In this document: piece by piece, positions 1-64,000 of the stretch | Layout of the letters: every line of letters starts with the position of its first letter | How positions within the stretch are numbered: position 1 is the stretch's first letter | Origin: Eledone cirrhosa | Lineage: Eukaryota | Assembly: GCA_964016885.1 (NCBI GenBank) | Contig: CAXHJY010000080.1 | Span: forward strand, 62,001 to 126,000 | Direction: 5' to 3' | DNA: 64,000 bases | The notes under the pieces: model-generated | Databases searched by the model: none | What the model saw: the letters and a program-made list of their open reading frames with translations, nothing else | What the model was told of the DNA's origin: nothing | Translations under genes and position numbers: made by a program

Positions 1-669
1 TGGTCAATCATTTCTTTTGTTGTTCTTGCTGAAATTTCAGTTGAACGAGGTTTTGTTTTGTATTTTATCGATTGTAAATGTTGTTGTTACTGTTCACTAT
101 CAATGATATTTGTTCATATTATAATACACATAACAGTTTATATTTTGTCCAATATGTTTGTGAGAAATATTCAATTGAAAATATAATCAAATTGACACAA
201 TTATAGAATTAGATATTCTGTTTTGTCTATGTATTGTGATGGGCTGTTGCCAGAATTTGTATATTCATAAGTAATATTCAATTATATTTGTTCACATTGC
301 AGAATATGTTCTCTCTAATGTGAATTATTATTGAAATTATTTCTTTTCTATGTGTTGATATCTATCCATATCACACTACATTCTTTATGTTGTTGTTGCT
401 GGTTACTCTTGATGTTATCAACATAATATTGTTATCGTTATATATCAGTCTGTTTTTACTAAGTTCCTGTTATATGTTTGGATATTTCTGTTGTTATATG
501 GTGTTTTGAACAAGATAATCCACTTGTTTCAGTAAGGTTACATGTGTCTATATAATATTTGTAAAGAGAATTTCCTCTTACCGTGATTGTGAACGCTAGG
601 CATAACTATGAGTAAATCTGGAATTACTAATTATATCTGACTAGTTTATTGCACTTTTCCACTTTACAG

Positions 670-708
670 TAAGACCTGAAGTAACAACTCCACATCCAAA
701 ACCACCTG
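670..708 (+). CDS. Linker micro-exon A1 (VRPEVTTPHPKPP), 39 bp
   Basis: cttttccactttacag|taaga...ccacctg|gtaaga; phase 1-1; Pro/Thr-rich. Confidence 0.85.
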
Positions 709-3700
709 GTAAGATATTTTAAATGGTTTTCTTTGTTACTTAGTTTCAAATAAGAGATCTGTAACTATTGGCTAGAATTAAGTTCTTTAAAGTATACATG
801 ATCTAATTGAAGGAAAGTCTATGGAAATTTAGTGATTTCTTAAATATTTGAGTGTTATTAAATTCTCTAGATGTTCTATGATAAATATTGAATTATTATA
901 TATGTGGCAGTGTTAATTGATGGCTACCTCCCTATTCTCTAGGTAAATGTAATGCTGCTGAATCAGACATTGTGTTCGTTCTGGATTCTTCAACTAGCGT
1001 TACTGATGTGAACTTCAAGAAAATCTTAGCTTTTGTGAAAGACTTTCTATCGGAGGCTAGTATTGACAATGGTAATGTGAGAGTAGGGGCAGTGATTTAT
1101 AGCACTGACGTACAAGTGCAGTTTCATTTGAATCACTACCATTCAAAGAGAGATATCCTCAATGCTATTGACAACATTGCCTATGTGTATGGAAGCACAA
1201 ATACATATGGAGGTCTGCACACAGCCAGAAGACAGATGTTTACTGCAGAAAATGGTGACAGAGCCGGTATTCCTAATATTATTTTCCTTATTACTGATGG
1301 CGTTTCCAACATCAACGCTTTTCAAACCATACCAGAAGCCGAAGCTATTCGTGCAGAAAACATCCATATTTACGCTATAGGTATAGGCCTTGCAGAAACT
1401 ACAGAACTTGACAAAATTGCATCATATCCACCATCAGAAAACAGTTTCACTGTCGAAGATTTTAATCAGCTTTATGATTTAAAACACCAAATATTTGATT
1501 CTTTCTGTCCGGGTACGTATATTACGTAGATTATGTCAGTTGTTGTCGTTTCTTTCATGTCGGTCAACATCACTTTGTAGTGTCATTCTACATATTAATT
1601 GTACACATGTTTATTGTGTTACATCTAATCTGTCTCCTTGGTCAATCATTTCTTTTGTTGTTCTTGCTGAAATTTCAGTTGAACGAGGTTTTGTTTTGTA
1701 TTTGATCGATTGTAAATGTTGTTGTTACTGTTCACTATCAATGATATTTGTTCATATTATTATACACATAACAGTTTATATTTTGTCCAATATGTTTGTG
1801 AGAAATATTCAATTGAAAATATAATCAAATTGACACAATTATAGAATTAGATATTCTGTTTTGTCTATGTATTGTGATGGGCTGTTGCCAGAATTTGTAT
1901 ATTCATAAGTAATATTCAATTATATTTGTTCACATTGCAGAATATGTTCTCTCTAATGTGAATTATTATTGAAATTATTTCTTTTCTATGTGTTAATATC
2001 TATCCATATCACTCTACATTCTTTATGTTGTTGTTGCTGGTTACTCTTGATGTTATCAACATAATATTGTTATCATTATATATCAGTCTGTTTTTACTAA
2101 GTTCCTGTTATATGTTTGGATATTTCTGTTGTTATATGGTGTTTTGAACAAGATAATCCACTTGTTTCAGTAAGGTTACATGTGTCTATATAATATTTGT
2201 AAAGAGAATTTCCTCTTACCGTGATTGTGAACGCTAGGCATAACTATGAGTAAATCTGGAATTACTAATTATATCTGACTAGTTTATTGCACTTTTCCAC
2301 TTTACAGTAAGACCTGAAGTAACAACTCCACATCCAAAACCACCTGGTAAGATATTTTAAATGGTTTTCTTTGTTACTTAGTTTCAAAGTAAGAGATCTG
2401 TAACTATTGGCTAGAATTAAGTTCTTTAAAGTATACATGATCTAATTGAAGGAAAGTCTATGGAAATCTAGTGATTTCTTAAATATTTGAGTGTTATTAA
2501 ATATTCTCTAGATGTTCTATGATAAATATTGAATTATTATATATGTGGCAGTGTTAATTGATGGCTACCTCCCTATTCTCTAGGTAAATGTAATGCTGCT
2601 GAATCAGACATTGTGTTCGTTCTGGATTCTTCAACTAGCGTTACTGATGTGAACTTCAAGAAAATCTTAGCTTTTGTGAAAGACTTTCTATCGGAGGCTA
2701 GTATTGACAATGGTAATGTGAGAGTAGGGGCAGTGATTTATAGCACTGACGTACAAGTGCAGTTTCATTTGAATCACTACCATTCAAAGAGAGATATCCT
2801 CAATGCTATTGACAACATTGCCTATGTGTATGGAAGCACAAATACATATGGAGGTCTGCACACAGCCAGAAGACAGATGTTTACTGCAGAAAATGGTGAC
2901 AGAGCCGGTATTCCTAATATTATTTTCCTTATTACTGATGGCGTTTCCAACATCAACGCTTTACAAACCATACCAGAAGCCGAAGCTATTCGTGCAGAAA
3001 ACATCCATATTTACGCTATAGGTATAGGCCTTGCAGAAACTACAGAACTTGACAAAATTGCATCATATCCACCATCAGAAAACAGTTTCACTGTCGAAGA
3101 TTTTAATCAGCTTTATGATTTAAAACACCAAATATTTGATTCTTTCTGTCCGGGTACGTATATTACGTAGATTATGTCAGTTGTTGTCGTTTCTTTCATG
3201 TTGGTCAACATCACTTTGTAGTGTCATTCTACATATTAATTGTACACATGTTTATTGTGTTACATCTAATCTGTCTCCATGGTCAATCATTTCTTTTGTT
3301 GTTCTTGCTGAAATTTCAGTTGAACGAGGTTTTGTTTTGTATTTTATCGATTGTAAATGTTGTTGTTACTGTTCACTATCAATGATATTTGTTCATATTA
3401 TTATACACATAACAGTTTATATTTTGTCCAATATGTTTGTGAGAAATATTCAATTGAAAATATAATCAAATTGACACAATTATAGAATTAGATATTCTGT
3501 TTTGTCTATGTATTGTGATGGGCTGTTGCCAGAATTTGTATATTCATAAGTAATATTCAATTATATTTGTTCACATTGCAGAATATGTTCTCTCTAATGT
3601 GAATTATTATTGAAATTATTTCTTTTCTATGTGTTGATATCTATCCATATCACACTACATTCTTTATGTTGTTGTTGCTGGTTACTCTTGATGTTATCAA

Positions 3701-6700
3701 CATAATATTGTTATCGTTATATATCAGTCTGTTTTTACTAAGTTCCTGTTATATGTTTGGATATTTCTGTTGTTATATGGTGTTTTGAACAAGATAATCC
3801 ACTTGTTTCAGTAAGGTTACATGTGTCTATATAATATTTGTAAAGAGAATTTCCTCTTACCGTGATTGTGAACGCTAGGCATAACTATGAGTAAATCTGG
3901 AATTACTAATTATATCTGACTAGTTTATTGCACTTTTCCACTTTACAGTAAGACCTGAAGTAACAACTCCACATCCAAAACCACCTGGTAAGATATTTTA
4001 AATGGTTTTCTTTGTTACTTAGTTTCAAATAAGAGATCTGTAACTATTGGCTAGAATTAAGTTCTTTAAAGTATACATGATCTAATTGAAGGAAAGTCTA
4101 TGGAAATCTAGTGATTTCTTAAATATTTGAGTGTTATTAAATATTCTCTAGATGTTCTATGATAAATATTGAATTATTATATATGTGGCAGTGTTAATTG
4201 ATGGCTACCTCCCTATTCTCTAGGTAAATGTAATGCTGCTGAATCAGACATTGTGTTCGTTCTGGATTCTTCAACTAGCGTTACTGATGTGAACTTCAAG
4301 AAAATCTTAGCTTTTGTGAAAGACTTTCTATCGGAGGCTAGTATTGACAATGGTAATGTGAGAGTAGGGGCAGTGATTTATAGCACTGACGTACAAGTGC
4401 AGTTTCATTTGAATCACTACCATTCAAAGAGAGATATCCTCAATGCTATTGACAACATTGCCTATGTGTATGGAAGCACAAATACATATGGAGGTCTGCA
4501 CACAGCCAGAAGACAGATGTTTACTGCAGAAAATGGTGACAGAGCCGGTATTCCTAATATTATTTTCCTTATTACTGATGGCGTTTCCAACATCAACGCT
4601 TTACAAACCATACCAGAAGCCGAAGCTATTCGTGCAGAAAACATCCATATTTACGCTATAGGTATAGGCCTTGCAGAAACTACAGAACTTGACAAAATTG
4701 CATCATATCCACCATCAGAAAACAGTTTCACTGTCGAAGATTTTAATCAGCTTTATGATTTAAAACACCAAATATTTGATTCTTTCTGTCCGGGTACGTA
4801 TATTACGTAGATTATGTCAGTTGTTGTCGTTTCTTTCATGTCGGTCAACATCACTTTGTAGTGTCATTCTACATATTAATTGTACACATGTTTATTGTGT
4901 TACATCTAATCTGTCTCCTTGGTCAATCATTTCTTTTGTTGTTCTTGCTGAAATTTCAGTTGAACGAGGTTTTGTTTTGTATTTGATCGATCGTAAATGT
5001 TGTTGTTACTGTTCACTATCAATGATATTTGTTCATATTATAATACACATAACAGTTTATATTTTGTCCAATATGTTTGTGAGAAATATTCAATTTAAAA
5101 TATAATCAAATTGACACAGTTATAGAATTAGATATTCTGTTTTGTCTATGTATTGTGATGGGCTGTTGCCAGAATTTGTATATTCATAAGTAATATTCAA
5201 TTATATTTGTTCACATTGCAGAATATGTTCTCTCTAATGTGAATTATTATTTAAATTATTTCTTTTCTATGTGTTGATATCTATCCATATCACACTACAT
5301 TCTTTATGTTATTGTTGCTGGTTACTCTTGATGTTATCAACATAATATTGTTATCGTTATATATCAGTCTGTTTTTACTAAGTTCCTGTTATATGTTTGG
5401 ATATTTCTGTTGTTATATGGTGTTTTGAACAAGATAATCCACTTGTTTCAGTAAGGTTACATGTGTCTATATAATATTTGTAAAGAGAATTTCCTCTTAC
5501 CGTGATTGTGAACGCTAGGCATAACTATGAGTAAATCTGGAATTACTAATTATATCTGACTAGTTTATTGCACTTTTCCACTTTACAGTAAGACCTGAAG
5601 TAACAACTCCACATCCAAAACCACCTGGTAAGATATTTTAAATGGTTTTCTTTGTTACTTAGTTTCAAATAAGAGATCTGTAACTATTGGCTAGAATTAA
5701 GTTCTTTAAAGTATACATGATCTAATTGAAGGAAAGTCTATGGAAATCTAGTGATTTCTTAAATATTTGAGTGTTATTAAATATTCTCTAGATGTTCTAT
5801 GATAAATATTGAATTATTATATATGTGGCAGTGTTAATTGATGGCTACCTCCCTATTCTCTAGGTAAATGTAATGCTGCTGAATCAGACATTGTGTTCGT
5901 TCTGGATTCTTCAACTAGCGTTACTGATGTGAACTTCAAGAAAATCTTAGCTTTTGTGAAAGACTTTCTATCGGAGGCTAGTATTGACAATGGTAATGTG
6001 AGAGTAGGGGCAGTGATTTATAGCACTGACGTACAAGTGCAGTTTCATTTGAATCACTACCATTCAAAGAGAGATATCCTCAATGCTATTGACAACATTG
6101 CCTATGTGTATGGAAGCACAAATACATATGGAGGTCTGCACACAGCCAGAAGACAGATGTTTACTGCAGAAAATGGTGACAGAGCCGGTATTCCTAATAT
6201 TATTTTCCTTATTACTGATGGCGTTTCCAACATCAACGCTTTACAAACCATACCAGAAGCCGAAGCTATTCGTGCAGAAAACATCCATATTTACGCTATA
6301 GGTATAGGCCTTGCAGAAACTACAGAACTTGACAAAATTGCATCATATCCACCATCAGAAAACAGTTTCACTGTCGAAGATTTTAATCAGCTTTATGATT
6401 TAAAACACCAAATATTTGATTCTTTCTGTCCGGGTACGTATATTACGTAGATTATGTCAGTTGTTGTCGTTTCTTTCATGTTGGTCAACATCACTTTGTA
6501 GTGTCATTCTACATATTAATTGTACACATGTTTATTGTGTTACATCTAATCTGTCTCCTTGGTCAATCATTTCTTTTGTTGTTCTTGCTGAAATTTCAGT
6601 TGAACGAGGTTTTGTTTTGTATTTTATCGATTGTAAATGTTGTTGTTACTGTTCACTATCAATGATATTTGTTCATATTATTATACACATAACAGTTTAT

Positions 6701-9700
6701 ATTTTGTCCAATATGTTTGTGAGAAATATTCAATTGAAAATATAATCAAATTGACACAATTATAGAATTAGATATTCTGTTTTGTCTATGTATTGTGATG
6801 GGCTGTGGCCAGAGTTTGTATATTCATAAGTAATATTCAATTATATTTGTTCACATTGCAGAATATGTTCTCTCTAATGTGAATTATTATTGAAATTATT
6901 TCTTTTCTATGTGTTGATATCTATCCATATCACACTACATTCTTTATGTTGTTGTTGCTGGTTACTCTTGATGTTATCAACATAATATTGTTATCGTTAT
7001 ATATCAGTCTGTTTTTACTAAGTTCCTGTTATATGTTTGGATATTTCTGTTGTTATATGGTGTTTTGAACAAGATAATCCACTTGTTTCAGTAAGGTCAC
7101 ATGTGTCTATATAATATTTGTAAAGAGAATTTCCTCTTACCGTGATTGTGAACGCTAGGCATAACTATGAGTAAATCTGGAATTACTAATTATATCTGAC
7201 TAGTTTATTGCACTTTTCCACTTTACAGTAAGACCTGAAGTAACAACTCCACATCCAAAACCACCTGGTAAGATATTTTAAATGGTTTTCTTTGTTACTT
7301 AGTTTCAAATAAGAGATCTGTAACTATTGGCTAGAATTAAGTTCTTTAAAGTATACATGATCTAATTGAAGGAAAGTCTATGGAAATCTAGTGATTTCTT
7401 AAATATTTGAGTGTTATTAAATATTCTCTAGATGTTCTATGATAAATATTGAATTATTATATATGTGGCAGTGTTAATTGATGGCTACCTCCCTATTCTC
7501 TAGGTAAATGTAATGCTGCTGAATCAGACATTGTGTTCGTTCTGGATTCTTCAACTAGCGTTACTGATGTGAACTTCAAGAAAATCTTAGCTTTTGTGAA
7601 AGACTTTCTATCGGAGGCTAGTATTGACAATGGTAATGTGAGAGTAGGGGCAGTGATTTATAGCACTGACGTACAAGTGCAGTTTCATTTGAATCACTAC
7701 CATTCAAAGAGAGATATCCTCAATGCTATTGACAACATTGCCTATGTGTATGGAAGCACAAATACATATGGAGGTCTGCACACAGCCAGAAGACAGATGT
7801 TTACTGCAGAAAATGGTGACAGAGCCGGTATTCCTAATATTATTTTCCTTATTACTGATGGCGTTTCCAACATCAACGCTTTACAAACCATACCAGAAGC
7901 CGAAGCTATTCGTGCAGAAAACATCCATATTTACGCTATAGGTATAGGCCTTGCAGAAACTACAGAACTTGACAAAATTGCATCATATCCACCATCAGAA
8001 AACAGTTTCACTGTCGAAGATTTTAATCAGCTTTATGATTTAAAACACCAAATATTTGATTCTTTCTGTCCGGGTACGTATATTACGTAGATTATGTCAG
8101 TTGTTGCGTTTCGTTTCTTTCATGTCGGTCAACATCACTTTGTAGTGTCATTCTACATATTAATTGTACACATGTTTATTGTGTTACATCTAATCTGTCT
8201 CCTTGGTCAATCATTTCTTTTGTTGTTCTTGCTGAAATTTCAGTTGAACGAGGTTTTGTTTTGTATTTTATCGATTGTAAATGTTGTTGTTACTGTTCAC
8301 TATCAATGATATTTGTTCATATTATAATACACATAACAGTTTATATTTTGTCCAATATGTTTGTGAGAAATATTCAATTGAAAATATAATCAAATTGACA
8401 CAATTATAGAATTAGATATTCTGTTTTGTCTATGTATTGTGATGGGCTGTTGCCAGAATTTGTATATTCATAAGTAATATTCAATTATATTTGTTCACAT
8501 TGCAGAATATGTTCTCTCTAATGTGAATTATTATTGAAATTATTTCTTTTCTATGTGTTGATATCTATCCATATCACACTACATTCGTTATGTTGTTGTT
8601 GCTGGTTACTCTTGAAGTTATCAACATAATATTGTTATCGTTATATATCAGTCTGTTTTTACTAAGTTCCTGTTATATGTTTGGATATTTCTGTTGTTAT
8701 ATGGTGTTTTGAACAAGATAATCCACTTGTTTCAGTAAGGTTACATGTCTCTATATAATATTTGTAAAGAGAATTTCCTCTTACCGTGATTGTGAACGCT
8801 AGGCATAACTATGAGTAAATCTGGAATTACTAATTATATCTGACTAGTTTATTGCACTTTTCCACTTTACAGTAAGAACTGAAGTAACAACTCCACATCC
8901 AAAACCACCTGGTAAGATATTTTAAATGGTTTTCTTTGTTACTTAGTTTCAAATAAGAGATCTGTAACTATTGGCTAGAATTAAGTTCTTTAAAGTATAC
9001 ATGATCTAATTGAAGGAAAGTCTATGGAAATTTAGTGATTTCTTAAATATTTGAGTGTTATTAAATTCTCTAGATGTTCTATGATAAATATTGAATTATT
9101 ATATATGTGGCAGTGTTAATTGATGGCTACCTCCCTATTCTCTAGGTAAATGTAATGCTGCTGAATCAGACATTGTGTTCGTTCTGGATTCTTCAACTAG
9201 CGTTACTGATGTGAACTTCAAGAAAATCTTAGCTTTTGTGAAAGACTTTCTATCGGAGGCTAGTATTGACAATGGTAATGTGAGAGTAGGGGCAGTGATT
9301 TATAGCACTGACGTACAAGTGCAGTTTCATTTGAATCACTACCATTCAAAGAGAGATATCCTCAATGCTATTGACAACATTGCCTATGTGTATGGAAGCA
9401 CAAATACATATGGAGGTCTGCACACAGCCAGAAGACAGATGTTTACTGCAGAAAATGGTGACAGAGCCGGTATTCCTAATATTATTTTCCTTATTACTGA
9501 TGGCGTTTCCAACATCAACGCTTTTCAAACCATACCAGAAGCCGAAGCTATTCGTGCAGAAAACATCCATATTTACGCTATAGGTATAGGCCTTGCAGAA
9601 ACTACAGAACTTGACAAAATTGCATCATATCCACCATCAGAAAACAGTTTCACTGTCGAAGATTTTAATCAGCTTTATGATTTAAAACACCAAATATTTG

Positions 9701-12700
9701 ATTCTTTCTGTCCGGGTACGTATATTACGTAGATTATGCCAGTTGTTGTCGTTTCTTTCATGTCGGTCAACATCACTTTGTAGTGTCATTCTACATATTA
9801 ATTGTACACATGTTTATCGTGTTACATCTAATCTGTCTCTTTGGTCAATCATTTCTTTTGTTGTTCTTGCTGAAATTTCAGTTGAACGAGGTTTTGTTTT
9901 GTATTTTATCGATTGTAAATGTTGTTGTTACTGTTCACTATCAATGATATTTGTTCATATTATAATACACATGACAGTTTATATTTTGTCCAATATGTTT
10001 GTGAGAAATATTCAATTGAAAATATAATCAAATTGACACAATTATAGAATTAGATATTCTGTTTTGTCTATGTATTGTGATGGGCTGTTGCCAGAATTTG
10101 TATATTCATAAGTAATATTCAATTATATTTGTTCACATTGCAGAATATGTTCTCTCTAATGTGAATTATTATTGAAATTATTTCTTTTCTATGTGTTGAT
10201 ATCTATCCATATCACACTACATTCGTTATGTTGTTGCTGGTTACTCTTGAAGTTATCAACATAATATTGTTATCGTTATATATCAGTCTGTTTTTACTAA
10301 GTTCCTGTTATATGTTTGGATATTTCTGTTGTTATATGGTGTTTTGAACAAGATAATCCACTTGTTTCAGTAAGGTTACATGTCTCTATATAATATTTGT
10401 AAAGAGAATTTCCTCTTACCGTGATTGTGAACGCTAGGCATAACTATGAGTAAATCTGGAATTACTAATTATATCTGACTAGTTTATTGCACTTTTCCAC
10501 TTTACAGTAAGAACTGAAGTAACAACTCCACATCCAAAACCACCTGGTAAGATATTTTAAATGGTTTTCTTTGTTACTTAGTTTCAAATAAGAGATCTGT
10601 AACTATTGGCTAGAATTAAGTTCTTTAAAGTATACATGATCTAATTGAAGGAAAGTCTATGGAAATTTAGTGATTTCTTAAATATTTGAGTGTTATTAAA
10701 TTCTCTAGATGTTGTATGATAAATATTGAATTATTATATATGTGGCAGTGTTAATTGATGGCTACCTCCCTATTCTCTAGGTAAATGTAATGCTGCTGAA
10801 TCAGACATTGTGTTCGTTCTGGATTCTTCAACTAGCGTTACTGATGTGAACTTCAAGAAAATCTTAGCTTTTGTGAAAGACTTTCTATCGGAGGCTAGTA
10901 TTGACAATGGTAATGTGAGAGTAGGGGCAGTGATTTATAGCACTGACGTACAAGTGCAGTTTCATTTGAATCACTACCATTCAAAGAGAGATATCCTCAA
11001 TGCTATTGACAACATTGCCTATGTGTATGGAAGCACAAATACATATGGAGGTCTGCACACAGCCAGAAGACAGATGTTTACTGCAGAAAATGGTGACAGA
11101 GCCGGTATTCCTAATATTATTTTCCTTATTACTGATGGCGTTTCCAACATCAACGCTTTTCAAACCATACCAGAAGCCGAAGCTATTCGTGCAGAAAACA
11201 TCCATATTTACGCTATAGGTATAGGCCTTGCAGAAACTACAGAACTTGACAAAATTGCATCATATCCACCATCAGAAAACAGTTTCACTGTCGAAGATTT
11301 TAATCAGCTTTATGATTTAAAACACCAAATATTTGATTCTTTCTGTCCGGGTACGTATATTACGTAGATTATGCCAGTTGTTGTCGTTTCTTTCATGTCG
11401 GTCAACATCACTTTGTAGTGTCATTCTACATATTAATTGTACACATGTTTATCGTGTTACATCTAATCTGTCTCTTTGGTCAATCATTTCTTTTGTTGTT
11501 CTTGCTGAAATTTCAGTTGAACGAGGTTTTGTTTTGTATTTTATCGATTGTAAATGTTGTTGTTACTGTTCACTATCAATGATATTTGTTCATATTATAA
11601 TACACATAACAGTTTATATTTTGTGCAATATGTTTGTGAGAAATATTCTATTTAAAATATAATCAAATTGACACAATTATAGAATTAGATATTCTGTTTT
11701 GTCTATGTATTGTGATGGGCTGTTGTCCAGAATTTGTATATTGATAATGTTGATAGCTGTCCAGCACCATCAATGACATTGTCATTAATGGTTAATTATG
11801 AAGTAACCTTATTTTACCAAATTCAGTTAAATTGTTTTGTTTGTTTTTAAGTTAGTAAACATTGTTTTTGTTTTATATTAGTCTCTTCTCGTATGTTTCT
11901 GTTTATGTACTGATATTTCTTTCATATGATGTTTTCAGCTAGATAATCGACTTGTTACTTGTTTCATCAAAATTTCAAGCATCCATATGAATTATTTTTG
12001 TAGAGAGAAATTATTGACATTGTGAAAGTGATTTGAATTAATAATACTATATCAAAGTTTATACACTGTCTACATTAATAGTAGATGTATATTGTACCTT
12101 TATAAATTATATAAAATTAGACACAGTTATATAAGTTATCTCTCCTGTGTTGCAATATCCATGTAGTTTGGTGGGAATCTAATCCTTTTATTTAAAATGA
12201 GTTTATCTTCTTATTACAAAATATGTTTCTTTACCCTTTATGTGGCCTACATCCTTTGGTGTATTTACCTGCTACAGAATTATTTAAATATATGATCCAT
12301 CATATTTTACATTTAGTTCAACTGTATACATAATTTCCAACAACATTTCCAAGTAAGGGAAAAGCGGGCGTAAAATGATGATGATATACATATTTATAGG
12401 AAAAGAGTCAGGACCCCGACGGCTGAGCTCCGGCTGTTTCGACAGCTATTTCTGAACTCAAAACAGCCGGAGCTCAGCCGTCGGGGTCCTGACTCTTTTC
12501 CTGTTACCCACTCTACTACCCATAGTATCGAGTACTCTGGTGCATTATGGTTCACCTGGTTCCTTACCACACTTCCTTCATTATATACATATATTTTTTT
12601 TTTTCTGTTTTGCCTCTGAGACTGTTCTATTCATATTCTTATATTTTTCTCTCACTAATGAAATTCAATTATCCGTAACTCCAGATATTCCATCCTTCAT

Positions 12701-15700
12701 ATCATCACCACTTATATTGTAATTTATTCTTATTCATTATCTCTGTACATGTTCGCTTTTTCATTTTTGTGTTGACAGTTTACCACTTTCTTTCTTAGCT
12801 TTCAGATGTTACCTAAACGAGAAATCCTTGGCTTTAACAAGAAAACATATGTATGATACTACAGAAATGTCTAATAAACTATAACAATTATTTATAACAA
12901 TTATTTATCAAACACTTTCAATACTAACAGAGATGATGTTCATTTCAGTTGAAATTTGTTATTGTCTATGTGTTATTACTTGGCAGTTATTGAAACATCA
13001 GTTAAAATGATTTGTGGTATTCGTTCCAACTGTCTGTACTTTGAGAGTAAATACCACTGACTTCAACTTTGCCTTTCATCCATTTTAGGATGATCAATTA
13101 CCTGTCTAATCTGGACTTCATTCTCTCTCTCTCGCTCTCATACATTCATATTACTGTGTGCCTTCACATTGTCATTTGTAATTTATTATGATGCATTGTA
13201 GGTGAACAAACTTTTATTTTGTTGTTAACCTCGTTACATTCGTTCGTTTTCTCAATTTTACCGACAACTTTTAAAGGGATTTATTTTCAAAATCTCACTC
13301 TAAGTATCATTGTTTAATCTCTTTATGTTGTATTGAACAACATTATTGTATCTCAGCAGTGGCTGATGAGGATCTGCTCTCAATTCTTGTACTGTTAGCC
13401 AGATATTATACATGTACTGTATTTTTTAAGGTAATTGAGTTTTTTCCAGTGGAAACTTCTCTGCATCAATTTTCTTTTGTATGTGGTAACTTGACTCTTT
13501 CCAATATAATATAGTTCCTGGTGTTGTCTTTTAAGGTGTTTGTGATGATGTGGCCTTTTAAGGTGTTTGTGATGAGTTTTAGGTATCTCACCTTGAAAAC
13601 ATACAGCTGTTTTCTTTTTTTTTTACATGTTTGTTGTATAATGTGCAAACATCTGATGTACACAATATGGGGGTTGGGTTAAACTATCATTTTAAATATT
13701 TGTACTTTACTTTGGATTCTAATGAGCTTCTTATTTCACAATAGCTCACCCATCCATCTCAATGCCAAATTGGCCTTATATTTCCAGCAAAATACATATA
13801 TATATACGTATCTATATGAGAGAGAGAGTGAGAAAGAGAGATAGAGAGAGAGATGTTTTATTGCTGAAACTTCTTTTCAACAGCCTGTTTGACCAACATA
13901 AAAGACACTGCATAGTTTGGATATGGTGCAGCATATGACATTGTTGTACTTGCAGGCAGTATTTAGTATTGGTATTTCTAAAAGACTTTCATTTTAAAAT
14001 ATTTGCAATGATTTGCACAAAGATATGTTAAAATTTTATAAATATTTCTGACATATTCAGAATACCAAGTATCTAGTCTACAACAAAATTGATTTAATGT
14101 CATAAAATTAGACAAATATGGAAATATCATAAATAATGTATATTTAATTGAATGTCAAAACTTAACTTTACAAAATGGTTTGTTTTCACATGCATCAAGA
14201 ATTACAGTAAACTCATCTTGCCTGAGCCAGCCATTGTTCAATAGTAGACAATTGACATACACATGAATAGTTAGCATTTACATTACTCTATATTTACTAT
14301 TGTGGTTTCATGGTCAACACTTTATTTCACATAATTATCTCACATAATATCTAATCTATAAGATTTTGATATTGTTTATTTTGAGAATTATACCTTAACA
14401 TAAATATGAGCAGCCAGTTATGGCCTATTTGAAACAGGTGAGGGAATTCTGGCTGGATGTGGCTGATTTATAAGGGTTAAATAAACAAAGAACATACCTA
14501 ATGCATTCCAGAAAAATGTATAAAGCTAAATCTTTCTATCTTAAAAGTAATATATGCTCTTGATGGTTATCTTAATTATAAATAGTATATTTCTTAAAGG
14601 AATATGCTAGTGATGCAATATAGTCTTCAAAATATCTAGTTTGATAAACCGCAATCAAAATATATCTATTCTAACATAATCTTTGGGAAATTGATATGAA
14701 GGTATAAGGAAAACATATATATATATGCATATATACATATATATGTGAGTGTGTGTGTGTGTTTCATAAGCACATGGCTATTGATGGATTGGACATCACT
14801 CAGTTGTTTCAACTTACTACAATAAATATTAATTTTATTTCTCGCAGTTGTTGAAAACACTCCAGCACCTTTCATTACGACGACACCTAAGGGTAAGAAA
14901 TTTGTACTTCACATATTCTTCTATATACTTCTACACATGTCAGATTATTTAGGTGAAATAATTTTAATTATCAGAAGAAAATTCAGTGCTTTCTTCTAGA
15001 GATCTCTGTATGTAGTTCTGTCATGTGTATATGTTATGTTTTTGGTGTGTTTATTGTTTAATTATGATATCAGTAAAATAAAATTCAATATATTTGTCTT
15101 CATAAGTAGTCATGTCTTTCGTCTCTGAGATATGTGTTTAGTGTATTTTCTATCTTGTTCATACCTGTCCCCAAGATAACATCTTGAAATATTTCCAATA
15201 GATTGTTTAATGTTTGATATCCTCACACTCTAGTCTCCTCATATATTGTCTGTAATTTTATGTAGTGTCGTTTAATGTTGTCACCTGTCACCATATTGGT
15301 TAGTGTTTTGTTGTAGAATATTCTAGTAATGAATAAAACAATATTACATTATTATGTGTATATATATTCCAACATAAATATTGTGTTAATCCTTATTTGA
15401 TAATGTGAAATATTTTTGTCAAGTATTCATTGTGTAAAAGATAATACATTGCTATGCTCTAGTTTATAGAGTGTTAAGTGGAAATAGGATTTCAATGTTT
15501 TGATGTATCCATACTTTCTTAACTGTTATGTACTGTATCAATACAATGTACATGTAATGTAACATATTGTTCTGTTATGTCACTCAGTCTATGTTAAAAG
15601 ATAATGTTAGATTTATCTATCAGCCACTCTACATTATTCTATTAGTTAAAAACTTATCATAATGTTCTCCAGGTGGCTGCGGCAATACAAAATCTGACAT

Positions 15701-18700
15701 CATCTTCATTTTGGATTCCTCAACTAGTGTCCAAGCAGAAAATTTTCAGAAAATGCTCGATTTTGTAGTTGACTTTGTCTCTGCTGCTGATATTGACAGT
15801 GGCAATGTTAGAATCGGTGCAGTACTCTACAGTACAAATGTGAAAATACAATTCCATTTAAATGATTTCCAAAGTAAACAACAAATGATCAATGCAGTTG
15901 GTGAAATTGCCTATGTTTATGGTAGTACAAACACTTATGGTGGACTAAACACAATGAGGACAGTAATGTTTACAAGAGAGAATGGTGACAGGCCATCTGT
16001 TGACAATATTGCCATACTTCTTACTGATGGTGTATCAAATATCAATTCATATCAGACTATTCCAGAAGCAGTGAAAGTTAGAGAAGATGGCATCCATATA
16101 TATGCTATAGGTATTGGTCTAACTGATACTACAGAATTGAGCAAGATTTCATCACTTCCTGTCAGTGAAAATATGTTTGTTGTCACTGACTTCAACGAAT
16201 TATCGAATCTCAAGGAAAGAATCTTTGAACAATATTGCCCAGGTATAGCAATTAGCATGTGATAACAAAGTGATACTGTACTTGATACTATTACTAATAT
16301 CCAATCCCTCAGGCAATTAATATTCTAAAGATATATCATTTATCAATATTGCTTACTGCCATTATATAAAATATCAGCTTTATTAAATATCTAAGTCAGC
16401 TTTTACAATTCCTGCAGTTAACAGTTCTAATAATATCAGTAAATATCCCATGTCATTGCGCTACATACCTTTCCCTTCCACCTTCTATAATGTATGTTAT
16501 CCTATGATAACTCCTATTGCTTTATTAACAATGACTCATCCATGCGATATCTGTTTGTCAGTTAGAATCAAATAACTGAAATTATATCTACCTTCTTTTT
16601 TAATATTATTTATTATCAAGGTTGAAATATTCTGTACAATCTCTACAGTATATTTATATTCTAGTGATAACATTCCATATAACATTGACCTTCCAAATAT
16701 ATAACATTGATTATGAACTAATTTTTAATGACCCAATACTCTGGCTGTGTATTAGTTTTACTGTTTCATTCTACAATTATTTCTCTTATAATTAACAGAT
16801 TATTTTCTTCAATAAGTCGTTGTATTTCTAGAATCTTTGAATGATTCATATTAATAAAAACTAATGGAGACTAGCTTGCTGTACACTCAATCTTCACAAT
16901 TACCAGCATTTATTGATGTAATTACTCTGTATTTAACACAGCTAATATCTCTGGTTTAAAACCTAGACATAAATTCCTAATATATACCAATAAGTCATAG
17001 ATCCTTTACTATATGTGAAGATAATCTACCAATATTCTTTATAATGCTTCTACAAAATATGATGCCATAACTGTTATGACAATACCTGCAGCATGTAATT
17101 CTGATAACGTCTACCAATATACTGAATTAGTGTATAATATATCTTATTTGCTTCATGTCATTCTAGTGGAATTTTTGTTTATAAAATATAAAATTTCACT
17201 GTTGCCATATCTTCAGCTTTATGCATGTGTGAATTATTGTAAATAATAGAAACTGTATTTCTGTATAAATGTGTAGATTAATTGATAACCAGTGATTATG
17301 TAACGTTTGTGATATTCTGGAAAGGTAACTGTGATATGAATGGAAGGCTGAATAATACTTTTCTTGTGACAAACTCTAACTTTCAGATATTCTTGTGACA
17401 AACTGTGACTTTCACACAAATACTGATAGATTTATTACAGAACAACACTTATAATATATAGAACACATTACATAACAATTATTTCAATATCATCACTGGA
17501 ATATTAATTAGTTATTCACAGTCAGCTATTGGAGATTAAACAGAAATATATATAGTAACATATTTCAAAATATCAACATTTATATATTCTTATGAATATA
17601 TAAATTATATTTCAATATTTCAGATTATCTATCAATGTCTTACTAACAGATTTCACATCATATCTTTAAACTTACAACAATATTTTATTTCTCGCAGTTG
17701 TTGAAAAAACGCCAGCACCTGCTATTACATTACCAACTAAGGGTAAGGCCCTTGTACTCCTCAACATACTCTTTTATGTTATATTGATATCTTTATGTCT
17801 GTTAATCATAGCTACCTCTTTCTTTGTCAATCTCTTATTTCTATATATAAACATTCATTGATCTGTCAGATGTTGTCAATATAATTCAGTAAATTATACT
17901 GTCTATCAGTAAAGTTCAATATATTTATCTATAGATGTAGTTATATCTTTTGTCTCTGTGATATATGATTGGTATGTTTTCTATATTTGTTATTTCTAAG
18001 ATACCATCTTGAAATATTTCTTATTATTTGTTTGATCTCCTGACAATGTAGTTTCCTCATATGTGGTCTGTAGTTTCATGTTGTGTTGTTTATTTGGAAT
18101 ATTGTTTTATGTAGAGTTGTTATTGTTTTGTTGTAGTGTTTTGGTAACAATTCAAACCATATCTTGTTATGTGAAGTTATATCTTACCTTAATAAGTTGA
18201 TTTCTATATTGATATATTGTTTTTGTTGATTCTTTGTTATGTGACTGTATATCCCTATGTACCAGTTGATGGTTTGTTATGTATCAGAATATATAGTTAT
18301 GTTGTAATATTATTTCAATATTACCATGTCACCATCTTAACCGTTCAGTACTGTATCAATACAATGTACATGTAATGTAACATATTGTTCTGTTATGTCA
18401 CTCAGTCTATGTTAAAAGATAATGTTAGATTTATCTATCAGCCACTCTACATTATTCTATTAGTTAAAAACTTATTATAATGTTCTCCAGGTGGCTGCGG
18501 CAATACAAAATCTGACATCATCTTCATTTTGGATTCCTCAACTAGTGTCCAAGCAGAAAATTTTCAGAAAATGCTCGATTTTGTAGTTGACTTTGTCTCT
18601 GCTGCTGATATTGACAGTGGCAATGTTAGAATCGGTGCAGTACTCTACAGTACAGATGTGAAAATACAATTTCATTTAAATGATTTCCAAAGTAAACAAC

Positions 18701-21700
18701 AAATGATCATGGCAGTTGGTGAAATTGCCTATGTTTATGGTAGTACAAACACTTATGGTGGACTAAACACAATGAGGACAGTAATGTTTACAAGAGAGAA
18801 TGGTGACAGGCCATCTGTTGACAATATTGCCATACTTCTTACTGATGGTGTATCAAATATCAATTCATATCAGACTATTCCAGAAGCAGTGAAAGTTAGA
18901 GAAGATGGCATCCATATATATGCTATAGGTATTGGTCTAACTGATACTACAGAATTGAGCAAGATTTCATCACTTCCTGTCAGTGAAAATATGTTTGTTG
19001 TCACTGATTTCAACGAATTATCGAATCTCAAGGAAAGAATCTTTGAACAATATTGCCCAGGTATAGCAATTAGCATGTGATAACAAAGTGATACTGTACT
19101 TGATACTATTACTAATATCCAATCCCTCAGTCATTTATCAATATTGCTTACTGCCATTATATAAAATATCAGCTTTATTAAATATCTAAGTCAGCTTTTA
19201 CAATTCCTGCAGTTAACAGTTCTAATAATATCAGTAAATATCCCATGTCATTGCGCTACATACCTTTCCCTTCCACCTTCTATAATGTATGTTATCCTAT
19301 GATAACTCCTATTGCTTTATTAACAATGACTCATCCATGCGATATCTGTTTGTCAGTTAGAATCAAATAACTGAAATTATATCTACCTTCTTTTTTAATA
19401 TTATTTATTATCAAGGTTGAAATATTCTGTACAATCTCTACAGTATATTTATATTCTAGTGATAACATTCCATATAACATTGACCTTCCAAATATATAAC
19501 ATTGATTATGAACTAATTTTTAATGACCCAATACTCTGGCTGTGTATTAGTTTTACTGTTTCATTCTACAATTATTTCTCTTATAATTAACAGATTATTT
19601 TCTTCAATAAGTCGTTATATTTCTAGAATCTTAGAATGATTCATATTAATAAAAACTAATGGAGACAAGATTGCTGTACACTCAATCTTCACAATTACCA
19701 GCATTTATTGATGTAATTACTCTGTATTTAACACAGCTAATATCTCTGCTTTAAAACCTAGACATAAATTCCTAATATATACCATTAAGTCATAGATCCT
19801 TTACTATATGTGAAGATAATCTACCAATATTCTTTATAATGCTTCTACAAAATATGATGCCATAACTGTTATGACAATACCTGCAGCATGTAATTGTGAT
19901 AACGTCTACCAATATACTGAATTAGTGTATAATATATCTTATTTGCTTCATGTCATTCTAGTGGAATTTTTGTTTATAAAATATAAAATTTCACTGTTGC
20001 CATATCTTCAGCTTTATGCATGTGTGAATTATTGTAAATAATAGAAACTGTATTTCTGTATAAATGAGTAGAATCATTGATAACCAGTGATTATGTAACT
20101 TTTGTGATATACTGGAAAGGTAACTGTGATATGAATGGAAGGCTGAATAATACTTTTCTTGTGACAAACTCTAACTTTCAGATGTTCTTGTGACAAACTG
20201 TGACTTTCACACAAATACTAATAGATTTATTACAGAACAACACTTATAATATATAGAACACATTACATAACAATTATTTCAATATTATCACTGGAATATT
20301 AATTAGTTATTCACAGTCAGCTATTGGAGATTAAACAGAAATATATATATATATAGTAACATATTTCAAAATATCAACATTTACATATTCTTATGAATAT
20401 ATAAAATATATTTCAATATTTCAGATTATCTAGCAATGTCTTACTAACAGATTTCACATCATATCTTTAAACTTACAACAATATTTTATTTCTCGCAGTT
20501 GTTGAAAAAACTCCAGCACCTGCTATTACATTACCAACTAAGGGTAAGGCCCTTGTACTCCTCAACATACTCTTTTATGTTATATTGATATCTTTATGTC
20601 TATGTTAATCATAGCTACCTCTTTCTTTGTCAATCTCTTATTTCTATATATAAACATTCATTGATCTGTCAGATGTTGTCAATATAATTCAGTAAATTAT
20701 ACTGTCTATCAGTAAAGTTCAATATATTTATCTATAGATGTAGTTATATCTTTTGTCTCTGTGATATATGTTTGGTATGTTTTCTATATTTGTTATTTCT
20801 AAGATACCATCTTGAAATATTTCTTATTATTTGTTTGATCTTCTGACAATGTAGTCTCCTCATATGTGGTCTGTAGTTTCATGTTGTGTTGTTTATTTGG
20901 AATATTGTTTTATGTAGAGTTGTTATTGTTTTGTTGTAGTCTTTTGATAACAATTCAAACCATATCTTGTTATGTGAAGTTATATCTTACCTTAATAAGT
21001 TGATTTCTATATTGATATATTGTTTTTGTTGATTCTTTGTTATGTGACAGTATATCCCTATGTACCAGTTGATGGTTTGTTATGTATCAGAATATATAGT
21101 TATGTTGTAATATTATTTCAATATTACCCTGTCACCATCTTAACTGTTATGTACTGTATCAATACAATGTACATGTAATGTAACATATTGTTCTGTTATG
21201 TCACTCAGTCTATGTTAAAAGATAATGTTAGATTTATCTATCAGCCACTCTACATTATTCTATTAGTTAAAAACTTATTATAATGTTCTCCAGGTGGCTG
21301 CGGCAATACAAAATCTGACATCATCTTCATTTTGGATTCCTCAACTAGTGTTCAAGCAGAAAATTTTCAGAAAATGCTCGATTTTGTAGTTGACTTTGTC
21401 TCTGCTGCTGATATTGACAGTGGCAATGTTAGAATCGGTGCAGTACTCTACAGTACAGATGTGAAAATACAATTCCATTTAAATGATTTCCAAAGTAAAC
21501 AACAAATGATCAAGGCAGTTGGTGAAATTGCCTATGTTTATGGTAGTACAAACACTTATGGTGGACTAAACACAATGAGGACAGTAATGTTTACAAGAGA
21601 GAATGGTGACAGGCCATCTGTTGACAATATTGCCATACTTCTTACTGATGGTGTATCAAATATCAATTCATATCAGACTATTCCAGAAGCAGTGAAAGTT

Positions 21701-24700
21701 AGAGAAGATGGCATCCATATATATGCTATAGGTATTGGTCTAACTGATACTACAGAATTGAGCAAGATTTCATCACTTCCTGTCAGTGAAAATATGTTTG
21801 TTGTCACTGATTTCAACGAATTATCGAATCTCAAGGAAAGAATCTTTGAACAATATTGCCCAGGTATAGCAATTAGCATGTGATAACAAAGTGATACTGT
21901 ACTTGATACTATTACTAATATCCAATCCCTCAGTCATTTATCAATATTGCTTACTGCCATTATATAAAATATCAGCTTTATTAAATATCTAAGTCAGCTT
22001 TTACAATTCCTGCAGTTAACAGTTCTAATAATATCAGTAAATATCCCATGTCATTGCGCTACATACCTTTCCCTTCCACCTTCTATAATGTATGTTATCC
22101 TATGATAACTCCTATTGCTTTATTAACAATGACTCATCCATGCGATATCTGTTTGTCAGTTAGAATCAAATAACTGAAATTATATCTACCTTCTTTTTTA
22201 ATATTATTTATTATCAAGGTTGAAATATTCTGTACAATCTCTACAGTATATTTATATTCTAGTGATAACATTCCATATAACATTGACCTTCCAAATATAT
22301 AACATTGATTATGAACTAATTTTTAATGACCCAATACTCTGGCTGTGTATTAGTTTTACTGTTTCATTCTACAATTATTTCTCTTATAATTAACAGATTA
22401 TTTTCTTCAATAAGTCGTTGTATTTCTAGAATCTTTGAATGATTCATATTAATAAAAACTAATGGAGACTAGCTTGCTGTACACTCAATCTTCACAATTA
22501 CCAGCATTTATTGATGTAATTACTCTGTATTTAACACAGCTAATATCTCTGGTTTAAAACCTAGACATAAATTCCTAATATATACCAATAAGTCATAGAT
22601 CCTTTACTATATGTGAAGATAATCTACCAATATTCTTTATAATGCTTCTACAAAATATGATGCCATAACTGTTATGACAATACCTGCAGCATGTAATTCT
22701 GATAACGTCTACCAATATACTGAATTAGTGTATAATATATCTTATTTGCTTCATGTCATTCTAGTGGAATTTTTGTTTATAAAATATAAAATTTCACTGT
22801 TGCCATATCTTCAGCTTTATGCATGTGTGAATTATTGTAAATAATAGAAACTGTATTTCTGTATAAATGTGTAGATTAATTGATAACCAGTGATTATGTA
22901 ACGTTTGTGATATTCTGGAAAGGTAACTGTGATATGAATGGAAGGCTGAATAATACTTTTCTTGTGACAAACTCTAACTTTCAGATATTCTTGTGACAAA
23001 CTGTGACTTTCACACAAATACTGATAGATTTATTACAGAACAACACTTATAATATATAGAACACATTACATAACAATTATTTCAATATCATCACTGGAAT
23101 ATTAATTAGTTATTCACAGTCAGCTATTGGAGATTAAACAGAAATATATATAGTAACATATTTCAAAATATCAACATTTATATATTCTTATGAATATATA
23201 AATTATATTTCAATATTTCAGATTATCTATCAATGTCTTACTAACAGATTTCACATCATATCTTTAAACTTACAACAATATTTTATTTCTCGCAGTTGTT
23301 GAAAAAACGCCAGCACCTGCTATTACATTACCAACTAAGGGTAAGGCCCTTGTACTCCTCAACATACTCTTTTATGTTATATTGATATCTTTATGTCTAT
23401 GTTAATCATAGCTACCTCTTTCTTTGTCAATCTCTTATTTCTATATATAAACATTCATTGATCTGTCAGATGTTGTCAATATAATTCAGTAAATTATACT
23501 GTCTATCAGTAAAGTTCAATATATTTATCTATAGATGTAGTTATATCTTTTGTCTCTGTGATATATGATTGGTATGTTTTCTATATTTGTTATTTCTAAG
23601 ATACCATCTTGAAATATTTCTTATTATTTGTTTGATCTCCTGACAATGTAGTTTCCTCATATGTGGTCTGTAGTTTCATGTTGTGTTGTTTATTTGGAAT
23701 ATTGTTTTATGTAGAGTTGTTATTGTTTTGTTGTAGTGTTTTGGTAACAATTCAAACCATATCTTGTTATGTGAAGTTATATCTTACCTTAATAAGTTGA
23801 TTTCTATATTGATATATTGTTTTTGTTGATTCTTTGTTATGTGACTGTATATCCCTATGTACCAGTTGATGGTTTGTTATGTATCAGAATATATAGTTAT
23901 GTTGTAATATTATTTCAATATTACCATGTCACCATCTTAACCGTTCAGTACTGTATCAATACAATGTACATGTAATGTAACATATTGTTCTGTTATGTCA
24001 CTCAGTCTATGTTAAAAGATAATGTTAGATTTATCTATCAGCCACTCTACATTATTCTATTAGTTAAAAACTTATTATAATGTTCTCCAGGTGGCTGCGG
24101 CAATACAAAATCTGACATCATCTTCATTTTGGATTCCTCAACTAGTGTCCAAGCAGAAAATTTTCAGAAAATGCTCGATTTTGTAGTTGACTTTGTCTCT
24201 GCTGCTGATATTGACAGTGGCAATGTTAGAATCGGTGCAGTACTCTACAGTACAGATGTGAAAATACAATTTCATTTAAATGATTTCCAAAGTAAACAAC
24301 AAATGATCATGGCAGTTGGTGAAATTGCCTATGTTTATGGTAGTACAAACACTTATGGTGGACTAAACACAATGAGGACAGTAATGTTTACAAGAGAGAA
24401 TGGTGACAGGCCATCTGTTGACAATATTGCCATACTTCTTACTGATGGTGTATCAAATATCAATTCATATCAGACTATTCCAGAAGCAGTGAAAGTTAGA
24501 GAAGATGGCATCCATATATATGCTATAGGTATTGGTCTAACTGATACTACAGAATTGAGCAAGATTTCATCACTTCCTGTCAGTGAAAATATGTTTGTTG
24601 TCACTGATTTCAACGAATTATCGAATCTCAAGGAAAGAATCTTTGAACAATATTGCCCAGGTATAGCAATTAGCATGTGATAACAAAGTCATACTGTACT

Positions 24701-27700
24701 TGATACTATTACTAATATCCAATCCCTCAGTCATTTATCAATATTGCTTACTGCCATTATATAAAATATCAGCTTTATTAAATATCTAAGTCAGCTTTTA
24801 CAATTCCTGCAGTTAACAGTTCTAATAATATCAGTAAATATCCCATGTCATTGCGCTACATACCTTTCCCTTCCACCTTCTATAATGTATGTTATCCTAT
24901 GATAACTCCTATTGCTTTATTAACAATGACTCATCCATGCGATATCTGTTTGTCAGTTAGAATCAAATAACTGAAATTATATCTACCTTCTTTTTTAATA
25001 TTATTTATTATCAAGGTTGAAATATTCTGTACAATCTCTACAGTATATTTATATTCTAGTGATAACATTCCATATAACATTGACCTTCCAAATATATAAC
25101 ATTGATTATGAACTAATTTTTAATGACCCAATACTCTGGCTGTGTATTAGTTTTACTGTTTCATTCTACAATTATTTCTCTTATAATTAACAGATTATTT
25201 TCTTCAATAAGTCGTTGTATTTCTAGAATCTTTGAATGATACATATTAATAAAAACTAATGGAGACAAGATTGCTGTACACTCAATCTTCACAATTACCA
25301 GCATTTATTGATGTAATTACTCTGTATTTAACACAGCTAATATCTCTGCTTTAAAACCTAGACATAACTTCCTAATATATACCATTAAGTCATAGATCCT
25401 TTACTATATGTGAAGATAATCTACCAATATTCTTTATAATGCTTCTACAAAATATGATGCCATAACTGTTATGACAATACCTGCAGCATGTAATTCTGAT
25501 AACGTCTACCAATATACTGAATTAGTGTATAATATATCTTATTTGCTTCATGTCATTCTAGTGGAATTTTTGTTTATAAAATATAAAATTTCACTGTTGC
25601 CATATCTTCAGCTTTATGCATGTGTGAATTATTGTAAATAATAGAAACTGTATTTCTGTATAAATGAGTAGAATCATTGATAACCAGTGATTATGTAACG
25701 TTTGTGATATACTGGAAAGGTAACTGTGATATGAATGGAAGGCTGAATAATACTTTTCTTGTGACAAACTCTAACTTTCAGATATTCTTGTGACAAACTG
25801 TGACTTTCACACAAATACTAATAGATTTATTACAGAACAACACTTATAATATATAGAACACATTACATAACAATTATTTCAATATTATCACTGGAATATT
25901 AATTAGTTATTCACAGTCAGCTATTGGAGATTAAACAGAAATATATATATATATAGTAACATATTTCAAAATATCAACATTTACATATTCTTATGAATAT
26001 ATAAAATATATTTCAATATTTCAGATTATCTAGCAATGTCTTACTAACAGATTTCACATCATATCTTTAAACTTACAACAATATTTTATTTCTCGCAGTT
26101 GTTGAAAAAACTCCAGCACCTGCTATTACATTACCAACTAAGGGTAAGGCCCTTGTACTCCTCAACATACTCTTTTATGTTATATTGATATCTTTATGTC
26201 TATGTTAATCATAGCTACCTCTTTCTTTGTCAATCTCTTATTTCTATATATAAACATTCATTGATCTGTCAGATGTTGTCAATATAATTCAGTAAATTAT
26301 ACTGTCTATCAGTAAAGTTCAATATATTTATCTATAGATGTAGTTATATCTTTTGTCTCTGTGATATATGTTTGGTATGTTTTCTATATTTGTTATTTCT
26401 AAGATACCATCTTGAAATATTTCTTATTATTTGTTTGATCTCCTGACAATGTAGTCTCCTCATATGTGGTCTGTAGTTTCATGTTGTGTTGTTTATTTGG
26501 AATATTGTTTTATGTAGAGTTGTTATTGTTTTGTTGTAGTGTTTTGGTAACAATTCAAACCATATCTTGTTATGTGAAGTTATATCTTACCTTAATAAGT
26601 TGATTTCTATATTGATATATTGTTTTTGTTGATTCTTTGTTATGTGACAGTATATCCCTATGTACCAGTTGATGGTTTGTTATGTATCAGAATATATAGT
26701 TATGTTGTAATATTATTTCAATATTACCCTGTCACCATCTTAACTGTTATGTACTGTATCAATACAATGTACATGTAATGTAACATATTGTTCTGTTATG
26801 TCACTCAGTCTATGTTAAAAGATAATGTTAGATTTATCTATCAACCACTCTACATTATTCTATTAGTTAAAAACTTATTATAATGTTCTCCAGGTGGCTG
26901 CGGCAATACAAAATCTGACATCATCTTCATTTTGGATTCCTCAACTAGTGTCCAAGCAGAAAATTTTCAGAAAATGCTCGATTTTGTAGTTGACTTTGTC
27001 TCTGCTGCTGATATTGACAGTGGCAATGTTAGAATCGGTGCAGTACTCTACAGTACAGATGTGAAAATACAATTCCATTTAAATGATTTCCAAAGTAAAC
27101 AAGAAATGATCAAGGCAGTTGGTGAAATTGCCTATGTTTATGGTAGTACAAACACTTATGGTGGACTAAACACAATGAGGACAGTAATGTTTACAAGAGA
27201 GAATGGTGACAGGCCATCTGTTGACAATATTGCCATACTTCTTACTGATGGTGTATCAAATATCAATTCATATCAGACTATTCCAGAAGCAGTGAAAGTT
27301 AGAGAAGATGGCATCCATATATATGCTATAGGTATTGGTCTAACTGATACTACAGAATTGAGCAAGATTTCATCACTTCCTGTCAGTGAAAATATGTTTG
27401 TTGTCACTGATTTCAACGAATTATCGAATCTCAAGGAAAGAATCTTTGAACAATATTGCCCAGGTATAGCAATTAGCATGTGATAACAAAGTGATACTGT
27501 ACTTGATACTATTACTAATATCCAATCCCTCAGTCATTTATCAATATTGCTTACTGCCATTATATAAAATATCAGCTTTATTAAATATCTAAGTCAGCTT
27601 TTACAATTCCTGCAGTTAACAGTTCTAATAATATCAGTAAATATCCCATGTCATTGCGCTACATACCTTTCCCTTCCACCTTCTATAATGTATGTTATCC

Positions 27701-30700
27701 TATGATAACTCCTATTGCTTTATTAACAATGACTCATCCATGCGATATCTGTTTGTCAGTTAGAATCAAATAACTGAAATTATATCTACCTTCTTTTTTA
27801 ATATTATTTATTATCAAGGTTGAAATATTCTGTACAATCTCTACAGTATATTTATATTCTAGTGATAACATTCCATATAACATTGACCTTCCAAATATAT
27901 AACATTGATTATGAACTAATTTTTAATGACCCAATACTCTGGCTGTGTATTAGTTTTACTGTTTCATTCTACAATTATTTCTCTTATAATTAACAGATTA
28001 TTTTCTTCAATAAGTCGTTATATTTCTAGAATCTTAGAATGATTCATATTAATAAAAACTAATGGAGACAAGATTGCTGTACACTCAATCTTCACAATTA
28101 CCAGCATTTATTGATGTAATTACTCTGTATTTAACACAGCTAATATCTCTGCTTTAAAACCTAGACATAAATTCCTAATATATACCATTAAGTCATAGAT
28201 CCTTTACTATATGTGAAGATAATCTACCAATATTCTTTATAATGCTTCTACAAAATATGATGCCATAACTGTTATGACAATACCTGCAGCATGTAATTGT
28301 GATAACGTCTACCAATATACTGAATTAGTGTATAATATATCTTATTTGCTTCATGTCATTCTAGTGGAATTTTTGTTTATAAAATATAAAATTTCACTGT
28401 TGCCATATCTTCAGCTTTATGCATGTGTGAATTATTGTAAATAATAGAAACTGTATTTCTGTATAAATGAGTAGAATCATTGATAACCAGTGATTATGTA
28501 ACTTTTGTGATATACTGGAAAGGTAACTGTGATATGAATGGAAGGCTGAATAATACTTTTCTTGTGACAAACTCTAACTTTCAGATATTCTTGTGACAAA
28601 CTGTGACTTTCACACAAATACTAATAGATTTATTACAGAACAACACTTATAATATATAGAACACATTACATAACAATTATTTCAATATTATCACTGGAAT
28701 ATTAATTAGTTATTCACAGTCAGCTATTGGAGATTAAACAGAAATATATATATATATAGTAACATATTTCAAAATATCAACATTTACATATTCTTATGAA
28801 TATATAAAATATATTTCAATATTTCAGATTATCTAGCAATGTCTTACTAACAGATTTCACATCATATCTTTAAACTTACAACAATATTTTATTTCTCGCA
28901 GTTGTTGAAAAAACTCCAGCACCTGCTATTACATTACCAACTAAGGGTAAGGCCCTTGTACTCCTCAACATACTCTTTTATGTTATATTGATATCTTTAT
29001 GTCTATGTTAATCATAGCTACCTCTTTCTTTGTCAATCTCTTATTTCTATATATAAACATTCATTGATCTGTCAGATGTTGTCAATATAATTCAGTAAAT
29101 TATACTGTCTATCAGTAAAGTTCAATATATTTATCTATAGATGTAGTTATATCTTTTGTCTCTGTGATATATGTTTGGTATGTTTTCTATATTTGTTATT
29201 TCTAAGATACCATCTTGAAATATTTCTTATTATTTGTTTGATCTCCTGACAATGTAGTCTCCTCATATGTGGTCTGTAGTTTCATGTTGTGTTGTTTATT
29301 TGGAATATTGTTTTATGTAGAGTTGTTATTGTTTTGTTGTAGTGTTTTGGTAACAATTCAAACCATATCTTGTTATGTGAAGTTATATCTTACCTTAATA
29401 AGTTGATTTCTATATTGATATATTGTTTTTGTTGATTCTTTGTTATGTGACAGTATATCCCTATGTACCAGTTGATGGTTTGTTATGTATCAGAATATAT
29501 AGTTATGTTGTAATATTATTTCAATATTACCCTGTCACCATCTTAACTGTTATGTACTGTATCAATACAATGTACATGTAATGTAACATATTGTTCTGTT
29601 ATGTCACTCAGTCTATGTTAAAAGATAATGTTAGATTTATCTATCAACCACTCTACATTATTCTATTAGTTAAAAACTTATTATAATGTTCTCCAGGTGG
29701 CTGCGGCAATACAAAATCTGACATCATCTTCATTTTGGATTCCTCAACTAGTGTCCAAGCAGAAAATTTTCAGAAAATGCTCGATTTTGTAGTTGACTTT
29801 GTCTCTGCTGCTGATATTGACAGTGGCAATGTTAGAATCGGTGCAGTACTCTACAGTACAGATGTGAAAATACAATTCCATTTAAATGATTTCCAAAGTA
29901 AACAAGAAATGATCAAGGCAGTTGGTGAAATTGCCTATGTTTATGGTAGTACAAACACTTATGGTGGACTAAACACAATGAGGACAGTAATGTTTACAAG
30001 AGAGAATGGTGACAGGCCATCTGTTGACAATATTGCCATACTTCTTACTGATGGTGTATCAAATATCAATTCATATCAGACTATTCCAGAAGCAGTGAAA
30101 GTTAGAGAAGATGGCATCCATATATATGCTATAGGTATTGGTCTAACTGATACTACAGAATTGAGCAAGATTTCATCACTTCCTGTCAGTGAAAATATGT
30201 TTGTTGTCACTGATTTCAACGAATTATCGAATCTCAAGGAAAGAATCTTTGAACAATATTGCCCAGGTATAGCAATTAGCATGTGATAACAAAGTGATAC
30301 TGTACTTGATACTATTACTAATATCCAATCCCTCAGTCATTTATCAATATTGCTTACTGCCATTATATAAAATATCAGCTTTATTAAATATCTAAGTCAG
30401 CTTTTACAATTCCTGCAGTTAACAGTTCTAATAATATCAGTAAATATCCCATGTCATTGCGCTACATACCTTTCCCTTCCACCTTCTATAATGTATGTTA
30501 TCCTATGATAACTCCTATTGCTTTATTAACAATGACTCATCCATGCGATATCTGTTTGTCAGTTAGAATCAAATAACTGAAATTATATCTACCTTCTTTT
30601 TTAATATTATTTATTATCAAGGTTGAAATATTCTGTACAATCTCTACAGTATATTTATATTCTAGTGATAACATTCCATATAACATTGACCTTCCAAATA

Positions 30701-33700
30701 TATAACATTGATTATGAACTAATTTTTAATGACCCAATACTCTGGCTGTGTATTAGTTTTACTGTTTCATTCTACAATTATTTCTCTTATAATTAACAGA
30801 TTATTTTCTTCAATAAGTCGTTATATTTCTAGAATCTTAGAATGATTCATATTAATAAAAACTAATGGAGACAAGATTGCTGTACACTCAATCTTCACAA
30901 TTACCAGCATTTATTGATGTAATTACTCTGTATTTAACACAGCTAATATCTCTGCTTTAAAACCTAGACATAAATTCCTAATATATACCATTAAGTCATA
31001 GATCCTTTACTATATGTGAAGATAATCTACCAATATTCTTTATAATGCTTCTACAAAATATGATGCCATAACTGTTATGACAATACCTGCAGCATGTAAT
31101 TGTGATAACGTCTACCAATATACTGAATTAGTGTATAATATATCTTATTTGCTTCATGTCATTCTAGTGGAATTTTTGTTTATAAAATATAAAATTTCAC
31201 TGTTGCCATATCTTCAGCTTTATGCATGTGTGAATTATTGTAAATAATAGAAACTGTATTTCTGTATAAATGAGTAGAATCATTGATAACCAGTGATTAT
31301 GTAACGTTTGTGATATACTGGAAAGGTAACTGTGATATGAATGGAAGGCTGAATAATACTTTTCTTGTGACAAACTCTAACTTTCAGATATTCTTGTGAC
31401 AAACTGTGACTTTCACACAAATACTAATAGATTTATTACAGAACAACACTTATAATATATAGAACACATTACATAACAATTATTTCAATATTATCACTGG
31501 AATATTAATTAGTTATTCACAGTCAGCTATTGGAGATTAAACAGAAATATATATATATATAGTAACATATTTCAAAATATCAACATTTACATATTCTTAT
31601 GAATATATAAAATATATTTCAATATTTCAGATTATCTAGCAATGTCTTACTAACAGATTTCACATCATATCTTTAAACTTACAACAATATTTTATTTCTC
31701 GCAGTTGTTGAAAAAACTCCAGCACCTGCTATTACATTACCAACTAAGGGTAAGGCCCTTGTACTCCTCAACATACTCTTTTATGTTATATTGATATCTT
31801 TATGTCTATGTTAATCATAGCTACCTCTTTCTTTGTCAATCTCTTATTTCTATATATAAACATTCATTGATCTGTCAGATGTTGTCAATATAATTCAGTA
31901 AATTATACTGTCTATCAGTAAAGTTCAATATATTTATCTATAGATGTAGTTATATCTTTTGTCTCTGTGATATATGTTTGGTATGTTTTCTATATTTGTT
32001 ATTTCTAAGATACCATCTTGAAATATTTCTTATTATTTGTTTGATCTCCTGACAATGTAGTCTCCTCATATGTGGTCTGTAGTTTCATGTTGTGTTGTTT
32101 ATTTGGAATATTGTTTTATGTAGAGTTGTTATTGTTTTGTTGTAGTGTTTTGGTAACAATTCAAACCATATCTTGTTATGTGAAGTTATATCTTACCTTA
32201 ATAAGTTGATTTCTATATTGATATATTGTTTTTGTTGATTCTTTGTTATGTGACAGTATATCCCTATGTACCAGTTGATGGTTTGTTATGTATCAGAATA
32301 TATAGTTATGTTGTAATATTATTTCAATATTACCCTGTCACCATCTTAACTGTTATGTACTGTATCAATACAATGTACATGTAATGTAACATATTGTTCT
32401 GTTATGTCACTCAGTCTATGTTAAAAGATAATGTTAGATTTATCTATCAACCACTCTACATTATTCTATTAGTTAAAAAATTATTATAATGTTCTCCAGG
32501 TGGCTGCGGCAATACAAAATCTGACATCATCTTCATTTTGGATTCCTCAACTAGTGTCCAAGCAGAAAATTTTCAGAAAATGCTCGATTTTGTAGTTGAC
32601 TTTGTCTCTGCTGCTGATATTGACAGTGGCAATGTTAGAATCGGTGCAGTACTCTACAGTACAGATGTGAAAATACAATTCCATTTAAATGATTTCCAAA
32701 GTAAACAAGAAATGATCAAGGCAGTTGGTGAAATTGCCTATGTTTATGGTAGTACAAACACTTATGGTGGACTAAACACAATGAGGACAGTAATGTTTAC
32801 AAGAGAGAATGGTGACAGGCCATCTGTTGACAATATTGCCATACTTCTTACTGATGGTGTATCAAATATCAATTCATATCAGACTATTCCAGAAGCAGTG
32901 AAAGTTAGAGAAGATGGCATCCATATATATGCTATAGGTATTGGTCTAACTGATACTACAGAATTGAGCAAGATTTCATCACTTCCTGTCAGTGAAAATA
33001 TGTTTGTTGTCACTGATTTCAACGAATTATCGAATCTCAAGGAAAGAATCTTTGAACAATATTGCCCAGGTATAGCAATTAGCATGTGATAACAAAGTGA
33101 TACTGTACTTGATACTATTACTAATATCCAATCCCTCAGTCATTTATCAATATTGCTTACTGCCATTATATAAAATATCAGCTTTATTAAATATCTAAGT
33201 CAGCTTTTACAATTCCTGCAGTTAACAGTTCTAATAATATCAGTAAATATCCCATGTCATTGCGCTACATACCTTTCCCTTCCACCTTCTATAATGTATG
33301 TTATCCTATGATAACTCCTATTGCTTTATTAACAATGACTCATCCATGCGATATCTGTTTGTCAGTTAGAATCAAATAACTGAAATTATATCTACCTTCT
33401 TTTTTAATATTATTTATTATCAAGGTTGAAATATTCTGTACAATCTCTACAGTATATTTATATTCTAGTGATAACATTCCATATAACATTGACCTTCCAA
33501 ATATATAACATTGATTATGAACTAATTTTTAATGACCCAATACTCTGGCTGTGTATTAGTTTTACTGTTTCATTCTACAATTATTTCTCTTATAATTAAC
33601 AGATTATTTTCTTCAATAAGTCGTTATATTTCTAGAATCTTAGAATGATTCATATTAATAAAAACTAATGGAGACAAGATTGCTGTACACTCAATCTTCA

Positions 33701-36700
33701 CAATTACCAGCATTTATTGATGTAATTACTCTGTATTTAACACAGCTAATATCTCTGCTTTAAAACCTAGACATAAATTCCTAATATATACCATTAAGTC
33801 ATAGATCCTTTACTATATGTGAAGATAATCTACCAATATTCTTTATAATGCTTCTACAAAATATGATGCCATAACTGTTATGACAATACCTGCAGCATGT
33901 AATTGTGATAACGTCTACCAATATACTGAATTAGTGTATAATATATCTTATTTGCTTCATGTCATTCTAGTGGAATTTTTGTTTATAAAATATAAAATTT
34001 CACTGTTGCCATATCTTCAGCTTTATGCATGTGTGAATTATTGTAAATAATAGAAACTGTATTTCTGTATAAATGAGTAGAATCATTGATAACCAGTGAT
34101 TATGTAACTTTTGTGATATACTGGAAAGGTAACTGTGATATGAATGGAAGGCTGAATAATACTTTTCTTGTGACAAACTCTAACTTTCAGATATTCTTGT
34201 GACAAACTGTGACTTTCACACAAATACTAATAGATTTATTACAGAACAACACTTATAATATATAGAACACATTACATAACAATTATTTCAATATTATCAC
34301 TGGAATATTAATTAGTTATTCACAGTCAGCTATTGGAGATTAAACAGAAATATATATATATATAGTAACATATTTCAAAATATCAACATTTACATATTCT
34401 TATGAATATATAAAATATATTTCAATATTTCAGATTATCTAGCAATGTCTTACTAACAGATTTCACATCATATCTTTAAACTTACAACAATATTTTATTT
34501 CTCGCAGTTGTTGAAAAAACTCCAGCACCTGCTATTACATTACCAACTAAGGGTAAGGCCCTTGTACTCCTCAACATACTCTTTTATGTTATATTGATAT
34601 CTTTATGTCTATGTTAATCATAGCTACCTCTTTCTTTGTCAATCTCTTATTTCTATATATAAACATTCATTGATCTGTCAGATGTTGTCAATATAATTCA
34701 GTAAATTATACTGTCTATCAGTAAAGTTCAATATATTTATCTATAGATGTAGTTATATCTTTTGTCTCTGTGATATATGTTTGGTATGTTTTCTATATTT
34801 GTTATTTCTAAGATACCATCTTGAAATATTTCTTATTATTTGTTTGATCTTCTGACAATGTAGTCTCCTCATATGTGGTCTGTAGTTTCATGTTGTGTTG
34901 TTTATTTGGAATATTGTTTTATGTAGAGTTGTTATTGTTTTGTTGTAGTGTTTTGATAACAATTCAAACCATATCTTGTTATGTGAAGTTATATCTTACC
35001 TTAATAAGTTGATTTCTATATTGATATATTGTTTTTGTTGATTCTTTGTTATGTGACAATATATCCCTATGTACCAGTTGATGGTTTGTTATGTATCAGA
35101 ATATATAGTTATGTTGTAATATTATTTCAATATTACCCTGTCACCATCTTAACTGTTATGTACTGTATCAATACAATGTACATGTAATGTAACATATTGT
35201 TCTGTTATGTCACTCAGTCTATGTTAAAAGATAATGTTAGATTTATCTATCAGCCACTCTACATTATTCTATTAGTTAAAAACTTATTATAATGTTCTCC
35301 AGGTGGCTGCGGCAATACAAAATCTGACATCATCTTCATTTTGGATTCCTCAACTAGTGTTCAAGCAGAAAATTTTCAGAAAATGCTCGATTTTGTAGTT
35401 GACTTTGTCTCTGCTGCTGATATTGACAGTGGCAATGTTAGAATCGGTGCAGTACTCTACAGTACAGATGTGAAAATACAATTCCATTTAAATGATTTCC
35501 AAAGTAAACAACAAATGATCAAGGCAGTTGGTGAAATTGCCTATGTTTATGGTAGTACAAACACTTATGGTGGACTAAACACAATGAGGACAGTAATGTT
35601 TACAAGAGAGAATGGTGACAGGCCATCTGTTGACAATATTGCCATACTTCTTACTGATGGTGTATCAAATATCAATTCATATCAGACTATTCCAGAAGCA
35701 GTGAAAGTTAGAGAAGATGGCATCCATATATATGCTATAGGTATTGGTCTAACTGATACTACAGAATTGAGCAAGATTTCATCACTTCCTGTCAGTGAAA
35801 ATATGTTTGTTGTCACTGATTTCAACGAATTATCGAATCTCAAGGAAAGAATCTTTGAACAATATTGCCCAGGTATAGCAATTAGCATGTGATAACAAAG
35901 TCATACTGTACTTGATACTATTACTAATATCCAATCCCTCAGTCATTTATCAATATTGCTTACTGCCATTATATAAAATATCAGCTTTATTAAATATCTA
36001 AGTCAGCTTTTACAATTCCTGCAGTTAACAGTTCTAATAATATCAGTAAATATCCCATGTCATTGCGCTACATACCTTTCCCTTCCACCTTCTATAATGT
36101 ATGTTATCCTATGATAACTCCTATTGCTTTATTAACAATGACTCATCCATGCGATATCTGTTTGTCAGTTAGAATCAAATAACTGAAATTATATCTACCT
36201 TCTTTTTTAATATTATTTATTATCAAGGTTGAAATATTCTGTACAATCTCTACAGTATATTTATATTCTAGTGATAACATTCCATATAACATTGACCTTC
36301 CAAATATATAACATTGATTATGAACTAATTTTTAATGACCCAATACTCTGGCTGTGTATTAGTTTTACTGTTTCATTCTACAATTATTTCTCTTATAATT
36401 AACAGATTATTTTCTTCAATAAGTCGTTGTATTTCTAGAATCTTTGAATGATACATATTAATAAAAACTAATGGAGACAAGATTGCTGTACACTCAATCT
36501 TCACAATTACCAGCATTTATTGATGTAATTACTCTGTATTTAACACAGCTAATATCTCTGCTTTAAAACCTAGACATAAATTCCTAATATATACCATTAA
36601 GTCATAGATCCTTTACTATATGTGAAGATAATCTACCAATATTCTTTATAATGCTTCTACAAAATATGATGCCATAACTGTTATGACAATACCTGCAGCA

Positions 36701-39700
36701 TGTAATTCTGATAACGTCTACCAATATACTGAATTAGTGTATAATATATCTTATTTGCTTCATGTCATTCTAGTGGAATTTTTGTTTATAAAATATAAAA
36801 TTTCACTGTTGCCATATCTTCAGCTTTATGCATGTGTGAATTATTGTAAATAATAGAAACTGTATTTCTGTATAAATGAGTAGAATCATTGATAACCAGT
36901 GATTATGTAACGTTTGTGATATACTGGAAAGGTAACTGTGATATGAATGGAAGGCTGAATAATACTTTTCTTGTGACAAACTCTAACTTTCAGATATTCT
37001 TGTGACAAACTGTGACTTTCACACAAATACTAATAGATTTATTACAGAACAACACTTATAATATATAGAACACATTACATAACAATTATTTCAATATTAT
37101 CACTGGAATATTAATTAGTTATTCACAGTCAGCTATTGGAGATTAAACAGAAATATATATATATATAGTAACATATTTCAAAATATCAACATTTACATAT
37201 TCTTATGAATATATAAAATATATTTCAATATTTCAGATTATCTAGCAATGTCTTACTAACAGATTTCACATCATATCTTTAAACTTACAACAATATTTTA
37301 TTTCTCGCAGTTGTTGAAAAAACTCCAGCACCTGCTATTACATTACCAACTAAGGGTAAGGCCCTTGTACTCCTCAACATACTCTTTTATGTTATATTGA
37401 TATCTTTATGTCTATGTTAATCATAGCTACCTCTTTCTTTGTCAATCTCTTATTTCTATATATAAACATTCATTGATCTGTCAGATGTTGTCAATATAAT
37501 TCAGTAAATTATACTGTCTATCAGTAAAGTTCAATATATTTATCTATAGATGTAGTTATATCTTTTGTCTCTGTGATATATGTTTGGTATGTTTTCTATA
37601 TTTGTTATTTCTAAGATACCATCTTGAAATATTTCTTATTATTTGTTTGATCTCCTGACAATGTAGTCTCCTCATATGTGGTCTGTAGTTTCATGTTGTG
37701 TTGTTTATTTGGAATATTGTTTTATGTAGAGTTGTTATTGTTTTGTTGTAGTGTTTTGGTAACAATTCAAACCATATCTTGTTATGTGAAGTTATATCTT
37801 ACCTTAATAAGTTGATTTCTATATTGATATATTGTTTTTGTTGATTCTTTGTTATGTGGCAGTATATCCCTATGTACCAGTTGATGGTTTGTTATGTATC
37901 AGAATATATAGTTATGTTGTAATATTATTTCAATATTACCATGTCACCATCTTAACTGTTCTGTACTGTATCAATACAATGTACATGTAATGTAACATAT
38001 TGTTCTGTTATGTCACTCAGTCTATGTTAAAAGATAATGTTAGATTTATCTATCAACCACTCTACATTATTCTATTAGTTAAAAAATTATTATAATGTTC
38101 TCCAGGTGGCTGCGGCAATACAAAATCTGACATCATCTTCATTTTGGATTCCTCAACTAGTGTCCAAGCAGAAAATTTTCAGAAAATGCTCGATTTTGTA
38201 GTTGACTTTGTCTCTGCTGCTGATATTGACAGTGGCAATGTTAGAATCGGTGCAGTACTCTACAGTACAGATGTGAAAATACAATTCCATTTAAATGATT
38301 TCCAAAGTAAACAAGAAATGATCAAGGCAGTTGGTGAAATTGCCTATGTTTATGGTAGTACAAACACTTATGGTGGACTAAACACAATGAGGACAGTAAT
38401 GTTTACAAGAGAGAATGGTGACAGGCCATCTGTTGACAATATTGCCATACTTCTTACTGATGGTGTATCAAATATCAATTCATATCAGACTATTCCAGAA
38501 GCAGTGAAAGTTAGAGAAGATGGCATCCATATATATGCTATAGGTATTGGTCTAACTGATACTACAGAATTGAGCAAGATTTCATCACTTCCTGTCAGTG
38601 AAAATATGTTTGTTGTCACTGATTTCAACGAATTATCGAATCTCAAGGAAAGAATCTTTGAACAATATTGCCCAGGTATAGCAATTAGCATGTGATAACA
38701 AAGTGATACTGTACTTGATACTATTACTAATATCCAATCCCTCAGTCATTTATCAATATTGCTTACTGCCATTATATAAAATATCAGCTTTATTAAATAT
38801 CTAAGTCAGCTTTTACAATTCCTGCAGTTAACAGTTCTAATAATATCAGTAAATATCCCATGTCATTGCGCTACATACCTTTCCCTTCCACCTTCTATAA
38901 TGTATGTTATCCTATGATAACTCCTATTGCTTTATTAACAATGACTCATCCATGCGATATCTGTTTGTCAGTTAGAATCAAATAACTGAAATTATATCTA
39001 CCTTCTTTTTTAATATTATTTATTATCAAGGTTGAAATATTCTGTACAATCTCTACAGTATATTTATATTCTAGTGATAACATTCCATATAACATTGACC
39101 TTCCAAATATATAACATTGATTATGAACTAATTTTTAATGACCCAATACTCTGGCTGTGTATTAGTTTTACTGTTTCATTCTACAATTATTTCTCTTATA
39201 ATTAACAGATTATTTTCTTCAATAAGTCGTTATATTTCTAGAATCTTTGAATGATACATATTAATAAAAACTAATGGAGACAAGATTGCTGTACACTCAA
39301 TCTTCACAATTACCAGCATTTATTGATGTAATTACTCTGTATTTAACACAGCTAATATCTCTGCTTTAAAACCTAGACATAAATTCCTAATATATACCAA
39401 TAAGTCATCGATCCTTTACAATATTTGAAGATAATCTACCAATATTCTTTATAATGCTTCTACAAAATATGATGCCATAACTGTTATGACAATACCTGCA
39501 GCATGTAATTGTGATAACGTCTACCAATATACTGAATTAGTGTATAATATATCTTATTTGCTTCATGTCAATCTAGTGGAATTTTTGTTTATAATATATA
39601 AAATTTCACTGTTGCCATATCTTCAGCTTTATGCATGTGTGAATTATTGTAAATAATAGAAACTGTATTTCTGTATAAATGTGTAGAATCATTGATAATC

Positions 39701-42700
39701 AGTGATTATATAACGTTTGTGATATTCTGGAAATGTAACTGTGATATGAATGGAAGGCTGAATAATACTTTTCTTGTGACAAACTCTAACTTTCAGATAT
39801 TCTTGTGACAAACTGTGACTTTCACACAAATACTAATAGATTTTGTCTTCATATTGATATTCGTAATCTGTAATACCTAAATATTTACAAAGTAAATTAA
39901 ATTAATTTAATATTTAAACTTTATCTGTAAGAAATATGTCATATCTCTCTTGAAATATGTTTCTTACTTTCAATACCAACTGACTTAAAATATAACATTT
40001 ATATGTAATACACTTCAATATGTAGGTAATATATTACATTGTTTTACTTTCAATTTACTATCAACTATTTAGAATTCTATCTTAATGAGTTATGTGATTA
40101 TTATTTCCATAAAAGGAGGAGAAATAGTGACACCTAGTAGAGTTCCAATAATTGAAACAACCAGAAAGAGAGGTGAGATATTACTGAAACATATTTATAT
40201 ATACTTAGATATGTTACAGAACAACACTTATAATATATAGAACATATTACATAACAATTATTTCAATATCATCACTGGAATATTAATTAGTTATTCACAG
40301 TCAGCTATTGGAGATTAAACAGAAATATATATAGTAACATATTTCAAAATATCAACATTTACATATTCTTATGAATATATAAAGTATATTTCAATATTTC
40401 AGATTATCTAGCAATGTCTTACTAACAGATTTCACATCATATCTTTAAACTTACAACAATATTTTATTTCTCGCAGTTGTTGAAAAAACTCCAGCACCTG
40501 CTATTACATTACCAACTAAGGGTAAGGCCCTTGTACTCCTCAACATACTCTTTTATGTTATATTGATATCTTTATGTCTATGTTAATCATAGCTACCTCT
40601 TTCTTTGTCAATCTCTTATTTCTATATATAAACATTCATTGATCTGTCAGATGTTGTCAATATAATTCAGTAAATTATACTGTCTATCAGTAAAGTTCAA
40701 TATATTTATCTATAGATGTAGTTATATCTTTTGTCTCTGTGATATATGTTTGGTATGTTTTCTATATTTGTTATTTCTAAGATACCATCTTGAAATATTT
40801 CTTATTATTTGTTTGATCTCCTGACAATGTAGTCTCCTCATATATGGTCTGTAGTTTCATGTTGTGTTGTTTATTTGGAATATTGTTTTATGTAGAGTTG
40901 TTATTGTTTTGTTGTAGTGTTTTGGTAACAATTCAAACCATATCTTGTTATGTGAAGTTATATCTTACCTTAATAAGTTGATTTCTATATTGATATATTG
41001 TTTTTGTTGATTCTTTGTTATGTGACAGTATATCCCTATGTACCAGTTGATGGTTTGTTATGTATCAGAATATATAGTTATGTTGTAATATTATTTCAAT
41101 ATTACCATGTCACCATCTTAACTGTTCTGTACTGTATCAATACAATGTACATGTAATGTAACATATTGTTCTGTTATGTCACTCAGTCTATGTTAAAAGA
41201 TAATGTTAGATTTATCTATCAGCCACTCTACATTATTCTATTAGTTAAAAACTTATTATAATGTTCTCCAGGTGGCTGCGGCAATACAAAATCTGACATC
41301 ATCTTCATTTTGGATTCCTCAACTAGTGTCCAAGCAGAAAATTTTCAGAAAATGCTCGATTTTGTAGTTGACTTTGTCTCTGCTGCTGATATTGACAGTG
41401 GCAATGTTAGAATCGGTGCAGTACTCTACAGTACAGATGTGAAAATACAATTCCATTTAAATGATTTCCAAAGTAAACAACAAATGATCAAGGCAGTTGG
41501 TGAAATTGCCTATGTTTATGGTAGTACAAACACTTATGGTGGACTAAACACAATGAGGACAGTAATGTTTACAAGAGAGAATGGTGACAGGCCATCTGTT
41601 GACAATATTGCCATACTTCTTACTGATGGTGTATCAAATATCAATTCATATCAGACTATTCCAGAAGCAGTGAAAGTTAGAGAAGATGGCATCCATATAT
41701 ATGCTATAGGTATTGGTCTAACTGATACTACAGAATTGAGCAAGATTTCATCACTTCCTGTCAGTGAAAATATGTTTGTTGTCACTGATTTCAACGAATT
41801 ATCGAATCTCAAGGAAAGAATCTTTGAACAATATTGCCCAGGTATAGCAATTAGCATGTGATAACAAAGTCATACTGTACTTGATACTATTACTAATATC
41901 CAATCCCTCAGTCATTTATCAATATTGCTTACTGCCATTATATAAAATATCAGCTTTATTAAATATCTAAGTCAGCTTTTACAATTCCTGCAGTTAACAG
42001 TTCTAATAATATCAGTAAATATCCCATGTCATTGCGCTACATACCTTTCCCTTCCACCTTCTATAATGTATGTTATCCTATGATAACTCCTATTGCTTTA
42101 TTAACAATGACTCATCCATGCGATATCTGTTTGTCAGTTAGAATCAAATAACTGAAATTATATCTACCTTCTTTTTTAATATTATTTATTATCAAGGTTG
42201 AAATATTCTGTACAATCTCTACAGTATATTTATATTCTAGTGATAACATTCCATATAACATTGACCTTCCAAATATATAACATTGATTATGAACTAATTT
42301 TTAATGACCCAATACTCTGGCTGTGTATTAGTTTTACTGTTTCATTCTACAATTATTTCTCTTATAATTAACAGATTATTTTCTTCAATAAGTCGTTATA
42401 TTTCTAGAATCTTTGAATGATACATATTAATAAAAACTAATGGAGACAAGATTGCTGTACACTCAATCTTCACAATTACCAGCATTTATTGATGTAATTA
42501 CTCTGTATTTAACACAGCTAATATCTCTGCTTTAAAACCTAGACATAAATTCCTAATATATACCAATAAGTCATAGATCCTTTACAATATTTGAAGATAA
42601 TCTACCAATATTCTTTATAATGCTTCTACAAAATATGATCCCATAACTGTTATGACAATACCTGCAGCATGTAATTGTGATAACGTCTACCAATATACTG

Positions 42701-45700
42701 AATTAGTGTATAATATATCTTATTTGCTTCATGTCAATCTAGTGGAATTTTTGTTTATAATATATAAAATTTCACTGTTGCCATATCTTCAGCTTTATGC
42801 ATGTGTGAATTATTGTAAATAATAGAAACTGTATTTCTGTATAAATGTGTAGAATCATTGATAATCAGTGATTATATAACGTTTGTGATATTCTGGAAAT
42901 GTAACTGTGATATGAATGGAAGGCTGAATAATACTTTTCTTGTGACAAACTCTAACTTTCAGATATTCTTGTGACAAACTGTGACTTTCACACAAATACT
43001 AATAGATTTTGTCTTCATATTGATATTCGTAATCTGTAATACCTAAATATTTACAAAGTAAATTAAATTAATTTAATATTTAAACTTTATCTGTAAGAAA
43101 TATGTCATATCTCTCTTGAAATATGTTTCTTACTTTCAATACCAACTGACTTAAAATATAACATTTATATGTAATACACTTCAATATGTAGGTAATATAT
43201 TACATTGTTTTACTTTCAATTTACTATCAACTATTTAGAATTCTATCTTAATGAGTTATGTGATTATTATTTCCATAAAAGGAGGAGAAATAGTGACACC
43301 TAGTAGAGTTCCAATAATTGAAACAACCAGAAAGAGAGGTGAGATATTACTGAAACATATTTATATATACTTAGATATGTTACAGAACAACACTTATAAT
43401 ATATAGAACATATTACATAACAATTATTTCAATATCATCACTGGAATATTAATTAGTTATTCACAGTCAGCTATTGGAGATTAAACAGAAATATATATAG
43501 TAACATATTTCAAAATATCAACATTTACATATTCTTATGAATATATAAAGTATATTTCAATATTTCAGATTATCTAGCAATGTCTTACTAACAGATTTCA
43601 CATCATATCTTTAAACTTACAACAATATTTTATTTCTCGCAGTTGTTGAAAAAACTCCAGCACCTGCTATTACATTACCAACTAAGGGTAAGGCCCTTGT
43701 ACTCCTCAACATACTCTTTTATGTTATATTGATATCTTTATGTCTATGTTAATCATAGCTACCTCTTTCTTTGTCAATCTCTTATTTCTATATATAAACA
43801 TTCATTGATCTGTCAGATGTTGTCAATATAATTCAGTAAATTATACTGTCTATCAGTAAAGTTCAATATATTTATCTATAGATGTAGTTATATCTTTTGT
43901 CTCTGTGATATATGTTTGGTATGTTTTCTATATTTGTTATTTCTAAGATACCATCTTGAAATATTTCTTATTATTTGTTTGATCTCCTGACAATGTAGTC
44001 TCCTCATATATGGTCTGTAGTTTCATGTTGTGTTGTTTATTTGGAATATTGTTTTATGTAGAGTTGTTATTGTTTTGTTGTAGTGTTTTGGTAACAATTC
44101 AAACCATATCTTGTTATGTGAAGTTATATCTTACCTTAATAAGTTGATTTCTATATTGATATATTGTTTTTGTTGATTCTTTGTTATGTGACAGTATATC
44201 CCTATGTACCAGTTGATGGTTTGTTATGTATCAGAATATATAGTTATGTTGTAATATTATTTCAATATTACCATGTCACCATCTTAACTGTTCTGTACTG
44301 TATCAATACAATGTACATGTAATGTAACATATTGTTCTGTTATGTCACTCAGTCTATGTTAAAAGATAATGTTAGATTTATCTATCAGCCACTCTACATT
44401 ATTCTATTAGTTAAAAACTTATTATAATGTTCTCCAGGTGGCTGCGGCAATACAAAATCTGACATCATCTTCATTTTGGATTCCTCAACTAGTGTCCAAG
44501 CAGAAAATTTTCAGAAAATGCTCGATTTTGTAGTTGACTTTGTCTCTGCTGCTGATATTGACAGTGGCAATGTTAGAATCGGTGCAGTACTCTACAGTAC
44601 AGATGTGAAAATACAATTTCATTTAAATGATTTCCAAAGTAAACAACAAATGATCATGGCAGTTGGTGAAATTGCCTATGTTTATGGTAGTACAAACACT
44701 TATGGTGGACTAAACACAATGAGGACAGTAATGTTTACAAGAGAGAATGGTGACAGGCCATCTGTTGACAATATTGCCATACTTCTTACTGATGGTGTAT
44801 CAAATATCAATTCATATCAGACTATTCCAGAAGCAGTGAAAGTTAGAGAAGATGGCATCCATATATATGCTATAGGTATTGGTCTAACTGATACTACAGA
44901 ATTGAGCAAGATTTCATCACTTCCTGTCAGTGAAAATATGTTTGTTGTCACTGACTTCAACGAATTATCGAATCTCAAGGAAAGAATCTTTGAACAATAT
45001 TGCCCAGGTATAGCAATTAGCATGTGATAACAAAGTGATACTGTACTTGATACTATTACTAATATCCAATCCCTCAGGCAATTAATATTCTAAAGATATA
45101 TCATTTATCAATATTGCTTACTGCCATTATATAAAATATCAGCTTTATTAAATATCTAAGTCAGCTTTTACAATTCCTGCAGTTAACAGTTCTAATAATA
45201 TCAGTAAATATCCCATGTCATTGCGCTACATACCTTTCCCTTCCACCTTCTATAATGTATGTTATCCTATGATAACTCCTATTGCTTTATTAACAATGAC
45301 TCATCCATGCGATATCTGTTTGTCAGTTAGAATCAAATAACTGAAATTATATCTACCTTCTTTTTTAATATTATTTATTATCAAGGTTGAAATATTCTGT
45401 ACAATCTCTACAGTATATTTATATTCTAGTGATAACATTCCATATAACATTGACCTTCCAAATATATAACATTGATTATGAACTAATTTTTAATGACCCA
45501 ATACTCTGGCTGTGTATTAGTTTTACTGTTTCATTCTACAATTATTTCTCTTATAATTAACAGATTATTTTCTTCAATAAGTCGTTGTATTTCTAGAATC
45601 TTTGAATGATTCATATTAATAAAAACTAATGGAGACTAGATTGCTGTACACTCAATCTTCACAATTACCAGCATTTATTGATGTAATTACTCTGTATTTA

Positions 45701-48700
45701 ACACAGCTAATATCTCTGGTTTAAAACCTAGACATAAATTCCTAATATATACCAATAAGTCATAGATCCTTTACTATATGTGAAGATAATCTACCAATAT
45801 TCTTTATAATGCTTCTACAAAATATGATGCCATAACTGTTATGACAATACCTGCAGCATGTAATTCTGATAACGTCTACCAATATACTGAATTAGTGTAT
45901 AATATATCTTATTTGCTTCATGTCATTCTAGTGGAATTTTTGTTTATAAAATATAAAATTTCACTGTTGCCATATCTTCAGCTTTATGCATGTGTGAATT
46001 ATTGTAAATAATAGAAACTGTATTTCTGTATAAATGTGTAGATTAATTGATAACCAGTGATTATGTAACGTTTGTGATATTCTGGAAAGGTAACTGTGAT
46101 ATGAATGGAAGGCTGAATAATACTTTTCTTGTGACAAACTCTAACTTTCAGATATTCTTGTGACAAACTGTGACTTTCACACAAATACTGATAGATTTAT
46201 TACAGAACAACACTTATAATATATAGAACACATTACATAACAATTATTTCAATATCATCACTGGAATATTAATTAGTTATTCACAGTCAGCTATTGGAGA
46301 TTAAACAGAAATATATATAGTAACATATTTCAAAATATCAACATTTATATATTCTTATGAATATATAAATTATATTTCAATATTTCAGATTATCTATCAA
46401 TGTCTTACTAACAGATTTCACATCATATCTTTAAACTTACAACAATATTTTATTTCTCGCAGTTGTTGAAAAAACGCCAGCACCTGCTATTACATTACCA
46501 ACTAAGGGTAAGGCCCTTGTACTCCTCAACATACTCTTTTATGTTATATTGATATCTTTATGTCTATGTTAATCATAGCTACCTCTTTCTTTGTCAATCT
46601 CTTATTTCTATATATAAACATTCATTGATCTGTCAGATGTTGTCAATATAATTCAGTAAATTATACTGTCTATCAGTAAAGTTCAATATATTTATCTATA
46701 GATGTAGTTATATCTTTTGTCTCTGTGATATATGATTGGTATGTTTTCTATATTTGTTATTTCTAAGATACCATCTTGAAATATTTCTTATTATTTGTTT
46801 GATCTCCTGACAATGTAGTTTCCTCATATGTGGTCTGTAGTTTCATGTTGTGTTGTTTATTTGGAATATTGTTTTATGTAGAGTTGTTATTGTTTTGTTG
46901 TAGTGTTTTGGTAACAATTCAAACCATATCTTGTTATGTGAAGTTATATCTTACCTTAATAAGTTGATTTCTATATTGATATATTGTTTTTGTTGATTCT
47001 TTGTTATGTGACTGTATATCCCTATGTACCAGTTGATGGTTTGTTATGTATCAGAATATATAGTTATGTTGTAATATTATTTCAATATTACCATGTCACC
47101 ATCTTAACCGTTCAGTACTGTATCAATACAATGTACATGTAATGTAACATATTGTTCTGTTATGTCACTCAGTCTATGTTAAAAGATAATGTTAGATTTA
47201 TCTATCAGCCACTCTACATTATTCTATTAGTTAAAAACTTATTATAATGTTCTCCAGGTGGCTGCGGCAATACAAAATCTGACATCATCTTCATTTTGGA
47301 TTCCTCAACTAGTGTCCAAGCAGAAAATTTTCAGAAAATGCTCGATTTTGTAGTTGACTTTGTCTCTGCTGCTGATATTGACAGTGGCAATGTTAGAATC
47401 GGTGCAGTACTCTACAGTACAGATGTGAAAATACAATTTCATTTAAATGATTTCCAAAGTAAACAACAAATGATCATGGCAGTTGGTGAAATTGCCTATG
47501 TTTATGGTAGTACAAACACTTATGGTGGACTAAACACAATGAGGACAGTAATGTTTACAAGAGAGAATGGTGACAGGCCATCTGTTGACAATATTGCCAT
47601 ACTTCTTACTGATGGTGTATCAAATATCAATTCATATCAGACTATTCCAGAAGCAGTGAAAGTTAGAGAAGATGGCATCCATATATATGCTATAGGTATT
47701 GGTCTAACTGATACTACAGAATTGAGCAAGATTTCATCACTTCCTGTCAGTGAAAATATGTTTGTTGTCACTGATTTCAACGAATTATCGAATCTCAAGG
47801 AAAGAATCTTTGAACAATATTGCCCAGGTATAGCAATTAGCATGTGATAACAAAGTCATACTGTACTTGATACTATTACTAATATCCAATCCCTCAGTCA
47901 TTTATCAATATTGCTTACTGCCATTATATAAAATATCAGCTTTATTAAATATCTAAGTCAGCTTTTACAATTCCTGCAGTTAACAGTTCTAATAATATCA
48001 GTAAATATCCCATGTCATTGCGCTACATACCTTTCCCTTCCACCTTCTATAATGTATGTTATCCTATGATAACTCCTATTGCTTTATTAACAATGACTCA
48101 TCCATGCGATATCTGTTTGTCAGTTAGAATCAAATAACTGAAATTATATCTACCTTCTTTTTTAATATTATTTATTATCAAGGTTGAAATATTCTGTACA
48201 ATCTCTACAGTATATTTATATTCTAGTGATAACATTCCATATAACATTGACCTTCCAAATATATAACATTGATTATGAACTAATTTTTAATGACCCAATA
48301 CTCTGGCTGTGTATTAGTTTTACTGTTTCATTCTACAATTATTTCTCTTATAATTAACAGATTATTTTCTTCAATAAGTCGTTATATTTCTAGAATCTTA
48401 GAATGATTCATATTAATAAAAACTAATGGAGACAAGATTGCTGTACACTCAATCTTCACAATTACCAGCATTTATTGATGTAATTACTCTGTATTTAACA
48501 CAGCTAATATCTCTGCTTTAAAACCTAGACATAAATTCCTAATATATACCATTAAGTCATAGATCCTTTACTATATGTGAAGATAATCTACCAATATTCT
48601 TTATAATGCTTCTACAAAATATGATGCCATAACTGTTATGACAATACCTGCAGCATGTAATTGTGATAACGTCTACCAATATACTGAATTAGTGTATAAT

Positions 48701-51700
48701 ATATCTTATTTGCTTCATGTCATTCTAGTGGAATTTTTGTTTATAAAATATAAAATTTCACTGTTGCCATATCTTCAGCTTTATGCATGTGTGAATTATT
48801 GTAAATAATAGAAACTGTATTTCTGTATAAATGAGTAGAATCATTGATAACCAGTGATTATGTAACTTTTGTGATATACTGGAAAGGTAACTGTGATATG
48901 AATGGAAGGCTGAATAATACTTTTCTTGTGACAAACTCTAACTTTCAGATATTCTTGTGACAAACTGTGACTTTCACACAAATACTAATAGATTTATTAC
49001 AGAACAACACTTATAATATATAGAACACATTACATAACAATTATTTCAATATTATCACTGGAATATTAATTAGTTATTCACAGTCAGCTATTGGAGATTA
49101 AACAGAAATATATATATATATAGTAACATATTTCAAAATATCAACATTTACATATTCTTATGAATATATAAAATATATTTCAATATTTCAGATTATCTAG
49201 CAATGTCTTACTAACAGATTTCACATCATATCTTTAAACTTACAACAATATTTTATTTCTCGCAGTTGTTGAAAAAACTCCAGCACCTGCTATTACATTA
49301 CCAACTAAGGGTAAGGCCCTTGTACTCCTCAACATACTCTTTTATGTTATATTGATATCTTTATGTCTATGTTAATCATAGCTACCTCTTTCTTTGTCAA
49401 TCTCTTATTTCTATATATAAACATTCATTGATCTGTCAGATGTTGTCAATATAATTCAGTAAATTATACTGTCTATCAGTAAAGTTCAATATATTTATCT
49501 ATAGATGTAGTTATATCTTTTGTCTCTGTGATATATGTTTGGTATGTTTTCTATATTTGTTATTTCTAAGATACCATCTTGAAATATTTCTTATTATTTG
49601 TTTGATCTTCTGACAATGTAGTCTCCTCATATGTGGTCTGTAGTTTCATGTTGTGTTGTTTATTTGGAATATTGTTTTATGTAGAGTTGTTATTGTTTTG
49701 TTGTAGTGTTTTGATAACAATTCAAACCATATCTTGTTATGTGAAGTTATATCTTACCTTAATAAGTTGATTTCTATATTGATATATTGTTTTTGTTGAT
49801 TCTTTGTTATGTGACAGTATATCCCTATGTACCAGTTGATGGTTTGTTATGTATCAGAATATATAGTTATGTTGTAATATTATTTCAATATTACCCTGTC
49901 ACCATCTTAACTGTTATGTACTGTATCAATACAATGTACATGTAATGTAACATATTGTTCTGTTATGTCACTCAGTCTATGTTAAAAGATAATGTTAGAT
50001 TTATCTATCAGCCACTCTACATTATTCTATTAGTTAAAAACTTATTATAATGTTCTCCAGGTGGCTGCGGCAATACAAAATCTGACATCATCTTCATTTT
50101 GGATTCCTCAACTAGTGTTCAAGCAGAAAATTTTCAGAAAATGCTCGATTTTGTAGTTGACTTTGTCTCTGCTGCTGATATTGACAGTGGCAATGTTAGA
50201 ATCGGTGCAGTACTCTACAGTACAGATGTGAAAATACAATTCCATTTAAATGATTTCCAAAGTAAACAACAAATGATCAAGGCAGTTGGTGAAATTGCCT
50301 ATGTTTATGGTAGTACAAACACTTATGGTGGACTAAACACAATGAGGACAGTAATGTTTACAAGAGAGAATGGTGACAGGCCATCTGTTGACAATATTGC
50401 CATACTTCTTACTGATGGTGTATCAAATATCAATTCATATCAGACTATTCCAGAAGCAGTGAAAGTTAGAGAAGATGGCATCCATATATATGCTATAGGT
50501 ATTGGTCTAACTGATACTACAGAATTGAGCAAGATTTCATCACTTCCTGTCAGTGAAAATATGTTTGTTGTCACTGATTTCAACGAATTATCGAATCTCA
50601 AGGAAAGAATCTTTGAACAATATTGCCCAGGTATAGCAATTAGCATGTGATAACAAAGTCATACTGTACTTGATACTATTACTAATATCCAATCCCTCAG
50701 TCATTTATCAATATTGCTTACTGCCATTATATAAAATATCAGCTTTATTAAATATCTAAGTCAGCTTTTACAATTCCTGCAGTTAACAGTTCTAATAATA
50801 TCAGTAAATATCCCATGTCATTGCGCTACATACCTTTCCCTTCCACCTTCTATAATGTATGTTATCCTATGATAACTCCTATTGCTTTATTAACAATGAC
50901 TCATCCATGCGATATCTGTTTGTCAGTTAGAATCAAATAACTGAAATTATATCTACCTTCTTTTTTAATATTATTTATTATCAAGGTTGAAATATTCTGT
51001 ACAATCTCTACAGTATATTTATATTCTAGTGATAACATTCCATATAACATTGACCTTCCAAATATATAACATTGATTATGAACTAATTTTTAATGACCCA
51101 ATACTCTGGCTGTGTATTAGTTTTACTGTTTCATTCTACAATTATTTCTCTTATAATTAACAGATTATTTTCTTCAATAAGTCGTTGTATTTCTAGAATC
51201 TTTGAATGATTCATATTAATAAAAACTAATGGAGACTAGATTGCTGTACACTCAATCTTCACAATTACCAGCATTTATTGATGTAATTACTCTGTATTTA
51301 ACACAGCTAATATCTCTGGTTTAAAACCTAGACATAAATTCCTAATATATACCAATAAGTCATAGATCCTTTACTATATGTGAAGATAATCTACCAATAT
51401 TCTTTATAATGCTTCTACAAAATATGATGCCATAACTGTTATGACAATACCTGCAGCATGTAATTCTGATAACGTCTACCAATATACTGAATTAGTGTAT
51501 AATATATCTTATTTGCTTCATGTCATTCTAGTGGAATTTTTGTTTATAAAATATAAAATTTCACTGTTGCCATATCTTCAGCTTTATGCATGTGTGAATT
51601 ATTGTAAATAATAGAAACTGTATTTCTGTATAAATGTGTAGATTAATTGATAACCAGTGATTATGTAACGTTTGTGATATTCTGGAAAGGTAACTGTGAT

Positions 51701-54700
51701 ATGAATGGAAGGCTGAATAATACTTTTCTTGTGACAAACTCTAACTTTCAGATATTCTTGTGACAAACTGTGACTTTCACACAAATACTGATAGATTTAT
51801 TACAGAACAACACTTATAATATATAGAACACATTACATAACAATTATTTCAATATCATCACTGGAATATTAATTAGTTATTCACAGTCAGCTATTGGAGA
51901 TTAAACAGAAATATATATAGTAACATATTTCAAAATATCAACATTTATATATTCTTATGAATATATAAATTATATTTCAATATTTCAGATTATCTATCAA
52001 TGTCTTACTAACAGATTTCACATCATATCTTTAAACTTACAACAATATTTTATTTCTCGCAGTTGTTGAAAAAACGCCAGCACCTGCTATTACATTACCA
52101 ACTAAGGGTAAGGCCCTTGTACTCCTCAACATACTCTTTTATGTTATATTGATATCTTTATGTCTATGTTAATCATAGCTACCTCTTTCTTTGTCAATCT
52201 CTTATTTCTATATATAAACATTCATTGATCTGTCAGATGTTGTCAATATAATTCAGTAAATTATACTGTCTATCAGTAAAGTTCAATATATTTATCTATA
52301 GATGTAGTTATATCTTTTGTCTCTGTGATATATGATTGGTATGTTTTCTATATTTGTTATTTCTAAGATACCATCTTGAAATATTTCTTATTATTTGTTT
52401 GATCTCCTGACAATGTAGTTTCCTCATATGTGGTCTGTAGTTTCATGTTGTGTTGTTTATTTGGAATATTGTTTTATGTAGAGTTGTTATTGTTTTGTTG
52501 TAGTGTTTTGGTAACAATTCAAACCATATCTTGTTATGTGAAGTTATATCTTACCTTAATAAGTTGATTTCTATATTGATATATTGTTTTTGTTGATTCT
52601 TTGTTATGTGACTGTATATCCCTATGTACCAGTTGATGGTTTGTTATGTATCAGAATATATAGTTATGTTGTAATATTATTTCAATATTACCATGTCACC
52701 ATCTTAACCGTTCAGTACTGTATCAATACAATGTACATGTAATGTAACATATTGTTCTGTTATGTCACTCAGTCTATGTTAAAAGATAATGTTAGATTTA
52801 TCTATCAGCCACTCTACATTATTCTATTAGTTAAAAACTTATTATAATGTTCTCCAGGTGGCTGCGGCAATACAAAATCTGACATCATCTTCATTTTGGA
52901 TTCCTCAACTAGTGTCCAAGCAGAAAATTTTCAGAAAATGCTCGATTTTGTAGTTGACTTTGTCTCTGCTGCTGATATTGACAGTGGCAATGTTAGAATC
53001 GGTGCAGTACTCTACAGTACAGATGTGAAAATACAATTTCATTTAAATGATTTCCAAAGTAAACAACAAATGATCATGGCAGTTGGTGAAATTGCCTATG
53101 TTTATGGTAGTACAAACACTTATGGTGGACTAAACACAATGAGGACAGTAATGTTTACAAGAGAGAATGGTGACAGGCCATCTGTTGACAATATTGCCAT
53201 ACTTCTTACTGATGGTGTATCAAATATCAATTCATATCAGACTATTCCAGAAGCAGTGAAAGTTAGAGAAGATGGCATCCATATATATGCTATAGGTATT
53301 GGTCTAACTGATACTACAGAATTGAGCAAGATTTCATCACTTCCTGTCAGTGAAAATATGTTTGTTGTCACTGATTTCAACGAATTATCGAATCTCAAGG
53401 AAAGAATCTTTGAACAATATTGCCCAGGTATAGCAATTAGCATGTGATAACAAAGTCATACTGTACTTGATACTATTACTAATATCCAATCCCTCAGTCA
53501 TTTATCAATATTGCTTACTGCCATTATATAAAATATCAGCTTTATTAAATATCTAAGTCAGCTTTTACAATTCCTGCAGTTAACAGTTCTAATAATATCA
53601 GTAAATATCCCATGTCATTGCGCTACATACCTTTCCCTTCCACCTTCTATAATGTATGTTATCCTATGATAACTCCTATTGCTTTATTAACAATGACTCA
53701 TCCATGCGATATCTGTTTGTCAGTTAGAATCAAATAACTGAAATTATATCTACCTTCTTTTTTAATATTATTTATTATCAAGGTTGAAATATTCTGTACA
53801 ATCTCTACAGTATATTTATATTCTAGTGATAACATTCCATATAACATTGACCTTCCAAATATATAACATTGATTATGAACTAATTTTTAATGACCCAATA
53901 CTCTGGCTGTGTATTAGTTTTACTGTTTCATTCTACAATTATTTCTCTTATAATTAACAGATTATTTTCTTCAATAAGTCGTTATATTTCTAGAATCTTA
54001 GAATGATTCATATTAATAAAAACTAATGGAGACAAGATTGCTGTACACTCAATCTTCACAATTACCAGCATTTATTGATGTAATTACTCTGTATTTAACA
54101 CAGCTAATATCTCTGCTTTAAAACCTAGACATAAATTCCTAATATATACCATTAAGTCATAGATCCTTTACTATATGTGAAGATAATCTACCAATATTCT
54201 TTATAATGCTTCTACAAAATATGATGCCATAACTGTTATGACAATACCTGCAGCATGTAATTGTGATAACGTCTACCAATATACTGAATTAGTGTATAAT
54301 ATATCTTATTTGCTTCATGTCATTCTAGTGGAATTTTTGTTTATAAAATATAAAATTTCACTGTTGCCATATCTTCAGCTTTATGCATGTGTGAATTATT
54401 GTAAATAATAGAAACTGTATTTCTGTATAAATGAGTAGAATCATTGATAACCAGTGATTATGTAACTTTTGTGATATACTGGAAAGGTAACTGTGATATG
54501 AATGGAAGGCTGAATAATACTTTTCTTGTGACAAACTCTAACTTTCAGATATTCTTGTGACAAACTGTGACTTTCACACAAATACTAATAGATTTATTAC
54601 AGAACAACACTTATAATATATAGAACACATTACATAACAATTATTTCAATATTATCACTGGAATATTAATTAGTTATTCACAGTCAGCTATTGGAGATTA

Positions 54701-57700
54701 AACAGAAATATATATATATATAGTAACATATTTCAAAATATCAACATTTACATATTCTTATGAATATATAAAATATATTTCAATATTTCAGATTATCTAG
54801 CAATGTCTTACTAACAGATTTCACATCATATCTTTAAACTTACAACAATATTTTATTTCTCGCAGTTGTTGAAAAAACTCCAGCACCTGCTATTACATTA
54901 CCAACTAAGGGTAAGGCCCTTGTACTCCTCAACATACTCTTTTATGTTATATTGATATCTTTATGTCTATGTTAATCATAGCTACCTCTTTCTTTGTCAA
55001 TCTCTTATTTCTATATATAAACATTCATTGATCTGTCAGATGTTGTCAATATAATTCAGTAAATTATACTGTCTATCAGTAAAGTTCAATATATTTATCT
55101 ATAGATGTAGTTATATCTTTTGTCTCTGTGATATATGTTTGGTATGTTTTCTATATTTGTTATTTCTAAGATACCATCTTGAAATATTTCTTATTATTTG
55201 TTTGATCTTCTGACAATGTAGTCTCCTCATATGTGGTCTGTAGTTTCATGTTGTGTTGTTTATTTGGAATATTGTTTTATGTAGAGTTGTTATTGTTTTG
55301 TTGTAGTGTTTTGATAACAATTCAAACCATATCTTGTTATGTGAAGTTATATCTTACCTTAATAAGTTGATTTCTATATTGATATATTGTTTTTGTTGAT
55401 TCTTTGTTATGTGACAGTATATCCCTATGTACCAGTTGATGGTTTGTTATGTATCAGAATATATAGTTATGTTGTAATATTATTTCAATATTACCCTGTC
55501 ACCATCTTAACTGTTATGTACTGTATCAATACAATGTACATGTAATGTAACATATTGTTCTGTTATGTCACTCAGTCTATGTTAAAAGATAATGTTAGAT
55601 TTATCTATCAGCCACTCTACATTATTCTATTAGTTAAAAACTTATTATAATGTTCTCCAGGTGGCTGCGGCAATACAAAATCTGACATCATCTTCATTTT
55701 GGATTCCTCAACTAGTGTTCAAGCAGAAAATTTTCAGAAAATGCTCGATTTTGTAGTTGACTTTGTCTCTGCTGCTGATATTGACAGTGGCAATGTTAGA
55801 ATCGGTGCAGTACTCTACAGTACAGATGTGAAAATACAATTCCATTTAAATGATTTCCAAAGTAAACAAGAAATGATCAAGGCAGTTGGTGAAATTGCCT
55901 ATGTTTATGGTAGTACAAACACTTATGGTGGACTAAACACAATGAGGACAGTAATGTTTACAAGAGAGAATGGTGACAGGCCATCTGTTGACAATATTGC
56001 CATACTTCTTACTGATGGTGTATCAAATATCAATTCATATCAGACTATTCCAGAAGCAGTGAAAGTTAGAGAAGATGGCATCCATATATATGCTATAGGT
56101 ATTGGTCTAACTGATACTACAGAATTGAGCAAGATTTCATCACTTCCTGTCAGTGAAAATATGTTTGTTGTCACTGATTTCAACGAATTATCGAATCTCA
56201 AGGAAAGAATCTTTGAACAATATTGCCCAGGTATAGCAATTAGCATGTGATAACAAAGTCATACTGTACTTGATACTATTACTAATATCCAATCCCTCAG
56301 TCATTTATCAATATTGCTTACTGCCATTATATAAAATATCAGCTTTATTAAATATCTAAGTCAGCTTTTACAATTCCTGCAGTTAACAGTTCTAATAATA
56401 TCAGTAAATATCCCATGTCATTGCGCTACATACCTTTCCCTTCCACCTTCTATAATGTATGTTATCCTATGATAACTCCTATTGCTTTATTAACAATGAC
56501 TCATCCATGCGATATCTGTTTGTCAGTTAGAATCAAATAACTGAAATTATATCTACCTTCTTTTTTAATATTATTTATTATCAAGGTTGAAATATTCTGT
56601 ACAATCTCTACAGTATATTTATATTCTAGTGATAACATTCCATATAACATTGACCTTCCAAATATATAACATTGATTATGAACTAATTTTTAATGACCCA
56701 ATACTCTGGCTGTGTATTAGTTTTACTGTTTCATTCTACAATTATTTCTCTTATAATTAACAGATTATTTTCTTCAATAAGTCGTTATATTTCTAGAATC
56801 TTAGAATGATTCATATTAATAAAAACTAATGGAGACAAGATTGCTGTACACTCAATCTTCACAATTACCAGCATTTATTGATGTAATTACTCTGTATTTA
56901 ACACAGCTAATATCTCTGCTTTAAAACCTAGACATAAATTCCTAATATATACCATTAAGTCATAGATCCTTTACTATATGTGAAGATAATCTACCAATAT
57001 TCTTTATAATGCTTCTACAAAATATGATGCCATAACTGTTATGACAATACCTGCAGCATGTAATTGTGATAACGTCTACCAATATACTGAATTAGTGTAT
57101 AATATATCTTATTTGCTTCATGTCATTCTAGTGGAATTTTTGTTTATAAAATATAAAATTTCACTGTTGCCATATCTTCAGCTTTATGCATGTGTGAATT
57201 ATTGTAAATAATAGAAACTGTATTTCTGTATAAATGAGTAGAATCATTGATAACCAGTGATTATGTAACTTTTGTGATATACTGGAAAGGTAACTGTGAT
57301 ATGAATGGAAGGCTGAATAATACTTTTCTTGTGACAAACTCTAACTTTCAGATATTCTTGTGACAAACTGTGACTTTCACACAAATACTAATAGATTTAT
57401 TACAGAACAACACTTATAATATATAGAACACATTACATAACAATTATTTCAATATTATCACTGGAATATTAATTAGTTATTCACAGTCAGCTATTGGAGA
57501 TTAAACAGAAATATATATATATATAGTAACATATTTCAAAATATCAACATTTACATATTCTTATGAATATATAAAATATATTTCAATATTTCAGATTATC
57601 TAGCAATGTCTTACTAACAGATTTCACATCATATCTTTAAACTTACAACAATATTTTATTTCTCGCAGTTGTTGAAAAAACTCCAGCACCTGCTATTACA

Positions 57701-60700
57701 TTACCAACTAAGGGTAAGGCCCTTGTACTCCTCAACATACTCTTTTATGTTATATTGATATCTTTATGTCTATGTTAATCATAGCTACCTCTTTCTTTGT
57801 CAATCTCTTATTTCTATATATAAACATTCATTGATCTGTCAGATGTTGTCAATATAATTCAGTAAATTATACTGTCTATCAGTAAAGTTCAATATATTTA
57901 TCTATAGATGTAGTTATATCTTTTGTCTCTGTGATATATGTTTGGTATGTTTTCTATATTTGTTATTTCTAAGATACCATCTTGAAATATTTCTTATTAT
58001 TTGTTTGATCTTCTGACAATGTAGTCTCCTCATATGTGGTCTGTAGTTTCATGTTGTGTTGTTTATTTGGAATATTGTTTTATGTAGAGTTGTTATTGTT
58101 TTGTTGTAGTGTTTTGATAACAATTCAAACCATATCTTGTTATGTGAAGTTATATCTTACCTTAATAAGTTGATTTCTATATTGATATATTGTTTTTGTT
58201 GATTCTTTGTTATGTGACAGTATATCCCTATGTACCAGTTGATGGTTTGTTATGTATCAGAATATATAGTTATGTTGTAATATTATTTCAATATTACCCT
58301 GTCACCATCTTAACTGTTATGTACTGTATCAATACAATGTACATGTAATGTAACATATTGTTCTGTTATGTCACTCAGTCTATGTTAAAAGATAATGTTA
58401 GATTTATCTATCAGCCACTCTACATTATTCTATTAGTTAAAAACTTATTATAATGTTCTCCAGGTGGCTGCGGCAATACAAAATCTGACATCATCTTCAT
58501 TTTGGATTCCTCAACTAGTGTTCAAGCAGAAAATTTTCAGAAAATGCTCGATTTTGTAGTTGACTTTGTCTCTGCTGCTGATATTGACAGTGGCAATGTT
58601 AGAATCGGTGCAGTACTCTACAGTACAGATGTGAAAATACAATTCCATTTAAATGATTTCCAAAGTAAACAACAAATGATCAAGGCAGTTGGTGAAATTG
58701 CCTATGTTTATGGTAGTACAAACACTTATGGTGGACTGAACACAATGAGGACAGTAATGTTTACAAGAGAGAATGGTGACAGGCCATCTGTTGACAATAT
58801 TGCCATACTTCTTACTGATGGTGTATCAAATATCAATTCATATCAGACTATTCCAGAAGCAGTGAAAGTTAGAGAAGATGGCATCCATATATATGCTATA
58901 GGTATTGGTCTAACTGATACTACAGAATTGAGCAAGATTTCATCACTTCCTGTCAGTGAAAATATGTTTGTTGTCACTGATTTCAACGAATTATCGAATC
59001 TCAAGGAAAGAATCTTTGAACAATATTGCCCAGGTATAGCAATTAGCATGTGATAACAAAGTCATACTGTACTTGATACTATTACTAATATCCAATCCCT
59101 CAGTCATTTATCAATATTGCTTACTGCCATTATATAAAATATCAGCTTTATTAAATATCTAAGTCAGCTTTTACAATTCCTGCAGTTAACAGTTCTAATA
59201 ATATCAGTAAATATCCCATGTCATTGCGCTACATACCTTTCCCTTCCACCTTCTATAATGTATGTTATCCTATGATAACTCCTATTGCTTTATTAACAAT
59301 GACTCATCCATGCGATATCTGTTTGTCAGTTAGAATCAAATAACTGAAATTATATCTACCTTCTTTTTTAATATTATTTATTATCAAGGTTGAAATATTC
59401 TGTACAATCTCTACAGTATATTTATATTCTAGTGATAACATTCCATATAACATTGACCTTCCAAATATATAACATTGATTATGAACTAATTTTTAATGAC
59501 CCAATACTCTGGCTGTGTATTAGTTTTACTGTTTCATTCTACAATTATTTCTCTTATAATTAACAGATTATTTTCTTCAATAAGTCGTTGTATTTCTAGA
59601 ATCTTTGAATGATACATATTAATAAAAACTAATGGAGACAAGATTGCTGTACACTCAATCTTCACAATTACCAGCATTTATTGATGTAATTACTCTGTAT
59701 TTAACACAGCTAATATCTCTGCTTTAAAACCTAGACATAAATTCCTAATATATACCATTAAGTCATAGATCCTTTACTATATGTGAAGATAATCTACCAA
59801 TATTCTTTATAATGCTTCTACAAAATATGATGCCATAACTGTTATGACAATACCTGCAGCATGTAATTGTGATAACGTCTACCAATATACTGAATTAGTG
59901 TATAATATATCTTATTTGCTTCATGTCATTCTAGTGGAATTTTTGTTTATAAAATATAAAATTTCACTGTTGCCATATCTTCAGCTTTATGCATGTGTGA
60001 ATTATTGTAAATAATAGAAACTGTATTTCTGTATAAATGAGTAGAATCATTGATAACCAGTGATTATGTAACTTTTGTGATATACTGGAAAGGTAACTGT
60101 GATATGAATGGAAGGCTGAATAATACTTTTCTTGTGACAAACTCTAACTTTCAGATATTCTTGTGACAAACTGTGACTTTCACACAAATACTAATAGATT
60201 TATTACAGAACAACACTTATAATATATAGAACACATTACATAACAATTATTTCAATATTATCACTGGAATATTAATTAGTTATTCACAGTCAGCTATTGG
60301 AGATTAAACAGAAATATATATATATATAGTAACATATTTCAAAATATCAACATTTACATATTCTTATGAATATATAAAATATATTTCAATATTTCAGATT
60401 ATCTAGCAATGTCTTACTAACAGATTTCACATCATATCTTTAAACTTACAACAATATTTTATTTCTCGCAGTTGTTGAAAAAACTCCAGCACCTGCTATT
60501 ACATTACCAACTAAGGGTAAGGCCCTTGTACTCCTCAACATACTCTTTTATGTTATATTGATATCTTTATGTCTATGTTAATCATAGCTACCTCTTTCTT
60601 TGTCAATCTCTTATTTCTATATATAAACATTCATTGATCTGTCAGATGTTGTCAATATAATTCAGTAAATTATACTGTCTATCAGTAAAGTTCAATATAT

Positions 60701-63682
60701 TTATCTATAGATGTAGTTATATCTTTTGTCTCTGTGATATATGTTTGGTATGTTTTCTATATTTGTTATTTCTAAGATACCATCTTGAAATATTTCTTAT
60801 TATTTGTTTGATCTTCTGACAATGTAGTCTCCTCATATGTGGTCTGTAGTTTCATGTTGTGTTGTTTATTTGGAATATTGTTTTATGTAGAGTTGTTATT
60901 GTTTTGTTGTAGTGTTTTGATAACAATTCAAACCATATCTTGTTATGTGAAGTTATATCTTACCTTAATAAGTTGATTTCTATATTGATATATTGTTTTT
61001 GTTGATTCTTTGTTATGTGACAGTATATCCCTATGTACCAGTTGATGGTTTGTTATGTATCAGAATATATAGTTATGTTGTAATATTATTTCAATATTAC
61101 CCTGTCACCATCTTAACTGTTATGTACTGTATCAATACAATGTACATGTAATGTAACATATTGTTCTGTTATGTCACTCAGTCTATGTTAAAAGATAATG
61201 TTAGATTTATCTATCAGCCACTCTACATTATTCTATTAGTTAAAAACTTATTATAATGTTCTCCAGGTGGCTGCGGCAATACAAAATCTGACATCATCTT
61301 CATTTTGGATTCCTCAACTAGTGTTCAAGCAGAAAATTTTCAGAAAATGCTCGATTTTGTAGTTGACTTTGTCTCTGCTGCTGATATTGACAGTGGCAAT
61401 GTTAGAATCGGTGCAGTACTCTACAGTACAGATGTGAAAATACAATTCCATTTAAATGATTTCCAAAGTAAACAACAAATGATCAAGGCAGTTGGTGAAA
61501 TTGCCTATGTTTATGGTAGTACAAACACTTATGGTGGACTAAACACAATGAGGACAGTAATGTTTACAAGAGAGAATGGTGACAGGCCATCTGTTGACAA
61601 TATTGCCATACTTCTTACTGATGGTGTATCAAATATCAATTCATATCAGACTATTCCAGAAGCAGTGAAAGTTAGAGAAGATGGCATCCATATATATGCT
61701 ATAGGTATTGGTCTAACTGATACTACAGAATTGAGCAAGATTTCATCACTTCCTGTCAGTGAAAATATGTTTGTTGTCACTGATTTCAACGAATTATCGA
61801 ATCTCAAGGAAAGAATCTTTGAACAATATTGCCCAGGTATAGCAATTAGCATGTGATAACAAAGTCATACTGTACTTGATACTATTACTAATATCCAATC
61901 CCTCAGTCATTTATCAATATTGCTTACTGCCATTATATAAAATATCAGCTTTATTAAATATCTAAGTCAGCTTTTACAATTCCTGCAGTTAACAGTTCTA
62001 ATAATATCAGTAAATATCCCATGTCATTGCGCTACATACCTTTCCCTTCCACCTTCTATAATGTATGTTATCCTATGATAACTCCTATTGCTTTATTAAC
62101 AATGACTCATCCATGCGATATCTGTTTGTCAGTTAGAATCAAATAACTGAAATTATATCTACCTTCTTTTTTAATATTATTTATTATCAAGGTTGAAATA
62201 TTCTGTACAATCTCTACAGTATATTTATATTCTAGTGATAACATTCCATATAACATTGACCTTCCAAATATATAACATTGATTATGAACTAATTTTTAAT
62301 GACCCAATACTCTGGCTGTGTATTAGTTTTACTGTTTCATTCTACAATTATTTCTCTTATAATTAACAGATTATTTTCTTCAATAAGTCGTTGTATTTCT
62401 AGAATCTTTGAATGATACATATTAATAAAAACTAATGGAGACAAGATTGCTGTACACTCAATCTTCACAATTACCAGCATTTATTGATGTAATTACTCTG
62501 TATTTAACACAGCTAATATCTCTGCTTTAAAACCTAGACATAAATTCCTAATATATACCATTAAGTCATAGATCCTTTACTATATGTGAAGATAATCTAC
62601 CAATATTCTTTATAATGCTTCTACAAAATATGATGCCATAACTGTTATGACAATACCTGCAGCATGTAATTGTGATAACGTCTACCAATATACTGAATTA
62701 GTGTATAATATATCTTATTTGCTTCATGTCATTCTAGTGGAATTTTTGTTTATAAAATATAAAATTTCACTGTTGCCATATCTTCAGCTTTATGCATGTG
62801 TGAATTATTGTAAATAATAGAAACTGTATTTCTGTATAAATGAGTAGAATCATTGATAACCAGTGATTATGTAACGTTTGTGATATACTGGAAAGGTAAC
62901 TGTGATATGAATGGAAGGCTGAATAATACTTTTCTTGTGACAAACTCTAACTTTCAGATATTCTTGTGACAAACTGTGACTTTCACACAAATACTAATAG
63001 ATTTTGTCTTCATATTGATATTCGTAATCTGTAATACCTAAATATTTACAAAGTAAATTAAATTAATTTAATATTTAAACTTTATCTGTAAGAAATATGT
63101 CATATCTCTCTTGAAATATGTTTCTTACTTTCAATACCAACTGACTTAAAATATAACATTTATATGTAATACACTTCAATATGTAGGTAATATATTACAT
63201 TGTTTTACTTTCAATTTACTATCAACTATTTAGAATTCTATCTTAATGAGTTATGTGATTATTATTTCCATAAAAGGAGGAGAAATAGTGACACCTAGTA
63301 GAGTTCCAATAATTGAAACAACCAGAAAGAGAGGTGAGATATTACTGAAACATATTTATATATACTTAGATATGTTACAGAACAACACTTATAATATATA
63401 GAACATATTACATAACAATTATTTCAATATCATCACTGGAATATTAATTAGTTATTCACAGTCAGCTATTGGAGATTAAACAGAAATATATATAGTAACA
63501 TATTTCAAAATATCAACATTTACATATTCTTATGAATATATAAAGTATATTTCAATATTTCAGATTATCTAGCAATGTCTTACTAACAGATTTCACATCA
63601 TATCTTTAAACTTACAACAATATTTTATTTCTCGCAGTTGTTGAAAAAACTCCAGCACCTGCTATTACATTACCAACTAAGG
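670..63682 (+). CDS. Internal part of a giant multi-exon poly-VWA extracellular protein gene (collagen VI/matrilin-like VWA domains, no Gly-X-Y seen); 52 predicted exons, about 4,978 aa in window, open at both ends
   Basis: 24 VWA exons (570 bp), 7 linkers of 39 bp, 18 linkers of 45 bp and 3 exons of 57 bp. All are AG..GT flanked, multiples of 3, phase 1-1, with no in-frame stop when joined. The ORF-track starts are GTG/TTG codons inside exons, not real starts. Confidence 0.88.
943..1512 (+). CDS. VWA exon A1 (GKCNAAESDIVFVLDSSTS...DSFCP), F variant
   Basis: cctattctctag|gtaaatgt acceptor and ccgg|gtacgt donor; 570 bp; DxSxS...T...TDG MIDAS motif. Confidence 0.93.
2308..2346 (+). CDS. Linker micro-exon A2
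   Basis: Same sequence and splice sites as A1 linker. Confidence 0.85.
2584..3153 (+). CDS. VWA exon A2 (NALQ variant)
   Basis: ORF 2613..3170; same splice sites as A1. Confidence 0.93.
3949..3987 (+). CDS. Linker micro-exon A3
   Basis: As A1 linker. Confidence 0.85.
4224..4793 (+). CDS. VWA exon A3 (NALQ)
   Basis: ORF 4253..4810; same splice sites. Confidence 0.93.
5589..5627 (+). CDS. Linker micro-exon A4
   Basis: As A1 linker. Confidence 0.85.
5864..6433 (+). CDS. VWA exon A4 (NALQ)
   Basis: ORF 5893..6450; same splice sites. Confidence 0.93.
7229..7267 (+). CDS. Linker micro-exon A5
   Basis: As A1 linker. Confidence 0.85.
7504..8073 (+). CDS. VWA exon A5 (NALQ)
   Basis: ORF 7533..8090; same splice sites. 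Confidence 0.93.
8873..8911 (+). CDS. Linker micro-exon A6 (VRTEVTTPHPKPP, P>T variant)
   Basis: acag|taagaact...cctg|gtaaga. Confidence 0.85.
9146..9715 (+). CDS. VWA exon A6 (NAFQ)
   Basis: ORF 9175..9732; same splice sites. Confidence 0.93.
10508..10546 (+). CDS. Linker micro-exon A7 (P>T variant)
   Basis: As A6 linker. Confidence 0.85.
10781..11350 (+). CDS. VWA exon A7 (NAFQ), last type-A copy
   Basis: ORF 10810..11367; same splice sites. Confidence 0.93.
11747..11791 (+). pseudogene. Decayed B-type linker pseudo-exon (VDSCPAPSMTLSLM)
   Basis: 29/45 nt ungapped match (hand count) to the 45-bp B linker exon; the acceptor AG and donor GT positions are both mutated. Confidence 0.45.
12398..12502. 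repeat. Perfect 42-bp inverted repeat with 21-nt loop (GC-rich hairpin; possible Penelope-like/retrozyme or MITE remnant)
   Basis: 12398-12439 aggaaaagagtcaggaccccgacggctgagctccggctgttt is the exact reverse complement of 12461-12502. Confidence 0.9.
13528..13575. repeat. Short direct repeat, 21-bp motif twice with 27-bp period
   Basis: cttttaaggtgtttgtgatga at 13528 and 13555. Confidence 0.8.
13792..13853. repeat. Compound (TA)n/(GA)n microsatellite
   Basis: atacatatatatatacgtatctatatgagagagagagtgagaaagagagatagagagagaga. Confidence 0.8.
14715..14762. repeat. Compound (TA)n/(TG)n microsatellite
   Basis: atatatatatatgcatatatacatatatatgtgagtgtgtgtgtgtgt. Confidence 0.8.
14848..14892 (+). CDS. 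Diverged linker micro-exon B0 (VVENTPAPFITTTPK), joins array A to array B
   Basis: ttttatttctcgcag|ttgttgaa...cctaagg|gtaaga; 45 bp; paralogous to the B linkers. Confidence 0.85.
15673..16242 (+). CDS. VWA exon B1 (GGCGNTKSDIIFILDSSTS...EQYCP; STNV, QQMIN)
   Basis: gttctccag|gtggctgc acceptor and cccag|gtatag donor; 570 bp; MIDAS intact. Confidence 0.93.
17361..17417. repeat. 29-bp tandem duplication in the B intron (present in every B unit)
   Basis: ttcttgtgacaaactctaactttcagata / ttcttgtgacaaactgtgactttcacac. Confidence 0.8.
17698..17742 (+). CDS. Linker micro-exon B-L1 (VVEKTPAPAITLPTK), 45 bp
   Basis: tttctcgcag|ttgttgaa...actaagg|gtaagg; phase 1-1. Confidence 0.87.
18491..19060 (+). 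CDS. VWA exon B2 (QQMIM)
   Basis: ORF 18529..19080; same splice sites as B1. Confidence 0.93.
20499..20543 (+). CDS. Linker micro-exon B-L2
   Basis: As B-L1. Confidence 0.87.
21294..21863 (+). CDS. VWA exon B3 (QQMIK)
   Basis: ORF 21332..21883. Confidence 0.93.
23296..23340 (+). CDS. Linker micro-exon B-L3
   Basis: As B-L1. Confidence 0.87.
24091..24660 (+). CDS. VWA exon B4 (QQMIM)
   Basis: ORF 24129..24680. Confidence 0.93.
26099..26143 (+). CDS. Linker micro-exon B-L4
   Basis: As B-L1. Confidence 0.87.
26894..27463 (+). CDS. VWA exon B5 (QEMIK)
   Basis: ORF 26932..27483. Confidence 0.93.
28902..28946 (+). CDS. Linker micro-exon B-L5
   Basis: As B-L1. Confidence 0.87.
29697..30266 (+). 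CDS. VWA exon B6 (QEMIK)
   Basis: ORF 29735..30286. Confidence 0.93.
31705..31749 (+). CDS. Linker micro-exon B-L6
   Basis: As B-L1. Confidence 0.87.
32500..33069 (+). CDS. VWA exon B7 (QEMIK)
   Basis: ORF 32538..33089. Confidence 0.93.
34508..34552 (+). CDS. Linker micro-exon B-L7
   Basis: As B-L1. Confidence 0.87.
35303..35872 (+). CDS. VWA exon B8 (QQMIK)
   Basis: ORF 35341..35892. Confidence 0.93.
37311..37355 (+). CDS. Linker micro-exon B-L8
   Basis: As B-L1. Confidence 0.87.
38106..38675 (+). CDS. VWA exon B9 (QEMIK)
   Basis: ORF 38144..38695. Confidence 0.93.
40116..40172 (+). CDS. Extra 57-bp micro-exon X1 (GGEIVTPSRVPIIETTRKR)
   Basis: ttatttccataaaag|gaggagaa...aagagag|gtgaga; 19 codons, phase 1-1, stop-free, purine-rich island within the 369-bp block of long units. 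Confidence 0.72.
40477..40521 (+). CDS. Linker micro-exon B-L9
   Basis: As B-L1. Confidence 0.87.
41272..41841 (+). CDS. VWA exon B10 (QQMIK)
   Basis: ORF 41310..41861. Confidence 0.93.
43282..43338 (+). CDS. Extra 57-bp micro-exon X2 (...TTRKR)
   Basis: Identical to X1. Confidence 0.72.
43643..43687 (+). CDS. Linker micro-exon B-L10
   Basis: As B-L1. Confidence 0.87.
44438..45007 (+). CDS. VWA exon B11 (QQMIM)
   Basis: ORF 44476..45027. Confidence 0.93.
46463..46507 (+). CDS. Linker micro-exon B-L11
   Basis: As B-L1. Confidence 0.87.
47258..47827 (+). CDS. VWA exon B12 (QQMIM)
   Basis: ORF 47296..47847. Confidence 0.93.
49266..49310 (+). CDS. Linker micro-exon B-L12
   Basis: As B-L1. 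Confidence 0.87.
50061..50630 (+). CDS. VWA exon B13 (QQMIK)
   Basis: ORF 50099..50650. Confidence 0.93.
52063..52107 (+). CDS. Linker micro-exon B-L13
   Basis: As B-L1. Confidence 0.87.
52858..53427 (+). CDS. VWA exon B14 (QQMIM)
   Basis: ORF 52896..53447. Confidence 0.93.
54866..54910 (+). CDS. Linker micro-exon B-L14
   Basis: As B-L1. Confidence 0.87.
55661..56230 (+). CDS. VWA exon B15 (QEMIK)
   Basis: ORF 55699..56250. Confidence 0.93.
57669..57713 (+). CDS. Linker micro-exon B-L15
   Basis: As B-L1. Confidence 0.87.
58464..59033 (+). CDS. VWA exon B16 (QQMIK)
   Basis: ORF 58502..59053. Confidence 0.93.
60472..60516 (+). CDS. Linker micro-exon B-L16
   Basis: As B-L1. Confidence 0.87.
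61267..61836 (+). CDS. VWA exon B17 (QQMIK)
   Basis: ORF 61305..61856. Confidence 0.93.
63277..63333 (+). CDS. Extra 57-bp micro-exon X3 (...TTRKR)
   Basis: Identical to X1. Confidence 0.72.
63638..63682 (+). CDS. Linker micro-exon B-L17
   Basis: As B-L1; the next VWA exon is expected just beyond the window end. Confidence 0.87.
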
Positions 63683-64000
63683 GTAAGGCCCTTGTACTCC
63701 TCAACATACTCTTTTATGTTATATTGATATCTTTATGTCTATGTTAATCATAGCTACCTCTTTCTTTGTCAATCTCTTATTTCTATATATAAACATTCAT
63801 TGATCTGTCAGATGTTGTCAATATAATTCAGTAAATTATACTGTCTATCAGTAAAGTTCAATATATTTATCTATAGATGTAGTTATATCTTTTGTCTCTG
63901 TGATATATGTTTGGTATGTTTTCTATATTTGTTATTTCTAAGATACCATCTTGAAATATTTCTTATTATTTGTTTGATCTCCTGACAATGTAGTCTCCTC

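Follow-up and report, generated by a model that had tools for sequence, protein, structure and literature searches.

An intact, recombining coding macrosatellite of VWA exons within a probable giant multi-VWA gene of Eledone cirrhosa

Results

Two arrays of VWA exons in the window

The window, the whole stretch of 64,000 nt that was analysed, corresponds to positions 62,001 to 126,000 of C107, an unplaced contig (164,757 nt, 0 N) of the 3.0 Gb assembly of E. cirrhosa. Two tandem arrays were found in it, the first with a period of approximately 1,640 nt (up to ~11.7 kb) and the second with periods of 2,803 or 3,166 nt (from ~15 kb), separated by a single-copy stretch. All 24 long open reading frames (199 to 202 codons) are located on the plus strand, and each encloses a 570-nt exon flanked by AG and GT, seven of them of type A and 17 of type B. 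Micro-exons are located between these VWA exons (7 of 39 nt in array A and 18 of 45 nt in array B, the first starting at 670 and the last ending at 63682), and three further ones of 57 nt are present in the window, all in long B units. The features are listed below in window coordinates unless the contig is given.

670..11350, + strand: array A, last 7 of 39 units, each a 39-nt micro-exon and a 570-nt VWA exon; period 1,635-1,659 nt
943-1512, 2584-3153, 4224-4793, 5864-6433, 7504-8073, 9146-9715, 10781-11350, + strand: VWA exons of array A in the window
670..10546, + strand: linker micro-exons of array A, 7 of 39 nt, phase 1, 58% Pro/Thr/Ser; starts at 670, 2308, 3949, 5589, 7229, 8873, 10508
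C107:10,278-73,350, + strand: array A, whole
11351..14847, + strand: A-to-B intron, single-copy, 3,497 nt, containing common interspersed repeats
14848..15672, + strand: diverged edge copy of the B linker micro-exon (14848-14892) and its intron, ~75% identical to interior copies
15673..63682, + strand: array B, first 17 of 26 units, each a 570-nt VWA exon followed by a 45-nt linker micro-exon (from 17698 to 63638-63682)
15673, 18491, 21294, 24091, 26894, 29697, 32500, 35303, 38106, 41272, 44438, 47258, 50061, 52858, 55661, 58464, 61267, + strand: starts of the VWA exons of array B in the window
40116..40172, + strand: second linker micro-exon, 57 nt, in a long B unit
43282..43338, + strand: second linker micro-exon, 57 nt, in a long B unit
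63277..63333, + strand: second linker micro-exon, 57 nt, in a long B unit
C107:77,673-152,148, + strand: array B, whole

All exons in the window are of phase 1-1, and joining the 52 of them yielded 4,977 aa without a stop. This is in line with the original prediction, made from the letters alone, that the 24 open reading frames are 570-bp exons alternating with Pro/Thr-rich micro-exons in one frame of about 4,980 aa. Both arrays were also correctly expected to leave the window, and they turned out larger than claimed, with 32 extra A copies leftward and nine extra B copies rightward, so that C107 carries 65 intact 570-nt VWA exons (39 A and 26 B). The near-identity ascribed to all 24 domains applies within each type (at least 98.9%) but not across types, since A and B are 63% identical. 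Joined alone, both arrays of C107 encode 13,423 aa without a stop. The 57-nt second linker is exclusive to the long (~3,166-nt) B units, which make up 10 of 25 inter-domain intervals; as it is homologous to a 19-residue linker of Octopus sinensis, it is likely ancestral and lost from the short B units. Open reading frames on the reverse strand or off-frame inside the units were rejected as by-products. A long inverted repeat (12406-12499) lies within a very high-copy interspersed element (depth >200,000), a further copy of which was seen at L001:9440-9470, and intronic minisatellites at both ends of C107 (L001:2,470-3,030 and L011:690-960) yield long spurious open reading frames.

The encoded domain

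In a search with the Pfam profile PF00092, types A and B were both recognised as VWA domains (E 8e-46 and 9e-44; 157 and 150 bits at a cut-off of 23.8). The MIDAS (DxSxS, T, D) is intact in 65 of 65 clonal domains, and DxSxS is kept in 13 of the 22 unique domains of the predicted gene. The terminal cysteines, Cys2 and Cys188, are likewise present in all 65 clonal domains, which contain no N-glycosylation sequon and have a net charge of about -11 each. The linkers consist of 33-58% Pro/Thr/Ser. The predicted structure is a confident VWA fold, Rossmann-like alpha/beta (pLDDT 91), with a TM score of 0.90 to 6SNK (COL6A3 N2). The nearest solved structures are collagen VI N2, integrin I domains and mussel PTMP1.

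The remaining parts of the gene

Outside the arrays, one degenerate VWA exon was located at 1.6 kb of C107 along with two small linker exons, and the last 9 kb of the contig contain three or more Pro/Thr micro-exons. For the degenerate domain, no longer homologue was found among 698 candidates (0/698), and the metagenome contigs contained no relative. That C107 is a duplicate haplotig of an assembled region was rejected; its ends match elsewhere in the genome only via interspersed repeats.

On contig C21, a cluster of divergent VWA exons on the same strand extends from 19.48 to 19.64 Mb and is interrupted by a 200-N gap at 19,505,916. Left of the gap, three degenerate VWA exons were found, and 16 kb before the first of them lies a candidate signal exon (19,468,5xx; acceptor, ATG, hydrophobic core and a phase-1 GTAAGT donor), one of seven loci returned by a crude scan. 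Right of the gap (C21:19,507,287-19,549,513; L015-L019), approximately 56 phase-1 micro-exons, mostly of 39 nt and in nested repeats, encode a Pro/Val/Thr stalk about twice as long as that of the O. sinensis model. Two VWA exons further downstream, at 19,585,554 and 19,621,368 (L023 and L027), are without a counterpart in that model, and the first resembles the cuttlefish protein CAE1248473 by eye.

The O. sinensis model, XP_036368516.1, is a computed one. It starts inside a B domain and contains five identical B domains (85% to B here), joined by a 15-residue linker identical to the product of the 45-nt B exon. These are followed by peptides matching micro-exons of the C107 tail (157,842 and 163,158), then by the first micro-exons right of the C21 gap (19,507,287 onward) and the Pro/Val/Thr stalk. 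Its 3' part comprises 15 VWA and 4 EGF domains mapping in order on C21, with 68-92% for most pieces. In Sepia pharaonis, accessions from one contig follow the same kind of order, namely B-type (CAE1248467, 468 and 471), C21-type (473) and 3' end (477). Since the O. sinensis model links the B repeats, the micro-exons of the C107 end and the VWA/EGF gene of C21, which has an assembly gap at this point, C107 likely fills that gap. As judged from these sequence matches, the 3' end of C107 is very likely followed by the part of C21 that lies right of the gap. The joins of the 5' exons of C21 to C107 and of A to B would follow from order, strand and phase; no model or read joining either pair was found. 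A direct overlap between the C107 ends and the gap flanks was not found either, one 14-nt match being taken as chance. Read-derived contigs enter the gap by ~420 and ~430 nt from either side, and none of those listed spans it.

Together, the 65 clonal and 22 unique VWA domains amount to 87, so that the whole gene likely encodes ~87 VWA domains and ~18,600 aa by a rough sum that leaves unassembled sequence uncounted. Both the exon model and the claim of one giant multi-VWA gene have good support from the sequence and from the orthologous model of O. sinensis. The flanks, in which a signal-peptide exon and terminal domains were to be looked for, provided a candidate for the former and the VWA/EGF 3' part on C21, but no orthologue bridges the 5' side. 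From the candidate signal exon and an orthologue without a hydrophobic anchor (highest 19-residue hydropathy 1.58, no membrane-like stretch) we infer, as had been proposed, that the product would be secreted. The tail of the orthologue has a short Asp/Glu-rich stretch, judged by eye. Gly-X-Y runs were found neither in the O. sinensis orthologue (no run of at least 5) nor in the assembled plus-strand open reading frames of C21:19.38-19.67 Mb and the non-array ends of C107 (no run of at least 6).

Selection, recombination and concerted evolution

All 65 VWA exons are 570 nt long without a stop or indel, and the introns fall into several length classes. In array A, the pairwise difference was 0.0028 in the exon versus 0.0072 in the remaining sequence of the unit (p 1e-4, Fisher test on variable sites); the corresponding values for B were 0.0032 and 0.0073, a difference that is not significant (p 0.12). 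Exons are therefore 2.3-2.6 times less variable than the remainder of the unit. Among 19 exon variants, 8 are synonymous compared to ~4 expected, a modest excess (p 0.036). Between A and B, synonymous sites are saturated and dN is 0.30.

The units are mostly distinct (33 of 38 in A, 23 of 25 in B), and most of the variants are common to several units, arranged in ordered higher-order blocks. Four-gamete violations were detected in 71 of 528 site pairs in A and 270 of 1,035 in B, and unit similarity decays with distance (Mantel p 0.0005 and 0.013, respectively). Recombination among units is thus observed. As every cassette exon is of phase 1-1, units can be added, dropped and homogenised by unequal crossing-over or gene conversion without a break of the frame, and these processes are the presumed mechanism.

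In a small tree, which omitted five long-branch domains and all but two of the unique O. sinensis domains, B domains of cuttlefish and octopods formed one clade (100/100), within which the copies of this genome (100/98) and those of O. sinensis were placed in separate subclades. In a quick version of a larger tree, the domains of this genome branched outside the pair of O. sinensis and O. bimaculoides in most domain trios. Copies are closer within than between species, and units recombine, as in the concerted evolution of exon cassettes; from the trees, the grouping of B copies by species may reflect either this process or recent expansions that occurred repeatedly. The border of the array, with its B linker and intron ~75% identical to the interior copies, escaped homogenisation.

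The gene may be real and its copy number nonetheless the result of neutral macrosatellite turnover, in which selection keeps the exons intact but 5, 26 or 65 copies would serve equally well, and the originally proposed tuning of valency by copy number would not apply. Among the alternatives this one survives best, even if it is on balance improbable. Mutational turnover is expected from symmetric cassettes, copies cluster by species, and clonal runs recur in unrelated VWA genes (see below). It is opposed by the amplification of the same B slot in this octopod, in O. sinensis and in the cuttlefish, a sign that repeats at this position may be persistently favoured.

Transcript structure

In a Logan contig of 4,715 nt, a stretch of 1,380 encoded residues is identical to the 3' model of the cuttlefish. 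The corresponding region on C21 spans ~15 kb and many exons, so that the contig is a spliced transcript. It covers only the unique 3' part, with a linker exon at its beginning; the first 19 residues deviate from the model, which could mean an internal start.

The donors of the B units are non-optimal (GTATAG), and ATTAAA or AATAAA hexamers are located downstream in 26 of 26 B units, so that early polyadenylation or skipping is possible. One gene might then give rise to mRNAs carrying subsets of cassettes through exon skipping or intronic polyadenylation, resulting in a ladder of shorter multi-VWA proteins, with the full 87-domain chain rare or absent. Such subsets would always stay in frame, all cassette exons being symmetric (phase 1-1), and the start of the cuttlefish transcript at a linker exon of the 3' part would fit as well. 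We regard this as unlikely, since none of the 65 copies is damaged, consecutive units are joined in the models of O. sinensis and cuttlefish, and 38 of 39 A donors have no polyA-like hexamer nearby.

Less probable still is that, in place of a single transcript, the locus comprises two or three adjacent members of one gene family (one for the 5' exons on C21, one for array A, and one for array B with the 3' part). No orthologous model covers the 5' exons of C21 together with A and B, that of O. sinensis begins within B, and the A domain of O. bimaculoides belongs to a stand-alone model; moreover, sequence is missing on both sides of C107. Three AATAAA hexamers are present in the A-to-B intron, and one weak signal-like open reading frame was found at C107:2,474, but the latter runs into a minisatellite. 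No signal-like exon recurs with the units, the A-to-B intron (11351..14847) contains no signal-peptide-like exon, and no stop-bearing last exon was found after A. The phase of the last A exon fits that of the first B micro-exon on the same strand, which also argues for a single gene.

The depth of read-derived contigs was 361-536 for A units, 202-429 for B units and 6-21 for the single-copy intron, giving ratios of ~27-54 (A) and ~17-31 (B); this is a rough check, as depth is not a copy number, and the three runs behave as DNA from one sample of one study, possibly the source sample and hence not independent. Over-expansion of a few copies by the assembler, conceivable for an unplaced contig with units >98% identical, is very improbable given this depth, the differences between units, the ordered blocks of shared variants and the four-gamete violations. 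Shared variants, recombination and species-specific homogenisation point to unequal crossing-over and not to misassembly.

Relationship to known VWA proteins

Orthologues were found in O. sinensis (LOC115223644, XP_036368516.1, 4,624 aa, annotated as 'uncharacterized'), O. bimaculoides (A0A0L8FLC0, A0A0L8FYL2 and XP_014783330.1) and S. pharaonis (CAE1248467-477, annotated as 'COL6A'). They have in common with the gene of E. cirrhosa the B domain (85%; 77% in cuttlefish), the identical linker, the same stalk and the same ordered VWA/EGF 3' part, but are fragments or truncated models with at most five clonal copies, and neither the 5' end nor array A is seen in any of them. No paper citing four of these accessions and no description of the gene in print were found in the literature searched; the supplement of PMC11431876 may list the O. 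sinensis orthologue.

Clonal runs, defined as at least 6 domains with a sister of at least 90% identity, were found among the 18 homologues examined in the abalone Haliotis rufescens (XP_048237149.1, 7 identical domains and a signal-like N-terminus), the freshwater mussel Sinanodonta (KAL3854705.1, 6), the fish Cebidichthys (col6a3, XP_068581260.1, 20 of 22), the white shark Carcharodon (XP_041056050.1, 12 of 20) and the lamprey Petromyzon (XP_075909057.1, 13 of 17). In others of the 18, e.g. amphioxus (21 divergent domains), Mytilus and Nematostella, there is none. In the models with clonal runs, as in this gene, VWA domains of a single large extracellular protein were recently amplified in tandem or homogenised, but these expansions are separate (those tested from molluscs group by species) and the models have at most 22 domains compared to 65 clonal and 22 unique ones here. 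The largest VWA count among the best 150 hits from 1.84 billion representatives was 22 matched stretches. The statement that the arrays are far beyond anything known is consequently correct for the number of domains and not for the kind of protein. The expansion in vertebrate collagen VI-like genes (fish col6a3, white shark and lamprey; 12-20 near-identical domains) may itself be undescribed.

A first genome-wide look at VWA exons (213 candidates, 150 scored) revealed about nine more at C4:319.99-320.89 Mb with near-equal scores (40-41% to B), several of them ~14 kb apart, possibly another young array or a gene cluster. Further clusters of single-exon VWA domains are located at C1:270.9-282.7 Mb, C2:90.5-117.2 Mb, C4:1.3-3.6 Mb and C4:144.4-144.5 Mb.

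Collagen VI alpha-3 resembles the predicted protein in its tandem VWA domains and their fold (the TM score of 0.90 was to its N2 domain). Both collagen VI alpha-3 and the matrilins are ~30% identical to it; the gene described here has no collagen triple helix, possesses Pro/Thr stalks and is far larger. The VWA-EGF alternation typical of matrilins is confined to the 3' quarter of the orthologue, whose last VWA domains are interspersed with 4 EGF domains. Matrilins carry a C-terminal coiled-coil oligomerisation domain.

The closest known proteins in kind are the molluscan VWA proteins without a triple helix (VWAPs) of pearl oyster nacre (PMC5597905), mussel PTMP1 (PDB 4CN8) and the slug matrilin-like Sm40/Sm85 (cited in PMC4275877), which are collagen-like VWA proteins with a MIDAS and no Gly-X-Y helix, are themselves extracellular and are proposed to cross-link matrix networks. 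They have few VWA domains (two in PTMP1) compared to ~87, 65 of them clonal, and a chitin-binding domain was not seen here. The gene belongs with these helix-less molluscan VWA matrix proteins and would work like them; it is not collagen VI.

VWA proteins are also reported from molluscan secretions, namely slug mucus and a semislug adhesive (PMC4275877, PMC11178922) and snail mucus (PMC10475054). In nacre, helix-less VWAPs are proposed to cross-link networks (PMC5597905), in the byssus PTMP1 couples collagens (PMC4597212), and the skin mucus of octopus contains VWA-domain and 'cartilage matrix' proteins, given without accessions in the text (PMC11431876). None of these passages ties the present gene to a tissue.

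Discussion

We consider the window to be the middle of arrays of 39 A and 26 B units, likely at the centre of one gene for a predicted secreted chain of ~87 VWA domains (~18,600 aa, ~2 MDa) that would cross-link matrix or mucus through many metal-dependent sites, and assign this reading a probability of roughly 0.6. In the proposed order, the chain would begin with the signal exon and three degenerate VWA domains (C21, left of the gap), continue on C107 with one degenerate VWA domain, 39 A domains, 26 B domains and Pro/Thr micro-exons, and end on C21 right of the gap with the Pro/Val/Thr stalk (~56 micro-exons), 12 single-exon VWA domains, the VWA/EGF run and the acidic tail. At its MIDAS, each clonal domain would bind, via Mg, Ca or Mn, to an acidic side chain on a partner such as collagen or another matrix protein. 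Dozens of equal weak sites on flexible, likely O-glycosylated linkers might then provide high avidity and cross-link a gel. Metal bridging, O-glycosylation of the linkers and avidity are deduced by analogy to known VWA biology.

A wider proposal is put forward tentatively, at less than even odds. Coleoid cephalopods would possess one giant, as yet undescribed secreted gene, in E. cirrhosa fully translated to an 87-VWA, ~2-MDa chain among the largest secreted animal proteins, and its two clonal blocks would be kept homogeneous and resized by unequal crossing-over, and would determine how avid and how stiff a mucus, glue or soft matrix is.

What is new is the scale; proteins of this kind and amplification of this type were already known. 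If fully translated, the gene would encode 87 VWA domains, compared to at most 22 in any VWA protein among the searches run. Current cephalopod annotations hide it as scattered 'COL6A-like' fragments, and the orthologue is truncated and uncharacterised in RefSeq. The placement of C107 into the gap of C21 is a concrete fix for the scaffolding, and the predicted chain is a named candidate for the proteomics of cephalopod mucus and matrix. The arrays may also serve as a natural test of whether the valency of identical MIDAS domains tunes the mechanics of a gel.

Follow-up and report, generated by a model that had tools for sequence, protein, structure and literature searches.

Organisation of the VWA array and its long units

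The window, by which we mean the whole stretch of 64,000 nucleotides of Eledone cirrhosa DNA analysed here, contains 24 tandem VWA exons on the + strand, which form seven A units and 17 B units (Table 1). Every one of these exons is 570 bp long, is in phase 1-1 and matches the Pfam VWA domain, and the DxSxS, Thr and Asp positions of this domain are nearly invariant among 26 aligned homologues. The B units are separated from one another by 0-34 substitutions, and together they encode four distinct VWA-B proteins with three variable positions. VWA-B is identical to its Octopus sinensis counterpart at 158 of 189 residues. The 45-bp linker exon is found in 17 of the 17 B units, and all 15 of its residues are identical to those of O. 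sinensis. A probable decayed copy of this linker, with neither AG nor GT, lies at 11747-11791 (29/45 positions identical; 31 of 2000 shuffles); at the corresponding place, ahead of its first B domain, the O. sinensis model XP_029654099.2 carries two linkers. No Rfam match was found over 11300-18500.

Table 1. Coordinates of the arrays, the 369-bp block and its breakpoints in the window.
Feature	Positions	Strand	Description
A array	1..11747	+	7 units of ~1640 bp; unit = 39-bp linker exon + 570-bp VWA-A exon
B array	14848..64000	+	17 units of 2797-3166 bp; unit 17 clipped by the window end
Diverged first linker exon of B array	14848-14892	+	
VWA-B exon, unit B9	38106..38675	+	570 bp, phase 1-1; whole VWA domain, DxSxS..T..D intact
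VWA-B exon, unit B10	41272..41841	+	
Putative exon X, unit B9	40116..40172	+	57 bp, phase 1-1, 19 codons; Thr/Pro-type linker peptide ending in Arg-Lys-Arg; AAG acceptor, strong donor
45-bp linker exon, unit B9	40477..40521	+	15 codons, starts Val-Val-Glu-Lys
369-bp block, copy 1, unit B9	39843..40211	+	Intron flank, exon X, intron flank; missing from 14/17 B units
369-bp block, copy 2, unit B10	43009..43377	+	Exon X at 43282-43338
369-bp block, copy 3, unit B17	63004..63372	+	Exon X at 63277-63333; B17 is a mosaic unit
BLAST matches of the 374-bp query	39837-40210, 43003-43376, 62998-63371		
Left copy of 7-bp imperfect direct repeat, TAGATTT	39837..39843	+	Deletion breakpoint
Right copy of 7-bp imperfect direct repeat, TAGATAT	40206..40212	+	Exactly 369 bp downstream of the left copy
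Deletion junction in short unit B8	37034..37050	+	Same 17-mer in 14/14 short units

The original prediction held that a 369-bp block is present only in the long units B9, B10 and B17, and both approaches that we used agree with it. A BLAST search of 39837-40210 against the window returned exactly three matches, each identical at 374 of 374 positions, and in an alignment of all 17 B units the 369-column block is confined to these three (3/17), where its copies are identical. The earlier interval is 374 bp long because it stretches between the two copies of the flanking repeat, whereas the block proper measures 369 bp. Long units measure 3166 bp and short ones 2803 bp; the gap is below 369 bp because the long units also bear a 6-bp deletion, which they have in common with some short units. 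The repeat comprises 224 residues in long units and 205 in short ones, and the spacer between domains 35 residues with exon X and 16 without it.

The 57-bp stretch inside the block, referred to here as exon X, reads as had been predicted in all three copies, i.e. without stops and in phase 1-1. It has the make-up of a symmetric cassette exon, being bordered by AG and GT, with a length that is a multiple of three, the same phase at both ends and no stop codon. Its GC content is 39% versus 23% for the block, and its purine content is 70%. On a crude matrix of approximate base frequencies, the donor of exon X scores 7.65 and that of the linker exon 7.03; of the 78 candidates in the intronic span of B9 that keep the frame, none has a better donor. 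The acceptor, AAG with purines at -3 to -6, is the weakest among the six exon types examined, the other five having CAG or TAG. Exon X is very likely a real coding exon, given the orthologous segments in O. sinensis gene models described below. As to its description as an optional micro-exon, "optional" applies here to presence or absence in the DNA of individual units rather than to exon skipping, and its 57 nt exceed the usual micro-exon cut-offs (27 or 51 nt). The exon found to vary in O. sinensis is the one that follows X.

A shorter, 30-bp exon starting from the in-frame AG at 40141-40142, which would comprise just the nine conserved residues, was judged unlikely because the sequence upstream is purine-rich. 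A homologue of exon X was sought in the A intron and the A-B spacer, where none was found (85-97 of 100 shuffles scored as high). Part of a short unit, 36863-36944, weakly resembles exon X at the DNA level (55 of 2000 shuffles); we ascribe this likeness to chance, as it came from one of several tests and is absent from B9.

Orthologues of exon X and the origin of the short units

The gene is orthologous to O. sinensis LOC115223644 (XP_036368516.1, 4624 aa; P0141), with the neighbouring models XP_029654099.2, XP_029650176.1/XP_036368327.1 and XP_029650172.2; the cluster of an O. bimaculoides match includes XP_036368516.1. The O. sinensis models, which are automatically named and uncharacterised and begin mid-domain, have in common with the window a homogenised A-type array (87-88% identical), a B-type array (82-86% identity for near-complete domains; the figure for cuttlefish is 75-77%), a segment resembling exon X and the identical 15-residue linker. 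After the arrays, XP_036368516.1 goes on with a mucin-like region, VWA domains that have diverged and a tail of EGF-VWA type.

In XP_036368516.1 the segment in question, GGQPEPTRQPPIIEMTTKR, is 19 residues long, follows 5/5 B-type domains and is identical to exon X at 9 of 19 positions. A variant in XP_029654099.2 (P0293) stands after 1/1 B-type domain and is identical at 12 of 19. Only 3 of 200,000 shuffles matched the ungapped score between exon X and the O. sinensis segment, whose five copies in XP_036368516.1 took the first five places among the 306,741 19-mers in the proteins then in the comparison set. Global scores against the segments of XP_036368516.1 and XP_029654099.2 were reached by one and none of 20,000 shuffles, respectively. 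The likeness is unevenly distributed along the exon, since its last nine residues and the 15-residue linker that follows (24 residues in total) are identical in XP_029654099.2, while the first ten residues share only three with it (Fisher p of 2e-5 for the contrast, at a split picked post hoc). In the cuttlefish model P0005 we found a linker of 23 residues, in two copies, which ends in Ala-Arg and has no dibasic pair. When it was aligned with the O. sinensis segment, 8 of 20,000 shuffles scored as high, while its likeness to exon X was weaker (254/20,000) and the figure for the XP_029654099.2 variant was 1134/20,000; it gave no alignment with the 45-bp linker (1/15 identical).

This evidence from O. 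sinensis and cuttlefish consists of gene models, and these differ as to where the exon begins. In XP_029654099.2 it starts one residue earlier than exon X, which implies an AG 3 nt upstream, where the window reads AA. XP_036368516.1 and the cuttlefish model open with the same Gly-Gly register as exon X, and thus the downstream acceptor appears usable. A search directed at the linker (residues 322-384 of XP_036368516.1) among shorter proteins retained P0134 alone out of 26 candidates, and other cephalopods yielded no transcript fragments. A metagenome scan produced 598 pattern matches, none of which was confirmed, and the best 150 representatives included further multi-VWA proteins and no additional exon X orthologue.

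Linker exons vary in other members of the family as well. Successive units of XP_036368516.1 have 2, 1, 0 and 0 copies of the 45-bp linker, and the RefSeq isoforms X1 and X2 (XP_029650176.1, XP_036368327.1) differ by exactly this exon, although isoform calls in such arrays can also arise when reads stem from a different unit. In Saccostrea, Thr/Pro linker segments distinguish four isoforms. O. sinensis varies the 45-bp linker and keeps exon X; the window keeps the 45-bp linker and varies exon X.

Exon X occurs in 6/6 O. sinensis B linkers on record, and cuttlefish has a counterpart of it. The ancestral state is therefore likely to be the long unit, from which the short ones would be derived. 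The original prediction spoke of marks placed at only some of the repeats, which reverses the direction of change, given that exon X follows 5/5 and 1/1 of the B-type domains in the two O. sinensis models. A single junction in 14/14 short units, between 7-bp repeats 369 bp apart, fits one microhomology-guided deletion, and it is likely that the short units stem from one such event between these imperfect repeats and were spread by unequal exchange. The short units are of at least two types, about 30 sites apart, and they differ from B9 and B10 at 22-33 sites. As the split between short types is as deep as that between short and long units, the junction either predates this split or was moved by conversion.

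The array itself bears traces of such turnover. B9 and B10 differ at four sites, B17 combines a majority-type left flank with a long-type block and right flank, and B1-B4 closely match B11-B14 (3-9 differing sites), the mosaic tracts and the latter match having been read by eye from alignments. Mosaic units and a higher-order match of this kind are marks of unequal exchange, as in concerted evolution. The hallmarks of that process are found here in units more alike within than between species and in signs of inter-unit recombination.

The share of long units was also estimated from three public runs of one sample, which is possibly the source of the assembly. Both a contig with the block and the junction that skips it were found in 3/3 runs, at block/skip depths of 185.6/219.5, 96.5/111.4 and 91.7/137.6, and the two depths sum to 1.02-1.03 times the depth of the flank. 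Depth is no copy number and we used only the within-run ratio of the two branches; by this measure the long type accounts for about 40-46% of the depth at the fork (three runs, one sample) versus 18% of units in the window. At position 40384 the long-type base won the contig in run X1 and lost it in run X3, which agrees with near-equal shares of long and short units. It had been suggested that cutting at the long units would yield pieces of at least 16, 1 and 7 VWA domains. These counts are correct for the window, but with about 40-46% apparently long units in this sample the 16/1/7 pattern is local to it and unrepresentative.

Spacer, cut site or relic

The explanation that we favour, and hold to be reasonably probable, is that exon X is an ancestral Thr/Pro-rich linker whose deletion is part-way through the array, leaving the chain intact and altering the length of its spacers. 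The ancestral coleoid B unit would have consisted of a VWA exon and exon X, and octopods would have gained the 45-bp linker exon as a second one. In this lineage, a microhomology-guided deletion would then have taken out exon X with both of its splice sites, the frame being kept because all exons are phase 1-1, and unequal crossing-over and conversion would spread the short unit and reshuffle the order of units. The long units would splice in exon X via its AAG acceptor, and thereby gain a flexible, probably O-glycosylated, basic-tipped extension of 19 residues. In the resulting protein, metal-binding VWA domains would follow one another at spacings of two lengths, the order of which would be a by-product of array turnover. 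The VWA arrays, the mucin-like stretch and the EGF-VWA tail suggest that the protein is probably a secreted mucus or matrix cross-linker; secretion itself is suggested by domain type only, the N-terminus lying outside the window. The 24 identical residues across the junction speak against a plain spacer, as they represent more constraint than such a spacer would need.

That constraint would be explained if exon X is real and its terminal Lys-Arg is a site for a proprotein convertase of PC1/PC2/PC5 type, with long units as cut points. The pair (P1 Arg, P2 Lys), noticed in the original prediction, is indeed there, and it is retained in both O. sinensis variants and hence in 3/3 octopus variants, with the 24 residues shared with XP_029654099.2 running across it. 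Among 33 distinct linkers of the close family, KR occurs in four, all of which are exon X linkers; these 33 were taken from 302 proteins (8-70 residues, at most one Cys, both flanking scores at least 150; the cuttlefish linker was dropped), and Pro and Thr make up at least 30% in 26 of them. R-x-K/R-R was found in none of the 33. In the AlphaFold2 model of XP_029654099.2, residues 241-279, with the site at 258-260, have a pLDDT below 50 between two well-folded domains, and the KR pair is thus predicted to lie in a flexible, disordered linker. Furin rules derive from mammalian enzymes, and PC1/PC2-type enzymes accept plain KR. Exon X matches the corresponding X-X-K-R motif, a "known motif" whose precision in neuropeptide precursors is 48% (Table 1 of PMC5045867). 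Cleavage of VWA proteins in molluscs has a precedent in Pinctada Pif and Mytilus BMSP, which are cut into two chains, Pif at RMKR (PMC11291548). These two, however, have one cut between unlike domains, and the Pif site has a P4 Arg. They also carry chitin-binding and LG domains, and the window encodes neither.

By published rules, exon X is nevertheless a poor convertase site, contrary to the role first proposed for it. It has the P1 and P2 residues of a furin-type site, but, as was already pointed out in the original prediction, the P4 Arg of the strict RxxR is missing, and Thr at P4 and Glu at P6 are found in the window, XP_036368516.1 and XP_029654099.2 alike. A basic P6, which can substitute for P4 Arg in furin sites, is thus absent too. 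P1' is Val in all three long units, a point that the original prediction left unweighed. The furin consensus is given as R-X-K/R-R (PMC3083689), and an aliphatic P1' is termed unsuitable for furin in PMC5129557, which cites Nakayama 1997 and Tian 2009. The threonines that occupy P4 and P5 are moreover potential carriers of O-glycans, and O-glycans beside a convertase site are described as blocking cleavage of ANGPTL3, from the P' side (PMC7527996). The RKR motif as a whole is kept only in part, as KR is constant in the octopus variants but the third Arg is replaced by Thr in XP_036368516.1 and the cuttlefish counterpart has Ala-Arg. In addition, 14/17 units here have lost the exon. Purine-rich splicing enhancers beside the donor are another possible reason why the 3' half of exon X is conserved.

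In O. sinensis, units without the 45-bp linker read KR followed by Gly (3/5 copies in XP_036368516.1), and one of these copies sits at the border to the mucin-like region. Skipping of the next exon would thus swap P1' Val for Gly and raise cleavage, so that any switch for a convertase, should one act here, may lie in the next exon rather than in exon X. The polarity would also be the reverse of that proposed originally, with an ancestral array cut towards single domains and a spreading deletion that gives longer uncut blocks. Overall, we regard cleavage at the KR of exon X as rather unlikely, and the reading of long units as cut points as correspondingly doubtful. The more elaborate scheme is also unlikely, namely that of a convertase-processed polyprotein with cuts encoded unit by unit, in which the deletion erases marks as it spreads, the next exon switches P1' between Val (poor) and Gly (permissive), and array turnover sets heritable multimer sizes that differ between individuals and species.

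It is also conceivable that X, once an exon, is decaying in this species or left out of most transcripts, and that the deletion simply discards a dispensable exon. The acceptor, weakest of the six exon types, and the AA in place of the upstream AG implied by XP_029654099.2 are in line with this, as are the poor conservation of the first ten residues (3/10, compared with 158/189 in VWA-B) and the probable decay of a 45-bp linker copy elsewhere in the window. Such decay is at odds with the retained length, frame and stop-free state of exon X, with its having the best donor in the intron and with its 9/9 conserved C-terminal residues, as well as with the Gly-Gly register shared by XP_036368516.1 and cuttlefish and with the block still being present in about 40-46% of units (one sample); we consider it improbable. 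Still less credible, and in our judgement very improbable, is that the exon-likeness is due to chance and that the block arose either in assembly, as an artefact, or when a small transposon inserted and duplicated its target site. The short direct repeat around the block does resemble a target-site duplication, and near-identical arrays are prone to assembly error. However, the block ends are not complementary and have no terminal inverted repeats, and an orthologous peptide is found at the same position in O. sinensis, on which grounds insertion of a transposon (MITE) was rejected. Against an artefact stands the recovery of block and skip junction in every run at depths that add up to that of the flank, albeit in one sample that may be the source of the assembly.

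Relation to known systems and significance

Similar proteins are found in other molluscs, i.e. Acanthosepion pharaonis (CAE1248468.1), Saccostrea cucullata (XP_062587338-342), Haliotis rufescens (LOC124110407) and Sinanodonta (KAL3854705.1), and mussel PTMP1 (PDB 4cn8) groups with these multi-VWA relatives. In these proteins VWA domains are repeated in tandem, and the repeats of one species are often almost the same; the short Thr/Pro linkers between them differ from isoform to isoform. Their short linkers, in the set compared, differ in having no KR, and presence or absence of a linker exon unit by unit was seen only in the two octopods. The best PDB sequence match is collagen VI alpha-3 (9han, eight matched stretches), and the combination of VWA and EGF in XP_036368516.1 recalls matrilins. 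No collagen triple-helix domain of Pfam is listed for P0002, the representative of the octopus orthologue cluster, and none was seen in XP_036368516.1; the names given in databases are similarity labels.

Further afield, exon 6B of ApoER2 (murine 7B) is likewise a short optional exon that brings a furin site into an ectodomain of repeats (PMC7410921). That exon has a full RXXR, is controlled by splicing and is cut in vitro, whereas exon X lacks an RXXR and varies in the genome from one unit to the next. For domain repeats that evolve in concert, high purity, inter-unit recombination and a volatile number of units have been described (Schuler and Bornberg-Bauer 2016, PMC5100051); the main text of that paper contains neither "VWA" nor "Willebrand", and in the present case whole exon-intron units are homogenised, with a structural exon polymorphism among them. 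VWA and "collagen alpha/cartilage matrix" proteins are contained in the skin mucus of O. vulgaris (PMC11431876), and VWA or "collagen alpha/cartilage matrix" proteins are mentioned in a preprint on the argonaut eggcase; neither set of proteins could be tied to this gene.

Searches of open-access and bioRxiv literature found no work on this gene (five accessions, 0 matches), and those for octopus or cephalopod together with VWA gave proteomic or shell-protein papers only. Domain repeats that evolve in concert, linker exons that vary and exons with cleavage sites are already known separately. What is new, as far as our searches of the open-access and bioRxiv literature reach, is that individual units of a homogenised VWA array either have or lack a linker exon.

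The array thus offers a case of an exon deletion caught in the midst of its spread along a homogenised series of exon-intron units, and a second octopus mirrors it for the neighbouring linker exon. It indicates that spacer length in long VWA chains can evolve without any change of the domains. If KR were cut after all, the structure of the array would be a heritable dial for the multimer size of a probable mucus or matrix protein. The outcome would be comparable to the multimer control of von Willebrand factor, which in the octopus case would be set in DNA.

The junction of the A and B arrays

All exon phases across the A and B units are 1 and the two arrays can thus form a single reading frame, whereas A and B are placed in separate gene models in the O. 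sinensis RefSeq annotation. No A-type linker is present downstream of the A unit A7, which is connected with the first B unit (B1) by a linker exon copy of B type. At the exact point where the A7 intron departs from the A repeat there is a probable degenerate copy of the 45-bp linker exon (the linker present in all B units); its splice signals are gone, AG being absent and GT replaced by TT. At this place the O. sinensis model XP_029654099.2 has two linker segments ahead of its first B domain.

The A-B spacer also carries an inverted repeat (arms of 45 nt, 98% complementary, gap of 15 nt) which looks like a tiny fold-back element, and for which no match was found in Rfam.

Features of the arrays and their coordinates in the window
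Feature	Position	Remark
Decayed 45-bp linker exon copy (probable)	11747-11791	29/45 identical
GC-rich inverted repeat	12398-12502	in AT-rich A-B spacer
Diverged first B linker exon copy	14848-14892	splice sites intact; connects A7 with B1
Higher-order duplication B1-B4 / B11-B14	15673-26893 and 44438-55660	
Tandem in-frame acceptors of exon X	40108-40121	AAG, GAG, GAG

Acceptors and spacing of exon X

The XP_029654099.2 equivalent of X, the 57-bp exon of the long units, begins one residue earlier than X itself. Such a start implies an extra AG dinucleotide 3 nt further upstream; the window reads AA at that position. The intron from VWA-B to X in a long unit measures 1440 bp (38676-40115) and that from VWA-B to the 45-bp linker exon in a short unit 1438 bp (35873-37310), so that the 369-bp deletion keeps the first acceptor at a nearly equal distance from VWA-B; this is probably a coincidence. 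Weak DNA similarity to X and its flanks, with a moderate donor, was seen in a short unit (36863-36944; 55/2000 shuffles) and not in B9, and we took it as a chance resemblance.

Homogeneity of the B array and related molluscan arrays

The duplicated blocks B1-B4 and B11-B14 differ at 3-9 sites; a 23-bp insertion is confined to B1 and B11, and B12 and B14 are identical in sequence. Among the 17 VWA-B copies, residue 70 is Gln or Glu and residue 73 is Lys, Met or Asn, both on one helix, and the remaining amino-acid variation is a single change in B1.

After the last B unit, the O. sinensis protein XP_036368516.1 has Pro/Thr/Ala/Val mucin-like repeats (residues 998-1389), whose similarity to the 15-residue linker hints at a common origin of linker exon and mucin stalk. 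Like the window, the multi-VWA proteins of Haliotis rufescens (P0302) and Sinanodonta woodiana (P0146) contain near-identical VWA domains, the former with seven equal-scoring copies followed by very basic Cys-rich repeats. Homogenised VWA arrays are recurrent in molluscs.
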